DNA of 64,000 nucleotides from an uncultured virus (IMG/VR IMGVR_UViG_3300042519_003322) (Duplodnaviria; Heunggongvirae; Uroviricota; Caudoviricetes). Below are positions 1 to 64,000 of the stretch, in pieces. The stretch is from IMG/VR virus record IMGVR_UViG_3300042519_003322. One strand, given 5' to 3'. Both the position numbers and the translations under genes were made by a program. Numbering within the stretch: the stretch's first letter is position 1; each line of letters opens with the position of its first letter. A model generated the notes under the pieces. It did not search any database. It had not been told where the DNA came from and saw only the letters and a program-made list of their open reading frames with translations.

Positions 1-373
1 TTGACCACGCCTTTGCTGGCAAGTATCTGGTAGTTCCACCTTTTCTGATTGCGGGCTTGCCGTCAGAGGTCGTCCATTTTTCACGAGTCCACTTCTTTAG
101 AGAGCGCTGTGCTTTCTTCGGCTTGCCCCTATATCCTCCGCCAGCTTTTCGGTATTCCATCGCCAGAAGCTGCGCTTTTCTTGCACTCCACTGACCAGGC
201 TTCCCTCCTCGCGAGCCAGCCATTATTCGGTTCTTAATCCGTTCGCGAACATTCGGCTTCGTGTAAGACATTTTTGCAGTTTTTTCCAGCACCCCTGGGG
301 CATCTTCTACAAACTTTGCGATTGAGTCTTCGACCCAAGCAGGCGAGTCCGGTGAATTTTTATTTTCTCTCAT
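1..373 (-). CDS. DUF5872-like basic phage protein (partial, runs off the window)
   Basis: Not in the ORF track. Hand translation from ATG at 373 reads MRENKNSPDSPAWVEDSIAKFVEDAPGVLEKTAKMSYTKPNVRERIKNRIMAGSRGGKPGQWSARKAQLLAMEYRKAGGGY, and GGKPGQWSARKAQ...Y..AGGGY is the DUF5872-type signature. ATGA overlap with the upstream gene. Confidence 0.75.
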   Translation of the reverse strand, partial: MRENKNSPDSPAWVEDSIAKFVEDAPGVLEKTAKMSYTKPNVRERIKNRIMAGSRGGKPGQWSARKAQLLAMEYRKAGGGYRGKPKKAQRSLKKWTREKWTTSDGKPAIRKGGTTRYLPAKAWS

Positions 374-612
374 TTTTTCTTTTTCTCTTTTTGTTCTCTC
401 TTGAGCGGCTTCATATATATAGGTGGCGTTGGAGTGCCCAAGGACGGTATGTCTAAAACAGAAACCTTACTATTTTTTGTTTCTTCTTTTGCCTTATTTT
501 TTCCCGTCATTTGTCTTTTCGCAACAGGTAGTCCACGTTTTCCTATTTCGTTTAATTCTAAACTAAAAATATCTTTGTTGTCTTCTTCTTTACCAGGGCC
601 CATAGTGTCCAT
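370..612 (-). CDS. small basic hypothetical protein
   Basis: 80-aa ORF that fills the gap between flanking minus-strand genes and overlaps both; exact start uncertain. Confidence 0.5.
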   Translation of the reverse strand: MDTMGPGKEEDNKDIFSLELNEIGKRGLPVAKRQMTGKNKAKEETKNSKVSVLDIPSLGTPTPPIYMKPLKREQKEKKKK

Positions 613-3600
613 TTTCGCTCATGCTCTTTTCTGCTTCTTCAAGGCTGAATACACTTACGTCCTGCTCTGCAATGTTGCCAATGGCGTAATAAACAGCCTT
701 CGGGATTTCAACTTCATTCCCATTAGAGTAGTCCCTAACCCACTCGACGCCGTCTCTCATGAATTCGTTCCATGCGTGCGGGAACCTGAGTCCTTCGGCA
801 TCTCCTCCCGTTCCAAGGGGATAGCCATGAGCTATTTTCATGCTTTCATAAGTTTCGGCCAAATCTCTTGCCTGCTCTATTGCTTCACTAAAGCAATCTC
901 CGTCTCCGTTAGGGACTTTCTGATTATATTTTTTCTCGAATTCATCGTCATGCAATTGCATACTTCGTAGTAGGCGACCCCCGTTGTCGTCTGTTGCACC
1001 ACTTGAAAGGTGTTTCTGTGCGGCCTGTTCAAAAAGGGCGATAGAAGCATCTTCTACTTCTGTCATATTTGGAACGTTGAACTGATTTGGTACCTCAAAA
1101 CTTGCTATCGGTGTTCTGGCCTCAAAAATCTGATACTCCTGAGACGGGAACCCTTCTACTACCTCTCGCTCGGGAACTCTTACGAGATATGTTTTACTTG
1201 TTGGGAAGGCATTGCGCACGTATCCCCTGCTAGGCCCGAAGGAAGCATGGTTATAACTAAGATGTTCTTTGCCTGCTTTTGCTAGCGGATAGGCATATTC
1301 ATATCGCGCCATCACCCTTCGTCCATTATCAATATAGCCACGAGCAATGTCCCTCAAATATTCAGGATTAATGCGTTCGTCATCTTGGCCCGCTACGTAG
1401 GTCTGATATTCCTTGCGGTCCCTATCCCTGCCTGGAACTCTTGTGTTTTGGGCCAACTTTGGCCCATCCCAAACTCCAGTTTCATCATATTCTTTCAGCG
1501 CGAGTTGATAGGCATTGAAATTGCTTTCCGCCTCCTCGTAGAGGCTAATTATACTGTTTCGGGTTGTCTCATTGAGCCTCTGGGTATCCATGCCTTGACG
1601 CAAGTAGGTTCCGTCTCCGCCCTTGGGTAGCGTAAATGATGGGTCGAGGACTCCGCCCTCGAGTATCGGTGCGCCAGTATGAATCAACCACATCGCATCG
1701 GGGTCATCTTTGGTTAACGACCACTCCCTGTCCTCCCACGAACCACGTGATTCTCTTATTTTTTTGCCACGTTCGGCTAGGGCTGCAAAATTTGGGAGGT
1801 CGGCGATTGATACGGCATTTACATGTGCAATATCTCCATCATTTTCCATTCTGTCCAAATTGATAAGTCGTTCATTTACGTGGTCTAGTTGTTTTTCAAT
1901 TTGAGATAGGTAGCCATTAAATGTGGAACTTAAAGTGTCCTTGTCCCCCATCCCACTTGATTCTTCTGCTGAGATATTTCGGGTTATGCCTGATTTGGGA
2001 TTTTTCGTTCGTGGTAATGCGACGCCGTTTGTTTCCCCATTCCATACGCCCGTTTTTTGCCATTCATCAATAGTTTTTGACAAGGCAGATTGTTCGTCTT
2101 GTAATACTTTTTGCAACCGTTCTAAGTCTGCTCGCCCAAAAGTATTTCGTAATTCCGACCCTGATTTGCCAAATGAATCACTTGCAGTGACGTCCATCCA
2201 TTGAGAAAGTATTGTTGAACCACTACTAAGAGTGTCGCCACCAGAAGAGAGGGATTCCTGTTCTGAGTCTTCTATGAACTTTCGTTTAGCATCCTCAAAT
2301 TCAGAAACCGCTTTCTCAAATTTAATTTGCGTCTTACTCTCTTTATCACGACGCTTGCCTTTGTCTAGGACGTCAGCTGGCCAATTATTTTCAATAGCAC
2401 CATCAACAATTGCTTGTAGAACTTTTGCCGTTGCTTCGGCGTCCGCATCGGCGTTATGATGCTTGTCCCCAAGGTCAACGCCAAGATATTTAGTTATGTC
2501 CCCAAGTGAGTTTGAAGGTGACTTGGTCCCATCCTTGTTCACTCTGAACGGTGCGTCGGGATTCGTCTCTGACCATTTTGGAAGTACCATGTCGGAAATT
2601 TCCTTGGTGTCAATAATTCCCTTGGGTCTCCATTCAATGCCTGATTCTTTCAACGCGTCTTCTAGGACTTCGTTATCGAAAACAGCATTTTGCATGCCCA
2701 TCAACTCTGTATCACCCATGAATTCAACCAGTTGCCTATGGGCCTCTGCTATTGAAGGCTTGTCTGCTAGGTATGCATCTGTTATTGGGTTGCCATCTCC
2801 ATCCTTGAGATTGTCTTGCGACCATTTTTCCCATTCCGACATTGGCATGCCGGGGTTAACAAAAACGTTGAATCGCGCAATTACTTCACCATTCTTCATT
2901 TTTACAGCGCCTATTTGAGTAGGAGAGCCGTTCCCTGCAGATTCGTTGAACTTGTCAAATTTAAGACCAGTTGTTTCGTAGTCAATGAAAACTATTTCTT
3001 TGTCTGCAATGGCGCTCTTGAAATCTTCCCAATTAGTTATTCCGTCAAATTCCGAATCCGCAGAGCCAATAAAGGCGCCCATGGTTGGCTTACGAGGATA
3101 TTGCGGAGGCTTCGCTCCAGATGAAAGCTCTTGTATTTGCGCCATGAAGCTTCTATTTGTTGCATAATTATGCGCGTGGGTATTTCGTAATTTTTCGCTC
3201 GAAATAGTGAAGGTATGTTTCTTTCTGACGTTCGTCTGTCCTCTGGCGCCTAAATCAACTGTTGATGTTTCATGACTAACTAAAGCATCCCCGAGTTTTT
3301 CTTTGAGGGATTCCAGCATGTCCGGCGTTGAGTCGTCTGTTTCTATGGCAACAAGATTGTATGAATTGTTTCTGTTGCCAGAAGACAGTGCCGCGCTTCG
3401 TGCTTGTCCGTCCGTCTTGAGAACTAAGGCACCCTTTTCTTGAGGGTCAAAAGCGCCAACCTGACGTAGGGTGACTACTTCTTTATATAGTCCTGCTGGG
3501 TCCGGCTCAACGCTAATAACTTCAAGCCTTCCTCCAGAAATATGCTCACGTGGGCTCCTGTTACTGCTTTCATCATATAATGACTCGTGATAATACAGTG

Positions 3601-6600
3601 CCTCGTAATAGCCTTCGTGGTCTTCTGGAAGGGGCTCTCCCTCCCATTCGAGATTTATGCTTTCATTTCCTGTTTCTTCAAGAGCTTCTCCCATCTCCGT
3701 TTTTAAACGGCGCCTCTCCGATGGGTCTCTAGACTCTCTATAGTCTTCAACAAGTTTAATAAGTCTGTTAGCAAACTCTGTATCAAACTCGATATTCTCT
3801 TCATCAATTTCTCCTCTTTCTACACCAGCCAAGATGCTTTCCGCAAACTCATTAATATTGTAAAGAGTGTCGCTTTCATCCGTGCTATTGAAAAGTGGTT
3901 CAAATGTTCCTTCTGCTTTATAGGCGCCAGGGAAGTCTTCGAGAACCAAAAGAGCATCGGTACCAAACTTGGTCAAAAAATGTCCTCCACTAGGGGATGG
4001 TCCTTTATCAACAAAAGCAATTAATGGAATATCGACCTGAGCACCAACTTGCATTGCGTCAAAAAATTGTTTTGCTTCTTCCGGGGAGGAGAATGTCATG
4101 GCCCTGTATAGATAGGGCTGTCTGTCGTATTTGCCTTTATTTAGCAAAGAATCAACGATGTTGGCCATAATATAGCGAGCCTGCTCGGTTCTTGCTTCTG
4201 GAGAGACGGTGGCGTCAAATCGCATTGCATCTCCCCAAAATCCACGAGTTTCATCAATATTGGGGTCTCTGTCAGAATAATCTTTTATTCCGGCAAGTTC
4301 GTAAGAAGCCATTCTTATCTGACGACACGGCATCCATTCTTCCCAGTCCCTTACCGACTCGCTCATTACTTGTTCTTTTTGTTGCTGGTCGTGGTCGGGT
4401 AATGCTCCCACTGCAGCATAATCAATAATGTCTTCGACGGATTTCCATTTTGGAGTATGGGGTTTTTTCCCAGAAGATAAAGATTCTTTTCTTGACGGCG
4501 TACTAGTCCGACCCTCCCCTGTCCGCACCACGTCAAATATTCTAGACATGACGCTGCGTTCTCCATCCGGAGCAACCCTCGTCTCAGCGTTAGAAGAAAG
4601 TTGAATCGTCGGCCTTCCGTCGGTACGAGCTGCCCATGGCAAATTACTGGGGTCAACACCGGCGAGCGCATACACGTCATCGCGTAGTTTTTTGCTCAGA
4701 GCAAGTTTGGGCATGTCTTTGTTTGGATGCATAATTGCAACAAATGCTTCGGCAATAGCTTCCCGCTTGTTTACATTTCCATATGACGTTGCCGTTAGGG
4801 CCTTGTCGCGATTGGCTCCGAACATTTCCTCCGCACTACGTTCAGTTAAGTCTATGAACTCAGACCAGATTTTAATAGCCTCATCGTCCGCATCGGGGTT
4901 CATGTACTCGTCTGCTACTTCTAATGCAGCGACATAGCGTGGGTCACCAATATCCCCGGAGCCGTAGAAAGACTTTTCTTTGCGCGATTTACCATTCGCC
5001 TCCGAGTCCCATGCGGCCCTGTAATGAAGCCAGTGACCATATTCGTGCATTACAACACCGTGGAGCGACCTATCAACGTGTGCATCTCGTGGTTGAGGAA
5101 TTCTGGCAGGGTCAAGATTAATCGGGTAAACGCCTTTTTCATTCGTTGTCATCGACTCTCTGTCAATGAGGGCGCGTGGTGCTAGCCCTATTAATCCAAA
5201 TGCAGGAGAAGATAAACCGCTAATAAATTGCGACTTTTCCGCTCCGCGTTGCTGACGACTGAGTTCTAAGCGTTCTTTCATTTCGGGAGATACTTCAAAA
5301 CCCTCCATTGCTTCACGCGTGAAGGAAACAATCATCGGCGAACCAAAGTTTTCAAACATCCACAACATCTGTGGAGAAGATTTGAGCATTCCCTCCACTA
5401 ACTCTTGTGTAGCTTTTACGTTCTCTGGTGAGTAATCAATATCTAGACTGTTTTTATTAGCCCTCAACTCGTCGTAGTACTTCTGCAGGAACTCGCGCTC
5501 TTTGCTGTTTGTTCTCCATGAACCACCAGCCATATCGTCTGCCCACATTTCAAAATGTTCCGCTTGTGAGCTCGGAATAATAACGCGAGAGATTTCTTCT
5601 GGGGTCATTCCAGCAAGCCACTTATTTGAGTTTCTGCGTACTTCATTCCCGGAAGCATCTGGCTTGCCGTACCCCTTTACTGCACGTCTTCCTGGTTCAA
5701 TAGTTGGGCGTCTCAGAATGGGTCTTGCAAGTATGCGAGGACGCTCTCGTCCGGATGCAAGTCTATTGCTCATTCCTAAGGCGTCATACGCAAGAGCAAG
5801 CTCAACATCTTCAGGGTCGGCTTCATAGATTGACTTACGGCCAGATGAAAGCCCCTTAGTGGTTGATGCTGCATCAAGTTTCTTGATAACGGAACCAAAA
5901 TCACCTGCATATACGCGTGGTGTTGATGTGCGTGTATCGCCTACGTCTTGATATGCGACGTCAAGTATGGTTCTTGCTCGATTAATGCGCTGAACGATTC
6001 CTGTAGTATCTTTTGCCTCATCATTTCTACCCTCTTTGATTCGATTGGCAGAGTAAAGTAAATAGTGAAGGTGTTTTACAGCTAATTTTTCTTTTGGCGT
6101 CAAAGGAGAATCGGGGTGGTCAATGATTGACATCATGGCTAGGTCATTGGCCCACTCCCCGTGACGGTCAAAGCCTCTTCCTGTTCCCAAGTGCCCGAAT
6201 AGGTCATGAGAATCCTGAAGAGCCTTACCAGTGAGCCCCATATTAAATTTAGATGGGTCAGTTATCCCGCCGATGTAACCACGAATATAGGTAGAAGAGT
6301 TGTGAATTCTTCTAGAGCCTTGAACAAAGAGTCCCTCATCCCCCATCAATTTGCCAGCCCGACGCGAAAGCTCCACCATAAATTCTGAATGTTTTTTCCA
6401 TGCCTCGATATATGGCTTGGGCAATGTGTCTTGCTGTAAGCGTGGAAGACTGAGCTTGTCACCCGCTATTACGAATCCTAATGGAGCTATCATTTCCAAC
6501 AATGGGAATCTAGTTCTGGCTTCTTCGCTCTCAAATTCCAAGGAAGAGCTGCCATCTTTATCTATTTTTCTTGCAACAATATTGCCATCAGTGTCGAGCC

Positions 6601-9600
6601 AAACATTGTTTTTAAATATAAGAGTGTCTTTAAGTGCTTCATCAAGTATCGAAAGAACATCATCTCGTTTTGGTAGCTCGACAGTACTCCAGTCTCGTTT
6701 GTCTGGAATTTGTTCTGCCAGTTGAGGTATTGGGTCAGCAGACACGAACGGGATTCCGTCAGAAGCAATATCAATCGCTATCGAGGACAGTAACTGCTCC
6801 CCAGTTTCGGAAAATGCGTCGCTGACCTCAACATCTAAGAGTGTTTTTTCAGCAATTTCGTCCAATAAACCAGGAATAGTATTTTCAATAGTGTTCTTTT
6901 GATTTGTTGTTAGCTCTGTGCCGGTTTTTTCTTCTATTTTTTTTATTATTCTTTCAGCAACTCTTTTGCTGGTCAACACCTCTCGCGATGAGCCCATTCG
7001 AGTGGCCTCTTCTTGAGTTACTTCTCTTGGTTCATCAAACGCATCCGCGAGGTTTGCTCCAGATTTTGGCGTACGTCGTTGTACTCTTCCAGAAGAAAAC
7101 CCACTGTCTTCATAAATTGTTTCAATTCTGGCTGAGGAGTACTTATCCGAATTGCTATCGTAAATTCTTAATTTTGCATTAGGACTCAATCGGCCGTAGT
7201 CATAGGCGGCCATGCGAGAAGAGGCGCTATTTACATAAAAATTATCAAATTCTGCCAACCTGACACTTGGGTGGTCTGCGTGAGGCGACCCCACGACACC
7301 TTCGGCATATTCGGGGTATTCTTTCGGTATATCCTGCAGTGCGACCACCCCCACCCGGTCGTCGGCATTCGGCGTTTCTGAAAAACTTTCTCCGCCTAAA
7401 AGCGTCGGCGTAATATATTCGGGATGCCCATTGTGCAGTTTGCCTACTTCAAGCAAGGCCTCATGAACGGATTCCTTCAATTCCTTGCCAGAGCCTTCCA
7501 CGACCTTTCCTTTTTTCATTGGTATGACAAGTCCTTCACCTGGCTTTGGTGTGAGGAATGTGTCAACTACGAAAAGGTTGTCCAAGGAGCCGGGGTTAGC
7601 GTCAAGTACGTCTCTTAGTGGAACGATGATAACGCTTGTTGATTCCGTGGGCTCATTTCTCCACATATGACCCTTGACCATGTGATTAAGGGTCATATGT
7701 ATGGAATCGCGGTCTGGCATGGCGACTGGCTTGCCTGATATGGGGTCCAATAATTGCTCGCCAGTATTGGGGTCAATTGGGATAAAATCCCCGGTTGGTT
7801 TAAGAATAATATTGCCGTCGTCATCATACTGAGGCTTATATGATGTTTGGTGAACAAGAAACATGTCATCGATGCCTAGTGCTCTTGTTGTGCGGACGGT
7901 GTCGCCGTATTCATTGGTTCTTGTCGGGCCAAGAACGACTTGCATATTTGGCGTGTCGTCCCAATAGGTGCCGTCAACGTCCCACATCTGTTCGTTGTAC
8001 ACCTTCGCAGCCGATACGAAATCTCGTCGGTTGTTTACTAAAAGCTCCTCACCAATTTTTGCCAAACGTTCCAGTTCTTCTAGGGCAGGCTTATCTCCCC
8101 GCTTCGCAGCATAAGTTAAAGCTGCGACTAGGCCAACTTTTCTATTGCCAACACGCCCAGCCTCAATGTCGTCAAGAAGAGAAACTGCTTGAATCGCATG
8201 AAACATTTTCAACGCCCACTCTTGTCCTTCGGTGGAGGTTTTGGGCAGTCCGACAATTGCGTAAGGATTTAGAGGGACTATCTCTATATCTTCGGTATTG
8301 AACTCAGGCTGGAATCGGCCCAAGTCAGTATTGCCAAACGCAAATTTTTTCCCGTCAATTTCGTAAACCGGGAATTCCATATATTGTTTTTGACTAGAGG
8401 TGGGGTCGGGCGTACCGCCAGAATCAATTAATTTAGTACCTAGTTTCGGAAACTCCGTTGAACGCATCATCTCGACTGGTTCTGTTTTTACGGTTCCGAT
8501 GCGCCCACTGGAAAGTGCGCCGGCTGGAGTCTTTCTCTTGGATACTTCACGCACGTAAAGAATCGACAATTCTTTTTCTTTGAATAATTCCGTTGCTCGT
8601 TGGAATTTGAGAAGATTTTCTGGGGTTGAGTCAGTTTCAAATAAGCCCGTATCAGGATTTTTCCGTATTAATGACGATATCCGGGATTTCTCTTCCGGAC
8701 TAAACCAGTTCTGTTCAGTATCATCGAGGGCTTCTGCGATTGTCCCAAGAAAAGTTTGTTTCCCTGGTTCCCCGGCCCACGTGAATCCATTTCTAGGCCA
8801 GTGCGTCGCCCCAATGGATTCTTCGGTATTGGACGTCCCCGCTGCAAATATTTTTAATTGACCGATAGCTTCGTATATTTTTTCATTTCTTGCATTGAAT
8901 GCGCTTCCTATGCCGTGTCCTTGAGACTCCGAATTCAGAAAGAAAGTCTCATGCTGCATCGTCGCCGTTGGTTTATCTCCAGGAAAATACGAAAGCATTC
9001 TTGCGGAGCGACCAAATTGCACTTCTCCTTGGGTGCCGGGCCCAACCGACATCATCTCATCCCAAATCATTTCATCTGGCACCCCGGCTGCAGTTAGTCG
9101 TTCTGCGGCATCGGCAGTGGGGGTTAGTTTGAATTGAAATCTTGCGGCTAGGCCAATGCCGGTTGAATCGGCTGAAAGAAATGGTTCAAAAGTTTGGTCT
9201 TGGACTAGTTGTATATCTTCTTCACTTACTTCGTCTATCTCCACCTGCCAGCCAAGGGCTTCGAAAGATTCAGCAACATCAACAACAACAGTTTTTCCTA
9301 AATTTATTTTTTCGCCATTAGTAGCGGTGACGATGATGTCTTCCTCTAACTCAATTTCTCCACTAAAAATTTCACGTAATAAATCATGCACTCTTTTTCT
9401 TTGTGCTGCACGCTCTGGTGAATCATTTAAAATATCTATTCCTGTGCCAAATACATCAGTATCTTCACTATACGAGTCGGCGCTATCAAGTAAATCGCTT
9501 CTTAATAATTCATTAAGCTCGTCTATCTGACGCAACTTTTCTTCGGTTAATTCTGGCTGAGCATCGACAAGCTCTTGATATTTTTTTCCAGACGAAAGAC

Positions 9601-10507
9601 TGGACGGCCTATCTGGGGATTCCATGTTGGACGTAGCCGGTACTGCTTTTGAAAATGCTCGACCATCCTCGCTCAACGCATCACTGTGCTGAAGGTCCAA
9701 CTCAGGGAAAGTTTCCCTATGTGTATTGAACATCTCTGCTGCGAGACCACGTCTTTGGTGTTTGGGTCTTGTGTTGATTTGAAAAACTTCAGTTCGACTG
9801 CCGCCACCGGGCGACCATACTTGCATGGCCGACATGGTTTTTATGGTCTTATCGTTGTCGAGCATGAACCTCAGAACATCCCTGTCGTCGATATCCTCCG
9901 GACCCAATGGAGATGGCTTATCGTTGAAGGGGTTCGCTCCAAGTTTGTTGAATCTCTCGACTAAAACGTCGCGTGCTTTGTTGAAATCTGATTCAAGATA
10001 GATGCCAATATCAAAGTCATTCCTAATGACTAGCCTGTATTCGGTGTCTTTGCTTTTGATTTTTTTGGCAGCAACCACTGGACCATAGTCGTAACGCTCT
10101 AACGGCGACAGTTGCTCCAATCCACTGGATAGCTTCTTGGCAACTTCTGTCTCGGTTCTTTTCGCTGTTTGTCTTTGCGCTTGAGGCTTTGGTTTTGATG
10201 CGGGCTCCGTATTCCCCATCCCCACCCATACCGGCTTCTTGGTTCCTTCGTCAGCCCAGCCGTCTCCATCGACGTCCCTTCGCGAGCCCGTTGGGTTTCG
10301 TGTGCCTGGCTTGCCGCCGGTAGGTATTTCGACCCCTCGACCACCGCCCCTGCCTCTTCGCCTCTGGCCGATAGTGGGTCTGTTTGTGGCTCTGGAGCCC
10401 AAATAGCGCCCCAGCCGACCGAGGGCGGCCTTTTCTTCGGTGTTTGAATCTACACCGCGACGCGTTTCCTCAAAGGGGATGTGGAACTCATTGTTATCTA
10501 CAGACAT
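590..10507 (-). CDS. giant polyvalent-type multidomain protein (2 GNAT-like, HDxxGH module, zincin, ART-like, DEDDh exonuclease, Cys-His-Asp domain)
   Basis: 3305-aa ORF. Motifs: HQRRGLA and SQGHGIG (GNAT), HEYGH...EAIAEAF (zincin), LYRAM...REHISGGRLEV (ART-like), FIDYETTG...NAVFD...HNADAD (DEDDh), GDCF...HAWNE...DYS (transglutaminase/papain-like). Confidence 0.85.
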   Translation of the reverse strand: MSVDNNEFHIPFEETRRGVDSNTEEKAALGRLGRYLGSRATNRPTIGQRRRGRGGGRGVEIPTGGKPGTRNPTGSRRDVDGDGWADEGTKKPVWVGMGNTEPASKPKPQAQRQTAKRTETEVAKKLSSGLEQLSPLERYDYGPVVAAKKIKSKDTEYRLVIRNDFDIGIYLESDFNKARDVLVERFNKLGANPFNDKPSPLGPEDIDDRDVLRFMLDNDKTIKTMSAMQVWSPGGGSRTEVFQINTRPKHQRRGLAAEMFNTHRETFPELDLQHSDALSEDGRAFSKAVPATSNMESPDRPSSLSSGKKYQELVDAQPELTEEKLRQIDELNELLRSDLLDSADSYSEDTDVFGTGIDILNDSPERAAQRKRVHDLLREIFSGEIELEEDIIVTATNGEKINLGKTVVVDVAESFEALGWQVEIDEVSEEDIQLVQDQTFEPFLSADSTGIGLAARFQFKLTPTADAAERLTAAGVPDEMIWDEMMSVGPGTQGEVQFGRSARMLSYFPGDKPTATMQHETFFLNSESQGHGIGSAFNARNEKIYEAIGQLKIFAAGTSNTEESIGATHWPRNGFTWAGEPGKQTFLGTIAEALDDTEQNWFSPEEKSRISSLIRKNPDTGLFETDSTPENLLKFQRATELFKEKELSILYVREVSKRKTPAGALSSGRIGTVKTEPVEMMRSTEFPKLGTKLIDSGGTPDPTSSQKQYMEFPVYEIDGKKFAFGNTDLGRFQPEFNTEDIEIVPLNPYAIVGLPKTSTEGQEWALKMFHAIQAVSLLDDIEAGRVGNRKVGLVAALTYAAKRGDKPALEELERLAKIGEELLVNNRRDFVSAAKVYNEQMWDVDGTYWDDTPNMQVVLGPTRTNEYGDTVRTTRALGIDDMFLVHQTSYKPQYDDDGNIILKPTGDFIPIDPNTGEQLLDPISGKPVAMPDRDSIHMTLNHMVKGHMWRNEPTESTSVIIVPLRDVLDANPGSLDNLFVVDTFLTPKPGEGLVIPMKKGKVVEGSGKELKESVHEALLEVGKLHNGHPEYITPTLLGGESFSETPNADDRVGVVALQDIPKEYPEYAEGVVGSPHADHPSVRLAEFDNFYVNSASSRMAAYDYGRLSPNAKLRIYDSNSDKYSSARIETIYEDSGFSSGRVQRRTPKSGANLADAFDEPREVTQEEATRMGSSREVLTSKRVAERIIKKIEEKTGTELTTNQKNTIENTIPGLLDEIAEKTLLDVEVSDAFSETGEQLLSSIAIDIASDGIPFVSADPIPQLAEQIPDKRDWSTVELPKRDDVLSILDEALKDTLIFKNNVWLDTDGNIVARKIDKDGSSSLEFESEEARTRFPLLEMIAPLGFVIAGDKLSLPRLQQDTLPKPYIEAWKKHSEFMVELSRRAGKLMGDEGLFVQGSRRIHNSSTYIRGYIGGITDPSKFNMGLTGKALQDSHDLFGHLGTGRGFDRHGEWANDLAMMSIIDHPDSPLTPKEKLAVKHLHYLLYSANRIKEGRNDEAKDTTGIVQRINRARTILDVAYQDVGDTRTSTPRVYAGDFGSVIKKLDAASTTKGLSSGRKSIYEADPEDVELALAYDALGMSNRLASGRERPRILARPILRRPTIEPGRRAVKGYGKPDASGNEVRRNSNKWLAGMTPEEISRVIIPSSQAEHFEMWADDMAGGSWRTNSKEREFLQKYYDELRANKNSLDIDYSPENVKATQELVEGMLKSSPQMLWMFENFGSPMIVSFTREAMEGFEVSPEMKERLELSRQQRGAEKSQFISGLSSPAFGLIGLAPRALIDRESMTTNEKGVYPINLDPARIPQPRDAHVDRSLHGVVMHEYGHWLHYRAAWDSEANGKSRKEKSFYGSGDIGDPRYVAALEVADEYMNPDADDEAIKIWSEFIDLTERSAEEMFGANRDKALTATSYGNVNKREAIAEAFVAIMHPNKDMPKLALSKKLRDDVYALAGVDPSNLPWAARTDGRPTIQLSSNAETRVAPDGERSVMSRIFDVVRTGEGRTSTPSRKESLSSGKKPHTPKWKSVEDIIDYAAVGALPDHDQQQKEQVMSESVRDWEEWMPCRQIRMASYELAGIKDYSDRDPNIDETRGFWGDAMRFDATVSPEARTEQARYIMANIVDSLLNKGKYDRQPYLYRAMTFSSPEEAKQFFDAMQVGAQVDIPLIAFVDKGPSPSGGHFLTKFGTDALLVLEDFPGAYKAEGTFEPLFNSTDESDTLYNINEFAESILAGVERGEIDEENIEFDTEFANRLIKLVEDYRESRDPSERRRLKTEMGEALEETGNESINLEWEGEPLPEDHEGYYEALYYHESLYDESSNRSPREHISGGRLEVISVEPDPAGLYKEVVTLRQVGAFDPQEKGALVLKTDGQARSAALSSGNRNNSYNLVAIETDDSTPDMLESLKEKLGDALVSHETSTVDLGARGQTNVRKKHTFTISSEKLRNTHAHNYATNRSFMAQIQELSSGAKPPQYPRKPTMGAFIGSADSEFDGITNWEDFKSAIADKEIVFIDYETTGLKFDKFNESAGNGSPTQIGAVKMKNGEVIARFNVFVNPGMPMSEWEKWSQDNLKDGDGNPITDAYLADKPSIAEAHRQLVEFMGDTELMGMQNAVFDNEVLEDALKESGIEWRPKGIIDTKEISDMVLPKWSETNPDAPFRVNKDGTKSPSNSLGDITKYLGVDLGDKHHNADADAEATAKVLQAIVDGAIENNWPADVLDKGKRRDKESKTQIKFEKAVSEFEDAKRKFIEDSEQESLSSGGDTLSSGSTILSQWMDVTASDSFGKSGSELRNTFGRADLERLQKVLQDEQSALSKTIDEWQKTGVWNGETNGVALPRTKNPKSGITRNISAEESSGMGDKDTLSSTFNGYLSQIEKQLDHVNERLINLDRMENDGDIAHVNAVSIADLPNFAALAERGKKIRESRGSWEDREWSLTKDDPDAMWLIHTGAPILEGGVLDPSFTLPKGGDGTYLRQGMDTQRLNETTRNSIISLYEEAESNFNAYQLALKEYDETGVWDGPKLAQNTRVPGRDRDRKEYQTYVAGQDDERINPEYLRDIARGYIDNGRRVMARYEYAYPLAKAGKEHLSYNHASFGPSRGYVRNAFPTSKTYLVRVPEREVVEGFPSQEYQIFEARTPIASFEVPNQFNVPNMTEVEDASIALFEQAAQKHLSSGATDDNGGRLLRSMQLHDDEFEKKYNQKVPNGDGDCFSEAIEQARDLAETYESMKIAHGYPLGTGGDAEGLRFPHAWNEFMRDGVEWVRDYSNGNEVEIPKAVYYAIGNIAEQDVSVFSLEEAEKSMSENGHYGPW

Positions 10508-10535
10508 TTAATTAAATAATACCATTGTAAATAAC

Positions 10536-10871
10536 CTAGGATTTGAGGCGAGCGCCGCATTTGGTGCATATTTTTGCCCACGGGTAGAAGCGCATCATGT
10601 TCAGCGGGTGTTCACACTCCAGAAGACGCTTGGCCTCTGAATTGAGGGTATTCCGTATCCACGCAGAAAGAGTTACCTGTTCGAGCGTTGCGGCCTCTTT
10701 CCATCTATTTCGTTCATAATCGTTGGTTCTGATTAAAACCTGCTTATCCGCAGGGCCATCAGCAGCATTGATTAACGGGGAGACCGTTGGCGTTATTGTT
10801 TCTGCCACTTTGTCCATTGCCGCACGAATATTGTCTTCTTCTGGGTTACTGTCCTGGGTCATTGTTGTCAA
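10536..10871 (-). CDS. small putative DNA-binding protein (ribbon-helix-helix-like, C-terminal Cys motif)
   Basis: KQVLIRT...ERNRWKEAA...TLSAWIRNTLN resembles an RHH pattern; C-terminal CEH...CTKC. Confidence 0.5.
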   Translation of the reverse strand: MTTMTQDSNPEEDNIRAAMDKVAETITPTVSPLINAADGPADKQVLIRTNDYERNRWKEAATLEQVTLSAWIRNTLNSEAKRLLECEHPLNMMRFYPWAKICTKCGARLKS

Positions 10872-11514
10872 AATCCCTGTAAATCGGCCTGTCTTCTAAA
10901 TCCGATACTACTTCAGCATCGATAATGCCGTCGTCAGGTTTTTGATTTTTTGCAAGAATAGATGAAACTGTTTCCGCAGGTAGAACGCCTGCTATACCCA
11001 TGAGTTCTAGTAGTTTTCTGGCTTCTGATTCAGCGTCAAAGCCGGAAGCAGGCATGATTACACCAGGCTGTCCGGCAATGGTTGCCCTAATTGTAGAGTT
11101 GATATTTGCGTCAACATTTACATTAACATTTGTCTGCTCCATGCCGAGTAGTTTTGTTCTTCGGTCCATGATTGATAGGACCTGTTGAATTGCCTTGAGG
11201 TCTGGCTCGACCTGCACTTCTGTTCCGTCGTCCATTGAGACACGTCTATGTTGTGTCATTGGCCAAATTGCTTGCTGGAGATTATCTAGCCGTTCGAGCT
11301 CCATTCTCAGAATTTCTGGATACGCAAGAATGGCCTCCTTGTTCATTTTTTCTAATTGACGCTGAACTGAGCGTGCTACCGACTGAGTAGATATGCCGAA
11401 TCGTCGGGCTATCTCATTAACAGAAGTTCCGGCTTGCCTCATCTTGAAGATGCGCATATCGCGCTCGTGGAGGAACTCTTTAGTAGTAATTGGTTTTGAT
11501 TTTTCGTCGCTCAC
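10846..11514 (-). CDS. HTH protein, possible terminase small subunit
   Basis: N-terminal HTH (GTSVNEIARRFGIS) followed by ELERLD...KAIQQVLSIMDRRTKLLG, a pattern I associate with actinophage HTH/small terminase-like proteins. Confidence 0.55.
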   Translation of the reverse strand: MSDEKSKPITTKEFLHERDMRIFKMRQAGTSVNEIARRFGISTQSVARSVQRQLEKMNKEAILAYPEILRMELERLDNLQQAIWPMTQHRRVSMDDGTEVQVEPDLKAIQQVLSIMDRRTKLLGMEQTNVNVNVDANINSTIRATIAGQPGVIMPASGFDAESEARKLLELMGIAGVLPAETVSSILAKNQKPDDGIIDAEVVSDLEDRPIYRDFDNNDPGQ

Positions 11515-13355
11515 GTTACAGCCTTAGACCAGTCAATGACCTCAAACGGGAATTTGACGCCTCTCTTTATTTTAGTCGGCCATTGGCGCTCGTCACGTGC
11601 ACCACGGAAATGACGGACATCGTAAACATATGCGCCGAGAGCTGTTGGGTCTGGCTGAAGGGATATGCCAAATTCCGGCCACCTCGACCACACGGCAGAA
11701 CCAAATGGCCGCAGGTCCCTGCTGGTCATGCTTGTGCCAAGTGGGGCGTGGTGCTCAATCCATAGCGCACATTTATAAACAGTCCTAATGGTGTCTAGAT
11801 ATTTTGCTACTTCTAGGGCGATTGATTCAGAGGTCCGCCCGCCTGGGTCAAGGAAAGCCTTATATAGCGGGCCAATGACTAGTAAGTCAGGACGCACCCT
11901 GTCTAGGGCCTCTTCAAGTGATGCCCTATCGCTTGCCTTGAGCAGGTCCATTCCGGACGGCCTGGTCAATAGTTCTGCATTTAGTCTAGTCACTCGGCCA
12001 GAAGCCATTGCCTGCATAGCAATTGAGTGACCAGTACGTCTAATAATTCTGTCTGGGTTTTCTAGGTCGAGGGTGAGCGTCTTTATGGCTGGCATGGGCT
12101 GAAAAGAGAACGGGTGGATTCCTGCAGCGCAGAGGAGCGCCACTTGTCGGGCGAGCATTGTCTTACCAACACCCTCAGCGGCCACGACTATGACACGCTC
12201 GCTTCTCTCAAGAAGTCCTGGTATGACCCAATCGTAGGTGTCTCCATCAGTCTCTTTAAGGAAATCATTCCAGTGAACTAGGCGGCCAGTATCAAGCGAA
12301 AAGGAGACGGTGGCTGTGGCCAATATGAGATTGCTTTTAGCAATTTTTTGCTTAACATTGAGGTCGTCCCTTTCTATTAATTCCTTTAGCTTCTGTAGGG
12401 CAAGGTCCTCTGGCGACAAATCCTCATTAATTTTTATTCCCGTTAGTTCAACTTCCGTAAACCCATTTTCTGAAACTGAATAATCATTGAGCACGGGAGG
12501 CGCTTCGTAGGCGACCAAATCATCAATTGACATTCCAGCAGAAAGGTGGTCGGTTATGTCCTTGTGGGATGGACATATCCAAACCTGAGCGTCACAACCA
12601 GCGTCAATTAATTTCTCACAAACATTAAGCGCATGCTTGATACCAACTTCGTCATTGTCTGCGACTATTTCAACAACGCTCCCACTCAAGGGTTCGGTGT
12701 GTATCTCGAGCCATTTACCAGCCCCACCTGGCATCGTCGTTGCAACGAAACCTGCCTCAATTAGTGTGTCTGCATCCTTCTCCCCCTCGACCACCCATAT
12801 GGTTGCATCAAATGCTCGCGCTGAGATAACTCCAGGGAGGTTGTATAGGACTTTCGGGACATCACCTAAGCTGTATTCCCATCCACTCTTGCCGTCGGGC
12901 TTGCGCTGACTGAAAGATTTCTTTCCGTCTTCATCTATGTAGCGGAGTTTTTGAAAAAGAAGTAGACCATTCTCGTCCGTGTAGTCATAGGTATTGGTCA
13001 AGGTGAGTTTCTTGGGTGGTCGGGAAATTTTTTCACTCAAATCTTTTGTTTCTCTATTCTTTGCGGCTGGAAGTTGTCGCGTCTCCTGTTTAAAAGGCCT
13101 GTCATATTCGTCTTTTTTCGGCATCAAGTCAGAAACACTAATGCCAACAGACTGGCATATGTCGTCAACGTTGCATGACATGCCACGATGACAGGTGACA
13201 AGGACACGACCGTCCGCCCCTTGTCCCACGGATAGGGATGGATTTGAATCATCATTTCTACACGGACAGCGCGCAATCCAGCCAGAGCCAGCCTTACGCA
13301 CGCCATCCAAGAGTCCTAGAAAGTTTTCTGTTTCTGGCGATGGAATAGTAGGCAT
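11511..13355 (-). CDS. primase-helicase (Zn finger + TOPRIM + RepA/AAA_25-type helicase)
   Basis: ARCPC...SLSV...CHRGMSC zinc finger, VVEGEKDAD and DNDEVG TOPRIM motifs, Walker A AAEGVGKT. Confidence 0.85.
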   Translation of the reverse strand: MPTIPSPETENFLGLLDGVRKAGSGWIARCPCRNDDSNPSLSVGQGADGRVLVTCHRGMSCNVDDICQSVGISVSDLMPKKDEYDRPFKQETRQLPAAKNRETKDLSEKISRPPKKLTLTNTYDYTDENGLLLFQKLRYIDEDGKKSFSQRKPDGKSGWEYSLGDVPKVLYNLPGVISARAFDATIWVVEGEKDADTLIEAGFVATTMPGGAGKWLEIHTEPLSGSVVEIVADNDEVGIKHALNVCEKLIDAGCDAQVWICPSHKDITDHLSAGMSIDDLVAYEAPPVLNDYSVSENGFTEVELTGIKINEDLSPEDLALQKLKELIERDDLNVKQKIAKSNLILATATVSFSLDTGRLVHWNDFLKETDGDTYDWVIPGLLERSERVIVVAAEGVGKTMLARQVALLCAAGIHPFSFQPMPAIKTLTLDLENPDRIIRRTGHSIAMQAMASGRVTRLNAELLTRPSGMDLLKASDRASLEEALDRVRPDLLVIGPLYKAFLDPGGRTSESIALEVAKYLDTIRTVYKCALWIEHHAPLGTSMTSRDLRPFGSAVWSRWPEFGISLQPDPTALGAYVYDVRHFRGARDERQWPTKIKRGVKFPFEVIDWSKAVT

Positions 13356-13373
13356 TGGCTAATCGCTCTTTTT

Positions 13374-13697
13374 CTAATGAGGTAGGAGTATGTTGAATGG
13401 TATCTTAGGTACGGGGACGATGTTCATTTGTCTCCGCATTCTATGACGCTCGCGCTCGGATGTCCCTCCCCAAATACCAAACATCTCATGATAGAGAGCA
13501 TACGAGAGGCATTCAATTTTAATTTCGCACGTTCCGCATATTTGTTTAGCAATTTGAGTATCTGCTCTGGCCTGTCTGTAATTTTCAGAAAACTGACCAG
13601 GCTGAGATTTGTCAGCCATAGGGAACCATATATTTGGATTATGTCCCGTGCATTTTCCGCCTCGCGGCATTACGTCCACCCTACTGACTGATTCCAA
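13374..13697 (-). CDS. whiB: WhiB family Fe-S transcriptional regulator
   Basis: Four conserved Cys (C...WFP...AKQICGTC...C) and GIWGGTSERER. Confidence 0.92.
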   Translation of the reverse strand: MESVSRVDVMPRGGKCTGHNPNIWFPMADKSQPGQFSENYRQARADTQIAKQICGTCEIKIECLSYALYHEMFGIWGGTSERERHRMRRQMNIVPVPKIPFNILLPH

Positions 13698-13723
13698 TTG
13701 AACCTCCGTTGTATGGGCGAGAG

Positions 13724-14137
13724 CTAAATTCCCCCCGCAATGCGAACTATGTCGCGTGCAGAAAGATACACGACTGCGCTGCGAATCACAAGCAAACCAG
13801 CAACATCTTCTGAAGAAATATCCACTGCCTCCATTGGTACGCCAATACGTGCAGCAATTGCAGCTCTGGTTTTTTCAATGCGCGTTTCTTCTGCAGCTAG
13901 ATTGTCGTCATAAAAAACATTTTGAACTAAAGGCGCAGACATTTTTTTAATCTCAACATCTTGTTCTTCCGCCCTAAGGCACCACATGCATGCTATTTCA
14001 TCAGATGTTGCGGCTCTTTTGCGTACGTCGATATGACCACATTCAAGTTTGTGATGATAAACAAGATGACCCCACCTACCGGTCTTCTCGATAGATGTTA
14101 TTTTTTTACGTGGGGCTCTGCGTCTTTCTGTTGTCAT
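13724..14137 (-). CDS. hypothetical protein (HKLECGH...CMWC possible Zn-binding)
   Basis: 137-aa ORF, co-oriented with and tightly packed among its neighbours. Confidence 0.6.
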   Translation of the reverse strand: MTTERRRAPRKKITSIEKTGRWGHLVYHHKLECGHIDVRKRAATSDEIACMWCLRAEEQDVEIKKMSAPLVQNVFYDDNLAAEETRIEKTRAAIAARIGVPMEAVDISSEDVAGLLVIRSAVVYLSARDIVRIAGGI

Positions 14138-14160
14138 TATGAAAGATGCAACTCGCGCAG

Positions 14161-14481
14161 TTATTTAGCGCGACGACTAAAGAACTTACGGAACCAAGTC
14201 TGTAAAATTCCAACCTTGCCATTTACTTTTACATTCGGATTTGCGGCAATAAAATCGTCGGCCCATTCAATGACCTCATCGCGAAGCTCATCCAAGATAT
14301 CGAATTGAACTTCGGGCTGCTTCTCCGCGGCCTTCTTCACAGGAGCCTTCTTGGCAGCGGCCTTCTTCACCGGGGACTTCTTGGCGGCGGCCTTCTTGGG
14401 GGCGGTTTTCTTTGCAGGAGCCTTTTTAACGGCGGCCTTCTTGGGGGTCTTTGTTTGGTTCTTTTTGATGCTTTCAGTCAT
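14161..14481 (-). CDS. histone H1-like Lys/Ala-rich protein
   Basis: Tandem KKAA(A/V)KKAP(A/V)-type pentapeptide repeats in the N-terminal half. Confidence 0.7.
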   Translation of the reverse strand: MTESIKKNQTKTPKKAAVKKAPAKKTAPKKAAAKKSPVKKAAAKKAPVKKAAEKQPEVQFDILDELRDEVIEWADDFIAANPNVKVNGKVGILQTWFRKFFSRRAK

Positions 14482-14497
14482 GATGCAACCTTAGCGC

Positions 14498-15211
14498 ATG
14501 AGTGTGTCGGCCGTTGCAAAAGCGGTTTATTTGTTTACCATGGAAATGAAGAATATTTGTCTAAAATGCCTCGTGGACCAATACATGGATGATTTTAGTA
14601 AAATGGCTCTTGCCCTGACATCGGCCCAGCTGGCGAAAGATACGGCAGTCGAGGAACATGGGGTTGGGGAGGATTTGGCCATCCATTTTCTAGCGTGGAT
14701 GGATGACGGACTGATTTCGATATCTCAAATGAACTCTGAAACAATGAAATTGGACCCAGAAGTACGCTTTGAAAGATGCAAAGAGGTGTGCAAGGTACTC
14801 CGCAAGGATATGTGGGCCACGGCCATCACCATGGTCTCGGAGGGTTACTGCTCCCTAGACTCCCATAAAACCAAGAATATGGACCTAGCTTTGGCGTTTT
14901 CGGACCCCAAATTGCCCATATATGAATGCCTGACGGTTAGCCATGCGTCAATTGACGAAGAAAATGGCCATATTACGCCTACATCCATGGTTGCCGCCCC
15001 ATACAAGATTGCGTTAGGGCGCAAGGTGCACTGGAAAGAGGTGCTGGTTTATCCGGAAAAAGCAGAACACCATACAAAACAAACAAAATACCCCCACATG
15101 TTAAATAGAGTTCTTCAAATGGGGCCCAGCGAATCGGTCGACGACCAGAGCCTTCTCGATGCTGCTGCAAAAATAGCCAGTTTTGGTTTTATTATGCAGA
15201 GCATTATTTAG
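14498..15211 (+). CDS. hypothetical protein (true start may be ATG 14585)
   Basis: 237-aa ORF with no motif recognised. Confidence 0.6.
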   Translation: MSVSAVAKAVYLFTMEMKNICLKCLVDQYMDDFSKMALALTSAQLAKDTAVEEHGVGEDLAIHFLAWMDDGLISISQMNSETMKLDPEVRFERCKEVCKVLRKDMWATAITMVSEGYCSLDSHKTKNMDLALAFSDPKLPIYECLTVSHASIDEENGHITPTSMVAAPYKIALGRKVHWKEVLVYPEKAEHHTKQTKYPHMLNRVLQMGPSESVDDQSLLDAAAKIASFGFIMQSII

Positions 15212-15225
15212 ATAAACTTATTAAT

Positions 15226-15561
15226 GTGAATGCATTTTACGATAGCCCAGGATTTGGCGAAATGTCCATATTTGAAGATAAACATTCTGGGTTTAGTATT
15301 CTTCGGGCCGACAGGCTTCCGTGTCCCGTTTGCGGTCACCCGACTGGCGATTGTGAGGGCAATTCTGCAAGTTTGTTGCCGGAAGATATTTGGGGCTACA
15401 ACACGCACTCTTCTCTCGATGACTCCTTGGCGTTTTGTATGCAAGAGGATTATTGCGAAGAGCGAGAAATTGCGCCAGGTATTGTTACAAAAATAGTTGT
15501 CCATAAAAAAGGCAAAAACATTTCTATCGCCGAAGCCAGGAGACTTGGCTTTTTAAATTAA
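15226..15561 (+). CDS. hypothetical protein with CPVCGHPTGDC motif
   Basis: 111-aa ORF with a Cys-rich motif, directly upstream of the RNR gene. Confidence 0.6.
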   Translation: MNAFYDSPGFGEMSIFEDKHSGFSILRADRLPCPVCGHPTGDCEGNSASLLPEDIWGYNTHSSLDDSLAFCMQEDYCEEREIAPGIVTKIVVHKKGKNISIAEARRLGFLN

Positions 15562-15650
15562 TTTTATATTCTCTCGACTTTTTCTTTATTCATCTGTGCG
15601 CTACACTCGTTTCCTAGTTACTATTCAATCCACCCACCTGACAGGAAATC

Positions 15651-17576
15651 ATGAACCACATTGATGACAAATTCGTTGCTTCTTACGCCAATCGTCCCGT
15701 TCCATGGGGCTTCAATGGCATGGGAGAAATTGTTTTTCTCCGTACCTATAGCCGCACAAAAGACAACGGCAACATCGAAACATGGCCCGAAACGATTCAG
15801 CGTGTTGTCAATGGTGCAATAGAAATTGGCGTTCCCTACACCCGCGAAGAAGCGGAAGAGCTTTTTGACCACATGTATAACCTGCGCTGCTCAATGAGTG
15901 GGCGTGCTTTGTGGCAACTAGGAACTGGAATGGTTGCACGTTTTGGCGGAGCGTCTTTAAACAACTGCTACTTCACGAATATCGAAAAAGTTGAAGATTT
16001 TGAAATGCTGTTTGACTACCTGATGCTTGGCGGTGGCGTGGGTTTTTCCGTAGAGCGTTCAAAGATTCACGACTTGCCCAGAATCAAGAGTGGAGTAACT
16101 ATTACACAGGAGCGTAGTAACGACGCTGACATTATTGTTCCAGACAGTCGTACTGGCTGGCGTCGCCTTTTGCATAGCGTTCTTAAGTCGTACTTTGATA
16201 CCGGCAAGTCCTTTACCTATTCGACCATTTTGATTCGTGAGTTTGGTGCACCTCTCAAGACGTTTGGCGGTACTGCTTCCGGACCTGGAGCCCTCATTGA
16301 TGGTATTAGCGATATTTGCAAGGTTTTAGATAACCGTGTCGGCAAGAAGCTTAGGTCAATCGATGTTTTGGATATCTGCAATATCATTGGTCGAATTGTT
16401 GTTTCCGGTTCATCAAGGCGTTCGGCGCAAATCGCAATGGGCGACCCTGACGATGTTCTCTTCCTCCGAGCAAAGAACTGGGGTTCAGGAAACATTCCTG
16501 GGTGGCGAGCAAATAGTAACAATTCGCTATATGCCGACGGCTGGGAAGAAATACCAGCAGAACTATGGCGTGGATATGACGGCTCGGGAGAGCCATACGG
16601 TCTAGTTAATAGGAAGCTCGCACGAACTCACGGTCGCCTTGGCGAAAAACGCCCAGACGCAACAATCGAGGGCTTTAATCCATGTGCGGAAATTGCACTT
16701 GCAGATGGAGAATCGTGCAATCTCGCGACAATTTTTCTTCCTAATATCGAATCTTTGCCGCAATTCTTGTCACTTTCGCGTCTCCTTTACATGACGCAGA
16801 AGCAAATCACCAGACTCCCGTACCCGTACGAGAAGACGACATCTATTGTCAGGGCCAATGCACGCCTTGGTCAAAGCATTACTGGAGTTCTTCAGGCAAC
16901 TGAACAGCAGGTTTCGTGGCTCGATACGGCGTACAAGTACTTACGCGACCTTGATAAGGAGTATTCCGCGGAAAAGGGGTTCCCTGAGTCTGTGAGAATG
17001 ACCACGGTTCAGCCTTCAGGCACTCTCTCGCTGCTTCCAGGCGTTACTCCGGGCATTCACCCGGCTTTTGCCCCTCACTACATCCGGCGCGTTCGTTTTG
17101 GAGCGGCAGACCCACTTGTTGACGCATGTCGCAAGCGTGGCTACAAGGTCGTATGGGATATCGGCATTGATGGCCGAGAAGACCATACGCGTTATGTTGT
17201 GGAATTCCCCTGCATGTCTCCAGAGGGCTCAACTTTGGCAAGCGAAATGACAGCAGTGCAGCAGCTTGAGTGGGTAAAGAAAGTTCAAACCGAGTGGGCA
17301 GACAATGCTGTTTCCGTTACGGTCTATTACCGCAAAGAAGAGCTAAAAAGCATTCAGGAGTGGTTGACTGAGAACTACGACAAGAGCGTGAAGTCCGTAT
17401 CATTCCTCTTGCACAGCGACCACAACTTCGTTCTCCCTCCATATGAAGAGATAACAAAAGAACTATACGAAAAGATGGTCTCTAAAATCGACTTCTCCAT
17501 TCCATTAGTACAAGAGAAGTTCAACGGAGAGATTGATATGGACGATTGCGCAACTGGAGCTTGTCCGGTAAAGTAG
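15651..17576 (+). CDS. nrdJ: class II (adenosylcobalamin-dependent) ribonucleotide reductase, monomeric RTPR type
   Basis: RTYSR, GRALWQLG, LNNC, GGGVG, NPCAEI...CNL, TTVQPSGT and the C-terminal redox pair CATGACP. Preceded by an AGGA RBS. Confidence 0.92.
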   Translation: MNHIDDKFVASYANRPVPWGFNGMGEIVFLRTYSRTKDNGNIETWPETIQRVVNGAIEIGVPYTREEAEELFDHMYNLRCSMSGRALWQLGTGMVARFGGASLNNCYFTNIEKVEDFEMLFDYLMLGGGVGFSVERSKIHDLPRIKSGVTITQERSNDADIIVPDSRTGWRRLLHSVLKSYFDTGKSFTYSTILIREFGAPLKTFGGTASGPGALIDGISDICKVLDNRVGKKLRSIDVLDICNIIGRIVVSGSSRRSAQIAMGDPDDVLFLRAKNWGSGNIPGWRANSNNSLYADGWEEIPAELWRGYDGSGEPYGLVNRKLARTHGRLGEKRPDATIEGFNPCAEIALADGESCNLATIFLPNIESLPQFLSLSRLLYMTQKQITRLPYPYEKTTSIVRANARLGQSITGVLQATEQQVSWLDTAYKYLRDLDKEYSAEKGFPESVRMTTVQPSGTLSLLPGVTPGIHPAFAPHYIRRVRFGAADPLVDACRKRGYKVVWDIGIDGREDHTRYVVEFPCMSPEGSTLASEMTAVQQLEWVKKVQTEWADNAVSVTVYYRKEELKSIQEWLTENYDKSVKSVSFLLHSDHNFVLPPYEEITKELYEKMVSKIDFSIPLVQEKFNGEIDMDDCATGACPVK

Positions 17577-17580
17577 TCAC

Positions 17581-18084
17581 ATGCCTAAAAACATGTCCCT
17601 CGAAGAACGTTTTTTCCAAAAGGTAAACAAGACTGATTCCTGTTGGTTATGGACTGGAGCGCCAAACTCTCGCGGGTATGGTTCTTTCGCGGTAAACCGC
17701 AAGACAACCTCGGCCCACCATTATTCTTATATCATCCATAAGGGTGAAATCCCTGATGGTTTAATAATCTGTCATACCTGCGATGTTCCGGCATGTGTCA
17801 ATCCAGAGCACCTGTGGGCCGACACCTATTCTGCCAACTCAAGGGACATGTTTAACAAAAACAGACAAGGAACTTCTAATAGGAAGAAAGATGGCTGCAA
17901 GAAGGGTCACTCTTTTGAAGAGTTTGAACCTCTTGTCTATGTAAAGAAGCAAGGCAGACAAATTGGTAAAGAATACAGAGTTTGTAAAGAATGCAAGCGC
18001 GAGTACCGTCTAAAAAACAAAGAGAAGCAAAATGAACGGCAAAGAAATCTGTATCATGCTAGAAAGAACAAGCAAAACCCCTAG
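17581..18084 (+). CDS. HNH endonuclease (putative free-standing homing endonuclease)
   Basis: CWLWTG...GYG...AH...ICHTCDVPACVNPEHL...N, plus C-terminal CKKGH...CKEC. Confidence 0.85.
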   Translation: MPKNMSLEERFFQKVNKTDSCWLWTGAPNSRGYGSFAVNRKTTSAHHYSYIIHKGEIPDGLIICHTCDVPACVNPEHLWADTYSANSRDMFNKNRQGTSNRKKDGCKKGHSFEEFEPLVYVKKQGRQIGKEYRVCKECKREYRLKNKEKQNERQRNLYHARKNKQNP

Positions 18085-18156
18085 CGTCGGTGGCCCAAGG
18101 GATAAGGCAACAGACTTCTAATCTGTCGATTGCAGGTTCGAATCCTGCCCGGCGCG
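18084..18156 (+). tRNA. tRNA-Arg(TCT)
   Basis: Acceptor stem GCGTCGG/CCGGCGC, anticodon arm ACAGA-CTTCTAA-TCTGT, T arm GCAGG-TTCGAAT-CCTGC. No encoded CCA. Confidence 0.92.
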
Positions 18157-18179
18157 CAACGTGAGTATAGGATTTAATT

Positions 18180-18563
18180 ATGGACACCAACATAGGCTCA
18201 GACCCTGATTTTCAAAACATCCTTGACCGTTTTGCTGACGGGATACCGGCAACGATTGACTGCGGGTATGGTTGGGCGAACCTAATAAGGGAATGCGATG
18301 ATATTTTATTCGCACAAGACCCAAACTACACAATCGCACAGGTCAAAGAAAAGATGGGTGGATTGCGGTTTTATTTTAATCTCACAGACATGGATAGCTA
18401 CATGAAAGTGAATTCATTGATTATTGCTATTGAAGAAAGTTCTTTTACTATATGTGAAAGATGTGGGGAACAGGGATACGCCCGCAAAGAGGAAGAATCT
18501 GGCAGGCGTTACGTTTCGTGCGCCGAGCACACAATTCATTCCCACATTTCAGGGTTGGGGTGA
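18180..18563 (+). CDS. conserved phage hypothetical protein
   Basis: GW..LI...QVKEKMGGLRFY...S..ICERCG...C..H, a widespread phage family of unknown function. Confidence 0.75.
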   Translation: MDTNIGSDPDFQNILDRFADGIPATIDCGYGWANLIRECDDILFAQDPNYTIAQVKEKMGGLRFYFNLTDMDSYMKVNSLIIAIEESSFTICERCGEQGYARKEEESGRRYVSCAEHTIHSHISGLG

Positions 18564-18682
18564 CCCGCTGCTTTTTTAATTTTGATAGCCATTCTTGCTA
18601 CGACAATGGTGGAAACAATCGCTGCCATCCAGTTTATGACGTTAGTTATTTTCTTTTTCACTTATTTGTCCTGCATTCTTCT

Positions 18683-19390
18683 TTACCCGTTAAACGCTTT
18701 GGTAAATCCCTCAGGACAGGTTTTTGTACATATCAAATCTGCAATAACAGGCGCAACCGCTGCTCCGATTGCAATGCCAACACCCGCTGGCGTTGCCCAC
18801 AGTGCTGCTGAATCTAAACTTTTGGCTAAACAGTTTGAGATTATGTTTTTCAATAGTGTGTGGTCAATGCTCTCGCTAACGAATGGTATTAGCAGAAATC
18901 CTTCCGTTATGATTTCACTCATTGCCGTTACTATTACAGCCTTAGTTGCCATATCTGCAACATAAAGAAGCGGCTGTGCCATAATTGATAGAGAGGTTGA
19001 TGTTGCCGCTCCTGCGGGCTGTGCTGGCGTAAAATAGGCAACAACCCCGGCCGAGATTGCTGCAGTCACCGCTATGTTGCAGGCGTTCTTATCCAACCAT
19101 TCGTATGCGTCTACTACGCCATCTTTTACTACTTCATAGCCTGATTGTATTTGATTTCCCAAATCAATGAGTACTGGTAATACTTCGTCTCCCACCTCCA
19201 AGGCAACCATGTCTTCAAACGTGTGGTTCTCTTCGGGATGAGCGTGAATGTACCTTCTGGCGTTTTCGGTAAGTGCGTGATAACCGCAGTCCGAACCTGG
19301 CCATTCACCACCCCAGCCGTAAGACCTCACCTCATAGGGGTCACAGTCTGAACAATGAAAAACAACTCCAATACCTTTTTGTGCTGCCAT
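18683..19390 (-). CDS. hypothetical protein with hydrophobic C-terminal half
   Basis: 235-aa ORF with several Ala/Ile/Val-rich segments and a GGAAAA RBS-like upstream sequence. Confidence 0.6.
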   Translation of the reverse strand: MAAQKGIGVVFHCSDCDPYEVRSYGWGGEWPGSDCGYHALTENARRYIHAHPEENHTFEDMVALEVGDEVLPVLIDLGNQIQSGYEVVKDGVVDAYEWLDKNACNIAVTAAISAGVVAYFTPAQPAGAATSTSLSIMAQPLLYVADMATKAVIVTAMSEIITEGFLLIPFVSESIDHTLLKNIISNCLAKSLDSAALWATPAGVGIAIGAAVAPVIADLICTKTCPEGFTKAFNG

Positions 19391-19425
19391 TTTATTTTCC
19401 TCTACTTATATTGTTCATGGTCGAT

Positions 19426-19899
19426 TCAGTCTTGCTTGACGCTAGTTATCGGTCCGCCAGCAACCCATGCGCGGCAAGTTCTCTTGGATGCACACTTAAA
19501 ATCAAACGCTTCGCAGTAGCCTAGTTCGCCGGCTTTGTCTATTGCTTCCCATTCATCTTTTTTTTCTTCCCCAACGAGCCCGCCCTGTATGCATGACTTC
19601 ATTTGCGGGGTAACAATAAATACGGAGCAGTTACCACATTTTTGCTTTTTGGCCTCTTCAGCACTTACTTCCCACTCATTGGCAAGCTTTGACCAGAACT
19701 CTTCATTTTCCTCTCCTGGATTAAGTGGACCATAATCAGCAACGGCAATTGCCTTTTTACGATTTTGAAGATTTACAGAAATGTCCTTTGTTGCTGTCGG
19801 GCATTTGGCGGAATCGTCTGCTTTTTCCTCTATGCGAATACCCTTGATTGGCCCATTATAAGAAGCCCACGTATTGTCGCTCACTTGAATTCCTCCCAT
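19426..19899 (-). CDS. Cys-rich head-region protein
   Basis: YGPLNP...CGNC..F...GYC...DFKCA..RTC.AW motif; GTG at 19884 is a possible start. Confidence 0.7.
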   Translation of the reverse strand: MGGIQVSDNTWASYNGPIKGIRIEEKADDSAKCPTATKDISVNLQNRKKAIAVADYGPLNPGEENEEFWSKLANEWEVSAEEAKKQKCGNCSVFIVTPQMKSCIQGGLVGEEKKDEWEAIDKAGELGYCEAFDFKCASKRTCRAWVAGGPITSVKQD

Positions 19900-20279
19900 G
19901 TCTTGTCGCCCACACCAAAATATTCGCGAGCATAACCCGCAGATACAATGTCAAGGTTGAGACAAGCTGTTTTTTCTGACTTTATGTCCTTGTCTGAATA
20001 AATCTGTGCAAGAACTCTGCCGTATTTGTCATCTTTTCCTGCGATTGTTTTAAGAAAAACTACTTGATGCCTAGTGGTCCAGTCTTGAGTGAAAGATTTG
20101 GCTTTTAGTCCCATCTCTTTTTCTCCCAAATCCTTAGTTCTTGACTCGGGGGTGTTGAGTCCGTAGAGCCGAACTCTTACCTTATGATGAATATTGAAGC
20201 CGAGGTCAATGAGAACATCAAGCGTGTCCCCATCAACCACCTTAATAACTTTTGCTGCATACCAAAATTGTTCAGCCAT
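19881..20279 (-). CDS. thermonuclease (SNase-like)
   Basis: VIKVVDGDTLDV.IDLGF...RVRLYGLNTPESRT...KYGRVL. Confidence 0.9.
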   Translation of the reverse strand: MAEQFWYAAKVIKVVDGDTLDVLIDLGFNIHHKVRVRLYGLNTPESRTKDLGEKEMGLKAKSFTQDWTTRHQVVFLKTIAGKDDKYGRVLAQIYSDKDIKSEKTACLNLDIVSAGYAREYFGVGDKTWEEFK

Positions 20280-21093
20280 TTTTTTGCTTTCTCCGCTTTC
20301 GCATCATTTTTGAGGCACTAGCAATTCTCTTGGCCTTGTCTGCGTCTGACGGAATATACGACATAGAGGACTTGAGGGATGGGACCAAGCTCGCTAGTTC
20401 ACGTCTTGCCGCAATCCTGAGAGACAGTTCGCCGTCTGCGTCAATGTCAGAATAATCAAAAATCCCACCTGTTGGGCAAACGCCTTTCATTTCTTCTGAA
20501 TCAAGATTTGAGTAGTAATTTTCAGACGCATTTTTGTTGAAGATATCGAACTCGGAATATGATTTTGTTTTATCTTTTGTTTTTTGATAACGCTGGAGCA
20601 TGCGGCGTCCCTTAGCTGCGAGCTTTTTGGCATCATCCACGTTTTGTGGCACTGGCTCTCCCCATGCGGCAGCGGACAACGCGAGTCTTGTTGCTCTTCC
20701 CTTTTCATCTTTCATGGGTCCAGAGGGGTTCGTAAAAAATCTAGTTAGAAAGGAGCCTTTTCTTCTCATTTTCTCTGGGGTATTCGCAGCACCCATTACC
20801 CCCGGCTTAAGGTTGGCCCCTTCTTTTCTGCGGAAATACGCTCGTCCGGCTGCGGTCAGTCCACCCTTAGGGTCACGATAGACAGGCTTGCTGACGCTCT
20901 TTTCAATCATCTTACTGAAGACAGAGGAACCATAGTACTCGTCGAACATGGGTTGCATTTCAAGGCGCTTGAGTTCGATTATGGATTGCTCGGTAATTTG
21001 CTCAAGGACTATTTCTGATTCAATTTGGTCAGATATTGCCTGTAGCTCTTCATAAAGCTTCTGGGTTTCGTCAATAGGGTTTGTCATATACAC
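20272..21093 (-). CDS. DUF6321-like head-region protein
   Basis: DPKGGLTAAGR..F....GANLKP...RKGSF..RF...RLALS..AWG core. Confidence 0.7.
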   Translation of the reverse strand: MYMTNPIDETQKLYEELQAISDQIESEIVLEQITEQSIIELKRLEMQPMFDEYYGSSVFSKMIEKSVSKPVYRDPKGGLTAAGRAYFRRKEGANLKPGVMGAANTPEKMRRKGSFLTRFFTNPSGPMKDEKGRATRLALSAAAWGEPVPQNVDDAKKLAAKGRRMLQRYQKTKDKTKSYSEFDIFNKNASENYYSNLDSEEMKGVCPTGGIFDYSDIDADGELSLRIAARRELASLVPSLKSSMSYIPSDADKAKRIASASKMMRKRRKQKNG

Positions 21094-21120
21094 AATCTTC
21101 CCACATAAATGTGTCGATAT

Positions 21121-21170
21121 AAAGGAAACCCCCCGGTTTCACCACATTTAAGCGGCTACTTCCGGGGGGA
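21121..21170 (-). terminator. intrinsic terminator after the major capsid gene
   Basis: On the minus strand, a CCCCCCGG...CCGGGGGG stem with an inner GCCGC/GTGGT helix, followed by TTTCCTTT, just downstream of the capsid stop. Confidence 0.75.
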
Positions 21171-21191
21171 ACCCTTAAGAGCTAGAAGTTA

Positions 21192-22541
21192 TCAGGCTGG
21201 CTCGTTGTCGAAGGTAACCTCAACGAACGCTTCGGGACGCTTCACTGCGAGAGCTAAACGCTGCTCGGCGAGAATCACGATTGCGTTACGGATGAAGAAG
21301 TCCGAGTGCTGCTCAGAGATACGAATGCTCGCCTCTTCGCGGTCGTACAACTGTGCTCCTGTACCGAATGCTCCGACAAGGGCCTTGCCAGCGGTCATTG
21401 CTGGGGTATCAATTACCGGCATTCTCCAGACGCGTGGCTCGCCACCCATTGCAACCGAAACTGCGATGAGGTACTGGCCATTGGCATCCTTGGTCAATTC
21501 GATGTCTTCCCAGTCGTTCGGGTGCAGTACGACGCCAGATGGCTCGTAGTAAGCAAGGAACGAGAGAGTTGCGGCGCGACGAAGTGCATCGGCCTTTGTA
21601 TCTGCGACCGGGGAGTTTTCTCCATCTGACCAGGCGTATTGCTGGATGTTGGGGGTATTCAAAACACCAAGCAAGTTCTCGCCGACGCCATCACCATTGA
21701 GGATTTGATTATCCTCAAGGAGACGGAGACCGTACATGAGTTCGTTGTCGATGATTGAACGCAATTGCGGCTCGTCCGACAGAACGTTGCGGTGTGCAGC
21801 TTCCCAGTGTGCGAGTGTGCGAATTGGGGCTTGCTCACCAACGAAGGCGAACGACGACTGTGGCTTGAGGCCAAAGGCGGTGTTGCCGCTATTTCGCTCA
21901 GCAACCGATGAGGCGCTGTTCGTACCATGGCCCGTCTGTAGGGTCGTGAAACCCAACTGACGGAAGTATTCGATAACAGCAGCATTGGTCTTACGGGCCG
22001 GGAACAAGTCGCGAACGCGCTTTGTGCGGGTCGGCGGGGTCACCATCGGGTCACGCTGAATCGTTCCAAACGAACCAGGGGTGCCGGTCGGGGTTGCCGA
22101 GAAGACATCCTTGACGTTGTACATTCCTTGGGTCGTCAGTGAAGCAGCGACGGTCCATGGGGCAACCATGTTTGCGCCATTGCGACCACCATTGAGTGCC
22201 TTGAATTCCGGAGAATCAAGAAATAGCTGACCGATGCTCTTGATTTCACGTGAAGACAAGTGACTGAGGTCTGCGGCAGCGGCAGCGTACATTGCTGCGG
22301 CTGATTCGCCTGCAGGCTGTGAGCCCCACTGGTCGACTGACTTCATGGTATCAAGGTCACTAAGAAGCGACTTGATTTCCTTGATGTCTCGCATGTTCTT
22401 GTCGAACGCGGTCTTCTGTTCCGTAGTGACGACTACTGTGCCGTCTTCTACCTTGAATGAGTCAGCGATGGTCTTGTTGTCTGCCATCTTCTGACGGAGG
22501 GCTGATTGAAGCTCCTCGGTACGGGAATTGTCTTGCGACAT
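21192..22541 (-). CDS. major capsid protein, HK97 fold
   Basis: N-terminal helical delta-like domain, VRDLFP, QILNGDG.GENL.G, LHPNDW..I...KD.NG.Y, and F.RN...ILAE.R.ALAV.RPEAF. Strong GAGGAG RBS. Confidence 0.93.
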   Translation of the reverse strand: MSQDNSRTEELQSALRQKMADNKTIADSFKVEDGTVVVTTEQKTAFDKNMRDIKEIKSLLSDLDTMKSVDQWGSQPAGESAAAMYAAAAADLSHLSSREIKSIGQLFLDSPEFKALNGGRNGANMVAPWTVAASLTTQGMYNVKDVFSATPTGTPGSFGTIQRDPMVTPPTRTKRVRDLFPARKTNAAVIEYFRQLGFTTLQTGHGTNSASSVAERNSGNTAFGLKPQSSFAFVGEQAPIRTLAHWEAAHRNVLSDEPQLRSIIDNELMYGLRLLEDNQILNGDGVGENLLGVLNTPNIQQYAWSDGENSPVADTKADALRRAATLSFLAYYEPSGVVLHPNDWEDIELTKDANGQYLIAVSVAMGGEPRVWRMPVIDTPAMTAGKALVGAFGTGAQLYDREEASIRISEQHSDFFIRNAIVILAEQRLALAVKRPEAFVEVTFDNEPA

Positions 22542-22572
22542 TTGTTTCTCCTCTGTTGAGATTGAGTGTTGG

Positions 22573-22590
22573 GTTGTTGTTGTTGTTGTT
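22573..22590. repeat. (GTT)6 / (AAC)6 tract in the capsid 5' leader
   Basis: gttgttgttgttgttgtt immediately upstream of the capsid RBS. Confidence 0.85.
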
Positions 22591-22630
22591 TATCTAGGCT
22601 TAGGTCAGCACCCAGCACTATGTATAATCA

Positions 22631-22666
22631 AAAATAACAGATGATTTACACTCTCCAGTGGAACTA
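22631..22666 (-). promoter_or_regulatory. putative structural-gene promoter TAGTTCCAC-N21-TATTTT
   Basis: Same motif and spacing occur upstream of the protease and sheath genes. Confidence 0.6.
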
Positions 22667-22705
22667 ATAATATTTTGCAATTAAAGTACGTAAATAGATG
22701 AAGTA

Positions 22706-23368
22706 TTATTTAATACGTAGTTCTTTTGCTAGCGAACTTTTTCTCGCTACAGTTGGCTTAGAAGTCTCTCTTAGAACTGTTCTTACTGCACGTCGCGTCT
22801 CTTCTTCGCGACGATTCCGCATGTTTCTGCGCCCTAAATCAGTAGAACCAGTCCTGTTTGAATAATCGCTCATATTGGTACATGGCATCCAAACCGTGCG
22901 CCCAGACTTGCTTATTCGCCTACTAATACCTATGCATCCGATTTGACGGGAACGAGCCCTCGCTGAGTCTGCATCCAAGAACACATCGACATCATTGTCG
23001 CGTACGAATTCAGGTCCGGTCCCTTTCGTGCCACAGCAGTTAAGTGATTTTGAATTAAATGAAGAGCCTGAAACGAGCCCCACGCCAGAGAGTGACTCAA
23101 TGCCACGAATTGGCTTTTCTCTTAGGTTTTCCCAGCCGTCAGGCCGGCGTTTATTTTTCCCCTTGGTACGTTCCTTTGATGATTTTGAACCAGGAACCAC
23201 GGTTCGCCATTTTGATGTTTCGGCAGTATTGGATATTCTTTCTAGTTCCTCTATTGATTCACAAGGTATCCAATTTCCTTTGCGGTCCTTGTGGGCACCA
23301 GAACAGCCAATATCTTTGGCTAGACGTAGAGCATCGGCTTTTTTTACCAAATCTTTTTTACTTGCCAT
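22706..23368 (-). CDS. basic head-region protein with two IGC.G...W.PC repeats
   Basis: AKDIGCSGAH...WIPC and SRQIGCIG...WMPC. Confidence 0.7.
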   Translation of the reverse strand: MASKKDLVKKADALRLAKDIGCSGAHKDRKGNWIPCESIEELERISNTAETSKWRTVVPGSKSSKERTKGKNKRRPDGWENLREKPIRGIESLSGVGLVSGSSFNSKSLNCCGTKGTGPEFVRDNDVDVFLDADSARARSRQIGCIGISRRISKSGRTVWMPCTNMSDYSNRTGSTDLGRRNMRNRREEETRRAVRTVLRETSKPTVARKSSLAKELRIK

Positions 23369-24050
23369 TTTTGACCTGCCTACGAGCCTTGTTTATTCGT
23401 TCTGAAATTTGTTGTTTTTCAGGAGAACGTTCTCCGCCTACTAGCCCAAGAAGGACCTTTGCCCTGCGTGCGACTCTACGCTTATCGCTACTTTGCATTA
23501 TTTCTTTATCGGCTGATTTTCTAATGAAACTCTTACCGAAAGAAGAATTAAGAACTTCTTTCTCGATACTGCTAAAGGCAAACTTTGGATTTAGTTCAAT
23601 CCGCCCCATTTTTTCGTTAAAAATTATCTTCCCGCTATGTATTCTTCGGATGAAGTTAGACCTGCGCACAGAATTCTTGAATGATTCAGCTTTGAATGCA
23701 ATAGCATTAATTTTATTAGTGCTGTTTGTGAACTTATTCATTTCTAGTCCAATCGCATTAATTTTTCGATGCGATATGTCATTTATTGATTTTCTGGCAT
23801 ATGTAAAATTTTCTTGCTTAACCTGGTTTTCTTTTTCTGGCACTTGGAGATTATTTTTGTCAGCAAAAAATCCAGTAAAAACGCAACCAACAGGCACGTT
23901 TGCACCAATGTTTTTTTCATCAAAATCAAAATCTTCAATAATTGATTTACCAAATTCAGTAATCGATTTTACGTGAATAACTTCATTTTCCATCGATGCC
24001 ATAACGTGCGGCATTCCACTAAATACGTCTTTTATGAAACCAATTTTCAT
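23358..24050 (-). CDS. hypothetical head-region protein
   Basis: 230-aa ORF overlapping both neighbours in the operon. Confidence 0.65.
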   Translation of the reverse strand: MKIGFIKDVFSGMPHVMASMENEVIHVKSITEFGKSIIEDFDFDEKNIGANVPVGCVFTGFFADKNNLQVPEKENQVKQENFTYARKSINDISHRKINAIGLEMNKFTNSTNKINAIAFKAESFKNSVRRSNFIRRIHSGKIIFNEKMGRIELNPKFAFSSIEKEVLNSSFGKSFIRKSADKEIMQSSDKRRVARRAKVLLGLVGGERSPEKQQISERINKARRQVKNGK

Positions 24051-26068
24051 ACATTGCCTCCAGAGAACAGTAGTTTTAGGCTGTTTTTACCACTTTGCAA
24101 ACCTTCAAGGCGTACTTCGAATAGCTTCCCAATGATATTCATATGTATTCTTTCTCCTTCGGAAATACCATATTGATTCATCGAGTTGTTGAAATTTTTA
24201 GGATTGAATTTCCTTGCTCTATTTATTAGGATGTTTAGATATTTCATAAACAACAATCTTTGTTCGGCTTTTAGTGCTTGGTAATAATCGGAATATGCCG
24301 GAGTTGCTTGTGAACTATAAAATTCGCTGAGCGTCATTTTCATGCGATTCGTAATTTCAATTTTAGACAAGTCTATTAATCCGGATGTGGAGTTTTGCCC
24401 CAGTACGAGCCTTCGAGCGTCAGGGGTATCTAGCGTGTATATAGACGTCATCGGACGTTCGCGCTGGTCGGTGAGGAAATCCGACACAAGCATTGCGGCC
24501 ACGTCCTGAGGGTCAAGTTCGTTAAACTTTGCATCAGGATTGAAGACGGCTCCAGGTATTGCTGCAGTCACCTCTTGTCTCAAGAACTGACGTGAATCGC
24601 CTGGTTTTGATGCAAAGACGACGTCTGGAGATTCCAGCCCGAGGGTCTGCTGTACATCTGATGCGAATCTTTCGGCAATATGCTGAAACTTGGATGGCTT
24701 TTCGTAAAGAAAAAGACTTTCTGACGGGGTGGATACGGCGCTGATGTTGTTGGCCAATCTCTGTCTTTGTACTACTCCAGCTTTTGCGAGTATCTTAGGC
24801 ATGATTGAGGGGTCAACCGAAGAAAGGCTTCCCCCATCAACAATAAATTGAATAGCTTCATCCACGCTTTTTATGAGTTTGCGTCGTGGTCCAAATGATT
24901 CGGTATTTCTTACGGACGAAGACTCGGTCATCGACGAAAGTCTCTTGCCCCAGACCTGAGACGCCCAGCTCATTCTCCCCTTTATGACTTCATTGGGGTT
25001 TTTGACACCAGTAAAAGATTCGGAATATTTGAGACCGTCCCCTATCTCTTCGGCAACATTGCGTAGTCTTTTGGCTGGGTCGCGCGAATTATCCATAGCC
25101 ATGGCCTGATTGACGACGCGTCCTAGTTTTCTTCGCTCTCCAATTTCCAATTTCCTAGCTTTTTCTAATCTCAGATATGAGCCCCCGGGGAGAACATAGA
25201 CCAAGGACTTAACACCAGTATTTGACAGAAGACCAAGCTCTTCGCCGCCAATATCCTTTGGTGAAAGCGCTGACATTATAAATAATGCCCCCTCCATGTC
25301 TCTGTTGTCTGGGATTGCTCTCAAAACTTTGTTTGGAACTACCGGTTCAAGCACGAAGCCGTCACGCCTCACCATGCGGCGCACCTTGATGCCAGAATCC
25401 TTGTTAAACGCGCCTATGGACTTGATTGAATCATTCAGTCTTGACGCTGCTGTTTTGGGATTGTCGTACGTAACTTTAGGGATTTGTGGAGCCCTGGAGA
25501 GGATGATTGAACTGTCGTACGGTGCCCCAGTTATGTCCCTTCCTGTTGTTTCTGGGGTTATTCCAGAAGTCAATGCTCGTCGCCCGGCACTTATCGCAGC
25601 ACCTAAAGCAGAGGGTATTCCAAACAGTTTTGCCCCGCATGTAGAAAGGCGGTTGTCAGTGAACCTTCCGCCGTACTGGTAGCCCTCTGGGCATCTGTGT
25701 GCCCTATTCTGTCCAGGGAGAGAGCCGCCACGACCACCAGGTCGTCCTGGTGTTATGGTCCGATAAAAAGCAGAGCGGACGGGAGACCTCAACGGGCCCG
25801 TGTCACCAGGGAGTAGGGTGCTGCGAATTGTGCTTGCAATTTGGCGACCAGCATTAGCCTTGAATTGCATTTCATTTGAATAAGGGTCTCGCTTGGTTCG
25901 CCGAGTGTTATTGAACCTCTTTGATAGGGCTTTATATTCTGTCGCCCCCTGAGAGGATGCTTTTACACCACGCATGTAGTCTAAGTTTTGTTTCGTGGCA
26001 GCATTAAACAAAATAACTCGAGTTACGAGAACCTCACCATCTCCACAACATTCCTGAAAATCAGCCAC
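24047..26068 (-). CDS. head-region protein with CPxG...FTD...C motif and degenerate HipA/PI3K-like kinase region
   Basis: RCPEGYQYGGRFTDNRLSTC; C-terminal IAERFAS...LGLESP...DFLTDQRER. Confidence 0.65.
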   Translation of the reverse strand: MADFQECCGDGEVLVTRVILFNAATKQNLDYMRGVKASSQGATEYKALSKRFNNTRRTKRDPYSNEMQFKANAGRQIASTIRSTLLPGDTGPLRSPVRSAFYRTITPGRPGGRGGSLPGQNRAHRCPEGYQYGGRFTDNRLSTCGAKLFGIPSALGAAISAGRRALTSGITPETTGRDITGAPYDSSIILSRAPQIPKVTYDNPKTAASRLNDSIKSIGAFNKDSGIKVRRMVRRDGFVLEPVVPNKVLRAIPDNRDMEGALFIMSALSPKDIGGEELGLLSNTGVKSLVYVLPGGSYLRLEKARKLEIGERRKLGRVVNQAMAMDNSRDPAKRLRNVAEEIGDGLKYSESFTGVKNPNEVIKGRMSWASQVWGKRLSSMTESSSVRNTESFGPRRKLIKSVDEAIQFIVDGGSLSSVDPSIMPKILAKAGVVQRQRLANNISAVSTPSESLFLYEKPSKFQHIAERFASDVQQTLGLESPDVVFASKPGDSRQFLRQEVTAAIPGAVFNPDAKFNELDPQDVAAMLVSDFLTDQRERPMTSIYTLDTPDARRLVLGQNSTSGLIDLSKIEITNRMKMTLSEFYSSQATPAYSDYYQALKAEQRLLFMKYLNILINRARKFNPKNFNNSMNQYGISEGERIHMNIIGKLFEVRLEGLQSGKNSLKLLFSGGNV

Positions 26069-26717
26069 AACATTCCTCTTCCAGGGACGCAGTACGAATA
26101 ACTACAGAGTACGCCTTTTTGCCGTTCTCATCTTCGCCTTCTATTTGCCAGTTATTTTCATCTTGAAGAAATTTGATAAATTTGGGTTCCATTTCAGAAA
26201 ATTCACCTAAAACTTTTATTGCATGCATTATGTCAGACTCGGTAACTACGAAATTTTGTTCTGTTTTGGACTCAATTTCTGAATGCTCGTAGAAAAAAAT
26301 ATCTGAATTAAGTGACGAGTCCGCGCTCTTCCCAGAATTCCGAATTATGTTTTTGGGTTTTTTCCCGTCAAGCGCTGATGCAAATTGAGAGTCTGTCCAA
26401 TTGGTGAGTTTTCTAAATTTTTTGCGGCAATTTTTCATCCCTGGATGATGGCATCCTTCATTCGGCCACAGTCCAGTCGTCTCATGGTGCAGCCATGCGC
26501 AGATATTGTTCAACGGATATAGCTCGGGGTGATTGGCGAGAATGACCCTACATCGTCTGAAGCCACCGGGCTTTTTCATTATCGGACGCCAGTACCTAAG
26601 AAGACGCTCGAGGTTGCCTCTCCGAGGGCCGTAGCCACGCAGGACATCGCCAGTAACAAGCTCTTGCGGCAGCATGCCACCAAGCGGGTCCGCTTTAATT
26701 AGCTCGTTATCCGACAT
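26061..26717 (-). CDS. actinophage-type head-region protein
   Basis: ERLLRYW...PGGFRRC...CAWLHH..TGLWP motif. Confidence 0.7.
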   Translation of the reverse strand: MSDNELIKADPLGGMLPQELVTGDVLRGYGPRRGNLERLLRYWRPIMKKPGGFRRCRVILANHPELYPLNNICAWLHHETTGLWPNEGCHHPGMKNCRKKFRKLTNWTDSQFASALDGKKPKNIIRNSGKSADSSLNSDIFFYEHSEIESKTEQNFVVTESDIMHAIKVLGEFSEMEPKFIKFLQDENNWQIEGEDENGKKAYSVVIRTASLEEECCG

Positions 26718-27222
26718 CTTGCTGCTCCTCTAGTTGGCGAAGTGTTTTTGTAGCCCGCCATGCGAAATCTCGTTCTTCCGCGGTTTTGAAAATAAAGTTA
26801 TTTGCATTTAACTTTACCATTTGATTGCAGCATGACTTCGTAAGCATTCTCTGTTCAATGGTTTCTGAGATAAATGATTTGACTGCACGTTTTGTTTTGT
26901 CAATCTTTTTCTTATTTTTGCCGACAACAGCATGCGAAGGCATTGACTCAAGTAATGAATCGTTGACTGGTCTTGTTTTGGTTATAAAAGTTTCATACCA
27001 TGCGCCAGATGTTGGTCTTTTGGGAGCGTCCCACATAAATCTCTGAAATGGGGTAGTGCGAAGTTTTGTAAAATTCCGAGCAGTGCTCGAGAGGTGAATG
27101 ATGTCAGCTTTCAATGCAGAGCCGTCAGAACGTTCGACTATTGCGTCTTTTTGTCCAGGCTTTGCATCTAGGTCATAATAGACACGACTATCGTTCAAGA
27201 GACCAACCAGTACTGACTTCAC
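26707..27222 (-). CDS. hypothetical head-region protein
   Basis: 171-aa ORF translationally coupled to its neighbours. Confidence 0.6.
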   Translation of the reverse strand: MKSVLVGLLNDSRVYYDLDAKPGQKDAIVERSDGSALKADIIHLSSTARNFTKLRTTPFQRFMWDAPKRPTSGAWYETFITKTRPVNDSLLESMPSHAVVGKNKKKIDKTKRAVKSFISETIEQRMLTKSCCNQMVKLNANNFIFKTAEERDFAWRATKTLRQLEEQQDVG

Positions 27223-30200
27223 ATCAAGCCCCCTGCTGTCGTAGTGAGGGTGGGCTTGTTTGTTTTTTTCATGTCATTTAACAATTCTTTTGCCGCTTTT
27301 ATAATTTCATCGCTTATTGCTCTAATGAGTGTGGCTTCGGCTGAGTCTCCGCCAATAGGGCTTTTTGAGTGAGAGCGTGGGTCTTCAATATTGAATCCGG
27401 TTGGGTGGGCAAATTTGACATTATTGAACCCGCGACCAGCTAAATCATTTTTCATCTTTTGTGAAGCTCTGTAATTTCTTAACATGGCCATGCTCTCCGT
27501 GTTAAGTTGACCTCCACCAATGGAGTAGAAGTAATCAATTTCTTCGGGGGAAAATCCGGCAGAACGTAGTCTGTCTGCGATTGTTTTAGTATTGACTACA
27601 TCGCTGATGTCCTCTTTTGCAGAAGCTGCTTCAAGTCTTTTGAAAGGTATATTTATTTGCTCTACGTCAGAAATGTCGAATCCACCAAGTATTTGCGCCT
27701 CGAAAGGCTCACGAGAAGAGCCCTCGGGGAGTTTGGATTCAAATGAGTTTGGCATTTTGCCGTTTTTGCCGCGTGTGGCATTGACATTTGAGAAATCGTT
27801 ATTTAACGATGCTGAAATCATGTTGATGAACGCATCTTGTCGGTTACTGTCAGCGCTGACTCCGTCGGAGTTGAGTAATGCGTCCGCCACATCTTCGCGA
27901 TTTCTTGAGTTTAATCTCACGGGCCTATGGGCAGAACTAATTGAGTTTCCACGTCCATAAGCGGTTCTTTCTGAGACACCGGGCCGCAAAACTATCTCAA
28001 TATCGCCAAGGGCAGTCAATCCATCTCCAACGACATCTTCGTCGCCAATCTCAAAAACAGCATCTGGTCTTAGATTTCCAGAACGACCCTTCGTTACGTC
28101 TTGTTTCTTTTTGTCCATGTGGGACTTATGTACGAGATATCCGCTTACTGGAAGCAAATCTCCGTCTACGGAATCCGGGATACCGATGCGTGAATAGTAT
28201 TCGCGTGCGTAGTTTTCCGAGGACAGTCCAACAGTGCTTCCAGGTTCGACTTCTGACTCGCGACTGGAAGACACGCCGACACCGCCCGTTGAGGAGCGAA
28301 GTCTCGCCCTGTCACCAACGCTTGTTCTGCCACTCGAAAGAGTGTCGGCTGTATCGGCATCTGGCGAACCTGCAGATTGGCTCGCATTCGCCGTTCGCTT
28401 AGCAGGCCTCGACAGCGCATCTTGCTGTCGCGTCAGAATCTCTTCTGCGTATTGAGGATTGTTTCTCATGCCAACTGAATCTATTTCAATGAAATCGCCT
28501 TCAGCATAAATGTCGGCCGCAAGCAAATCCATACTGTCATTGATTTCCTTTAGCACTCTGGCTCTTTCCCCAATTTCAACTTTCTTAACGTCGCCTTCTT
28601 CAAAATCAACGGCTCCAGTTAGTTTTGCGTCCTTAAGTCCCAATCCTCTTTGAAGTACTTTTGTTAAAGTAAGACCGCTTACTATGTCTGTCTGAACTTC
28701 GTCAACATGCAGGGGGACTTTCTGGTCGTCGTCTACTTCTCCGTTGTAAACGGTAATAGCACTCCATCTATGATGTCCGTCGAGCAGGTATTTGTCCGAG
28801 GTTGCCAAAATAGGGTCCATCATGCCTTGAGCACCGAACTGTCTTCCAGAGGCCTTGGCTGCAGTGTCGTCGTCATCTTTTAGGGCTTGAACTAAGGCAT
28901 CGGTAAACTCTTTCGTACCCCTCTTATATTTGCCGTCTTCCGTAAGCGTTTTGGTATAGTGCTCGACGGCAGCCTTTAGTGATTCGTGCATTCCGTCAGT
29001 TTGCACGGCATCCAACTCCTGTTGGGATGGGGTGTATTGGGACGGGTCGACGGCAATATTTTCTTTTATTGCATCGTCACCCAGTTTTCCTCTTATTATT
29101 TCTTTAATCATCCCCGTTCCGTCAATTTCAGTAACGTCCCAATCAAGATTATCCATGACGAACTGTCTATCTTCATCCGATATTGCAGAAGCAGATTCTG
29201 GGCCTTTCTTGACCCTAGCCATAATTTCTTGAAATCTATCTTCGCCCTCCCATTTCTTTATGCCATAAGGGTCCATATGTTTGTGTGTTACTTTTTTGAG
29301 AGGAATCTCTCCAGCAAGACCAAGCTCTGCTCCGCGAGTATTCGCTCCAACCAAGCGCCCGCCGGCCTGTGGCATTTTTGCCCGTGGGATACCTAGGTTG
29401 TTTCCACAGAAAACGTTTTCGTCTCCATCGTAGAAATTGCAAAGATTCGTTTTGTATTGGTCGGCAAATTTTTTCAAGAAATTCTTTTTAATTACTTCCT
29501 CAAAGGCGGCAGGGTCTCCGCCACTACTAGTAATCGCAGCTTCTTCCTTTGTTTTGAAATCAAGCCATTCTTTTTCGTTATTTGCAATAACGTCTTGACC
29601 CATTTTTTTGATATCTTTGAAAAATTCTTCCTGGAGTGTCTTTGCAAAACTTAAAGATTCTTTTTGTTTTTTAGCAATCGCTTCATCGGAGGAGTATTCC
29701 AGACTGACGTGATGACCGAGGGCCATTAACGCTATTGCCTGTCCGACATTGTCTACTTTGTAAACAGCCATGTCCTTGGGGTCCGCGCTAGTGAACAAAG
29801 GCTTTAGGTCGCTTGGCTTTATTGAGTCACCAAAATCTTCTTTTAGCTCCTCTGGAGTGTATTCGTGAAGAGGTTTGCCGCGCTTACGGACTTTTGCAAC
29901 AACATCGCTGGCTATTTTTCTAGTTTCATCTCGAGCGGCAGTAGCTTGCCTTTCCTTGGACCTTGCTGCATAATCTGGATTGTTTGTGAGACCCACTGAG
30001 CCAAGTTGGATGTAATCCCCTTGTTCATATTTTGCGTCGATTAAGCTTGGGGCGTTATCCGTTAAGTCCTTGGCGATATCAGAAAACTCATCAGCGCTCA
30101 TATCTTCAATTTCGCCAACTTCCCATCGATTTTCCGCTCCCAAGCGAGCTTCCTTGATTCCAAATGCATCTTGGAAAACCTTACCCAGGGTCAGTCCTTC

Positions 30201-33200
30201 AATAATGTCTGTTTGTACTTCGTTTGCTGAGAGTGGCAGTTGAAGCTCTTCTGATAATGACCTATTCGCGACGACTATTCCAGCCCATCTATGATGTCCA
30301 TCGAGAATATATGAATCTTTTGTTGTGAGAATTGGTTGCATGAACCATTCTTTTCGCATTTCTTCTAAATATTTATCTCTAAAATCTTTGTCAGATATCT
30401 TAGGGTTATCTTTTCTTATTTTTTCTGCTACTTCAATTGCTTTTTCTTGAACCGTTTGAGCGGTTCCATCTGCCTTGCTAGCTACTATTTGTTGCTGAGA
30501 AGGGGCATACTCACTTGGGTCCACATCACGACGTCTAACTGCAGGACCATTTTCTGGGTCATCAACCTTGATTAGTCCGTTAAGCCAATCAATAAATGGT
30601 GTTTCAAGGTTTACCTCGGTATCATTCCAGTCAGTATTTTCATAAAGCCACTCTTTCGCTCTATCTGAAAGTGTAGAAAAAGAATCTGCCCTGTGCTCCG
30701 CTGCCGTCTTCCCGCCCATTTCGTTCTTTAATGAGTGCTTGTCGGCGATGATTCCGTACAGGATTCCAGATATTTCCTCATCAGATACGGGAGGCTTTCC
30801 TTTTTCTGCGCGTTTAGCGTTTTGTTTTTTTATTGCTTTGTCTAGTTCGTCTGCAAACTCTATTTCAAGTCCCCTATCTCTAGACACGAGCGGGTCGCCG
30901 TTCTCGTCCTTTGATGGTTCCCATTTACCTGCTGCAATCCCATTTTTTAGTGCTCGAATTGCTTTGGTCTTGTGGCCAGATGACCGCCCATTTGTTTGAG
31001 GCATTTTTTCTCTGTCAATACCGATATGCCCTGAACACATAAGGTTATTCGCCGGGTTGTATAGGGAACATAGGTCCGCCTGATAATTGCCGATGTATTC
31101 ACCCTCCATGGATTCGCGCGTCTTGGGGTCATTTAGGTCCGCATCAGGATTTCTCTTTGCATAGTCTTCCTGGAATGAGCGCCATTTTGGATGATTGTCT
31201 TTTATGTGATTTTTTGCAACTGTTTTAACTTCTTTTTCAAAGGCTTTCTGTGCTTGTTCGGTTAGGCGTATGTCTTGTTCTTTAACTTCGACGTGGTGTC
31301 CAAGCATCATCATTGCTACGGCTGTATGAACGTCGTCGACTTCGTATAGATTCGAGTCCTTCTCGCTAATCGAACGCCTGCCAGAACGCCTTACCGCTCC
31401 ACCGAACTTTTTAGATATCTCATCATCGGACATGTCGTTAATATTTGTGCCGCTATCGACAACATCATTGAAAACTTCCAAAGCCTTTTTTGCGACTTCC
31501 CCCTCTTGACGCCTACGTTCGGCCAGGCTTCCGCTTGTATCTATCGTTCTGCCTGAAGAAAGTCTTTCGGAACGTTCTTCTGGTCCCATTTGTGCAAGTC
31601 TCTGCGCTCTTCTTGTTGGGCGAGAACCATCCGCTGATGGCACGGAAAACGGGGAGCGCACACCAGCGCCTGATGCAAGTTTATCTATGTCCGAATCTGT
31701 TGCCCTAACGCGAACTCTTCTATCAAAACCCTCATGCATTCTGTAGGCGGTTTCAGCTGCCTTGGCTATGATTTCTTCTTCCGGAGTGTCGGCTATAAAT
31801 TTCGCCACCTCTGGATGAATATCCCCACGAGATATGGCTCCATCTTTCCCGCCACCGCCTAGTACGTCTTTTATGTTTCTGATAATTGAGGAGTTTGCCG
31901 CCGTACGTGACTCTGTTCTTTGCTGACGCGTAGATGGCTTCCCTAGTACTCCATCGGGCGTGGTGGCTCCAGAAGAGAGGGCCCCTGAGCCGCTGTCTGG
32001 ATTGTCGTAATCGGCAAATGAGCCGCCAGCATCAGTAACCTTATCTAAAGTCGCCTTACTTCGGGTGCTGGCAGACTCGTCAGAATCACTTCGTGGTCCA
32101 GGGCCTGCTTTCCCAGATGAGCGTCGCTTGGTCACGTACTTGTCCGCCATGGCTTGAATTTTTTTGCCATGACTTCTAGCCCAGATTGCGTCTGTCGTGT
32201 TCTTGGAGAGATTTTCCGCCAATGAGTCGACGACTTCTACAGTATCTTTTTGATATGAAATTTCTGCACGGATAGTTCCGTCAGCATCTCTGCCAATTAT
32301 TCTTATTCTCCCCGGCGGAGCAACAAATTTCTGCTCCGAATCCCCTCCCGTAGTTGGGAATAGTCCGCGGTCTTTTTCACGCACGGAAAGAATAACTCGC
32401 CGCTTGGTTTTTCCGGACTTGGGGTCACGCTTTCCGCGTTCCGGCATATCTGTTTTTTTAGTCCTACTTGTTATGACTCTTCCGGAAATGAACTGGTCCA
32501 GGCTGACTTCTTTGCCATCTATTTTCCCCTTCAAAACACCAGATTCAAAGTCAATTATTGCTTCCATCTCAAATGGTTCGCCTACCGACGTCCCATCGAT
32601 TGCCTCCATCGTCGGTATGAGTAGATTTTCTACCTGCTGAACGACATCTCCTTCTTCAGAAGATGTTTTATCTACCTTTAAGCCGAGCTTTTTGAGGCGT
32701 GCGTTGCGCTTATTTATTGCTCGGCCGGCTCTTGTTTGCGAAACCGGGTCAAGAAGCATCCCTACATCTGATTCCGCTACATCTCCAAGCTCCTTCATAG
32801 CCTTTTTTTGTTCGGGCGTTGCTTTTACTCGGGCGCGCTCTTTTGCGCCGTGCTTTCGAGCTTCATCAGCGCTCTTGAATTTCTTCTTAGGCTTCGATGG
32901 TGGATTTATGATGTCATTGACTTTTTTATCAAGTTCTTTTTTGATTTGTGCTTTAGTCCGCGTATCTCCTGCGGACTTCATATTTTCTACGTACTGTTCT
33001 CTAATGACCTCAATCTCGTCGGCCAATTTCTTAAATTCATCAGACGAAGAGTCGAGTTTCGAGAGTCTTACCTTGTCGTCAACCAAGAGGCTGATAGTTT
33101 TCTTTTCGGGCATTGATTTAACTCTGTCGCGCAAATCATCGAGGTCGGCCCTGCGAGCAATATCGGCCATTTCTTTTGAATCAAGCAGACCTTCTCGCTT

Positions 33201-35768
33201 ACGTATCGAGTAGACCTCATCATCAAATCTTTTTCTTTCACCACTAGCGCCTATACCGTACTTCTTGCGCCAAATTTTTGACGCCTCGTCGTATCGTTTT
33301 GCGTGAAAATCAAATTCTCTCTTGGCTTCCCGCACTGCATCAGCCTTGAGTATGTCTCGAACGATTTTTCCTGATGTGGTAAGCGGGAAAAAGGGGTCTT
33401 CTATCTCTTCTACCTCTAATAATTCCAGCCGTCTGGCACTGGCGTCACGCTGAGAGCCAATGATTGCTGCCTCTTCAAACATTTCTTCTTCTGAAAATTT
33501 GGAGAACTCTGTTTTGAATCGCTTAAGTTCTTCACGGATTGCGGCGGTAGCTCGCGCGTCGATGTCTTCATCTGATACTGAACCTGGGTCAACGGGGTCC
33601 GCGGGAATATCAAATACGTCATCTAATTTTCTCTGACCATCTGTGTCATCACTTGCCGTTCGGTCTCTTGCCGCCACAGAGAAGGACATGTTGTCCATCC
33701 ACTCAAGAGCAGCGTCAACATCGTCGCCAAAGATAATTCCGCGTTCGCGTAGTGCCCAAATCTCGGCAGATGCTTCCAGCGCCCATACTTCCGAACCTAC
33801 AGCGTATCCATCACGCGGGTATGCCCCAGCCAATGGAGCAATTGCCTGGATTCTGGTCATTGCGTCATTTAGCGATTCAATATTGATTGAGTCAGCAATG
33901 CCAGTCATTATTGACATAAGGTCGGAGCCTGTCAGGCTATTGATGTTCTTAACTTCACGCTCGCCAACAACAGCTCCTTTTTTATTTCTGACCGCAACGG
34001 AAATGAAACCTTTTTCTGTAATTTCTTTCTGTATTTTGTCCAGGAATACTTGAGATTGTTTGTGGTGAGCTATTTCATGGAGCATGATATGACTTGAAAA
34101 TCCATACACGCCATCAAGGAGGCCGGCCATGCCTCTGGCCGTATGGTCTGCATTTACCATGAAATCAGCAACCGCAAGTCGTCCTTCTGCTTCGCTTCTA
34201 GCACCAATAGCAGATATTGCTAAACGCTCGTCTCCGCCCATGTTCGGAAGCATGGTTTCTTGATTGGCACTAATCATCCCCATATTGATGTGTATTGCCG
34301 TTTTCATCCCATTTTGCGTTCTATAGAAGGACGTACCAGCTTCATCATCTGTCATGAAGTTGAATTCAATTCGACCAACCCCACGCATGCTGCCTGGGTC
34401 TGTCATGAATTGGTCAAGTAAGGTTTCAAGCATTGCTCGTTGAGTGGTCTTGTATCGCTCAAAATCAGACTTCAATAGTCTTTCTTGTTCTTTACTAGAG
34501 AGCCTGTTCCAGCCAGGAGTAGATGAGAGTCTTGTTTTTACAAATTCTTTTATTTCTACATCTGTTAATAGCTCGTCCCCTTTTCCGGAAACATCAAGAA
34601 CTTGCACATCCCAGCCAGCAGTGCCGCCTGTTTGCGAATGCATTTCTTTTAGTTTTTTAAGCGCCTTAACCGGAGCATCTGGGTCGTCGGCGTCAATCCC
34701 CAATGCGTCGTACATGCGCACAACTTCGGCTTTTTGACGAGCAATATCATCCTGACCACGAATGGCTCCGTTTTTAAATAAACGTAAATTCTCTGGGACG
34801 GCGATGTCTCGCCATTCCGGTATTTTGATTCCCCAGTAGGCGCACTTTTCCGCAAGAGCAGGGTCTCTTTTCGACCTGGGGCCATGTATCCATCTGAAGA
34901 AGTCTGCGGCGTTTTGGCGCAATCCCGTATATTCACCTTGGGCAGTGAGCTTGGCTGCCTGTCGCGCTGCAAAGCGAGAGAATTTCGATGCACTGAATCC
35001 AAAACAGTTTGCTCCAGTGGCGTCTGTAAATTGATTTGCTGCAGGCGTTCCTGGAGGACATCTAAATTTATTGTTTTCGTCACGAAGGATGCCAAACACG
35101 GCTGCAGCTCGCGAAAGGAGCGAGCCTCCTGGAACTCTGGATTCAAGACTGCGACCCGGTAATCTTTTTTCTTCTAGGGTGTTTTTTTCATTTTTACGTA
35201 AGGCTTGCTGTTTTTCTTCATAGCTAAGCCCTGCCGCTATTCCGAATGGGTCAATGATTTTTTCGGAATCAGGTATGACCTCATCTGTCCTTGGATTTAC
35301 CTTGTATTTGCTTAACTTTATTTTTGGCTTTTCCCTATAGGCCCGAAGCATTTCTTCAAATGTTGTCGTTGACTTATCTTCCGGCGGCAACCAGCCAAAG
35401 TTGGGCTCTGTGCCCATTCCCTCGCGAGATTGAAAAGGAGGGCTCAAGACAAGCCTCGAACCGGGTTCCCACTTTCCTCCCGTTTCCCATCTATATCCAA
35501 ATTCATTGGATTCGACACCAGGTCGACTGTCTCCGGTGAATTCTCGTTTTTTCCCGTCGGTATCGACATCGGCTTTTACGCGTATGCCAAAACCTTCTGT
35601 AATAGTTTTTGTGACAAGCTCGGCCTGAAGTTTTCCAGTTGACAGAGACGAGTTAATCGACTGCCTGAAAAGAACTGCCTTTTCATTGAAGTCGCCGCAG
35701 CACGAAGACGGCACCATGAGTTGTGCTGAAACTATTACTCTTTCCCGCATTGCTGGGGTATTCGCCAC
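27219..35768 (-). CDS. giant multidomain protein (zincin, degenerate ART-like, tandem ParB/Srx-like modules, DUF3626-like)
   Basis: 2849 aa. HEIAH; two PSQ...PIL...Y.LDGHHRW ParB motifs; C-terminal PVSGYL...GDIEIVLRP...EAQILGGF...DVEQI. Confidence 0.85.
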   Translation of the reverse strand: MANTPAMRERVIVSAQLMVPSSCCGDFNEKAVLFRQSINSSLSTGKLQAELVTKTITEGFGIRVKADVDTDGKKREFTGDSRPGVESNEFGYRWETGGKWEPGSRLVLSPPFQSREGMGTEPNFGWLPPEDKSTTTFEEMLRAYREKPKIKLSKYKVNPRTDEVIPDSEKIIDPFGIAAGLSYEEKQQALRKNEKNTLEEKRLPGRSLESRVPGGSLLSRAAAVFGILRDENNKFRCPPGTPAANQFTDATGANCFGFSASKFSRFAARQAAKLTAQGEYTGLRQNAADFFRWIHGPRSKRDPALAEKCAYWGIKIPEWRDIAVPENLRLFKNGAIRGQDDIARQKAEVVRMYDALGIDADDPDAPVKALKKLKEMHSQTGGTAGWDVQVLDVSGKGDELLTDVEIKEFVKTRLSSTPGWNRLSSKEQERLLKSDFERYKTTQRAMLETLLDQFMTDPGSMRGVGRIEFNFMTDDEAGTSFYRTQNGMKTAIHINMGMISANQETMLPNMGGDERLAISAIGARSEAEGRLAVADFMVNADHTARGMAGLLDGVYGFSSHIMLHEIAHHKQSQVFLDKIQKEITEKGFISVAVRNKKGAVVGEREVKNINSLTGSDLMSIMTGIADSINIESLNDAMTRIQAIAPLAGAYPRDGYAVGSEVWALEASAEIWALRERGIIFGDDVDAALEWMDNMSFSVAARDRTASDDTDGQRKLDDVFDIPADPVDPGSVSDEDIDARATAAIREELKRFKTEFSKFSEEEMFEEAAIIGSQRDASARRLELLEVEEIEDPFFPLTTSGKIVRDILKADAVREAKREFDFHAKRYDEASKIWRKKYGIGASGERKRFDDEVYSIRKREGLLDSKEMADIARRADLDDLRDRVKSMPEKKTISLLVDDKVRLSKLDSSSDEFKKLADEIEVIREQYVENMKSAGDTRTKAQIKKELDKKVNDIINPPSKPKKKFKSADEARKHGAKERARVKATPEQKKAMKELGDVAESDVGMLLDPVSQTRAGRAINKRNARLKKLGLKVDKTSSEEGDVVQQVENLLIPTMEAIDGTSVGEPFEMEAIIDFESGVLKGKIDGKEVSLDQFISGRVITSRTKKTDMPERGKRDPKSGKTKRRVILSVREKDRGLFPTTGGDSEQKFVAPPGRIRIIGRDADGTIRAEISYQKDTVEVVDSLAENLSKNTTDAIWARSHGKKIQAMADKYVTKRRSSGKAGPGPRSDSDESASTRSKATLDKVTDAGGSFADYDNPDSGSGALSSGATTPDGVLGKPSTRQQRTESRTAANSSIIRNIKDVLGGGGKDGAISRGDIHPEVAKFIADTPEEEIIAKAAETAYRMHEGFDRRVRVRATDSDIDKLASGAGVRSPFSVPSADGSRPTRRAQRLAQMGPEERSERLSSGRTIDTSGSLAERRRQEGEVAKKALEVFNDVVDSGTNINDMSDDEISKKFGGAVRRSGRRSISEKDSNLYEVDDVHTAVAMMMLGHHVEVKEQDIRLTEQAQKAFEKEVKTVAKNHIKDNHPKWRSFQEDYAKRNPDADLNDPKTRESMEGEYIGNYQADLCSLYNPANNLMCSGHIGIDREKMPQTNGRSSGHKTKAIRALKNGIAAGKWEPSKDENGDPLVSRDRGLEIEFADELDKAIKKQNAKRAEKGKPPVSDEEISGILYGIIADKHSLKNEMGGKTAAEHRADSFSTLSDRAKEWLYENTDWNDTEVNLETPFIDWLNGLIKVDDPENGPAVRRRDVDPSEYAPSQQQIVASKADGTAQTVQEKAIEVAEKIRKDNPKISDKDFRDKYLEEMRKEWFMQPILTTKDSYILDGHHRWAGIVVANRSLSEELQLPLSANEVQTDIIEGLTLGKVFQDAFGIKEARLGAENRWEVGEIEDMSADEFSDIAKDLTDNAPSLIDAKYEQGDYIQLGSVGLTNNPDYAARSKERQATAARDETRKIASDVVAKVRKRGKPLHEYTPEELKEDFGDSIKPSDLKPLFTSADPKDMAVYKVDNVGQAIALMALGHHVSLEYSSDEAIAKKQKESLSFAKTLQEEFFKDIKKMGQDVIANNEKEWLDFKTKEEAAITSSGGDPAAFEEVIKKNFLKKFADQYKTNLCNFYDGDENVFCGNNLGIPRAKMPQAGGRLVGANTRGAELGLAGEIPLKKVTHKHMDPYGIKKWEGEDRFQEIMARVKKGPESASAISDEDRQFVMDNLDWDVTEIDGTGMIKEIIRGKLGDDAIKENIAVDPSQYTPSQQELDAVQTDGMHESLKAAVEHYTKTLTEDGKYKRGTKEFTDALVQALKDDDDTAAKASGRQFGAQGMMDPILATSDKYLLDGHHRWSAITVYNGEVDDDQKVPLHVDEVQTDIVSGLTLTKVLQRGLGLKDAKLTGAVDFEEGDVKKVEIGERARVLKEINDSMDLLAADIYAEGDFIEIDSVGMRNNPQYAEEILTRQQDALSRPAKRTANASQSAGSPDADTADTLSSGRTSVGDRARLRSSTGGVGVSSSRESEVEPGSTVGLSSENYAREYYSRIGIPDSVDGDLLPVSGYLVHKSHMDKKKQDVTKGRSGNLRPDAVFEIGDEDVVGDGLTALGDIEIVLRPGVSERTAYGRGNSISSAHRPVRLNSRNREDVADALLNSDGVSADSNRQDAFINMISASLNNDFSNVNATRGKNGKMPNSFESKLPEGSSREPFEAQILGGFDISDVEQINIPFKRLEAASAKEDISDVVNTKTIADRLRSAGFSPEEIDYFYSIGGGQLNTESMAMLRNYRASQKMKNDLAGRGFNNVKFAHPTGFNIEDPRSHSKSPIGGDSAEATLIRAISDEIIKAAKELLNDMKKTNKPTLTTTAGGLM

Positions 35769-35781
35769 GTGGCGCCCCCTC

Positions 35782-37524
35782 TTAGTTGTCGTCTACGGAG
35801 TCTTCGAGCAGCTGAAACTCGACAAGAGACGCCATGAATTCTGCGTCACTTAAATTACTGCTGCTTTTTTCTTCTCCACCGGCTATCCAGTTTGCTGGAA
35901 TCAAGCTCTCTAACTTGAGGGCGCGAGCACGTTTCATAATGTGCTTCTTGGTTGCCTCTTTGTCTTTTGCTCGACCAAATGCTTGAATTGCATTACGCAA
36001 ATCGCCTTCAGAGACAATTGGGTAAGACCCGTCTTCCATGGCCATGCCATCTTTTGCCAAGTCCATGCGCCTCTCTTCCGAGAACGCATTTTTCATCGCA
36101 ATTTCTGCCGCTTCGGCTTCAATTCCTTCAATCTCGTCGGATTCATACTTGTCGTAGCCGAGGACTTCTCCATCCAATGCCACGAATACGTCATATGACT
36201 TGCCATCAAAGCCTTCTATTTCAACGGCATACGAATCAAAGCCCTCAAATATATCGGGCTCAATCGCTACTACTGTTCCATCAATTGATTTGACAGCAAT
36301 TTCAGCAGCTTCCGTAAAGTCAATTAGTCTGAAACTACCGATGTCTGATTTCTTATCGAATTCCGTCATGTCAAGTTTGTGGAAACCAAGAATTTCCGCA
36401 GAGGTACCATCGACAAAAACTTCGTTTACGGAACCATCTTTTACCTGTACATCCACAACGAACATATCGGCATCTGGCGAATAACCAGAATCAACGACTA
36501 CGCCATCAAACATTTTCTCAGCGAGACCTTCAACATGAAGAATCCCTGGCATGCCTTTTTCGGCAACGCAACCTCCTGGGCAGTCATCGCAAACTGGCGA
36601 AGAGCCACCATAGGCCTTGCGCTCAATAGCGCACACATAGCCTGTCGCACCAATATCAGCGACCTTCAGTCCCATGGACCCAATACGAGCGCGACGAATC
36701 TCTTCCCACTCAGTATGAAGCGGGGAGAAAGACTTGGCACCCATTTCTGCGTACTCTTCATCTTCCTCTTCTTCATCTTCGTCTTCTTCGAGCTCTTCGT
36801 CTTCTTCTTCGGCATCCATATCTGGCATGGCGCCTTCCATGCCCTTTCGGCGACCCTTGACGTGTCGACGACCATTCATCTTTACTTCTTCGTCCTCTTC
36901 GAGCTCTTCTTCGACTTCTTCTTCCTCGAGCTCCTCGTCGTCTTCTTCGCCATCCATGACTGGCATAGCGCCTTCCATGTTCTTTCGGCCGGCGCGACGC
37001 ATTCGCATCATCTGCTTGTATTCTTCGTCTTCTTCGTCTTCTTCGTCTTCTTCCATGACGTCTTCTTCGTCATCCATTGCTGGGACGGCCATGCCCATGC
37101 CTTTTTTCTTCTTAGGCATTGCATGCATCATCTTTTCGTCTTCTTCGACTTCTTCTTCCTCGAGCTCCATGGGCGCGACCATGCCCTTCTTCTTCGGCAT
37201 AACGGCGGCCATTTCTTCCTCCGTCATGTCTGGTTCGTCACCTTCGTCGGCCATCTCAAGAAGTGCATGTCCAGGCTTTTTATTATTGCCTTTTTTCTTG
37301 ACGGAAGCAGAGGTGGGATTCAACAACTCTTCCTCATCCATCTCCTCGTCTGCTTCTGGTTCAGCAACAGCGGGCACCATCTTCATTTCTACGGGCATAG
37401 CTCCGCACTTGGCACATAGTTCTGCGCCCTTGACGAAGCCGCAATCTGCGACAGCGCCTTTTGCGCACTTAAGAACATTGCCGCCACCGTCAATGCTTAG
37501 CGTAACTTTTTCGTCGTATTTCAT
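35782..37524 (-). CDS. acidic scaffold/core-like head protein with PepSY-like repeats
   Basis: Long Glu/Asp/Met-rich repeats, two PepSY-like segments ending in V.VD...EILG and VFV..DGEVLG, and C-terminal DGSYPI....DL.NAIQAFGRAKD...K.HI..RA.AL. Confidence 0.7.
   Translation of the reverse strand: MKYDEKVTLSIDGGGNVLKCAKGAVADCGFVKGAELCAKCGAMPVEMKMVPAVAEPEADEEMDEEELLNPTSASVKKKGNNKKPGHALLEMADEGDEPDMTEEEMAAVMPKKKGMVAPMELEEEEVEEDEKMMHAMPKKKKGMGMAVPAMDDEEDVMEEDEEDEEDEEYKQMMRMRRAGRKNMEGAMPVMDGEEDDEELEEEEVEEELEEDEEVKMNGRRHVKGRRKGMEGAMPDMDAEEEDEELEEDEDEEEEDEEYAEMGAKSFSPLHTEWEEIRRARIGSMGLKVADIGATGYVCAIERKAYGGSSPVCDDCPGGCVAEKGMPGILHVEGLAEKMFDGVVVDSGYSPDADMFVVDVQVKDGSVNEVFVDGTSAEILGFHKLDMTEFDKKSDIGSFRLIDFTEAAEIAVKSIDGTVVAIEPDIFEGFDSYAVEIEGFDGKSYDVFVALDGEVLGYDKYESDEIEGIEAEAAEIAMKNAFSEERRMDLAKDGMAMEDGSYPIVSEGDLRNAIQAFGRAKDKEATKKHIMKRARALKLESLIPANWIAGGEEKSSSNLSDAEFMASLVEFQLLEDSVDDN
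36730..37230 (-). repeat. imperfect coding repeats MEGAMP.MD.EE.DEELEE
   Basis: Repeated tcttcttcg/tcttcgtct units and duplicated gcgccttccat segments. Confidence 0.75.
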
Positions 37525-37654
37525 ACAGCTCCCGTTAGTGCAGGGAAATGACCGGATAGACCATTAACCAATAATGTATTTAAATTATAACCTATCACGC
37601 TATACGTGAGTGAATTAGGAACACCCAATACTTCTCTTTGATTTTTTAGCATCT

Positions 37655-40600
37655 CTAACTTACTTTTCTCTTTTTGCCAGACAAGGTTTCACCAGACTCA
37701 ATTCTTTCTGCGGCAGTTCTCAGTTGTTCGGCGCTAAATATGTCATCGATGGTGTGATTGGTTCCGAACACTTCATTAAATCTGTCAACTATTGATTGCA
37801 ATTCTGAGTCAGAGAATCTTGCTTCGTTTCCTTTTTTCGGAGACCATGCCGAGCCTTTTGCCGTCGCAGCATCTCTTAACGCAACACCCATGTCAGTTCT
37901 TCCAGTTATCTTGTTTCGACTGGCTTGGCTATTGAGCTTGCTATCAGGAAAACTCTTGTCAATAAATTCGTTTAATGCTTCATACACGGCGTATTTTGAT
38001 TTCTTCAGTTCGTTGTCAAATCTTTCGCCCGTGGACGCGTCTTTCCAGACTGAAGCGGCGTTAGGTATTAACCCAGTTCTAATCATGTGAGCGACCGTGG
38101 CCGTTGGTATTCCGTCTTTCTTCCATTCGTCCCATGCTCCGACGGCATCCATTCCGAAAGCAGCAGACATTCGTTCTTTAAGGGTCGTCTTCCATTCTTG
38201 TCTATCGATTCCTAGATATTTCAGAAGCTGCTCTAATTCAAAATCTTCTCTGCTTGTTTTGTCTCCACTAATTATCTCACCATCTGGTTCCGCACTAGGC
38301 AGAACGCCATCAATAAGCTCTCCGTAGAGGTCGTATTCTGCCTCTGAGTCGCCCTTGGTCGGGTCCTCTGGGTCAAAGCGACCAGTTGCGCGGAATTTAG
38401 ACACTGCGCTAATTTCGCCAAGCTTGCTGTATTCGTCTGGCGTTATGGACTCGCCCTCTTCCGGGTCGAACCAATGAGGGAACGCGTCCTTGCCGAAGGT
38501 CTCGATTATGAACCTGTCACGCATGTTTGCGCGACCAACATTTTCCAAAGCAAGGTCTATCTTTGAGAATCCTTCAACATCACCACTGGGTGATGGCGGG
38601 ATAATCTTTGCTACTTCTTCGGCGCTAACTGGGGAAAAGTATCGCCATGCGCTCAGCTCTGGTTGCTTGCCGAGTTCGGCAATAAGCAGTCTGACAGCAT
38701 CATGGTTGATGCCGGCGTCCGGCGCTTCCAGGGCTGCCGTATCTGGACCATTCAAGCCAAGAAGTGTTGCAAGCTCTTTGCGTGTAACCGGGCGGGTCTG
38801 AGTCCACTGTAGCGAACTCTTCCCGTCCCTATTGGCGGAAACAAATTCGGTCGGAACTCTTAGAGTTTCAGCAAGTTTGTCCACGGACAGCATCCATGTC
38901 AGCGCCGAGGGAGCGTCATTCACGTTATTGTCGCCCACTCTGCCGACACGAACGAGGTTTTGGCGCTTCTTCATCTCTGCACCAACTGACTTTATTGTTG
39001 CAGCGTTTTTAGATTTGCGTGCTTCGGTTTCTGATGCATCGTCGTCCACATCTATTGCTATTCCGACGTCACGGAAACGCTTCCACACGTTCATTGAGAA
39101 ATTCAACTTGGCTTGCTCTTTTGGCGACTTTAAGTCACCCCTAAAGCGAATGCCAGCAATTTCTTGTGCGCTTCCGCTGCCATCGTAAATTCTACTGCCG
39201 CCTGACGACCCTCTTCTATTGAGTCTGCCGTCGCGACGAGTTGGTGTATTTTTGGGGCCACTACCCGCTCCACTTGACAGGCCTGTCGATGGGTCTGGTT
39301 TTGCGCCGCCCCTTGCAGGGAGGTTGTCGAAATTGATATCTTCGACGCGCATGGCGTTTAGTTTTTGATAGAAGTCCGGCAGCGGTATTCCGCCCTCATC
39401 GCCAAATGCTCCTCTGTCGAGCCCTTCTGGGATGTGTCCATCTTTTACGGCTTGAGCCATCGCTTCGCGAACTGGCTTCGTTTTCTGGTCGTGCAAATAA
39501 AAGGCAAAGGTCTTTGCTCCTGGGTCTATCATTTTTTTAGCACGTGAAAGGCCTACATGTATGAGATTCGTTGCCTGCATCCATCCTATGGAAGCCTCAC
39601 CCTTCGGTGTACTTTGAGGCAATAAGTCATCAGGGTCGTCAATGTCGTCCGCCATAACGAGATAGTCGAATTCCCGCCCCTTGCTCAGTGCCATCGTGGT
39701 TATTTGAACATCTCCGCCAACTTCCTTTGCTTCGTCACGAAGAGCCTGACCGAGAAGTTCCAATATGTCCGAACTTTCTTGTAGAGTTTCTCCTTCAATC
39801 ACCCAACCGTCATACAGGCGACGCTTAGAACCTCCCTTCATGGCCCCCTCTGCCTCTTCTTTGGGCTTAACCTTGTCTTGAAGTCCATATCTTTGAATTA
39901 TTTTCTCGAGATTCCTTCTGAATCTACCGTTACCAACCCTTTGATTGGGTGCCTTGTTTCTTGACTCAGAACCATCATCGTTGATTTTTGGCCGATTACT
40001 ATCAACGCCATCTCCAGTAATGATTATTTTGCCGGTTGGCTTTCCTGGTTTCGTACTGCTACCACCATTAATTTCGAGCTGTGCATAAACAGCCGACCTT
40101 CCATCGGTGGCTCCAGTTGGTTGAGGAATTATAATTATTTTTTTACGCTGACTATCACTCGCCTGTTCTGCTTCTGCCGCTTTGGTGCCGCGAGATATTC
40201 CCATAACTACTGCCCTGACACCTTTTGATGGGTCTGAGTCATCGCCAGTAAAATTGTTTAGTTGTTGAGTTTTTCTTTCTGGCAATAGCACCGCAGGAAC
40301 GGTGCGAATTTTTTGTTTGCCGTTTACTTCTTCAACAATATTTTCACCCCGAAGAAGGGTGAGCATTCCGCGAGTTCCAAGAGGCGCTTGTCCTGGTGGG
40401 GCTGTCGTTATGAGTCTGTATGCGGTGGTTAGCTGTTGGGACCTGGATTGTTTAAGTAATTGTTGAAGTCTTCCCTGTGTCCAGACTGGCCCAAGCCACT
40501 GGGATTCAGGGGGACGTCCCCCAAATATTTTTTCGTATGCCGCTTGCTGTTCTGGACTTTTCATGATGTAGTCAAGTTGAATAGTAAATGCCAACAAATC

Positions 40601-43600
40601 TTCATGTTTTTTGGCTGGAATAACTACTTCTGGTATTTTTGGGAATCCATTTTCGTCTTTTTCGGCGTTCGGCCTATTGATGACTAGGTCAATGAACTTG
40701 AGGGCCCAGTCTATAATTTCCGCATTAGTCCCTGTTAAAATGGCGTCTGGGAAGATGCCTTGATTGGCGAGTTCAACAAAGTCGACTATTTTTCCTTCTC
40801 TTTCATCGTAGAGCTCGTCGCGTAGTTGTTTTAGAATTGCATCCTGAGCAACTCTGGTCTTGTCAGATATCTCAATTTTTTTATCTGGTGTTGAAAATCT
40901 TTTTTCAATATCGTCGATAATCAGGGCGCGTGTTTTGTCGTTGATTTCTGGAACTTGATTTGCGCCTTTTCTGTCTTTTTTTGCAAGCACTGGGTCAAAC
41001 AACATGTTTATGACCTCTTGTGCCTGACCCTTCACATGCTTCCAGTCCATTGACTGCGGAACTTCCTGTCCTCTCAGGTAGAGGTTCTGTCGACCAAGTG
41101 CCATGTTGGTTAAGTGAGCGACGACTGGTCCATACCTAAATGATTCGGTTATTGATAGCGAATATTCAGCATCAAGGGAATCAAGTATGTTCTTCGCATC
41201 GCGGAAAGCATAAACAGCCTGTCTATCATCACCCACTAAAATTATTGGAAGATTTTTTCTATTGTTTTCTAATACGGTTTCCAAAATTTCATTAGAGTCT
41301 TGAGACTCGTCTACCATGAACGCGCTGAGTGGATTCTCGACAGTGGCAACCCGCTTGGCAAGTCTTGCTTTTACTTTGCTACTTGAACCATCTCGCGAGG
41401 TTCCCGCCACAATCCATTCTTCACCGTTCTCGTCAACATACTTGTCTCCAACTTTGTATGTATTCGGTATCGGCACTTTGTTTCTTGTTTGATTTTCAGA
41501 ATGCGTTATGAGGCCAGGGTCGGTTCTTAAGTCCGGATTCGAAAGTAGCCATAGTTTTTGAACAGAGTCCCTTCGCGGAATCATGTTGCTGTTGCCGTCC
41601 ATCATTGCATCTATCGCTTGCTGGAGGGCCTCAACCCACAATTTGGGTACTTGGTCCTCTGTGAGGACCGTGTCCACGACATGAATGTCTTTTCCCTGGC
41701 CTTTAGGGGTGGTGCGGCCCTCTGCACGATATGCCGACGGCGTAAACATCCATGCTGCTGCTTTTTCTTCTTTTGATATTTCCCATCTTCCGAGAGCGTT
41801 ACTGAGAATATCGGCCATTTCTTCAGTGGTTACTTGTGTTGTTCCTCTTCCATCAGGGAGAATAAATATTGACTCGTCGTATTGTTCACGAACTTCTTTG
41901 CCGTTGGCGTCACGGACTGTTCTGCCCTTGGAGTCCTTCTGTACTCGGTCTCTTCTTCTGGTTTGCTGGTCGGGCCATTTGTCTATCCCAAGGAATTTAA
42001 TCCAGTCCACGGCATCATCAAGTCTCTGCCAACCAAGGGTCCTGTAACCAGGCTCCTCTCCTACAAATGTTTCAATCGTGCCATCAAAATGTTCGCGAAC
42101 AAAATCGGAACCAATTCTCCTTGGTTCATCTGGAGTTTTTTCTTTACTTATAAATTTTGGATTATCTTTACCGCTTCCGGCGGCTGAGTTATCTGCTTTA
42201 AGTTTCTGGACTGCCATTTTTCTACGGAACGCAGGACCAAATCTTTTGTCGCCACCACCTAGCATTAGAGACCAAAGAAAAAGCTTGTCGGTCGTGGCTA
42301 TACCCGTATTTTTAGGGAATTCTTTCTCGGCTTCATGCTGGTTTTTTGTGTTAAAAACCGTGTAATACATATTGCCCATGGGGTTGTCTTTTGCAAGTTT
42401 TGCTACTGCTAACGCAATTTCTTCTGAAGACATCTTGCTAAAATCAATCTTATATCTATCTGCTAAATACTTGAGTTGTTCTTTGCGACGCTCGTCGCCT
42501 TCTGGCCATAGGTTGAATTCACGAGCCAACGCCCATGCAATACTCTTCAGGGTTGTAGTTTTTCCTGTTCCTGCACCAGCAAGAATAGACATGATTTGTG
42601 GGTTTTTCTCACGAACAAGACGCATAACAACATCCATAATGTCTCGCTGCTCGTTTGTTGGCTCATTACTTAAGCCGAACGCAAACTTCATGGAAATATC
42701 TTCATCGGTGCGCTCTACGTCGGGAGCGCCCTTCCTGCTCTTGATTGGGCCAGCCTTTTTGCCGCTTGCCAAAGCTCCAGATGGCGTAATTACTACGCCG
42801 TCTTTGTTCCTGCGTATAGCATTTGGATGAATCTGGAAGGAGCGCATTTCGCGCTCTTCGATACTTAGATTTCGAGCATCCGGAACAAGTTCGTCGTACT
42901 GCTCCATGTCAAGCAGGTCTTCCATTGGTCCCGTGATTGTTGTTGGTGACTTTATTTTTTCTCCACCCGGATATCCAGCAATCATTGGTATTTCAAACCA
43001 GCCCGAGTCCTTGCCCTTGCGTTCGCCGTCAGGGATACCTGCGAGCTTGCGCATTGTGGCAGAGCGGTCCATTATGTAGTCATTTGCTTTCTGCGCCTGC
43101 AGAATGGCCCGGTGAATTGCTAGCGGGTCTTTTTGTAGTTTCTTTATCCAGCTACTTAGGTAAAGCAAATGGTTTTCTTGTATCGTTGGTTCAAGGCCCA
43201 TTGCGCCCATTGCAAACGCGGAGCCTATTTCTGCAATAAGTTCTTCAAAGGCGTAATCTTCGTCTCCAAACGTTTTCCCCAATTTTCTGTCGAGTCGACT
43301 CGGATGCGATGTCCAGTGGATTGTCTCATGCATTGCAGTTCCATAAAAAGCCAAAGCATCCTTGAACTGTTCAAATGCAGGCATATGAATTTTGTCGGTG
43401 GCGGGGCGATAAAAAGCCTGCGAGCCTAGAGATTCGACAAAAGAAGGACCTATTTCCTTAATGACATTTTCTATATCCTGCAACCGTTGCTCTTGGTTTA
43501 TTTCTACATCACCAAGCTCGTAGAAACTTTCTGGGAGTCCTGCAATTTCATCGACGTTGTATACCGTTTGAACAGAATAGTAGCGACCCATTTCAACTTG

Positions 43601-46318
43601 CTTGCCAGTTGAATCAGTAAAGCTTCGTCCTTCACGAGGAACGAGAACCTGCACTCCCCTGTTTCTGCCTCCCGGTTTTACTTTGCCGCCTAACTTTTTC
43701 CACTGTCCCTCTCCGGCCCATCGATTCATTTTGTAGCCGCGAGCTGAGCCCGTAAGGGACAAAATCATCTGATTCATGCCTTGGTAGATGCGGTCACTAG
43801 TTGGATTCCGCGCATAATTCTCGGCATTACGCCATGGCAATTCCCATCTTTTTGATGCGTCTGGATTGTTGGCGAGTTCCTGCAAAATAGCGACAATATC
43901 TTTTGCCATTTCCTTGTATAACTCTTCAAGCTGGCTGGAGCCTTCGGGAAGCTCTGCCTTGTCTGCCAACTTTCCTGATGAAAGCGAGGACAGGGGGCCG
44001 TCATATTTGCGGCGCTCGTCTTGCGTCCGCTTCGCCTCGGGCTTATTTAGATACTTGCCGTAGCCGCTTGAAAGACCCTGACTGGTCTTTTCTACCTGCT
44101 TCTTTACGGGCTTTTTCTTTGGCTTTTCAGTATCAGCCATTTCGCCTTCGGCCATCTTCTCGACACGTTCCATGTATTTGTCGATTTCCGCAATGGCCTT
44201 CTTTAACTTCTTTATTTGGTCAGAATCTGATGCTCCATCCAAAACGCCTTGAAGCTCGTCACGCTGCGACTCTGCTGCGCCATATTTTTCTGCCGAATCA
44301 ACATCCGGGTCGTCTATTCGCGGAAGATTTACAAGCTCGCTTCCAGAGGAAAGTTTCTGGCGCTCTTTAGGTTTTGTTATTTTCTCTACTTGAATTTCCG
44401 CTCGAGAAATTGCTGCAGCATTCGGCTTCGCAACCTGCCTGGGGGATGGCTTGGGGTTACGAATAGAGCCAGGACCATCTGGTGTTGGGTCATTTACGGC
44501 AAGCGGAACTCCACGCAGGAACAGTCCCTCTCCTACGATGCCGTTAAGGTTGGAGTCGCGTGCAGTGAATGGGTCAAAGTCTTCCGCACCCACAGATGTG
44601 AAGAAACGACCGCGAGAACGACCTCCGCCGATGTTTGGGCGGTCAATTAATCGACTGCTGATAGCTCTGCCGAGGCGATACCCGGCTGCTTTCCACTCTA
44701 GGTTGTTTTCACTTAAGGATTTTTTTTTTAAATTTGCGACAGCGTTGTCGACTGCCTCAATCAATTCGTAAGTAACGCCAGAAGTCATGAAGATACCGCT
44801 TGTGTCGACGTAAGAATCAACACCATGGTAATCAAAGATTGGGTCAAGAACTTGTTTTACTTGGAACGCGAACTGAGGTACAACTGGAAGTAAGTATGGC
44901 TTGTCTTCAAAATCTTCACTCTTGGAACCAAATTCACTCAAGAACTTAAAGCTCCGACGCTTCTTTCTCCGCTTGCCGACCACTCCACGAAGTCCTGCAA
45001 CTGCTAATTCCCCGGGGTATTTCACCTCGAGGTCAGCGACGTAATCTTCTTCGGCGAATTCCTCGTCGAGTTCATATGCTTTTGAGCCGGCTCCCTTGAC
45101 AACGCCCTTTGGGATGACGGCAAAACGACACTTACCTTCAGGTTCTACTTCCATGTCGATTATCTTGCAGGCGCTTCCACCCTGATAAAAGACGCAGTTG
45201 GAGCACTTGACGCCGATTCCGGCAACTTCATTTTGTGCAGCAGGGGTATACGCTGCCCATACTCCCTCGGAATCTTCGTTAAACTTTCCGTGACGCTTTA
45301 CGATTTTTAAAAGAGCATCTCTTAAGTCAGCTTCTTCTTGGTCAAGATTACTTGGGTCAAATCGACTTCCATTATCGTTTTCGTATTGCACTGGTGGCAA
45401 AGGAACTATCTGGTTGCCGTTTTCGCCTGGCTTAATAGCAACTGGGATTGATGGCATTTGAGAAGGCCGAACAATTCTTTGTGGCTCATTTGGGGGCATA
45501 CCTGGCATCGCCATTGGCATTGCGCTTACAGGAGCAATGGGCTTACGCACGGGCATTACAACAATGGGGCGCGGCGCACCGAACATATAATGTCCGCGAT
45601 TATTGCTGAATCCACACTTGTAGCGGCCAACTTCTCCGTTGTCCATTCTTCGCGCAAACGTAATCTCTTCGTCGTTAACTTCCATTAAAGATACTTTTGC
45701 GCCCAAAATTGCAGCAAGCTGCTTTTCTATCTCTGCCTTGTCAATTGGGTTTTCTTCGTTCATCATGGACATCAAGATTCCACCGGACAACTCTTCGGAC
45801 TTAACGGAAATAGTCCCAGTTAGCTGGTTTGCGCCATGCAGAACCGGAGATACCTCATATAACTCAAGTTCATAAATGATATTTGCTTGGGATTTCTGGT
45901 CAAACTGAGCTCGAAGTGTCTTGTAACCAATCGACCACTCCTGCTCTTCGCCAAAGAAGGCGACCATGGCGAATGCTTCGCGACCTTTTTCTGAATTGAG
46001 ATTGAACTGAACTCGAGCGAACAGGCCACCAATTCCGGCCATCTTCATTTTCATAGGAAGGCGATTATCCGTGTTCGGAACTTCGTAAATCTCTAGAACC
46101 TTGCCAATGGGGTCATTCCAACTGTGTCCCCAGACAACGCGCGGCTTACGGCGTTGGAGGCTCTTCGTGAATGCTCCAGTGGCAACGATGTCGCCCACAG
46201 AGTCCTTGTTGCCGATGCCAGCCACGAAGCATTCGACAATTCCCTGCGCTTCATCCAAATTGATGGAGTCGGAGTGCCCGAGCGTAGACGACTTATATTC
46301 AAACAATTCTGATGGCAT
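37655..46318 (-). CDS. HK97-type prohead protease fused to Cys-rich, ArdC (ssDNA-binding + zincin) and UvrD-like SF1 helicase modules
   Basis: Protease: DSVGD...GAF...WGH...PIG...WSIGY...LYEVSPVLHGAN. ArdC: PW...NP.S.R.YQGMN...QWKKLGGKV...HETIHWT...YAFEELIAE. Helicase: AGAGTGKT, VDESQD, VGDDRQAVYAFR, ESFR, SKGREFD, VGLSRA. Confidence 0.88.
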   Translation of the reverse strand: MPSELFEYKSSTLGHSDSINLDEAQGIVECFVAGIGNKDSVGDIVATGAFTKSLQRRKPRVVWGHSWNDPIGKVLEIYEVPNTDNRLPMKMKMAGIGGLFARVQFNLNSEKGREAFAMVAFFGEEQEWSIGYKTLRAQFDQKSQANIIYELELYEVSPVLHGANQLTGTISVKSEELSGGILMSMMNEENPIDKAEIEKQLAAILGAKVSLMEVNDEEITFARRMDNGEVGRYKCGFSNNRGHYMFGAPRPIVVMPVRKPIAPVSAMPMAMPGMPPNEPQRIVRPSQMPSIPVAIKPGENGNQIVPLPPVQYENDNGSRFDPSNLDQEEADLRDALLKIVKRHGKFNEDSEGVWAAYTPAAQNEVAGIGVKCSNCVFYQGGSACKIIDMEVEPEGKCRFAVIPKGVVKGAGSKAYELDEEFAEEDYVADLEVKYPGELAVAGLRGVVGKRRKKRRSFKFLSEFGSKSEDFEDKPYLLPVVPQFAFQVKQVLDPIFDYHGVDSYVDTSGIFMTSGVTYELIEAVDNAVANLKKKSLSENNLEWKAAGYRLGRAISSRLIDRPNIGGGRSRGRFFTSVGAEDFDPFTARDSNLNGIVGEGLFLRGVPLAVNDPTPDGPGSIRNPKPSPRQVAKPNAAAISRAEIQVEKITKPKERQKLSSGSELVNLPRIDDPDVDSAEKYGAAESQRDELQGVLDGASDSDQIKKLKKAIAEIDKYMERVEKMAEGEMADTEKPKKKPVKKQVEKTSQGLSSGYGKYLNKPEAKRTQDERRKYDGPLSSLSSGKLADKAELPEGSSQLEELYKEMAKDIVAILQELANNPDASKRWELPWRNAENYARNPTSDRIYQGMNQMILSLTGSARGYKMNRWAGEGQWKKLGGKVKPGGRNRGVQVLVPREGRSFTDSTGKQVEMGRYYSVQTVYNVDEIAGLPESFYELGDVEINQEQRLQDIENVIKEIGPSFVESLGSQAFYRPATDKIHMPAFEQFKDALAFYGTAMHETIHWTSHPSRLDRKLGKTFGDEDYAFEELIAEIGSAFAMGAMGLEPTIQENHLLYLSSWIKKLQKDPLAIHRAILQAQKANDYIMDRSATMRKLAGIPDGERKGKDSGWFEIPMIAGYPGGEKIKSPTTITGPMEDLLDMEQYDELVPDARNLSIEEREMRSFQIHPNAIRRNKDGVVITPSGALASGKKAGPIKSRKGAPDVERTDEDISMKFAFGLSNEPTNEQRDIMDVVMRLVREKNPQIMSILAGAGTGKTTTLKSIAWALAREFNLWPEGDERRKEQLKYLADRYKIDFSKMSSEEIALAVAKLAKDNPMGNMYYTVFNTKNQHEAEKEFPKNTGIATTDKLFLWSLMLGGGDKRFGPAFRRKMAVQKLKADNSAAGSGKDNPKFISKEKTPDEPRRIGSDFVREHFDGTIETFVGEEPGYRTLGWQRLDDAVDWIKFLGIDKWPDQQTRRRDRVQKDSKGRTVRDANGKEVREQYDESIFILPDGRGTTQVTTEEMADILSNALGRWEISKEEKAAAWMFTPSAYRAEGRTTPKGQGKDIHVVDTVLTEDQVPKLWVEALQQAIDAMMDGNSNMIPRRDSVQKLWLLSNPDLRTDPGLITHSENQTRNKVPIPNTYKVGDKYVDENGEEWIVAGTSRDGSSSKVKARLAKRVATVENPLSAFMVDESQDSNEILETVLENNRKNLPIILVGDDRQAVYAFRDAKNILDSLDAEYSLSITESFRYGPVVAHLTNMALGRQNLYLRGQEVPQSMDWKHVKGQAQEVINMLFDPVLAKKDRKGANQVPEINDKTRALIIDDIEKRFSTPDKKIEISDKTRVAQDAILKQLRDELYDEREGKIVDFVELANQGIFPDAILTGTNAEIIDWALKFIDLVINRPNAEKDENGFPKIPEVVIPAKKHEDLLAFTIQLDYIMKSPEQQAAYEKIFGGRPPESQWLGPVWTQGRLQQLLKQSRSQQLTTAYRLITTAPPGQAPLGTRGMLTLLRGENIVEEVNGKQKIRTVPAVLLPERKTQQLNNFTGDDSDPSKGVRAVVMGISRGTKAAEAEQASDSQRKKIIIIPQPTGATDGRSAVYAQLEINGGSSTKPGKPTGKIIITGDGVDSNRPKINDDGSESRNKAPNQRVGNGRFRRNLEKIIQRYGLQDKVKPKEEAEGAMKGGSKRRLYDGWVIEGETLQESSDILELLGQALRDEAKEVGGDVQITTMALSKGREFDYLVMADDIDDPDDLLPQSTPKGEASIGWMQATNLIHVGLSRAKKMIDPGAKTFAFYLHDQKTKPVREAMAQAVKDGHIPEGLDRGAFGDEGGIPLPDFYQKLNAMRVEDINFDNLPARGGAKPDPSTGLSSGAGSGPKNTPTRRDGRLNRRGSSGGSRIYDGSGSAQEIAGIRFRGDLKSPKEQAKLNFSMNVWKRFRDVGIAIDVDDDASETEARKSKNAATIKSVGAEMKKRQNLVRVGRVGDNNVNDAPSALTWMLSVDKLAETLRVPTEFVSANRDGKSSLQWTQTRPVTRKELATLLGLNGPDTAALEAPDAGINHDAVRLLIAELGKQPELSAWRYFSPVSAEEVAKIIPPSPSGDVEGFSKIDLALENVGRANMRDRFIIETFGKDAFPHWFDPEEGESITPDEYSKLGEISAVSKFRATGRFDPEDPTKGDSEAEYDLYGELIDGVLPSAEPDGEIISGDKTSREDFELEQLLKYLGIDRQEWKTTLKERMSAAFGMDAVGAWDEWKKDGIPTATVAHMIRTGLIPNAASVWKDASTGERFDNELKKSKYAVYEALNEFIDKSFPDSKLNSQASRNKITGRTDMGVALRDAATAKGSAWSPKKGNEARFSDSELQSIVDRFNEVFGTNHTIDDIFSAEQLRTAAERIESGETLSGKKRKVS

Positions 46319-46350
46319 TCGATAGACCCTTCACGTCGTGTCTATTGAAA

Positions 46351-46386
46351 ATAATAAGCGATTTAGAAGTCTGTCCGGTGCAACTA
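46351..46386 (-). promoter_or_regulatory. putative structural-gene promoter TAGTTGCAC-N21-TATTAT
   Basis: Shared motif and spacing with the capsid and sheath upstream regions. Confidence 0.6.
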
Positions 46387-46444
46387 TCACCAAAGTTATT
46401 TGTTTAAAGAAAATATTATTTATTTTACTGAAATAGTAATTTCT

Positions 46445-48556
46445 TTAAACTGTCTGGCCGAAACTCCATGCCGACCTTGTCTCGCGCTCTGCCAGTAATT
46501 CTTGTTGGTGCGCAAAAAAATCCGTGAACATTTCTACGAGACCATCGCGAAAGAAACTAAACCGTTTTTCTTCATCCGCATACACGAAAGATTTGAGCAT
46601 TAAAGAGTTAATTTCATTGAAATGAGACTCGTTAATTTTCTTAATTCTCAATGTATGTGCATCAACCATTGCTCGAACATCTTTTGCTGGCAAGGCTTTG
46701 ATTTTGAGACCGTTTGTGGATGCGTCATTAACTCTCGATTCAAAAGAATCATTAATAATTGATGACACAACAGGACGAATATCCTCATCGAACTGCTTGT
46801 TCCACGTATCTATTGACAATACGGATTCAATATCAAGCGTGCCGTGCATTAGGGCTTTCCTTGATTTTGTCCCGCTTGCCTTTTCAAGAACTACTCGTTG
46901 CTGGCGCTCAATAACTCTCTCCATGCCACGAGCTAGAATGTTCGTCCATCGCTCTATCGCCTGTTCATTGCGGTCAATTGCGTCTTTGGTCTCTTGTTTT
47001 TCTTCCGTGGACTTTACCTGTATCTCGTTATCCGGCGACGATGCCACGGACATAGGTCCTGGGGGCATTGGAGCCTGTACGCCGCCTCCAAAGGCCTCTG
47101 GTGGGGTTGTTGTTTGCGCAAGCTGGCCACTGGCTGCGGACTCCGCAAGTGCCCCAGCCATCGTATTGACGTCCAGCGGTACAGGTTCGCCGCCCGGCGG
47201 AACTGGTCCTGGGGGCATTCCTGGCACACCTGGAGGCATTCCCGGCATTCCCGGCGGCATTCCTGGCATTCCCGGAGGCATTCCTGGCATACCTGGGACT
47301 TCAGTCTGGCCTTCTTCCATTTTCTTCTTGGTGTTAGCAATCGGAATGAGATTGGGGTTCTGGAGCAAGGAGTCTGCGAGGTCTGCCTCAACTTCTTTAC
47401 GAGAAGAACCGATTCTATACTCGTTTGCACTAATTAAGCCAGTCTGGAACTCCTGCAACAGGTACCTGTCTCTTTCCTGCTTGTAGAGCATAAGAATTGG
47501 GACTTCTGACGTGTCAAAATCTAGATAATACTTGTCATCGAGTTCATCAAGAGCTCTGGCGATTGGCTCAAGATGGGGGAGCATTGTTTCCATCCAAAAA
47601 ACACGGATTTCTTCTCCGGCATTACTGAATGTTCTTCCAGAAGCGTTTCCTATGACGGATTCAGGAACACCAAATGCTGACAGAATTTCTTCTTTTGTTA
47701 TTTGACGCATCTGAACATATGCCGCATCGCGCGGATTGGCCGAAGTATCGACGAAATCAACACCGTCATCGGCAGCAATAACTGTTGTATGACCAGCCCT
47801 TGCCAGATTGCCGCGGAACCTATTTCTAAGCTCCTCCTTATCGTCTTCTTCCATCTCTCCACGAACAACCAAAATGCCGCCAGGACGACCATCATTAAGC
47901 AGGTAGTTGCGGTTGTAGATTTTGGCTAGGTTTTCTATCTCAATGGCAACCCCAGCCGCTTCCAGTGGCGTAAGGGACAGATAAGGGTCGAGAGGGTGCG
48001 GTCTCCTTATCCAGCAAACATCTTCTGGCTTTAAGAACTGCTTTTCTCCGTAGGGCATTTGTACTTCGTACCCTGATACGAACTTTTTGGGGTCCGGTAT
48101 TGGTGCCGTTGATTGAGGTGGAAGAAGGTTGAGGGCAATAATTCCCCCATCCCGTCCTCTAATTTTCTCTACGAATGCCCCTCGAGTACCGAGCATCAGC
48201 TGAGCCGACAATCTGTATCGGAAAATAAAAGAGTTTTCTCCTACATTCGCCTTATTATTCAAGAGCTCTAAGAGGGTAGACCTGTTGGCCTCGCGGCCGC
48301 GAACTATTTCCCCCTGATTAGAGTTGTCTTTCCTAAGAATAATTGGAAGGCGAGCCTGATTTCCAGCAATCGCATCAATACATCTATTGACCCAAGTAAT
48401 CTTGGACATTCCCTCGCGATAGGCGCGTTCAATGTCCCATCCATCCTTATACGCTTTCCCTGCTAGGGACGGGTTTATGGATACCGGAGCTCCATAGCCC
48501 AGGTCCTTGCGGGACGGGGGGATTATATTTTTATTTTGAGACGGGTTCCAACGCAT
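46445..48556 (-). CDS. portal protein (HK97-like) with Pro/Gly/Met-rich linker and C-terminal extension
   Basis: WVNRCIDAIA..A.LP, GAFVE, LTPLEAA, NDGRPGGIL, I..AFGVP...IG...RTFSNA. Lies directly upstream of the prohead protease. Confidence 0.9.
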   Translation of the reverse strand: MRWNPSQNKNIIPPSRKDLGYGAPVSINPSLAGKAYKDGWDIERAYREGMSKITWVNRCIDAIAGNQARLPIILRKDNSNQGEIVRGREANRSTLLELLNNKANVGENSFIFRYRLSAQLMLGTRGAFVEKIRGRDGGIIALNLLPPQSTAPIPDPKKFVSGYEVQMPYGEKQFLKPEDVCWIRRPHPLDPYLSLTPLEAAGVAIEIENLAKIYNRNYLLNDGRPGGILVVRGEMEEDDKEELRNRFRGNLARAGHTTVIAADDGVDFVDTSANPRDAAYVQMRQITKEEILSAFGVPESVIGNASGRTFSNAGEEIRVFWMETMLPHLEPIARALDELDDKYYLDFDTSEVPILMLYKQERDRYLLQEFQTGLISANEYRIGSSRKEVEADLADSLLQNPNLIPIANTKKKMEEGQTEVPGMPGMPPGMPGMPPGMPGMPPGVPGMPPGPVPPGGEPVPLDVNTMAGALAESAASGQLAQTTTPPEAFGGGVQAPMPPGPMSVASSPDNEIQVKSTEEKQETKDAIDRNEQAIERWTNILARGMERVIERQQRVVLEKASGTKSRKALMHGTLDIESVLSIDTWNKQFDEDIRPVVSSIINDSFESRVNDASTNGLKIKALPAKDVRAMVDAHTLRIKKINESHFNEINSLMLKSFVYADEEKRFSFFRDGLVEMFTDFFAHQQELLAERETRSAWSFGQTV

Positions 48557-48563
48557 GCGCTAC

Positions 48564-48830
48564 CTACCCGAGGCCCAATAACAAAGCGAAAAGTCCGCAA
48601 CAAACACCAGCAACCACCCAACCGGCAGGCATGAATATCATACCTGTACCAATACTACAGAACATTATAAAGCAAACCATTAACAAATTTGCGAAAGTTC
48701 CTCTGTTCGCCTTGGCTGCTAGTGAAGATTTTGTTTTTTTGAGGAATAAAACTGGAGATAATAATACCACCCTAAGTCTTCCGGGTGATTTTTTGCGTTG
48801 TTTTTTTATGTTCTCTGATGCTGGTGGCAT
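48564..48830 (-). CDS. small membrane protein
   Basis: Two C-terminal hydrophobic helices; a typical small gene just before the portal. Confidence 0.65.
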   Translation of the reverse strand: MPPASENIKKQRKKSPGRLRVVLLSPVLFLKKTKSSLAAKANRGTFANLLMVCFIMFCSIGTGMIFMPAGWVVAGVCCGLFALLLGLG

Positions 48831-48899
48831 GTAAGATACAGTAGCGCAGAAGTTGGCCCTCGGGCACCATGGGCGCTATTTGATTGGTTACGTTAACTT

Positions 48900-50213
48900 A
48901 TGGCATCAAAATCTAACTGGGAAGAAGTTCTAGAGTATCTGAGCCCCAAGCTGCCTCCTTTTTGCCCAGAAGAGCCATCTTTGAATCAAAAAGTTTTTTT
49001 GAGGACAAACTGCCTTGAAGGTCTCTTTGGTGGGGCGGCTGGTGGAGGCAAGTCCTCAGCCCTTTTGATGGCCGCCCTACAGTATGTGGATGTCCCTGGC
49101 TATTCAGCAATCCTCTTCCGTAGAACATTTGCCGACCTCTCTCTGCCAGGTGCCTTGATGGACCGCTTTAAATCGTGGATGAGTAACTATGACGATGTTC
49201 ACTGGAATAACAATAGTTTCGTGGCCACCTTCCCATCTGGGGCTCGCATTTCATTCGGCTACCTAAATAACGTTAACGACTATCTGAGATACAAAGGTTC
49301 TGAGTTTCAGTTCATAGGGATGGACGAAGTTACAGAAATCCGAGAATCCGACTATAGATACCTTTTCTCTCGTCTGCGTCGTCCCGCAAGTGGTCCTTTG
49401 GCGCAGATTCCGCTTCGGATGAGGGCGGCATCCAACCCTGCTCCGAATTGGGTTCGTCAGCGGTTCATCGTAGAGGGCAGAGAGACTGGACGGGTCTTTG
49501 TTCCATCCACGCTTAAAGACAACCCAGGAATTGATGCAGATTCATATAGGCAGGCCCTGTCTGCCCTAGACCCCGTTGAACGGCGACGTCTAGAAGAAGG
49601 CGACTGGTGGTCGACGACCCTCGGTAGCCTTTTTGACCGCGAATCTTTCATAATTATTGACCCCAGCGAAATCCCCGTCATAACCAATTCTGCCAGAGTC
49701 GTTAGATTCTGGGACCTTGCAGCATCCGAGCCCACCGCGTCATACCCTGACCCTGACTGGACAGTCGGAACCCTCATGATGTTCGACGGTGGCGTTTCGT
49801 ACATTCTTGACATCAAAAAAGCACGAGTAAGGGGCGAGAAAGTAGAACAACTAATTGCCCAGACGGCGGCAGAGGACGGATACGGAGTGGCCGTCAGGAT
49901 GGAGCAGGAGCCTGGTTCATCTGGCAAGGCGCTAGTTGACCAGTACGCCAGATATGTGGTTCCTGGGTACGATTTTGGAGCTATGAGGCCAACCGGAGAC
50001 AAGGTCACGAGAGCGCGTCCATTCGCTGCATCTGCTGCAAACGGGAATGTTCGCCTAGTTAGGGCTCCATGGCTCACAGATTTCCTTGATGAATTTTCAT
50101 CTTTCCCCGAGTCCGCTAATCACGACGACCAAGTAGACTCCGCTGTTGGGGCTTTTACTTTTCTTACCGGCTTGGGGTTGCCTAGACGCAGGAAAGCTTC
50201 TATACTCCTCTAA
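48900..50213 (+). CDS. terL: terminase large subunit
   Basis: Walker A GGAAGGGKS, Walker B FIGMDE, ASNP coupling motif, RFWDLAA and HDDQVD nuclease motifs. Confidence 0.93.
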   Translation: MASKSNWEEVLEYLSPKLPPFCPEEPSLNQKVFLRTNCLEGLFGGAAGGGKSSALLMAALQYVDVPGYSAILFRRTFADLSLPGALMDRFKSWMSNYDDVHWNNNSFVATFPSGARISFGYLNNVNDYLRYKGSEFQFIGMDEVTEIRESDYRYLFSRLRRPASGPLAQIPLRMRAASNPAPNWVRQRFIVEGRETGRVFVPSTLKDNPGIDADSYRQALSALDPVERRRLEEGDWWSTTLGSLFDRESFIIIDPSEIPVITNSARVVRFWDLAASEPTASYPDPDWTVGTLMMFDGGVSYILDIKKARVRGEKVEQLIAQTAAEDGYGVAVRMEQEPGSSGKALVDQYARYVVPGYDFGAMRPTGDKVTRARPFAASAANGNVRLVRAPWLTDFLDEFSSFPESANHDDQVDSAVGAFTFLTGLGLPRRRKASILL

Positions 50214-50250
50214 ACTAGCAAGCAATTAGACACATACTAAAGGGACCAAT

Positions 50251-50745
50251 ATGAGCTTAGAAAAAATCCAGGAACTCCGTTCGGCTATTTTAGAGCTTGA
50301 CGGACATGTTTCGTCATTCCTTGCAGGGGACCCAACAGCAGAAGAAGCTGGAGAAGTTCTTGCAGAGTTAAACTTCCTCAAACGAGACATGTCTGTTGTC
50401 TACGAACAATTTGCAAATCTTTTTGCTGACATTATGGGCGCTTCTGACACGCTCCTCCTTCCAGATGGCACAACCATTGAAAAGAAATCTTCCTATGACC
50501 GAAAGGGCTGGAAGCACCTAGACCTGGGTTCTGCCGTTGCGGACCGTATCGTAAAAATGTCGGTTGATATGGATACTGGCGAAGTTACAAAATCTCCAAA
50601 ACAAATAGCAGAAGAAATGCTTACATACTGCGCCCCTTCGTATTGGCGAATTAAAGAACTGAACAAAATTGGGATTAACGCCGATAGCTTTAGCGAAGTC
50701 GGCGAGCTCAAAACCAGCATTATTGTCCGTAAACCGAAAAACTGA
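50251..50745 (+). CDS. hypothetical protein
   Basis: 164-aa ORF with an AAGGG RBS, heading the recombination cluster. Confidence 0.7.
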   Translation: MSLEKIQELRSAILELDGHVSSFLAGDPTAEEAGEVLAELNFLKRDMSVVYEQFANLFADIMGASDTLLLPDGTTIEKKSSYDRKGWKHLDLGSAVADRIVKMSVDMDTGEVTKSPKQIAEEMLTYCAPSYWRIKELNKIGINADSFSEVGELKTSIIVRKPKN

Positions 50746-50756
50746 ATAGAGGAAAA

Positions 50757-51455
50757 ATGACACAGAACAGCAACGATATCGCCCGTCTCTTGGCGGAGCC
50801 GTTTCCAGAAGAAATGGAACGAACACTCATAAAAAGTGGTGTTGAGTTAATTTATCTGCCAATTAGTGAAGTTATAAATCGCCTAAATAAGGTGCTGGGA
50901 ATGAGCAACTGGTCATTCGAAATCATTTCTGTTGCTCGTGATTTAATCGATACCGACGAAATAATTGCGCACGTTTCCCTTACGGCAACGATTGATGGAT
51001 GCACGATAACTAAGCACGGCTTCGGTGGACAGTCAGTAAAGCGTCAGAGAAAAGACAATAAGCCTGTTGACCTTGGCAACGATTTCAAGGGAGCAGTCTC
51101 GGATGCCCTTAAAAAAGCAGCACAGCTACTTGGTGTCGGACTTTATCTAGCACGCTCTTCCGATGCCATGGATGCCGAAGACGCAATTGGCGCATCCATG
51201 CCTCACGTTGAGCCGAGCCCCAATATTGAACCATCTTCTGAATTGGACGAAGAATGGAACAACTTTGTAGGCGTCACAAAGACTCTTGACAAAGAGCAAA
51301 AAGAGTCCCTAAATGACTTTTGGGCGAAATACTCTTCTGGAAAGCCAAAGCCGACCCGCACTACAGTGACAGAAGAAGAAATTAAGGCTCTCATAGTAGA
51401 AGCAATGCGTTTATCTTTCGGAGCGACAATTATTGAGTCACCAAATGACAAGTGA
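50757..51455 (+). CDS. Rad52/Rad22-family single-strand annealing protein (Sak-like)
   Basis: L.EPF...L.Y....VINRLNKVLG..NWSF...KGAVSDALKKAA..LGVGLYL. Confidence 0.85.
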   Translation: MTQNSNDIARLLAEPFPEEMERTLIKSGVELIYLPISEVINRLNKVLGMSNWSFEIISVARDLIDTDEIIAHVSLTATIDGCTITKHGFGGQSVKRQRKDNKPVDLGNDFKGAVSDALKKAAQLLGVGLYLARSSDAMDAEDAIGASMPHVEPSPNIEPSSELDEEWNNFVGVTKTLDKEQKESLNDFWAKYSSGKPKPTRTTVTEEEIKALIVEAMRLSFGATIIESPNDK

Positions 51456-52224
51456 ACAGTCGGTTGTCATGAAAGCCCCAAACATGCTTTCACCGTCTTC
51501 AATTGGAACATTCCGTCAGTGTCCATTAAAGTTTAAGTTCACTAAAATTGATGGCTTGCAAGATTCTCCCACTGAATCCACAATGCTTGGAAATTTCGTG
51601 CATGAGATTCTCGAAACAATGTACGCCCTTCCTCCTGAGCAAAGAACTCAAGACACTGCGAGATTGATTGCTCGCGACCTGTGGGAGTCAAAATGGGAAG
51701 AAATGGTAAAAACCATTATTCGTTCAGAAAAAGAAATCAAACTTTTTAGGTGGACCGCTTGGTGGTGTGTTGAAAATGTTTGGGCCCTAGAGCAACCTAT
51801 GGAGGTTCAGCCATGGGCGATTGAAGAGCATGTAGAGGGGGAAATCTCTGGAGTGAAGCTCCACGGATACATAGACCGCCTTCATGTGGATGGAGATACG
51901 GCCAAGGTTTGTGATTACAAAACCGGGAAAACTCCCAAAAAACAGTATGTTGATGATAAGTATTTCCAATTAATAATTTACACTCAACTTCTAGGAAGTG
52001 CCGGAATAGAGGCAAAAAACTTTGAGATTGAATTGCTTTATCTAAAAGACGGCGTCAGATTTGAAAAACGAGTAACCGAAGAAGACATTGCAAATGTTGC
52101 TTCTGTCATTGCTGAGGTTAAAGCCGGCATCGACCTGAGAATTGCTCAGGGTCATTTTGAGCCAAACAAGTCAATTCTTTGCAATTGGTGCGGCTTCAAG
52201 TCAATTTGCCCAGCCTGGAAATAA
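51445..52224 (+). CDS. RecB/Cas4-like PD-(D/E)XK exonuclease
   Basis: LSPSSI..F.QCP, G..VHE.LE, GYIDRL, DYKTGK, QL.IY, C.WC.F...CP. Confidence 0.88.
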   Translation: MTSEQSVVMKAPNMLSPSSIGTFRQCPLKFKFTKIDGLQDSPTESTMLGNFVHEILETMYALPPEQRTQDTARLIARDLWESKWEEMVKTIIRSEKEIKLFRWTAWWCVENVWALEQPMEVQPWAIEEHVEGEISGVKLHGYIDRLHVDGDTAKVCDYKTGKTPKKQYVDDKYFQLIIYTQLLGSAGIEAKNFEIELLYLKDGVRFEKRVTEEDIANVASVIAEVKAGIDLRIAQGHFEPNKSILCNWCGFKSICPAWK

Positions 52225-52264
52225 GTTGCAGGCCCTAATGGAGACATCACAGATTAATAAAACA

Positions 52265-52780
52265 ATGAATACAAAATGGAACGACGACGCCTTTGCAAGA
52301 ATGGTTGCCGAAGAAGTAAAAAACAAAACTTCACTTCAAGAACGCGAAGAACTTCAAAATCCAGAACATTGGGATAGATGGAAGCGTGCTCTTATAGCTC
52401 TTTCGGACAACCTACAAAGACAAATTGACTCAATAGAGGCAGATAGTGAATCAGACCAGCAGCGTTATTCTTCTCTTGGTGCCAAAGGTGGGAAACTAAC
52501 GACGGAAGCACTTCGTTACTATGGTGAAAAAGCAACCCGAATCAAGAGATTCAAATATCACGTAGACCGCCGTCTTGACGACGTCTGCCTAATGATTGAC
52601 ACAGGGGAAACCAGTAATAACGACGGGTGGAAGGAAGTTGACTTTTACCGCAGGGCAATCATTGCGCACAAAAACTTATTAGAAGAGTTTGACCTTGAAG
52701 ATACGGCCATCGACCGTTCGCTATGGGATTGCCTTGATGGTAAATGGACTTTCGGGGACATTAATAATGACAATTTATGA
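52265..52780 (+). CDS. hypothetical protein
   Basis: Open frame 52142-52780; ATG at 52238 or 52265 is the likely start. Confidence 0.65.
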   Translation: MNTKWNDDAFARMVAEEVKNKTSLQEREELQNPEHWDRWKRALIALSDNLQRQIDSIEADSESDQQRYSSLGAKGGKLTTEALRYYGEKATRIKRFKYHVDRRLDDVCLMIDTGETSNNDGWKEVDFYRRAIIAHKNLLEEFDLEDTAIDRSLWDCLDGKWTFGDINNDNL

Positions 52781-52797
52781 TGTAATATTCATACTTA

Positions 52798-53151
52798 ATG
52801 AAGCCCAATAAGCCAATTAAACGAACGCCGCTCAAACGCAGTACAAAGAAAATAGCCAAACGTAGCCAAAAAACTGAAGAAATATACGTTGAGCGCCGCA
52901 AGATTGTTGCTCGAATGCTGTCTGATTTCCCACTTTGTTTTGCCTGCCCAGTTTTTGCCAAGAATGATGGATTGCATGTTTTTATTCATCGCAATAGTGT
53001 CGATGTGCATGAGCTCGTTCGTCGCTCGCAGGGTGGCTCAATACTTGAAGAAGAAAATCTCGTTACCGTGTGCAGAAAGTGTCACTCAAGAATCGGCAAC
53101 GAACCGGCCCTTGCTTTTTCGCTTGGGTTGGCCAAACACTCATGGGAGTGA
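52798..53151 (+). CDS. small HNH-type nuclease
   Basis: C..C...DVHE...RSQGG....ENL..VCR.CH. Confidence 0.8.
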   Translation: MKPNKPIKRTPLKRSTKKIAKRSQKTEEIYVERRKIVARMLSDFPLCFACPVFAKNDGLHVFIHRNSVDVHELVRRSQGGSILEEENLVTVCRKCHSRIGNEPALAFSLGLAKHSWE

Positions 53152-53207
53152 GTGTATTATTTAGTTATCTTCAGAAATCGCTACCTGAGGACCCAAATAG
53201 GTGCACG

Positions 53208-53252
53208 GGCGGGTAGTTGTTCAATGGTGAGCCACTGCCCGCCTTTGTATTT
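53208..53252 (+). terminator. long GC-rich hairpin followed by a T-rich tail
   Basis: GGCGGGTAGT...ACTGCCCGCC stem followed by TTTGTATTT. Confidence 0.65.
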
Positions 53253-53268
53253 GCTATAGTCCCTAATT

Positions 53269-53796
53269 GTGCGTTTGCTTGGGCTTGACCTTTCTCTTAC
53301 ATCTACCGGTTACTGTGTAGAAGGAGAAACTGGAATAATCGCCCTGAAGCTAAAAGGGGCTGAAAGACTGTCTAAGGTTTCTGACGAGATTATTAAAATA
53401 ATTACCACCCACTCGATAGAAGCAGTCATAATTGAGGGCTATTCTTTTGCCTCGCGCAACAGCCAGGCACACAGTATTGGTGAAATGGGGGGCGTTGTGA
53501 GAATGAAGTTGTGGGAGATGGGAACCCCCTATGTAGAGGTCCCACCTACCTGTAGGGCGAAGTTTGCCACCGGTAAGGGCAATGCCGGGAAGACTGAGGT
53601 TATTTCGGCTATTTCTGCCAAGACCGGACTCACTTTTTTGGGTGCTGGAGCAGATGACGAATGCGATGCATGGATACTCCGGCAGATGGGCCTTGCTTAT
53701 ATCGGAGAATCAAAGGAATCTTGGACTAAAGAGCAATTAGAGGCTTTAATAAAAGTAGACTGGTCCCCTATCGAGGGAATGAGAGAGGTTTCTTAG
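53269..53796 (+). CDS. RuvC-like Holliday junction resolvase
   Basis: LGLDLSLTSTG, IIEGY, E.GGVV, KFATGKGNA.K, DDECDA. Confidence 0.85.
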   Translation: MRLLGLDLSLTSTGYCVEGETGIIALKLKGAERLSKVSDEIIKIITTHSIEAVIIEGYSFASRNSQAHSIGEMGGVVRMKLWEMGTPYVEVPPTCRAKFATGKGNAGKTEVISAISAKTGLTFLGAGADDECDAWILRQMGLAYIGESKESWTKEQLEALIKVDWSPIEGMREVS

Positions 53797-53797
53797 T

Positions 53798-54133
53798 ATG
53801 AGAACAACGCCAATTAGCCAAATTGATATTGAGCAGGAGTTGCTCCGGTTGATGGATATGCTTGAAGAAGAGACAGAGCAATTTGAATCTCTATCTATGG
53901 ATATGGCAAAAAAAGAAGCTCTCTATAAAGCCAATTGGGCTCGCGAATATCTGTCTGCCAAGGGGTCTATAAAAGAGAGAGAAGCGTGGGCGGATTACAA
54001 GCTTGACCAGGAGTACTTTGAATACAAGTGTGCCGAAGCTCTTGTTAAATCTAAAAGAGAAAAGCTTCTTTCCGTTCGCTCATCCATGGATGCAATACGA
54101 ACACTAAACGCCAACGTTAGAAATCAGGTATAG
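53798..54133 (+). CDS. hypothetical coiled-coil protein
   Basis: 111-aa helical ORF in the operon. Confidence 0.65.
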   Translation: MRTTPISQIDIEQELLRLMDMLEEETEQFESLSMDMAKKEALYKANWAREYLSAKGSIKEREAWADYKLDQEYFEYKCAEALVKSKREKLLSVRSSMDAIRTLNANVRNQV

Positions 54134-54137
54134 AACT

Positions 54138-55019
54138 ATGACTCATGGAATTCACGAATCACTCATTCAAATGGCCGTAGACATCGAGACGCTGCTGCCA
54201 TTAGAATCAAACCCCAGACGCGGTGACGTAGGAGCAATTATGGCTTCGTATCGCGAATTTGGACAAATCAAACCAATAGTTGTTCGACCCAACGATGATG
54301 GAACGGCGACAGTTATCGCTGGAAATCACCAGCTAGAGGCAGCAAAAAGGTTGGGCTGGGACAAAATAGCAGCCGTCAGCTTTGCGGTTGATGGCGAGCG
54401 AGCTATTGCCTTTGCACTTGCAGACAACAGAACGATGGAGCTTGGATATACCGAGCCAGAGTTATTGAATGAAGTAATACTTGAACTGGCAGATATCTAC
54501 CCGGAGCTCATCAACGGACTCGGATGGGATGAATTTTACACTGCCGAAATAGAACAAAAACTCATTCGTGAGGACAATAGAGTAATAGAGCCTGGGGCTG
54601 GATTTATTCCACCGACTATCACTGGGTCTTCAGACAACGGATTTACTGTTGTTGCAAAATTTGACAGTTATGACGACTATGACAATTATGGAGAGAACAA
54701 AACAAGCACAAACGCATCACCTACTGCGCCAGAACTAGACCGTAATATGGTGAACGTTACCCATACGGAAGATGGCAAGCAACACATTGAAATACGTTCA
54801 GGCTTCGACCAAAATGATGCCGTCAAACGTGGCTCGACGACCGTCTCTCCGGGTTCGGCCCCACGAGCCGTCGTTCAGTGCACAATTGTATTTGACGACA
54901 CGACACAGCAGGCTAGATGGTATGAATTTTTGAAGTGGATAAAATCCGACCCCGCAGTAGTCGGAGCAACTACCGCTGAGAAGCTGATAGATTTTATTAA
55001 TCAACACATAGAGGTTTAA
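54138..55019 (+). CDS. ParB/Srx-like N-terminal domain protein
   Basis: NPRRGDV..I..S..EFGQ.KPIVV...VIAGNH..EAAK.LGW...ALADNR. Confidence 0.85.
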   Translation: MTHGIHESLIQMAVDIETLLPLESNPRRGDVGAIMASYREFGQIKPIVVRPNDDGTATVIAGNHQLEAAKRLGWDKIAAVSFAVDGERAIAFALADNRTMELGYTEPELLNEVILELADIYPELINGLGWDEFYTAEIEQKLIREDNRVIEPGAGFIPPTITGSSDNGFTVVAKFDSYDDYDNYGENKTSTNASPTAPELDRNMVNVTHTEDGKQHIEIRSGFDQNDAVKRGSTTVSPGSAPRAVVQCTIVFDDTTQQARWYEFLKWIKSDPAVVGATTAEKLIDFINQHIEV

Positions 55020-55020
55020 T

Positions 55021-55221
55021 ATGGACCAACAAGAACAGGTATACAGACATCTACTACAAGTGGCTAGGGTCTCCAAGAATGACTGTCCGAAGATATTGGA
55101 CATCATGGACAAGCACATAGCGGACTCCGCATATTGGAAGGCTGTTGCCGAGAGAGCTCTAAATGAGAATAACGAACTCAGGACAGAAATACTCCGCCTC
55201 AACAAAATGCACAAAAACTAA
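55021..55221 (+). CDS. small hypothetical protein
   Basis: 66-aa ORF with a GAGG RBS, coupled to the next gene. Confidence 0.55.
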   Translation: MDQQEQVYRHLLQVARVSKNDCPKILDIMDKHIADSAYWKAVAERALNENNELRTEILRLNKMHKN

Positions 55222-56360
55222 TGACTCGTCAACGCCTGTTCTTGGATATGAGCTGCGTTGACGCTGCTCGTCAAAGAATACGTCACGTATACGACACCTT
55301 TGACACGGTGTGTGTTCAATTTTCTGGCGGCAAAGACTCAACCGCCGTTCTTCTCCTTGCCAAGGAGGTCCACGAAGAGCGTGGCCTAGGCCCTGTTAAG
55401 GTGATTTTCCGCGACGAAGAAATGGTGAGCCCTGTCGTCATGGACTACGTAGAGAGGGTCCGCAACTACGATTGGGTTGACATGGAGTGGTACTGCTTGC
55501 CATATCCAGCAGAAATTTGGGTTCTTGGTTACAGGATAACGACCCTCCTGTGGAGTCAAGAAAGATTTGAACAAGGCAGGTGGGTGCGACCGATGCCCCC
55601 ATGGGCAATCAGCGGCAAGAATTTTGGACTAAGTCACAGCGTTTCATTGCCTGAACAGACCGATTACTACACAATGCAGGGCAAAAAAGGAAATGTTGCC
55701 TTTCTGACTGGAGTCAGAGCAAGCGAGTCGATGGTTAGATACAGGTCGATTGTTCAGAAACTTCACGAGAATTACATAAATACGCCGTACAAGTTAAAAA
55801 AGGGAATACCACTCAAGTTCGCCAAAGTCATATATGACTGGAATACGGATGATGTTTTTAAATTCATCATCGAGGAACACGACGCAGAATACTGCAAGTA
55901 CTATGACCTCGCAACAATCACCGGAAGCAACACGCGAGTTGGAATCCCCTTGCATGCGACTGCAATAAGGCGGATTGGAGACGTTATTGCTACGGAACCA
56001 GAATTCTACGACAGGCTTTACGAGTGCTTCCCATACATAGACGCACAACGCAGACTTTGGCCAGAGTTTGACTCGGAGAAGCTGATTGATATCTACTCTC
56101 AGTTTGGATTTGATGGTGCATCAAGTTTCATCGAACAATACTTGGTGGGCGAACGACGTCAAACGGAAGCCCGTGCTTATGTTTCTAAGTTTAGAAAAAA
56201 GCACCTATCAGACCCACACGGGTACCCAGTTAGCTGGCTTATAAGAAATTTGATGCTGAACGACATTGACGTTAACTCTCCAACACCAGTTGGACCCAAG
56301 ACAAAGGCGCACACTGTCAGGGCAGTAGAACTAGAGAGAGCAGACATATATGAATATTAA
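55221..56360 (+). CDS. PAPS-reductase-like PP-loop protein (IbrA-like)
   Basis: QFSGGKDS, F.DEE, W.CLP, GVRASES..R, IYDW...DV. Confidence 0.85.
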   Translation: MTRQRLFLDMSCVDAARQRIRHVYDTFDTVCVQFSGGKDSTAVLLLAKEVHEERGLGPVKVIFRDEEMVSPVVMDYVERVRNYDWVDMEWYCLPYPAEIWVLGYRITTLLWSQERFEQGRWVRPMPPWAISGKNFGLSHSVSLPEQTDYYTMQGKKGNVAFLTGVRASESMVRYRSIVQKLHENYINTPYKLKKGIPLKFAKVIYDWNTDDVFKFIIEEHDAEYCKYYDLATITGSNTRVGIPLHATAIRRIGDVIATEPEFYDRLYECFPYIDAQRRLWPEFDSEKLIDIYSQFGFDGASSFIEQYLVGERRQTEARAYVSKFRKKHLSDPHGYPVSWLIRNLMLNDIDVNSPTPVGPKTKAHTVRAVELERADIYEY

Positions 56361-56907
56361 TATTGAATACGTAGAGCCATCGCGCTTATCTACTCCTGAG
56401 TGGCGAGCTACGTACACCCTGCGTCCGGAGATGTTAATAATTTCAGCATCGCTATCTGAGCTTGGATTCATTCAACCGATACATGCTCGCTTATCTACCG
56501 GGGAGATAATTGATGGTTCCGAGCGTTTTATTTTGGCAACCAGTATTCCGCAGATTTTAAAAAAGACCGAGGGGAAAATTCCAGTAGTTTTTCATGACGT
56601 CGACCAGGTTGACGCGATGATGATGCACCTTCGCCTAAATCGAGGGCATTCACACGTGATTGCGGAGAAAGCTTCTAAAATCATCAGGTCCGTCAGGCGT
56701 TCCGGAAAGTACGGCGCATCCGATTTCCAGGACATTCTCTGCATGCGAGCAGAAGAACTTGCATTAATGCTTGACGGAAATCTGTTCAAAGTCAGAAAAA
56801 TAAAAGAACACAATTACGCTAGAGCATGGGTTCCGATAGAGGCTCCTCCGAATTCTGTGCCCCCAGAAGTGCTTTCAATAGAAAGACCACCCAATTCCGA
56901 CAGATAG
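56350..56907 (+). CDS. ParB-like protein (IbrB-like)
   Basis: S....GFIQPI...IIDG..R...M....RLNR.; overlaps the IbrA-like gene. Confidence 0.75.
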   Translation: MNINIEYVEPSRLSTPEWRATYTLRPEMLIISASLSELGFIQPIHARLSTGEIIDGSERFILATSIPQILKKTEGKIPVVFHDVDQVDAMMMHLRLNRGHSHVIAEKASKIIRSVRRSGKYGASDFQDILCMRAEELALMLDGNLFKVRKIKEHNYARAWVPIEAPPNSVPPEVLSIERPPNSDR

Positions 56908-56954
56908 ATAAAAGTATTTTCTGGTATATTTGAACAAAGACTATAGGAGCTTTT

Positions 56955-57701
56955 ATGCCAGGAGTACGCTACGGCCCAGACATTAGTGATGACGCCGCAC
57001 ATATTACCGATTTTGTCAAGGAAACGCAAGCAAAGCTGCGCAAGGGAGTGAAGGTAGACACCCGGGACCGCAAAAAACTTGATAAATATAAACAGATTGC
57101 AGAAGACATTTTTGGTGTAAAGCCCGAAAACTTCGATAAAGGCAAGCTTGGCGATTTGGCAGAAATGGCCAGATACGGTGGTTCCAAGTCACGAAGCAAG
57201 GCTGCAAAAAGTTGGAGAACTGGCGGAACCATGAAAAAGTCCGTCAGTAAAGAGTTTGCAGACCGTGGCGACACTAGTGGTCGCAAGCCTGGTGGCGTAG
57301 GCGCCCCAGCCGATTCATGGTACGCGGGTCGCACCAGGTCAAAGAGATTCCGGGAACTTGAAGGCCGAGCTCAAAGAAGAATGAATAAAAATGGAGCAAA
57401 GTTTGGCAGAGACCCCATTGCAAAGGGGACCACAAAGCCAGGCAACTTCTTATCTCAGGTTGATAAATTGAACATAGCAAGAACGCGTGAAGGCAGCAGC
57501 GATATTCTCAACAGACCAAGAGGAGGGAAGGCCGCTGCAGGTCGCATTAAGCGTGTAGGTGGACCAATTCGTCCACCTAAGGCTAAATCAAACCAAAAGG
57601 CGGCGCAACGGGCAAAAACTCCAGCGGAACGAGCAGCCGCGGGCAGGCGTGAAGCTGACAAACTTGCAAAAGGCGGAAGCAAAAAAGGCAAGAAGAAATA
57701 A
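56955..57701 (+). CDS. highly basic Lys/Arg/Gly-rich protein (possible DNA-condensing or core protein)
   Basis: 248 aa, strongly basic, AGGAG RBS. Confidence 0.7.
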   Translation: MPGVRYGPDISDDAAHITDFVKETQAKLRKGVKVDTRDRKKLDKYKQIAEDIFGVKPENFDKGKLGDLAEMARYGGSKSRSKAAKSWRTGGTMKKSVSKEFADRGDTSGRKPGGVGAPADSWYAGRTRSKRFRELEGRAQRRMNKNGAKFGRDPIAKGTTKPGNFLSQVDKLNIARTREGSSDILNRPRGGKAAAGRIKRVGGPIRPPKAKSNQKAAQRAKTPAERAAAGRREADKLAKGGSKKGKKK

Positions 57702-57717
57702 ACTTCTTCGCGCCGAT

Positions 57718-58128
57718 TTAGTTCCTCATTAAATAGTCATCATGTCTTTCGAAGCCACTATCTGGCTCAAAGTCTTCCAGGATGTCATCCCAGTGAATGT
57801 CTTCTTCTGTGGCAATATCTTCCTTAATGAGGAACTCTTTGACGGACGGTCTCGGTTCTAGCGTTGCTACGTACTTTCCCGTTTCGTCTTTACCAATAAT
57901 CTTCATACCTGTAGCGGCCATCATGGAGCAAGTGATGGACCATAGAAAATCCGTGTAATCACTCATTGCATCCTCATTGACTTCGCCTTCTTCGTCAAAG
58001 ATGTTTTCTTCTCTTTCGTTTACCCAGAAAAAAAGGACCTTTAGGACATTTTGCAAAACTTCAACATTTGCTGCCCGCTTGGTTTCTTCGTTGGAAAAAT
58101 ATTCTGTAATCGTAATTTCTGTTTTCAT
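57718..58128 (-). CDS. acidic hypothetical protein (paralog of the adjacent gene)
   Basis: Shares VLFF...MAATGMKIIG...G.YV...P..S with 58125-58427. Confidence 0.7.
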   Translation of the reverse strand: MKTEITITEYFSNEETKRAANVEVLQNVLKVLFFWVNEREENIFDEEGEVNEDAMSDYTDFLWSITCSMMAATGMKIIGKDETGKYVATLEPRPSVKEFLIKEDIATEEDIHWDDILEDFEPDSGFERHDDYLMRN

Positions 58129-58427
58129 TTGGATTCATTCTCCTTTTCAAAGTGTTCTAGTGACTTATATGGCTTGAATTTCACAACGTAGTCGCCGTTA
58201 ATATTCTCCCCAACCACCCGCATCCCTGCCACGGCCATCAAGAGCGAGGCAAGGCCAAAAGACTCGTCCATCAGTTCATCTATGTCCGAGTCGCTCATTG
58301 GCTGACCGTCGGGCATGAACAGGAAAAAAATAACCCTAGTTATTCTTCCAAGAATCTCCATATTTATTGACTTAAGGTCATCTCCCTTAATGTCAATAAT
58401 TGTATCGAATTTACTTTTTCCCGACAT
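58125..58427 (-). CDS. hypothetical protein (paralog of the adjacent gene)
   Basis: VIFF...MAVAGMRVVG...GDYV...PYKS. Confidence 0.7.
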   Translation of the reverse strand: MSGKSKFDTIIDIKGDDLKSINMEILGRITRVIFFLFMPDGQPMSDSDIDELMDESFGLASLLMAVAGMRVVGENINGDYVVKFKPYKSLEHFEKENESK

Positions 58428-58546
58428 GGCATGAATCTACACCAATTCCGTTGCTCGGTCAACCCTTCTCTCCTCCCACAAGTTAACTAGGTGTTAGAAT
58501 TTGATGAAGCATTTATTTGCAAAATCGCTTTATCACGGGAGTGACG

Positions 58547-59191
58547 ATGATTGTCTCAGTTAATGATGTCAAGGTATATATGGATATCAAGCTGTCGGCA
58601 CGTCAGGAAGATGCCGCCGTCATGGTCCTCGCCGGTCTTCAAAGCGAGCTCGAATCATTCCTACGTCGCCCGATAGAGGTCGGCGAATATGTAGAAGAGC
58701 ACCGTCTGGACTCCAATCACAATGGCACCCCAATGGGGACATTTTTAACAGCAGACAACACCAGTTATAATTCTTCTTTCACTAAAGGTTCATACACCGA
58801 CATAGTTGCGTGGGCGACACCGCCACCCGCTATTTACTTTAGAAATACCCCAATTGCTTCAATATCAGAGGTTAAGGTAAAGCCACTTTTTGGCACGGAA
58901 AGAGTACTTATTGAAGATACCGACTACGTTACGCGAACATACGGGATTGATTACTACCACGGATATTCGGATGACCTAATAACCATTACGTATACCGCTG
59001 GATTGGATGGTCCATCAATACCCGTCTTCAAGCTAATGATACTTAGAGCAGCATCACGTGAAATGCAAAACATGCACGATGACGTGGTTGGAGTCAAAGA
59101 CATCACAACAAGAAATACCGGTCCGCTTGTTACGGGCTTCCTTGATTCGGAACTTTCTTCATTGCGCAAATACCGTCGCGTTCGGGCTTAA
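58547..59191 (+). CDS. head-tail adaptor/connector protein
   Basis: VS..DVK.YM...ELESFL.RP...ITITYTAG...L..YRR; first gene of the neck-tail operon. Confidence 0.75.
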   Translation: MIVSVNDVKVYMDIKLSARQEDAAVMVLAGLQSELESFLRRPIEVGEYVEEHRLDSNHNGTPMGTFLTADNTSYNSSFTKGSYTDIVAWATPPPAIYFRNTPIASISEVKVKPLFGTERVLIEDTDYVTRTYGIDYYHGYSDDLITITYTAGLDGPSIPVFKLMILRAASREMQNMHDDVVGVKDITTRNTGPLVTGFLDSELSSLRKYRRVRA

Positions 59192-59193
59192 TT

Positions 59194-59694
59194 ATGTCCA
59201 GAAGCGGCATAGTAGTTTATATTGGAGATACTGATTTCCACGGCGAGGACGCAAAGGACCGCTTAGGAAACATGAAAGACAGGGCTAAATCAATGCGGCC
59301 TGTTTTGAATTGGGCTAAGGGTTATTTAGAAAGAGCATATTCTAAGAATTTCACCACCATGGGTGCCCTTTCCGCCAAGGCGATGCTCAAGGGTGCATGG
59401 CCACCACTTGATGAAGAGTATGAGTCGTGGAAGTTCCGTAACGCACCTGGGGCTCCGCCCTTGGTATTAACTGGAAAGCTGTTTCGCAGCGTTGCCGGCA
59501 TTGGGTCTAGCCCCAAGAACTCAATTAGTGACATGGAAGCAACTTTTGTGGTTGATAGCCCAATTGCAAAATTTCATCAGTATGGAACCCAGGACATGCC
59601 TGCTCGCAAGATACTGTTCGTTCCCAATAGTTTTGACAAAGACATTAATAAAAAAGCAACGCAGTACATCGTCCAGGGGAGCAAGCTGGCATGA
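59194..59694 (+). CDS. virion morphogenesis / tail completion protein (Mu gpG-like)
   Basis: WPPL...Y..WK...LV.TG.L..S...AKFHQYGT..MPAR. Confidence 0.8.
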   Translation: MSRSGIVVYIGDTDFHGEDAKDRLGNMKDRAKSMRPVLNWAKGYLERAYSKNFTTMGALSAKAMLKGAWPPLDEEYESWKFRNAPGAPPLVLTGKLFRSVAGIGSSPKNSISDMEATFVVDSPIAKFHQYGTQDMPARKILFVPNSFDKDINKKATQYIVQGSKLA

Positions 59695-60299
59695 CCTACT
59701 TAATGAATGGCTCGCATTTTGCTAAAAAATATGTCAATGACTATTTGACCGCCGACCTTCCGATTCGCCTCATTCGGTACAGAAACGGCTGGAACCTCGA
59801 TAGCACAAAGCTTCCGGACCCCGGTCAGTACATAGGTTACGAGCCAATGGCGATAGATGAATGGCCCTCGGTTATTACCGTCGCGCTCTCCATGAATGGA
59901 CTTGAAAGAATAGGTTACGACCAAACCGACCCTCTTTATCGCGTCAGCTACTCCATGCGGACCTATCTATGGGTGCGAGACGAAGGAAACGAAGCAACAA
60001 CTTTAATGAGAGATAGATTGACGACGGTAACTAGGAGCGCCCTTCTTGACTACCCTTGCCTCAAGGCCCACGACTCACGAACGTCTTTTAGGGCTCTTAT
60101 CAGCGAAAATAGCTTCCGGGAAGAGTATTCAGACATAACCCTACTCAAGGGCGACCGAATGATGGCAGGGGCATACATTGCCTACACGCTAGAAATGGAC
60201 GAGGTTGTCGCTCGAGAAGCATTGGGTGTTGTCTCAGAAGTAGAGGTCGAGACCACCCCTACTGGTGTTGGTCAGGAGATGCCGTCCCTTGATTACTGA
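59691..60299 (+). CDS. putative tail terminator/completion protein
   Basis: Position between the gpG-like and sheath genes; size about 200 aa. Confidence 0.55.
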   Translation: MTYLMNGSHFAKKYVNDYLTADLPIRLIRYRNGWNLDSTKLPDPGQYIGYEPMAIDEWPSVITVALSMNGLERIGYDQTDPLYRVSYSMRTYLWVRDEGNEATTLMRDRLTTVTRSALLDYPCLKAHDSRTSFRALISENSFREEYSDITLLKGDRMMAGAYIAYTLEMDEVVAREALGVVSEVEVETTPTGVGQEMPSLDY

Positions 60300-60325
60300 A
60301 AATATTGTTTTAAAAGTTCAATTCA

Positions 60326-60361
60326 TAGTTGCACAAAATAATAGAATCCCATCTGTACAAT
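60326..60361 (+). promoter_or_regulatory. putative structural-gene promoter TAGTTGCAC-N21-TACAAT
   Basis: Shared motif and spacing with the capsid and protease upstream regions. Confidence 0.6.
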
Positions 60362-60404
60362 TGAAATCACAAACAGGATTCCCTATGCGAAACAGTGAGG
60401 TTCT

Positions 60405-61868
60405 ATGCCTGGCGTAGTCATTTCAACTTCAGTTAGAACTGGTCCATCAACGGCAACGGTGCGCGAATCTTCGCAGCTGTTCATTGTTGGCAAAACAGAG
60501 CGTGGTCCATCGGACGAAGCCGTACTTGTCGAGAGTCTTAGTGACTTCGAAGACATTTTCGGTGGATTTCTGACGTCCTCGTACACCCACCCAACGGTGG
60601 AGACATTTTTCGAGGAAGGTGGAACGCGAGCTTTCATTGCGCGCGCCGTTGGTGCATCAGCAACAGTCGGCTCGTTGACTTTGAATGGTCCAGCCTCCGC
60701 CGCCGCAATTACGTTGACGGCAAATGGCGCAGGCGCTTGGAGCGCGGACGTCGGAGTTGCTGTAACGCACCCAACCGCAACAACCTTCAAAGTTGATATT
60801 TACTACGACGGCGTTTTGAAATACACAACTGGAAGCGTAACGACAGTATCACAGGCAGTCGGACGAATTAACCTAAGTGCGGTTGCTGCTCGCTATGTGA
60901 CAGCAGCGGTTGCTTCTGGTGGTACGGCCCTGAAGCCGGTAGTACTTGCAGAAACGGCGTTGGGAACAGGCGACGACAACAATGACACCGTAACTTCTGC
61001 TGAATACATCGCTCAGCTTACGTTGTTCAATGACGCTCTCGGCTCGGGCGCTGTTGTTTGCCCAGAGGATAGCGGCGACACTGTGGCTGAAGCCCTCATC
61101 GACCACGCAAACGCAAATAGCAGAATCGCAATTTTGTTTGGAACAGAAGACGCAACTGCTACCGCCATGAAGGAAAAGGCACTCTCACTTCAAACGGGAG
61201 AAGGCTCAGAGCATGCGGCACTGTACCATCCGTGGGTTTTAGTTCCCACTAGCGTGCCTGGCATAGGACGATTCATTCCACCAGTTGGATATATCGCTGC
61301 AAAGCGCGCCGTTGCCCATAATGGGACCGGACCACATCTTCCAGCCGCAGGAATTGTTTCAGCGGCCAAGTTTGTGACCGGCATCAAGACTGACATTAGC
61401 AAGGTTGTCGGTGACGACCTTGACGAAGGCAACGTAAACGCAATTCGAGTGATTCAAAACACGATTCGCGTGTATGGAGCCCGTTCGCTCTCTTCCGATA
61501 ACGACAACTTCCGCTATATCACGCAACAGGATGTTGTTAACTCAATCGTTACAGAGTGCTACCGGTCGCTTGAAGATGTGGTGTTCAGCTCAATCGATGG
61601 AAGAAACACCATTTTCGCTGACATCGAGTCACGCCTTGTGTCAATCCTGTCGGTAATGCGCAACCTCGGTGCTCTTTACCCAGCATTTGATGCCAACGGC
61701 CGTGAGCTAGATAACGGATACATCGTGAAGTGCGATTCCTCAATCAACCCAACCTCACAGTTGGCAAATGGTTTGGTGAAAGCCAGAGTCGGTGTCCGTG
61801 TCAGCAGCATTGGTGACAGAATTGAAATCGATATCGTAAAGTCTAACCTCACTTCAACAGTGGTTTAA
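60405..61868 (+). CDS. tail sheath protein
   Basis: MPGV, G.TERGP, FFEEGG...R, ALYHPW, PP.G..A, VN.IR, VYGARSL. Confidence 0.92.
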   Translation: MPGVVISTSVRTGPSTATVRESSQLFIVGKTERGPSDEAVLVESLSDFEDIFGGFLTSSYTHPTVETFFEEGGTRAFIARAVGASATVGSLTLNGPASAAAITLTANGAGAWSADVGVAVTHPTATTFKVDIYYDGVLKYTTGSVTTVSQAVGRINLSAVAARYVTAAVASGGTALKPVVLAETALGTGDDNNDTVTSAEYIAQLTLFNDALGSGAVVCPEDSGDTVAEALIDHANANSRIAILFGTEDATATAMKEKALSLQTGEGSEHAALYHPWVLVPTSVPGIGRFIPPVGYIAAKRAVAHNGTGPHLPAAGIVSAAKFVTGIKTDISKVVGDDLDEGNVNAIRVIQNTIRVYGARSLSSDNDNFRYITQQDVVNSIVTECYRSLEDVVFSSIDGRNTIFADIESRLVSILSVMRNLGALYPAFDANGRELDNGYIVKCDSSINPTSQLANGLVKARVGVRVSSIGDRIEIDIVKSNLTSTVV

Positions 61869-61884
61869 TCGAAGGAAGTAGCTA

Positions 61885-62388
61885 ATGGCAAAAGTATCAC
61901 AGAGACAAGTACTTGCAACAATAGTTCCAAGCACTTTCATTAACGGCAAGCAGCAGACCAACGTGCAGGTGAACCTTCCCAAGTGGGGTAATCTTCGCTT
62001 TGCCCAGGTGTCGGGTGGAGAAATCACCGCCTCTGTAGAAAAAATCTACGAAGGTGGCAGTGCTCGACCTACAGTTCTCTGCGCTCCATCTGAAATAGGC
62101 GACATTACACTGACGGCACACTACGACGACGATATGACCAGCGCCGATACTGCTGCTGGCATTGGCGCCAAGCTGCAGGGCCTGCGCAAATATGTAGGTA
62201 CCGGTTACTACAACATTACGGTATCTGTTTATAGCTGCGACATCAAAGACCCCACAAACGACAGAATTTACTCCAATGCTTTGTTGGTGGGAATGACCGA
62301 ACCAGAAGGTGACTCTTCTTCGGGTGCTCCGGCGACATTCGCCTTGACCTTTGCTATCTCGGACGTAAACGCACCAACTTTAAGCTAG
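61885..62388 (+). CDS. tail tube protein
   Basis: Follows the sheath; F..VSGG......YEGG...GDITLT...EGDSSS pattern. Confidence 0.8.
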   Translation: MAKVSQRQVLATIVPSTFINGKQQTNVQVNLPKWGNLRFAQVSGGEITASVEKIYEGGSARPTVLCAPSEIGDITLTAHYDDDMTSADTAAGIGAKLQGLRKYVGTGYYNITVSVYSCDIKDPTNDRIYSNALLVGMTEPEGDSSSGAPATFALTFAISDVNAPTLS

Positions 62389-62427
62389 TTGCATAGAGTC
62401 GGTTAATTATGTGATAGTTTTTGCTCT

Positions 62428-62979
62428 ATGAGCGAAAATTCACTATACGTAACTGAAGAAGCCGACGACGGAAAAAGCAACAAGAAGTCAACTCATCGTG
62501 ATTCCTTGTTGCCTGCCGCCAAGGAAGAGACCCAGCTTGAAAAGCTGAGAAACATTGTCAAGAAAAAGGTTGAGCGGTCCGTAGTCCACATTCAGGTGAC
62601 AGAACGCCCGGGTGTAAGCCTCAAAGTGAGCCCCAATATCACTCAATCGCAGATGAAGAACTGGCGCAAAAATGCTGGTGAAGATTCAAGAAATGGACTT
62701 GACTCGCTCAAGTTTGCTTGTCTAGTTATCGGCCACACCACCATAGGTATCTGCATTGATGATGAAGAGATTTTTGACGAAAACGGCAATAATCTCAATT
62801 TTGCCCATCCTCAAATTCTCGAAATGACCGAGTCGATGAAGCCGGTTCCGGATGCAGTTCGGGCGATGTTTGGCGTTGACCCACATGTTGAATCCGCAGC
62901 TTTGGCAATCCTTGACTCCGCTGGATACTCAGACACGGTTGCTGCTGTGGACCCTACGAAGGAGTCTTCGACGAACTAG
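62428..62979 (+). CDS. tail assembly chaperone (gpG-like)
   Basis: Lies between the tube and tape measure genes; ends ...VDPTKESSTN. Confidence 0.7.
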   Translation: MSENSLYVTEEADDGKSNKKSTHRDSLLPAAKEETQLEKLRNIVKKKVERSVVHIQVTERPGVSLKVSPNITQSQMKNWRKNAGEDSRNGLDSLKFACLVIGHTTIGICIDDEEIFDENGNNLNFAHPQILEMTESMKPVPDAVRAMFGVDPHVESAALAILDSAGYSDTVAAVDPTKESSTN

Positions 62980-63143
62980 TTGAAGATTCCACACTTATAT
63001 CTGCGGCAAGATTAGGCGAGTTATTTCACGTTAGTCCATTGGAATTAATGGACGTAGACGATAATGACTGGTTACTACTTCTTGCCTGTGCTAAAGTTAT
63101 AAGTAACGACCGCGAAGAGCAAGAGCGCAAGCCGAAGACTTAG
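62949..63143 (+). CDS. tail assembly chaperone frameshift extension (gpT-like, -1 frame)
   Basis: The -1 frame reads GPYEGVFDELVEDSTLISAARLGELFHVSPLELMDVDDNDWLLLLACAKVISNDREEQERKPKT*, with no ATG until late in the frame. Confidence 0.6.
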   Translation, partial: GPYEGVFDELVEDSTLISAARLGELFHVSPLELMDVDDNDWLLLLACAKVISNDREEQERKPKT

Positions 63144-63208
63144 GGGTGGAGCCCCCATAGCTTGGCAGCCTTACACTCACGTGACTTAAAACTCACACGG
63201 AGTGCCAA

Positions 63209-64000
63209 ATGGCTGATGAAATAGTTGATATTAAAATTAAGTTTGAGGCCCAAACTAGGGAGCTCACTAAAGCAATAGCTCAGCTTTCATTACTAGAAAA
63301 AAGAGTAAAAAAACTTTCCAGCGGCAGGGGCGAAGCTCTCGCTCAACAATCGGGTAGTAAACTAGCAAATACCACAAAAGGCTGGAAACGCAGTTTCGAC
63401 GCCATAGATGCTGGCGCCAAAATGGCAGGAAAAGGGCTCACTAAGTTCCTCGGTATGGCTATCAAGGGTGTCGTTATAGAAATGGCAGCCCTTGGAGCTG
63501 CGATGATAGGAGTCCACGCACTATTTGCAGCTGGGCAATTACTTGTCAAAGCATATAGGGGGGCGATGCAAATGCTTTCTGCTGGTGCGGCGGGGGTAGT
63601 CGTCGCAATATCGGCAGCGAGCGCCGCTATCAGGGAGCAGCAGGCCGCCATTTATGCCTACAGAGGCAAGGGAGCCCCTGCATTTGGTTCAGCGATGAAT
63701 CAGACAAGAATGGGCATGCGGAACCTACAGAGCGACGCAAGTCTGGCGACTCTCGGAGTCGAAGCACTCAACAAGGCTTACGGAACCATGTCCAAGTCGA
63801 TGAATACCGCACAAATAAATAAAAGCGGTGCATCAATCAAGGCTTTGATGGACTTTGGTTCAGCGGGCCAAGACCCCGCAAAGGGCCTAGAACAAGTATC
63901 TATTGTTATCGAAAATCTTTCTAACAGTAAAAAGAGTATTTCTGACGTAATAACAGAAGCTAAAAAACTTGGCCCAGAAATGGAAAAAGCCCTAAAAGGG
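63209..64000 (+). CDS. putative tape measure protein (partial)
   Basis: Not in the ORF track. ATG at 63209 after GGAG; hand translation is Ala/Gly-rich and helical (MADEIVDIKIKFEAQTRELTKAIAQLSLLEKRVKKLSSG...) and open to the end of the window. Confidence 0.8.
   Translation, partial: MADEIVDIKIKFEAQTRELTKAIAQLSLLEKRVKKLSSGRGEALAQQSGSKLANTTKGWKRSFDAIDAGAKMAGKGLTKFLGMAIKGVVIEMAALGAAMIGVHALFAAGQLLVKAYRGAMQMLSAGAAGVVVAISAASAAIREQQAAIYAYRGKGAPAFGSAMNQTRMGMRNLQSDASLATLGVEALNKAYGTMSKSMNTAQINKSGASIKALMDFGSAGQDPAKGLEQVSIVIENLSNSKKSISDVITEAKKLGPEMEKALKG

Follow-up and report, generated by a model that had tools for sequence, protein, structure and literature searches.

A recurring LSSG tetrapeptide is most likely a phage protease cut site joining the enzyme modules of three giant polyproteins in an uncultured tailed virus

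Results

Three giant ORFs of an uncultured Caudoviricetes virus (IMG/VR IMGVR_UViG_3300042519_003322), designated G1, G2, and G3, are punctuated by the tetrapeptide LSSG. Judging from the sequence, LSSG joins enzyme modules and is most likely the cut site of a phage protease. The window analyzed was a stretch of 64,000 nucleotides, and positions refer to it unless given in aa. A recount of the three ORFs yielded 17 exact copies, all on the minus strand, in agreement with the number and coordinates in a first-pass annotation. G1 (3305 aa; 590..10507, minus strand) contains ten copies (10121, 9587, 8504, 5840, 4469, 3377, 3116, 2240, 2219, and 998) together with FSSG and LASG variants. Three copies (31968, 31551, and 28329) and one LASG are present in G2 (2849 aa; 27219..35768, minus strand), and four copies (44342, 44063, 43973, and 39269) and one LASG in G3 (2887 aa; 37655..46318, minus strand). 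The variants listed previously were also found: LASG at 5750, 31668, and 42761, FSSG at 7088, LSTG at 35634, and LSSN at aa 1970 of G1.

Based on composition, 0.276 copies are expected in the 9041 aa of the giants, and the observed number represents an approximately 60-fold excess. Within-protein shuffles (n=5000) gave a mean of 0.27 and a maximum of 4 copies, and the earlier estimate of well under one expected copy was thus upheld. LSSG was the most common 4-mer of the giants by a wide margin; the runners-up had 5 copies or fewer and mostly overlapped with LSSG. The 12-mer DNA strings encoding the 17 copies were all distinct, as the codon variation previously noted had implied; therefore, the recurrence of LSSG is not a DNA repeat. 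LSSG was absent from the 52 other greedy-called ORFs of at least 50 aa within the window, and the tape-measure gene (start 63209) carried one copy (63314-63325), which is the exception that the annotation had made. Throughout the whole genome of 119,748 bp, the only additional copies were a second one in the tape measure and one in a 279-aa protein. Cutting at LSSG would divide the giants into 20 pieces, or 24 when variants are counted. The proposal of about 20 separate enzymes holds for the number of pieces; however, most of these have no recognizable function.

G1 is located after the primase/helicase genes, outside the head module, holds 10 of the 17 sites, and has no end unit in common with G2 or G3. 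Its pieces are 129, 178, 361, 888, 457, 364, 87, 292, 7, 407, and 135 aa in length. An RNase_T (DEDDh) exonuclease module (aa 2506-2697; 2417..2992, minus strand; Pfam RNase_T, E 3e-17) is flanked by LSSG sites at aa 2461 and aa 2753/2760. An HExxH motif at aa 1821 (5033..5047, minus strand) lies inside a weak MPTase-PolyVal match (E 0.1).

The head module starts with the portal gene (46445..48556, minus strand; Pfam Phage_portal, E 1e-51; PHROG portal) and ends with the major capsid protein gene (21192..22541, minus strand; Pfam Phage_capsid, E 6e-41). G3, directly downstream of the portal gene, and G2 are both located between these genes, a position that fits head cargo. G3 opens with a putative protease unit (aa 1-659; 44342..46318, minus strand), made up of an S78 domain, a four-Cys module, and a disordered tail terminating in the first LSSG of G3. 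The S78 prohead protease domain (aa 27-170; 45809-46240, minus strand) matched Pfam Peptidase_S78 with an E value of 9e-13 (49 bits against a cut-off of 21) and the PHROG head maturation protease with an E value of 2e-27. The region of aa 4-227 is orthologous to annotated capsid maturation proteases and is 37-39% identical to those of Chidiebere and Cantare. H65 and S129, which by HK97 gp4 we take to be the catalytic pair, were invariant in 21 sequences. This domain is the sole maturation-protease gene of the head module. It was N-terminal in 14 of 14 G3 homologues, and S78 was present in all five genomes compared. A few weak variants aside, no homologue had a site within the protease unit. 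The first site followed this unit in all G3 homologues, and was near the end of the standalone protease protein in the relative G003.

The ArdC unit of G3 (aa 783-1186; 42761..43972, minus strand), between LSSG at aa 779 and LASG at aa 1183, consists of ArdC-N (Pfam ArdcN, E 9e-16), an ssDNA-binding domain, followed by the zincin MPTase-PolyVal (Pfam, E 9e-40) with HExxH at aa 997. This order is that expected of ArdC, and the unit also matched a PHROG anti-restriction protein (E 1.5e-65). The next piece (aa 1187-2350; 39269..42760, minus strand) is a UvrD-type helicase (Pfam UvrD-helicase and AAA_19). The domain bracketing previously described was retained for DEDDh/RNase_T, ArdC, and the helicase; however, the GNAT match (E 0.06) and the ParB matches (E 0.007 in Pfam, 1e-4 in PHROGs) were weak.

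The N- and C-terminal units of G2 were conserved in four sequenced relatives, being homologous to giants of G001-G004. With an HExxH motif at aa 564 (34065..34079, minus strand), the N-terminal unit may be a zincin-type peptidase. The H, E, and H residues and an E..AE further downstream were invariant across the five genomes despite 19-35% identity, and all 10 further relatives also had the unit, giving 15 of 15 genomes in all. It had no match in Pfam or PDB, and its designation as a peptidase therefore comes from the motif alone. Each of the three giants had a single HExxH, and none occurred in the remaining 29,701 aa of the proteome. A 580-aa protein encoded between G3 and G2 (35782..37524, minus strand), which had no family or PDB match, was conserved in all five genomes, with 54-68% identity over its C-terminal ~300 aa.

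In 38 of 47 distinct giant homologues from uncultured relatives, LSSG ranked first among the 4-mers, alone or in a tie, and reached as many as 16 copies. The 193 unique instances gave the consensus [KR]-L-S-S-G-[RK], with K/R before the core in 117 and R/K after it in 108. Within the core, position 1 was predominantly L, followed by F and then M; position 2 was predominantly S, followed by A and then G; positions 3 and 4 were S and G. LSSG was conserved in relatives whose G3 N-terminal unit was as low as 47% identical to that in the window. In the window and in all 14 homologues, sites bracketed the ArdC unit and none lay within it, although its position shifted from ~aa 800 to ~aa 2240. The relatives' giants also contained DnaJ, Zeta toxin, NUDIX, sigma-70 region 4, and DUF3626 domains. 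The expectation that relatives keep the motif while modules are shuffled was borne out in these uncultured homologues, but not in the nearest cultured actinophages, Chidiebere and Cantare, in which LSSG was not enriched.

Distant clades used their own motifs (ISGRM, ITGAM, and GMRS) at identical module boundaries, and the giants of each genome carried their own motif only (e.g., 14 ISGR and no LSSG in G002). Depending on the clade, the RNase_T module had LSSG, ISGRM (G002), or ITGAM/VTGSM (G003) on either side, and the DnaJ module began 11 aa past the site in two clades with different motifs. The residue ahead of the hydrophobic position was mostly Gly in four clades. S78 was 71-75% identical across clades with quite different motifs, and no residue of the protease unit was uniquely common to the two lineages with F for L. 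MPTase-PolyVal was detected in 14 of 14 LSSG-clade homologues, yet in only two of the five whole genomes.

The sites are located in linkers. Conservation was 0.75-0.94 in the motif columns, 0.17-0.57 in the indel-rich 20-residue flanks, and 0.60 on average for the protein. Compared with random positions, the flanks were more hydrophilic (1 of 10000 sets was as low) and were depleted in order-promoting residues (0 of 10000). In AF2 models with low overall confidence (mean pLDDT 54-55), all eight sites in a 1200-aa stretch of a relative were in segments with pLDDT <50, as were two of the four sites in G3. Another G3 site bordered such a segment. The comparison with predicted structure that the annotation had called for thus mostly favored linkers; however, the site at aa 779 of G3 was in a confident loop.

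Motif-type sites were also found in the tape measure of three of the five genomes. The copy in the window (aa 36; 63314..63325, plus strand) has the context KK-LSSG-RG. At the aligned position, G001 has FSSG and G003 has LTGAM, each the motif of its own clade, and G002 and G004 have no motif. The major capsid protein has a conserved L-S-S-R-E (aa 95-99; 22245-22259) at the end of a delta-like N-terminal region, and L-[ST]-S was present in 42 of 53 distinct relatives; capsids of the ISGRM, ITGAM, and GMRS clades lacked L-[ST]-S and had none of their own motif at this position. No LSSG site was seen in the portal protein.

Discussion

We propose that G1, G2, and G3 are polyvalent-type chains of independent modules, separated by disordered linkers that each contain [KR]-L-S-S-G-[RK], and that a phage-encoded protease may cut these signals to yield ~20 separate pieces. 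As the enzyme, we favor S78, the HK97 gp4-type head-maturation protease that makes up the N-terminal unit of G3. S78 would bring the polyprotein of which it is part into the prohead, and the conserved end units of G2 would provide the means of entry for that chain. After prohead assembly, S78 would split the chains into modules, including the ArdC anti-restriction protein, helicase, and exonuclease, and the freed modules would exit with the DNA upon infection. In this scheme, we infer the cleavage, enzyme, scissile bond, packaging, and delivery. Assemblin-fold proteases follow a hydrophobic-x-small or hydrophobic-x-Glu rule, and, by analogy, the bond that follows the third residue (L-S-S/G) may be the one that is cut. 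Our confidence in this scheme as a whole, from a processing signal cut by a phage protease to packaged and delivered pieces, falls slightly short of even.

The cleavage signal proposed by the first-pass annotation gained strong indirect support from the conservation of the motif in the family, its position in linkers, the bracketing of modules after shuffling, recoding among clades, and the fusion of a protease. It lost ground from the location of G1 outside the head module, the tape-measure sites, and the lack of enrichment in Chidiebere and Cantare. The 71-75% identity of S78 across clades with different motifs counts against this enzyme, as does the confinement of the motif-like L-S-S-R of the capsid to the LSSG clade. 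G1, outside the head module and without an end unit of G2 or G3, also counts against the S78 scheme, and cutting purely inside the prohead does not account for the tape-measure sites.

The conserved HExxH unit is a serious candidate rival to S78 as the cutter. The same code may be read by a zincin (the G2-type HExxH unit and/or MPTase-PolyVal), with cleavage ahead of the hydrophobic residue that would take place in the cytoplasm or once the proteins had been delivered. The restriction of HExxH to one copy per giant and the invariance of the G2-type motif residues, in a unit that recurs in every further relative, favor a zincin. This unit evolves rapidly, as does the motif, and a soluble enzyme could reach the tape-measure sites. 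The Gly that mostly precedes the hydrophobic position in four clades is compatible with the preference of zincins for a hydrophobic P1' residue. Moreover, MPTase autoprocessing has been predicted for polyvalent proteins in the account of Iyer et al. (2017, PMC5512222). However, the G2 unit has a motif and no family match, MPTase-PolyVal is missing from three of five genomes with punctuated giants (one of them 100% complete), and several heavily punctuated giants lack any HExxH. Furthermore, the unit of G004 is similar to that of the LSSG clade, but the motif of G004 is GMRS. We consider a zincin cutter to be rather unlikely.

Conservation, linker location, and co-variation among clades are also compatible with a binding motif, and LSSG may remain uncleaved and serve for docking or targeting (to the capsid interior, the portal, or a chaperone) or as a site of Ser modification. 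Nevertheless, LSSG lies exactly where genes end or neighbors change in other clades or genomes, the mobile modules are all bracketed on both sides in the manner of a separator, and one targeting tag is not needed 10-16 times per chain. The nearest known analogues, ejection proteins of the T4 and phiKZ type, are described as cleaved. Therefore, an uncleaved motif appears improbable. A host protease, with motifs differing because hosts differ, would explain why the phage proteases are very alike between clades with different motifs. However, two phage-encoded candidates (S78 and the HExxH unit) are universal in the family. We know of no actinobacterial protease with LSSG specificity, a literature search on LSSG with phage and protease returned nothing relevant, and we regard a host enzyme as very improbable. 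The S/G richness of linkers might suggest chance or composition bias; these explanations, together with a DNA-level repeat, are refuted by the 60-fold excess, the 17 distinct codon strings, and conservation in relatives, and retain virtually no probability.

Cleavage by a phage protease, the preferred reading, has close parallels. The motifs of T4/phiKZ-type systems end in Glu (L/I-x-E and S/A/G-x-E). The T4 prohead protease gp21 (acting on IPI-III and Alt), phiKZ gp175, and SPN3US gp245 are described as cutting head-packed ejected proteins, and SPN3US gp53 as a substrate with several cleavage sites. As in those systems, an assemblin-like head protease and a short recurring motif are found here, known from genes alone: a predicted head-maturation protease with invariant H65 and S129 is encoded, and the consensus recurs far above chance in candidate substrates. 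However, those systems mostly remove N-terminal propeptides from single proteins, whereas here a Ser/Gly tetrapeptide lies between as many as ~17 modules in chains of 3000 aa. The protease belongs to S78 rather than to the T4 type and is fused to its putative substrate, and the motif was not clearly found in the capsid protein. HK97 gp4 (Peptidase S78) resembles the N terminus of G3 in its conserved His and Ser and its Pfam S78 score above the cut-off. The HK97 enzyme is small, stands alone, and digests the delta domain of the capsid, whereas the S78 domain here heads a 2887-aa polyprotein. The polyproteins of RNA viruses and the adenovirus and ASFV systems likewise combine a single product, a short consensus, and a virus protease within the chain; however, their enzymes and motifs are unrelated, and the logic here is cargo delivery by a tailed dsDNA phage.

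Polyvalent proteins are described by Iyer, Burroughs, Anand, de Souza, and Aravind (2017, PMC5512222) as giant multidomain conflict proteins encoded beside virion genes, with ArdC-N, MPTase, helicase, GNAT, ParB, and nuclease modules. Their account predicts delivery with the DNA and release by embedded peptidases. The window has the corresponding combination of predicted domains (S78, ArdC-N, MPTase, UvrD helicase, and RNase_T), and the MPTase-PolyVal of G3 (E 9e-40) corresponds to the MPTase hub of the class. The assemblin-like peptidase of polyvalent proteins, if present, is placed at the C terminus in the same account, whereas S78 is N-terminal here; this is a difference in architecture and no ground for excluding the class. 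An explicit clade-specific separator code is also visible here, in contrast to polyvalent proteins. Phage P1 Dar/DdrB and the N4 virion RNA polymerase are described as large head-packed anti-restriction or early proteins, some of them processed (PMC5512222); unlike G1-G3, they are separate proteins without a repeated separator motif. The sequences appear to be best read as cargo polyproteins of the head module that carry a protease cut-site code, a variant of the known prohead-protease and polyvalent systems.

We tentatively speculate that these uncultured, probably actinobacterial myoviruses possess a private and evolving cleavage code, in which dozens of exchangeable effector modules are carried by a small number of chains and share one separator, the protease and separator co-evolve to give each clade its own code (LSSG, ISGRM, ITGAM, or GMRS), and this code also directs maturation of the tape measure. 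If this possible, albeit doubtful, extension is true, the exchange of a module between phages would require its separator to be rewritten.

Enrichment and conservation of LSSG

Three giant ORFs on the minus strand, G1 (590-10507; 3305 aa), G2 (27219-35768; 2849 aa), and G3 (37655-46318; 2887 aa), contain 10, 3, and 4 copies of the tetrapeptide LSSG, respectively. The first-pass annotation had listed these 17 copies, and its coordinates were all exact. It had also argued that they do not form a DNA repeat, which agrees with the DNA strings of the 17 copies all being different, and that far less than one copy is expected by chance. The amino acid composition of G1-G3 (9041 aa) predicts 0.276 copies, and 5000 within-protein shuffles gave a mean of 0.27 and a maximum of 4. 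The runner-up 4-mers reached at most 5 copies and mainly overlapped LSSG. Within the window, LSSG outside the giants occurs only in the tape measure, as had been claimed, and is absent from the other 52 ORFs of 50 aa or longer. Among all 138 crude ORFs (38,742 aa) of the complete 119,748-bp record, only the 1619-aa tape measure (two copies) and a 279-aa protein (one copy) contain it besides the giants. Since the counts, shuffles, and proteome-wide scan agree, the observation is confirmed, and the excess of LSSG in G1-G3 is real and very far from random.

Scanning IMG/VR with the N-terminal unit of G3 identified 68 loci at 47-100% identity, from which 47 distinct giant ORFs (800 aa or longer) were surveyed. 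LSSG was the top or tied-top 4-mer in 38 of them, with the highest load being 16 copies in 3133 aa (0.10 expected). The other nine were short fragments, mostly of the site-free protease unit, or belonged to lineages with FSSG or LASG instead. Over 193 unique instances, the consensus is (G/S)-x-[KR]-L-S-S-G-[RK]-[RK], with K/R preceding LSSG in 117 and R/K following it in 108. In the core, position 1 is mostly L, with F more frequent than M among the substitutions; position 2 is mostly S, followed by A and then G; and positions 3 and 4 are nearly only S and G. Roughly 370 related contigs were found, and in further relatives LSSG likewise ranks among the leading 4-mers of the G2-type giants encoded upstream of the capsid protein. 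The prediction that the motif is kept while modules are shuffled holds in the uncultured relatives, both in this survey and around the ArdC unit (see below), but not in the cultured Gordonia phage Chidiebere and Brevibacterium phage Cantare, in which the genes from portal to capsid show no LSSG enrichment. The repeated peptide RLTDARTP of Chidiebere was considered as a counterpart of LSSG and rejected; it is unrelated and sits in a minor tail protein. Searches with G1 returned near-identical copies and one fragment at 50% identity, and nothing else; the conservation of G1 was assessed solely through its RNase_T module.

Position of the sites

Across nine aligned G3 orthologues, conservation was 0.75-0.94 in the motif columns, against 0.17-0.57 for the 20 residues on each side, which are rich in indels, and a protein mean of 0.60. 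The flanks (±15 residues) of the 17 window sites are hydrophilic, with a Kyte-Doolittle mean of -1.08 versus -0.64 at random positions, with 1 of 10000 random sets reaching a value as low. Their fraction of W/F/Y/I/L/V/M/C is 0.19 versus 0.28, which none of 10000 sets matched. In an AF2 model of a 1200-aa stretch from a relative, all eight sites lie in coil with pLDDT below 50; however, this is only modest evidence because half of the residues in that model have pLDDT below 50. In the model of aa 1-1200 of G3, the sites at 656 and 1183 are in segments with pLDDT below 50, that at 749 is at a segment edge, and that at 779 is in a confident loop. The mean pLDDT of the two models was 54-55, and the protease domain itself fell below 50 in G3.

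The sites also bracket modules. The ArdC unit (ArdC-N and MPTase-PolyVal) has a site 7-29 aa ahead of the Pfam start, another past its end, and none within. The window and 14 of 14 homologues share this arrangement, even though the unit itself lies near aa 800 in some and near aa 2240 in others, before or after the helicase. In the window, as in each of the 16 full-length homologues listed, the first site follows the N-terminal protease unit, at approximately aa 647-829, and nothing but a few weak motif variants lies inside the unit. The bracketing originally proposed stands for the RNase_T (DEDDh) exonuclease, ArdC, and the helicase, whereas the GNAT and ParB assignments are weak. Moreover, the 659-aa protease unit comprises at least three sub-modules with no intervening site, two of which are separate genes in other genomes; a site is thus absent at some domain boundaries.

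Separators in related genomes

The most telling result is the clade-wise recoding of the separator. We compared four whole records of relatives (G001-G004), the capsid proteins of which are 70-82% identical to that of the window. Their head-module giants are as strongly punctuated as those of the window, but not always by LSSG: the motif is LSSG in G001 (12 copies), (S)-I-S-G-R-M in G002 (ISGR, 14 copies), G-I-T-G-A-M in G003 (TGAM, 9 copies), and G-G-M-R-S in G004 (GMRS, 19 copies). An additional lineage is punctuated by G-V-S-G-x-M, and in L029, a lineage of the LSSG clade, the sites switched jointly from Leu to Phe. The giants carry the motif of their own clade only, that of any other clade occurring 0 or 1 times per genome, and each clade motif occurs 0-3 times in the 25,000-46,000 aa outside the giants.

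The boundaries themselves are retained. The RNase_T module is flanked on both sides by LSSG in G1, by ISGRM in G002, and by ITGAM/VTGSM in G003, and the motifs upstream of it share alignment columns across clades. Similarly, the DnaJ module starts 11 aa past ISGRM in G002 and 11 aa past ITGAM in G003. A fixed boundary with a clade-changing separator would be the expected appearance of a protease site co-evolving with its enzyme. With the hydrophobic residue as the anchor of the alignment, the motifs fit the pattern hydrophobic-x-(S/G): L-S-S, I-S-G, I-T-G, V-S-G, and M-R-S. Herpesvirus assemblin, T4 gp21, and phiKZ gp175 cut by a hydrophobic-x-small or hydrophobic-x-Glu rule, which the separators appear to resemble.

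Giants of G002, G003, and G004 (L194, L195, L198, and L204) carry DnaJ, Zeta-toxin-like kinase, NUDIX, sigma-70 region 4, DUF3626, and ATLF-like zincin domains as cargo, and most of their pieces have no family match.

Candidate processing enzymes

Taking all candidate enzymes together, we consider a cleavage signal to be the best explanation for LSSG, and a likely one. As the enzyme, we tentatively favor the S78 (HK97 gp4-type) head-maturation protease at the N terminus of G3. Residues 27-170 match the Pfam S78 prohead protease, and aa 4-227 share 37-39% identity with the proteins annotated as capsid maturation proteases in Chidiebere and Cantare. His65 and Ser129, which we take to be the catalytic pair by analogy with HK97 gp4, are invariant across 21 aligned homologues. 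A PDB sequence search with the protease unit gave no match. No second maturation protease was found among the ORFs of the window or by Pfam in the rest of the genome, where the sole peptidase among 53 ORFs of at least 90 aa is a VanY cell-wall peptidase.

The main rival, that a zincin metallopeptidase and not S78 cuts the separators, is a serious one, even if we regard it as rather unlikely. The proteome contains just three HExxH motifs, one apiece in G1, G2, and G3; in the G2 unit, H, E, H, and E..AE are invariant in five genomes at 19-35% identity, and 10 of 10 additional relatives have this unit, in each case within a giant frame. However, the G2 unit had no match in Pfam or the PDB, including a PDB search with the unit profile, and several punctuated giants have no HExxH, which means that any enzyme must act in trans. 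MPTase-PolyVal is present in only two of the five whole records and is missing from one that is 100% complete, whereas S78 is present in all five. S78 is fused to the punctuated chain in the window's own whole record (G000), G001, and G004 and stands alone in G002 and G003 (785 and 830 aa). Since aa 475-538 of G3 resemble the last 70 residues of the standalone protease of G003, the first LSSG falls roughly at the end of that gene.

Other results argue against S78. Clades that differ in motif share 71-75% identity in the S78 core, and no residue of the protease unit is unique to the two Phe-for-Leu lineages. Furthermore, of 53 relatives, 42 have a capsid protein with L-S-S-R-E at aa 95, while other clades do not have their own motif there. 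The tape measure (window 63209-64000, G000:C1:34958-39817, plus strand; start at 63209) carries LSSG at 63314-63325 (aa 36; context KK-LSSG-RG) and LASG/LSSG at aa 564-579 in a Gly-rich stretch, and cutting in the prohead only would not account for the N-terminal site. The clade's own motif occupies the aligned N-terminal position in three of five genomes (LSSG here); because the aligned residues are FSSG in G001 and LTGAM in G003, the same enzyme may process the tape measure.

Sub-modules of the protease unit move between genes. The four-Cys module of G3 (aa 325-409; 45092-45346) is encoded by a small gene of its own in both G002, where it neighbors the capsid gene, and G003, where it lies elsewhere. 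In these two genomes, the protease is fused to DUF6321, which here is encoded separately, past the capsid gene (20272-21093).

Genomic setting

The portal gene (46445-48556) heads a minus-strand run of G3, a conserved 580-aa protein (35782-37524), G2, and five smaller ORFs, which is closed by the major capsid protein gene (21192-22541). The terminase, connector, sheath, tube, and tape-measure genes run in the opposite direction from 48900. G1 is located away from the head genes, after WhiB, primase/helicase, and two small genes. Head packaging of G2 and G3 is plausible, with gene position as its sole basis; BLAST of G1, G2, G3, and other head-module proteins revealed no shared end unit or targeting sequence. 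All five genomes encode the 580-aa protein (C-terminal half, 54-68% identity), a core head-module gene product, in the interval that separates the protease polyprotein from the G2-type giant; it had no family or PDB match, and the protein atlas returned unnamed viral clusters only. The cultured actinophages Cantare and Chidiebere/GMA6 have capsid proteins 47-48% identical to that of the window, and from this similarity, WhiB, and DUF732 we infer a probable actinobacterial host.

Several accessory genes were noted. Two ParB-like genes flank a PAPS-reductase-like gene (54138-56907, plus strand; PHROG E 2e-76), a candidate cassette for DNA modification or anti-defence. A ribonucleotide reductase gene is directly followed by an HNH endonuclease (15651-18084, plus strand), opposite to the neighboring genes. 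Outside the window, a tryptophan halogenase (Pfam E 6e-100), 2OG-Fe(II) oxygenase, methyltransferases, glycosyltransferases, and a HAD/nucleotidyltransferase fusion cluster at G000:C1:1194-19236, adjoining a 1003-aa collagen-repeat protein. Such gene content is unusual for a phage.

Implications

Polyvalent proteins were defined by Iyer et al. (2017; PMC5512222), who predicted that embedded peptidases release their domains. Work on phage SPN3US (PMC10052503, PMC5694885, and PMC7411985) documents the cleavage of many ejection proteins by a head protease that acts at a short motif. In the literature searched, we found no description of an LSSG code.

If the sites are cut, they would provide a readable map of where each delivered phage effector starts and stops, with approximately 20 pieces here and hundreds in relatives, mostly of unknown function. 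The predicted processing of polyvalent proteins would then become testable by one reporter assay. The separators, like the small protease unit, might also be of use as tools for making multi-protein cargo. Recoded separators at identical module boundaries represent a natural experiment in the co-evolution of a protease and its substrates in this phage family.

Follow-up and report, generated by a model that had tools for sequence, protein, structure and literature searches.

An ATG-started ORF of 2887 amino acids, which runs without an internal stop on the minus strand, is best explained from its sequence as a head-protease gene joined to a gene for a leader-bearing cargo polyprotein. The chances are judged to be about even that its product is a slippage-dosed, protease-led polyprotein whose cargo undergoes cleavage within the head and is then injected. 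Head loading of anti-defence and DNA enzymes is the most economical reading, given that relatives share both the fusion and its named domains and that the gene belongs to the head operon. All coordinates refer to the window, the whole 64,000-nucleotide stretch of DNA analysed, taken from a virus record of 119.7 kb that is about 71% complete. The source virus is an uncultured, lake-water phage.

Gene context and continuity

The following features define the gene and its neighbourhood.

37655..46318, minus strand: whole ORF (P0001), 2887 aa, comprising protease protein, leader, ArdC module, helicase and C-terminal module (Pfam, PHROG)
46445..48556, minus strand: portal gene (PF04860, E 1.3e-51), directly upstream of the ORF
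21192..22541, minus strand: major capsid protein gene, 449 aa, 15 kb downstream of the fusion gene and in the same direction

The ORF matches PHROG families for a head maturation protease, an anti-restriction protein and a DNA helicase, and is located between the portal and capsid genes. An earlier note on this DNA had described one uninterrupted protease-ArdC-helicase ORF placed after the portal, and both statements hold. Reading from the start codon, the frame is open in 74 of 76 related viral loci, with complete ORFs of 2874-3757 aa in 43 and frames open to the locus end in 31, whilst the other two stop at 536 or 548 aa; L078 and L081 were omitted from this count, their match ending at the contig end. 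The continuity check that the earlier note proposed also came out in its favour, with contigs in place of reads: for each of the runs X1, X2 and X5, Logan contigs span the full 8664 bases without a single difference or gap, and those of run X19 cover the ORF in two pieces. Per-run contigs from lake metagenomes therefore reproduce the fusion, in a check that comprised four of the 24 listed holder runs and possibly includes the source sample. No RNA run is listed as carrying the stretch, near-identical DNA is absent from the phage collection, and a promoter/terminator consensus scan of 34000-50500 was not above shuffles (12 versus 17 and 27 versus 21).

The protease protein

The first 533 residues contain four recognizable parts.

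45809..46240, minus strand: prohead protease domain, aa 27-170 (Pfam S78)
45560..45751, minus strand: small alpha/beta domain, aa 190-253 (pLDDT 83-89), found in all short and long relatives
45098..45346, minus strand: Cys4 insert, aa 325-407 (C372, C375, C384, C397)
44720..44929, minus strand: C-terminal domain closing the protease protein, conserved, aa 464-533 (pLDDT 75-91)

The HK97-type protease previously assigned to about the first 170 residues is recovered by Pfam as Peptidase_S78 (PF04586) at aa 27-170 (E 1.2e-11, 45.4 bits against a cut-off of 21); the NCBIfam model TIGR01543 scores 49.9 bits, under its equivalog cut-off of 59. Identity to the annotated proteases of Gordonia and Brevibacterium phages is 39%. 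Residues H65 (WGH), S129 (EWSIGY) and H161, invariant in 25 aligned relatives, are presumably catalytic, by analogy with HK97 gp4 and assemblin. Residues 23-162 of the protease model superpose on T4 gp21 (5jbl_B; Z 9.7, rmsd 3.2, 122 aligned) and on herpesvirus proteases (Z 5.2-7.2). A Foldseek search with the model gave EBV protease as its best match (E 0.033) and nothing reaching 1e-3, and phmmer with the N-module found no match in the PDB. Searches of the record for further S78, ClpP or MuF matches found none; as the record is about 71% complete, another protease gene may lie outside it.

In this layout the Ser protease comes first and is followed by the small alpha/beta domain; a linker rich in Pro then leads to the conserved domain at the C-terminus. 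The alpha/beta domain at 190-253 has cystatin/NTF2-like resemblances only (Z about 6), which are not conclusive, and taken together domains 190-253 and 470-535 give only generic alpha/beta matches (Z 5-6). The Cys-rich segment pointed out in the earlier note corresponds to the Cys4 insert, which holds four of the protein's only six Cys; its model confidence is low, Pfam offers only HIPIP at E 0.2, and it is missing from the protease-only relatives of ~460 aa. Protease-only relatives end at the 464-533 domain, those of 534-548 aa stopping there, and the C-terminal domain of the ~460-aa relatives aligns up to aa ~533. Because the protease of these relatives ends there, residues 1-533 are, on these comparisons, a complete capsid-maturation protease protein of the assemblin/gp21 fold.

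An A-run at the protease/cargo boundary

44720..44729, minus strand: A10 run, candidate slippage site (codons L530 TTA and K531-K533 AAA)

This run sits exactly at the end of the protease protein (aa 533). One added A leads to a stop after 536 aa and one lost A to a stop after 534 aa, in both cases within 3 codons. An A-run is present in all 75 related loci that reach the junction (A10 in 63, A9 in 9, A11 in 3), with flanking sequence that differs among them, and both shifted frames stop at 531-549 aa in 28/28 fused representatives. The fused frame is the genomic default in 73 of the 75; in the two 'split' loci, both A9, the cargo continues in the frame reached by one added A, and these could be homopolymer assembly errors. 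Only 56% of Lys codons are AAA, and no other run of 9 or more A exists in the 119.7-kb record. The feature is specific to one clade and absent from the boundary in a more distant clade, described below, whose junctions read G[LFM][AS]S. No notable RNA structure lies behind the run (z -0.93).

The features of slippage-type sequences are present here: at least nine A in frame, shifted frames closed nearby, and a run kept at the nucleotide level among diverged homologues. Runs of 9 A are slippage-prone and used in Thermus dnaX, according to the portion of PMC1088944 drawn on here. The A10 run would also yield a protease-only product.

Cargo modules

Three modules follow a leader that is treated in a later section.

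42773..43984, minus strand: ArdC module, aa 779-1182 (ArdC-N 799-907; zincin MPTase 948-1071; HETIH 997-1001)
39281..42772, minus strand: UvrD-like SF1 helicase with large inserts, aa 1183-2346
37658..39280, minus strand: C-terminal module, aa 2347-2887, 541 aa

The ArdC and helicase modules named in the earlier note are both present. Pfam finds ArdcN at aa 799-907 (E 1.7e-15) and MPTase-PolyVal at aa 948-1071 (E 1.7e-39), and the module matches the solved ArdC structures 6sna/6i89 with E 1.7e-40 over chain residues 24-293 of 305; the ArdC-N ssDNA-binding domain, the zincin HExxH and the downstream Glu that characterize ArdC are all found. The helicase is recognized through an AAA_19 P-loop (aa 1239-1264, 31.8 bits) and a UvrD-helicase match (aa 1659-1710, E 4e-11, 43.5 bits against a cut-off of 23), with the P-loop motif GAGTGKT at 1248, the DExx motif DESQD at 1670 and, by eye, the motifs SKGREF at 2212 and GLSRAKK at 2256. 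A UvrD_C domain has no Pfam match in the 2887-aa protein; relatives have PF13361 or PF13538.

The C-terminal module, left unassigned in the earlier note, is conserved (43% mean column identity over 19 sequences) and has no Pfam match at E<=0.05, no sequence relative in the PDB, no usable Atlas match and no match in cultured phages. A search for shorter relatives, in which 8000 candidates sharing most words were scored, gave 16 proteins that are apparently short-contig fragments. With the whole AF2 model (more than 400 residues, mean pLDDT 77.6), Foldseek returned nothing better than E 0.52, and VIA-align against 48,161 chains stayed below Z 5, its top match (Z 4.7, HTH-like) covering residues 427-527 only.

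Junction motifs and the capsid protein

The modules are bordered by a short motif, which has a partial counterpart in the capsid protein.

44342..44353, minus strand: LSSG junction 1, aa 656-659; motif at this column in 15/18 relatives
44063..44074, minus strand: LSSG junction 2, aa 749-752; 14/18 relatives
43973..43984, minus strand: LSSG junction 3, aa 779-782, at the start of the ArdC module; 16/18 relatives
42761..42772, minus strand: LASG junction between ArdC and helicase, aa 1183-1186; L[SA]SG in 18/18 relatives, four of them shifted two columns
39269..39280, minus strand: LSSG junction before the C-terminal module, aa 2347-2350; 16/18 relatives
22251..22262, minus strand: HLSS in the capsid protein, aa 94-97, at the expected maturation cut

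The module borders given in the earlier note (ArdC from 42773, helicase from 39281) agree with the LASG and LSSG sites. Three giant ORFs of the window, of 2887, 2849 and 3305 aa, hold 4, 3 and 10 copies of LSSG respectively, compared with shuffle means of 0.07-0.10 and a maximum of 2 in 2000 shuffles. Together they have 17 copies, where about 0.6 would be expected, out of 20 in the whole record. In 120 relatives there are 955 copies, compared with 4-38 for those permutations that are unable to overlap the motif. It is kept at all five linkers (14-18 of 18 relatives), whilst flanks and linker lengths vary. LSSG is also present in 18/18 same-clade relatives without any HExxH, and the zincin is therefore not needed. 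The more distant clade has G[LFM][AS]S in place of LSSG, its first junction motif falling at aa 517-542 in 12/14 loci, so that the protease would there be cut off at once. The junction motif differs by lineage, L-S-S-G here and G-[LFM]-[AS]-S in the sister clade.

In the capsid protein, HLSS stands at the end of the helical N-terminal part, just before REIKSIGQLF, and relatives have LSS[RH], LTSR, LGSS, LGAS or YGS at this spot. The site shares L-S-S with the cargo junctions, without the G; across clades junction motif and capsid site match only loosely, in a hydrophobic-small-Ser core, and the comparison is not decisive. From these patterns we infer a scissile bond at LSSG and the head protease as the candidate cutter, and the conserved junctions suggest that the enzymes are cut apart and do not act as one fused protein. 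A description of a protease-cargo fusion or of an LSSG site was not found in the main texts of the literature searched.

Leader and sister giants

44354..44719, minus strand: cargo leader, aa 534-655, about 120 aa, ending at the first LSSG
590..10507, minus strand: second giant with a leader (3305 aa); 10 LSSG; DEDD exonuclease, aa 2506-2697
10133-10450, minus strand: leader of the 3305-aa giant, aa ~20-125
27219..35768, minus strand: third giant, 2849 aa, in the head operon, with 3 LSSG and no family

The cargo leader is homologous to the N-terminus of the separate 3305-aa giant of the same genome, which adjoins replication genes (primase, exonuclease) outside the head operon; the 2849-aa giant has no leader match at E<=0.01. 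Segment-wise Pfam searches of these two giants added the exonuclease alone. The giant polyproteins total about 9,000 aa, roughly a quarter of the coding capacity of the record. Exactly two copies of the leader occur in the record, and likewise in each of four complete relatives. Among 1.84 billion proteins, only 47 match it, starting at residues 1-24 in 34, at 531-558 in 11 and at 375/379 in two. Relative to the protease searches 35 of the 47 were new (the 34 N-terminal matches and one fragment), and in these the first LSSG lies mostly at aa 93-126. Leader-headed giants carry RNase_T in 11/13, GNAT in 7/13 and an ADP-ribosyltransferase domain in 1/13, so a shared N-terminal leader stands on different cargo proteins. 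Because the unfused 3305-aa giant bears the same N-terminal leader, the leader may matter for loading no less than covalent fusion with the protease does.

Distribution of the fusion

A survey of what is linked to the protease in relatives, as proposed in the earlier note, revealed a conserved fusion with varied cargo. The N-terminal 500 aa match 294 proteins of 1587-5053 aa at E<=0.001; among the 120 of these that were listed, a hand count gave PF04586 in 118, ArdcN in 93, PF00580 in 81, Sigma70_r4 in 41, DEAD in 15 and pentapeptide repeats in four. Of 130 long relatives, nearly all match aa 1-600, 95 match ArdC, about 50 match the body of the helicase and 57-84 match the C-terminal module; fusions with quite different cargo are found down to about 50% identity. 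In cultured phages, tblastn of the whole protein matched the ArdC part alone, and none of 845 matching phage records aligned over more than about a third of a 620-aa N-terminal query. Among cultured phages the nearest proteases are Gordonia phage Hanem gp34 (454 aa) and Brevibacterium phage Cantare gp13 (417 aa), which carry some 250 additional residues and are encoded immediately ahead of the capsid gene.

Proposed scheme and alternatives

In the proposed scheme, standard decoding would give the 2887-aa long form, and slippage of RNA polymerase, or a -1 ribosomal slip on A_AAA_AAA, a protease-only form of 534-536 aa, so that long and short forms would arise in a set ratio, as with Gag/Gag-Pol or the tau and gamma of dnaX. 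The long form would enter the procapsid through its protease or C-terminal part, through the leader, or both; the targeting of the HK97 protease was reportedly addressed by Duda et al. in 2013. The earlier note had gone further, holding that the fusion guarantees head loading. The domains, the conserved fusion and the head-operon position favour loading as such, but 'guarantees' is too simple given the split loci, the short product expected from the A10 run, the leader and the LSSG sites. At the extreme, the leader alone would load, the link to the protease being an expression device in which the A-run couples and doses a startless downstream cargo gene, with unfused cargo packaged equally well. 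The same leader does head the unfused 3305-aa giant and 34 other proteins, protease and cargo are in different frames in two relatives, and in most loci of the distant clade the protease would be removed at once; set against this, the fused frame is the default in nearly all loci and fusions persist, with quite different cargo, to about 50% identity, which makes loading by the leader alone rather unlikely.

Within the head, the protease of the proposed scheme would cut after L-S-S in both cargo and capsid protein, releasing free ArdC, helicase and C-terminal module. LSSG might instead be a linker, modification site or binding motif, the 2887-aa protein working uncut as a head-internal or ejection protein; Iyer 2017 (PMC5512222) describes transfer without cutting for the virion RNA polymerase of N4 and for the ArdC of plasmids. 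The motif occurs only at domain borders and is fixed whilst flanks and linker lengths vary, a related clade carries a different short sequence in comparable positions, and L-S-S stands at the expected maturation cut of the capsid protein; an uncut protein is judged improbable.

Once released, the enzymes would exit with the DNA, ArdC shielding the entering genome from restriction and the helicase acting on it at once. A polyprotein that serves co-expression only would be cut in the cytoplasm of the producing cell, its enzymes functioning in late replication, recombination or packaging without injection. A helicase and an ssDNA binder could indeed serve replication, and the 3305-aa giant, which contains the DEDD exonuclease, neighbours primase and exonuclease genes. 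However, the fusion gene lies between portal and capsid genes, and anti-restriction by ArdC is required at DNA entry, before phage genes are expressed. The ART and GNAT domains of sister giants are, moreover, typical of injected effectors in the portion of Iyer 2017 (PMC5512222) used, and co-expression as the sole purpose has only a small probability.

That the long ORF is an artefact of assembly or frameshift joining separate genes is scarcely credible: indel errors are typical of homopolymers such as the one at this junction, and two relatives are split there, but the same sequence appears in three per-run assemblies, the 43 complete and 31 open long ORFs come from many samples, long relatives number in the hundreds, and the cargo has neither a start codon of its own nor sequence upstream of the leader.

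A wider form of the slippage-dosed scheme is put forward tentatively, as a possibility of some weight. It would follow a retrovirus-like logic, in which one start gives protease and protease-cargo forms depending on A10, and leader plus junction code mark the giants for loading into the head, where the head protease would turn them into a set of exchangeable proteins for injection. This set would here comprise ArdC, helicase and exonuclease; that of relatives would include sigma-like, GNAT and ADP-ribosyltransferase modules. If true, abundant freshwater phages, probably of Actinobacteria, arm their capsids with ready counter-defence enzymes that are swapped between phage lineages, and the polyvalent-protein concept would be extended by a concrete processing and dosing mechanism. 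Slip site, leader and cutting motif would be sequence signals for predicting virion-delivered proteins, and leader and junction motif could be reused for loading foreign proteins into capsids.

Comparison with known systems

The fusion is a variant of polyvalent proteins and of internal head proteins. Polyvalent proteins are giant polypeptides known from phages and from conjugative elements (Iyer, Burroughs, Anand, de Souza and Aravind 2017, PMC5512222) and, as portrayed in the part of that account used here, they too combine many unrelated effector domains per giant with ArdC-N and zincin MPTase as a hub pair, include UvrD-like helicases in some cases, vary in architecture between orthologues, and are tied to head genes with predicted injection alongside DNA. 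Their distinguishing features, unrelated conflict-type domains, variable architecture and linkage to packaging genes, are found here. In the same portion of PMC5512222, phage polyvalent proteins are anchored on MuF or portal domains, and an assemblin-like peptidase is seldom present and then invariably at the C-terminus; here the peptidase stands at the N-terminus and is the head protease of the phage itself. That portion mentions no slippery run, no leader common to several proteins and no constant tetrapeptide at the junctions. For polyvalent proteins it suggests processing by the MPTase (PMC5512222), in contrast to the situation here, where relatives without MPTase keep the junctions. The ArdC of plasmid R388 (PDB 6sna, 6i89) has both domains, and the HExxH and downstream EELIAEIG are kept; that protein is free and exported by conjugation, unlike the module here, which lies between LSSG/LASG junctions of a head-gene polyprotein. 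Systems that hold head protease and another head-assembly part in one polypeptide are alike in sharing a polypeptide, but none of them has about 2350 aa of enzymes behind the protease.

In T4, the internal proteins IPI-III and Alt carry a capsid-targeting sequence and are cut by the prohead protease gp21, whose consensus site is hydrophobic-x-Glu. Giant phages of the SPN3US type have processed ejection proteins, according to parts of PMC7411985 and PMC10052503. As in these phages, a short N-terminal leader is common to several cargo proteins; there it is removed at the consensus site of the head protease, and here it ends in LSSG, a candidate site that reads L-S-S-G and not hydrophobic-x-Glu. 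Anti-restriction and host-modifying cargo is injected with the DNA in those phages and predicted to be so here, although in the present case the cargo is strung into polyproteins of 2800-3300 aa, one of them fused to the protease itself.

For dosing, a close parallel is Thermus thermophilus dnaX, in which slippage of transcription on an A9 run gives rise to tau and gamma (Baranov et al. 2005, PMC1088944). Both genes have at least nine A inside the gene, with the full-length product from the templated length, and shifted frames that stop close by; the shorter dnaX product has its own function, and here, in a phage head gene, the predicted short product is the complete protease protein.

In retroviruses, Gag and Gag-Pol begin at one start and slipping on a homopolymer fixes their ratio; the protease embedded in Gag-Pol cuts the polyprotein inside the particle, the enzymes acting in the next cell (on this subject see also PMC5737442). 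The proposed scheme would have the same elements, namely one start, a homopolymeric slip, in-particle cutting and enzymes for the next cell. It differs in that the protease is at the front and not in the extension, and in that the long form is in frame by default (73/75 loci), so that slippage would make the short form.

A protease and its cargo in one reading frame

P0001, the ORF in which a prohead protease is joined to a leader, ArdC, a UvrD-like helicase and a C-terminal module, lies where the earlier note had placed it, at 37655..46318 (-), and encodes 2887 aa without a stop. Its PHROGs assignments are consistent with the Pfam domains.

Pfam domains of P0001 (minus strand)
aa 27-170: Peptidase_S78
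aa 799-907: ArdcN
aa 948-1071: MPTase-PolyVal
aa 1239-1264: P-loop
aa 1659-1710: UvrD-helicase motif region

Three regions are confidently predicted in an AlphaFold model covering residues 1-537: the protease domain, residues 190-250 (a small domain) and residues 472-534 (a C-terminal domain). The modelled protease part superposes on T4 gp21 (Z 9.7, rmsd 3.2, 122 residues aligned) and on herpesvirus proteases (Z 5.2-7.2), and residues H65, S129 and H161 are unchanged across 25 relatives. No further S78, ClpP or MuF match was found in the linear IMG/VR record of 119,748 bases to which the window belongs, the completeness of which is estimated at 71%. Both ArdC domains align to the known ArdC structure from plasmid R388 (E 1.7e-40), and HExxH is retained. 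The C-terminal module (aa 2347-2887) is conserved, gives a good model (mean pLDDT 77.6) and is C-terminal in every case; it gave no family match and, in fold searches with the whole model, no match to a solved fold.

The continuity of the frame, as previously claimed, is borne out at two levels. In three of the four runs compared, per-run contigs span all 8664 bases with zero differences, whilst the fourth spans them as two pieces; these are assembled contigs, possibly including the source sample. Among 76 related viral loci, 43 carry complete ORFs (2874-3757 aa), 31 are open to the locus end and two stop at 536 or 548 aa, leaving an open frame in 74, and the first 500 residues are matched by 294 proteins of 1587-5053 aa. 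The comparative data are the better evidence for the fusion.

Residues 1-600 are kept in essentially all of the 130 long relatives compared, of which 95 have ArdC, about 50 the helicase body and 57-84 the C-terminal module. A hand count among the 120 proteins listed gave ArdcN in 93, PF00580 in 81, sigma-70 region-4 in 41, DEAD helicase domains in 15 and pentapeptide repeats in four. These counts argue that the cargo is exchangeable and that the two ends are retained.

The protease boundary

Relatives of 534-548 aa terminate at the position of P0001 residue ~533, and the conserved C-terminal domain of ~460-aa relatives aligns with aa 464-533, ending just before that boundary; residues 1-533 therefore constitute a complete protease protein. 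The boundary DNA, TTA AAA AAA AAA, contains a run of ten A (44720-44729), the sole A-run of at least nine in the record. Beyond the window the record has one T9 and one T10 (genome 103853-103861 and 113771-113780), its only other homopolymers of nine or more. Each of the 75 loci whose sequence extends to the junction has a run of 9-11 A (A10 in 63, A9 in nine, A11 in three) with varying flanks, and AAA makes up merely 56% of lysine codons. In each of the 28 fused representatives, gain or loss of one A would bring a stop after 531-549 aa. In two 'split' loci (A9) the cargo lacks its own start and continues in the frame reached via +1 A. According to PMC1088944, nine-A runs cause bacterial RNA polymerase slippage, and Thermus dnaX uses one in just the way proposed for the phage junction. 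The phase of the site would also permit a -1 ribosomal slip; no RNA structure was found after the run. In a more distant sister clade of protease fusions (loci L087-L109) the A-run is absent at the protease/cargo border, and the first junction motif lies at aa 517-542 in 12 of 14 loci.

The leader and the other giant proteins

Besides P0001, the window encodes two giant proteins.

590-10507 (-): 3305-aa ORF adjoining primase and exonuclease genes; leader of ~120 aa at its start, ten copies of the tetrapeptide LSSG, a DEDD (RNase_T/PolC-type) exonuclease at aa 2506-2697, the remainder without family
27219-35768 (-): 2849-aa ORF within the head operon; three LSSG, nothing above the Pfam threshold and just a weak hint of a ParB-like nuclease (aa ~1783-1832), no leader match at E<=0.01

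The leader of P0001, which occupies residues 534-655 between the A-run and the first LSSG, is homologous to the N-terminus of the 3305-aa protein. Searched with a 60-position leader profile, the record contains exactly two copies, as does each of four complete relatives. The profile matches only 47 of 1.84 billion proteins: the leader is at residues 1-24 in 34 of them and follows a protease at 531-558 in 11, and two are fragments. In the 35 hits new relative to the protease searches (the 34 with an N-terminal leader and one fragment), the first LSSG lies mostly at aa 93-126. The 13 leader-bearing giants scanned harbour RNase_T (11), GNAT (seven), an ADP-ribosyltransferase domain (one) and HTH (one) at shifting positions, domain types listed for injected polyvalent proteins in Iyer 2017.

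A junction motif

LSSG occurs four times in P0001, three in the 2849-aa and ten in the 3305-aa protein (shuffle means 0.07-0.10, maximum 2), which makes 17 of the record's 20 copies. In P0001 these sites and one LASG mark the leader/ArdC, ArdC/helicase and helicase/C-module borders. There are 955 copies in 120 relatives, against 4-38 for permutations unable to overlap LSSG. When 19 full-length proteins are aligned, the five linkers retain the motif in 15, 14, 16, 18 and 16 of 18 relatives, whereas linker lengths and flanks differ. In the sister clade, a repeated G[LFM][AS]S replaces LSSG.

The ArdC zincin is not a likely processing enzyme, since 18 of 18 same-clade relatives devoid of any HExxH keep LSSG. 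The capsid protein has HLSS at aa 94-97, immediately preceding REIKSIGQLF, which we take to be the trimming position of HK97-type capsid proteins; relatives have LSS[RH], LTSR, LGSS, LGAS or YGS there. Motif and capsid site would fit a head protease cutting after a hydrophobic-small-Ser core.

The phage and its probable host

The gene set (terminase, portal, HK97-fold capsid protein, sheath, tube, tail chaperone) is that of a myovirus-type phage. Complete relatives have genomes of 151-170 kb, two with terminal repeats, and the stretch is present in 24 lake-water metagenome runs. The nearest cultured proteases are those of Gordonia and Brevibacterium phages which, together with a WhiB-like gene, points to an actinobacterial host.

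13374-13697 (-): WhiB-like regulator
22706-23368 (-): 220-aa protein with two DUF3721 repeats (E 9e-11), encoded immediately upstream of the capsid gene
35782-37524 (-): 580-aa protein directly behind the fusion gene, very acidic, Lys-rich, without family; candidate scaffold or internal protein
55221-56360 (+): PAPS-reductase-like gene (phrog_2302, E 2e-76) with a ParB-like gene on either side (54138-55019, 56350-56907); a putative cysH-type auxiliary or DNA-modification cluster
63209-64000 (+): 1619-aa ORF after the tail assembly chaperone, running past the window, LSSG at aa 36 and 576; probably the tape measure

Proposed working

P0001 looks like a protease gene and a leader-bearing cargo-polyprotein gene joined at a slippery run. 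Most likely, two products would be made as a dosed pair: the short protease protein alone, and a long form in which the cargo is attached to it. The long form would enter the procapsid, the head protease would cut it at LSSG, and the released enzymes would travel with the DNA. The earlier proposal that fusion guarantees loading into the head is thus supported in outline as regards loading; the fusion is, however, probably not the sole loading device, because unfused giants bear the leader and split variants exist.

Comparison with known systems

P0001 belongs with the polyvalent proteins of Iyer 2017; its proposed way of working resembles that of the processed internal proteins of T4 type. Literature searches found no description of an N-terminal S78 fusion, a slip site, a shared leader or a junction code. 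P0001 differs in four respects: it carries the phage's own S78 protease at its N-terminus, assemblin-like peptidases being reported solely at C-termini in Iyer 2017, and it has a candidate slip site, a leader shared with another giant and a fixed junction code.
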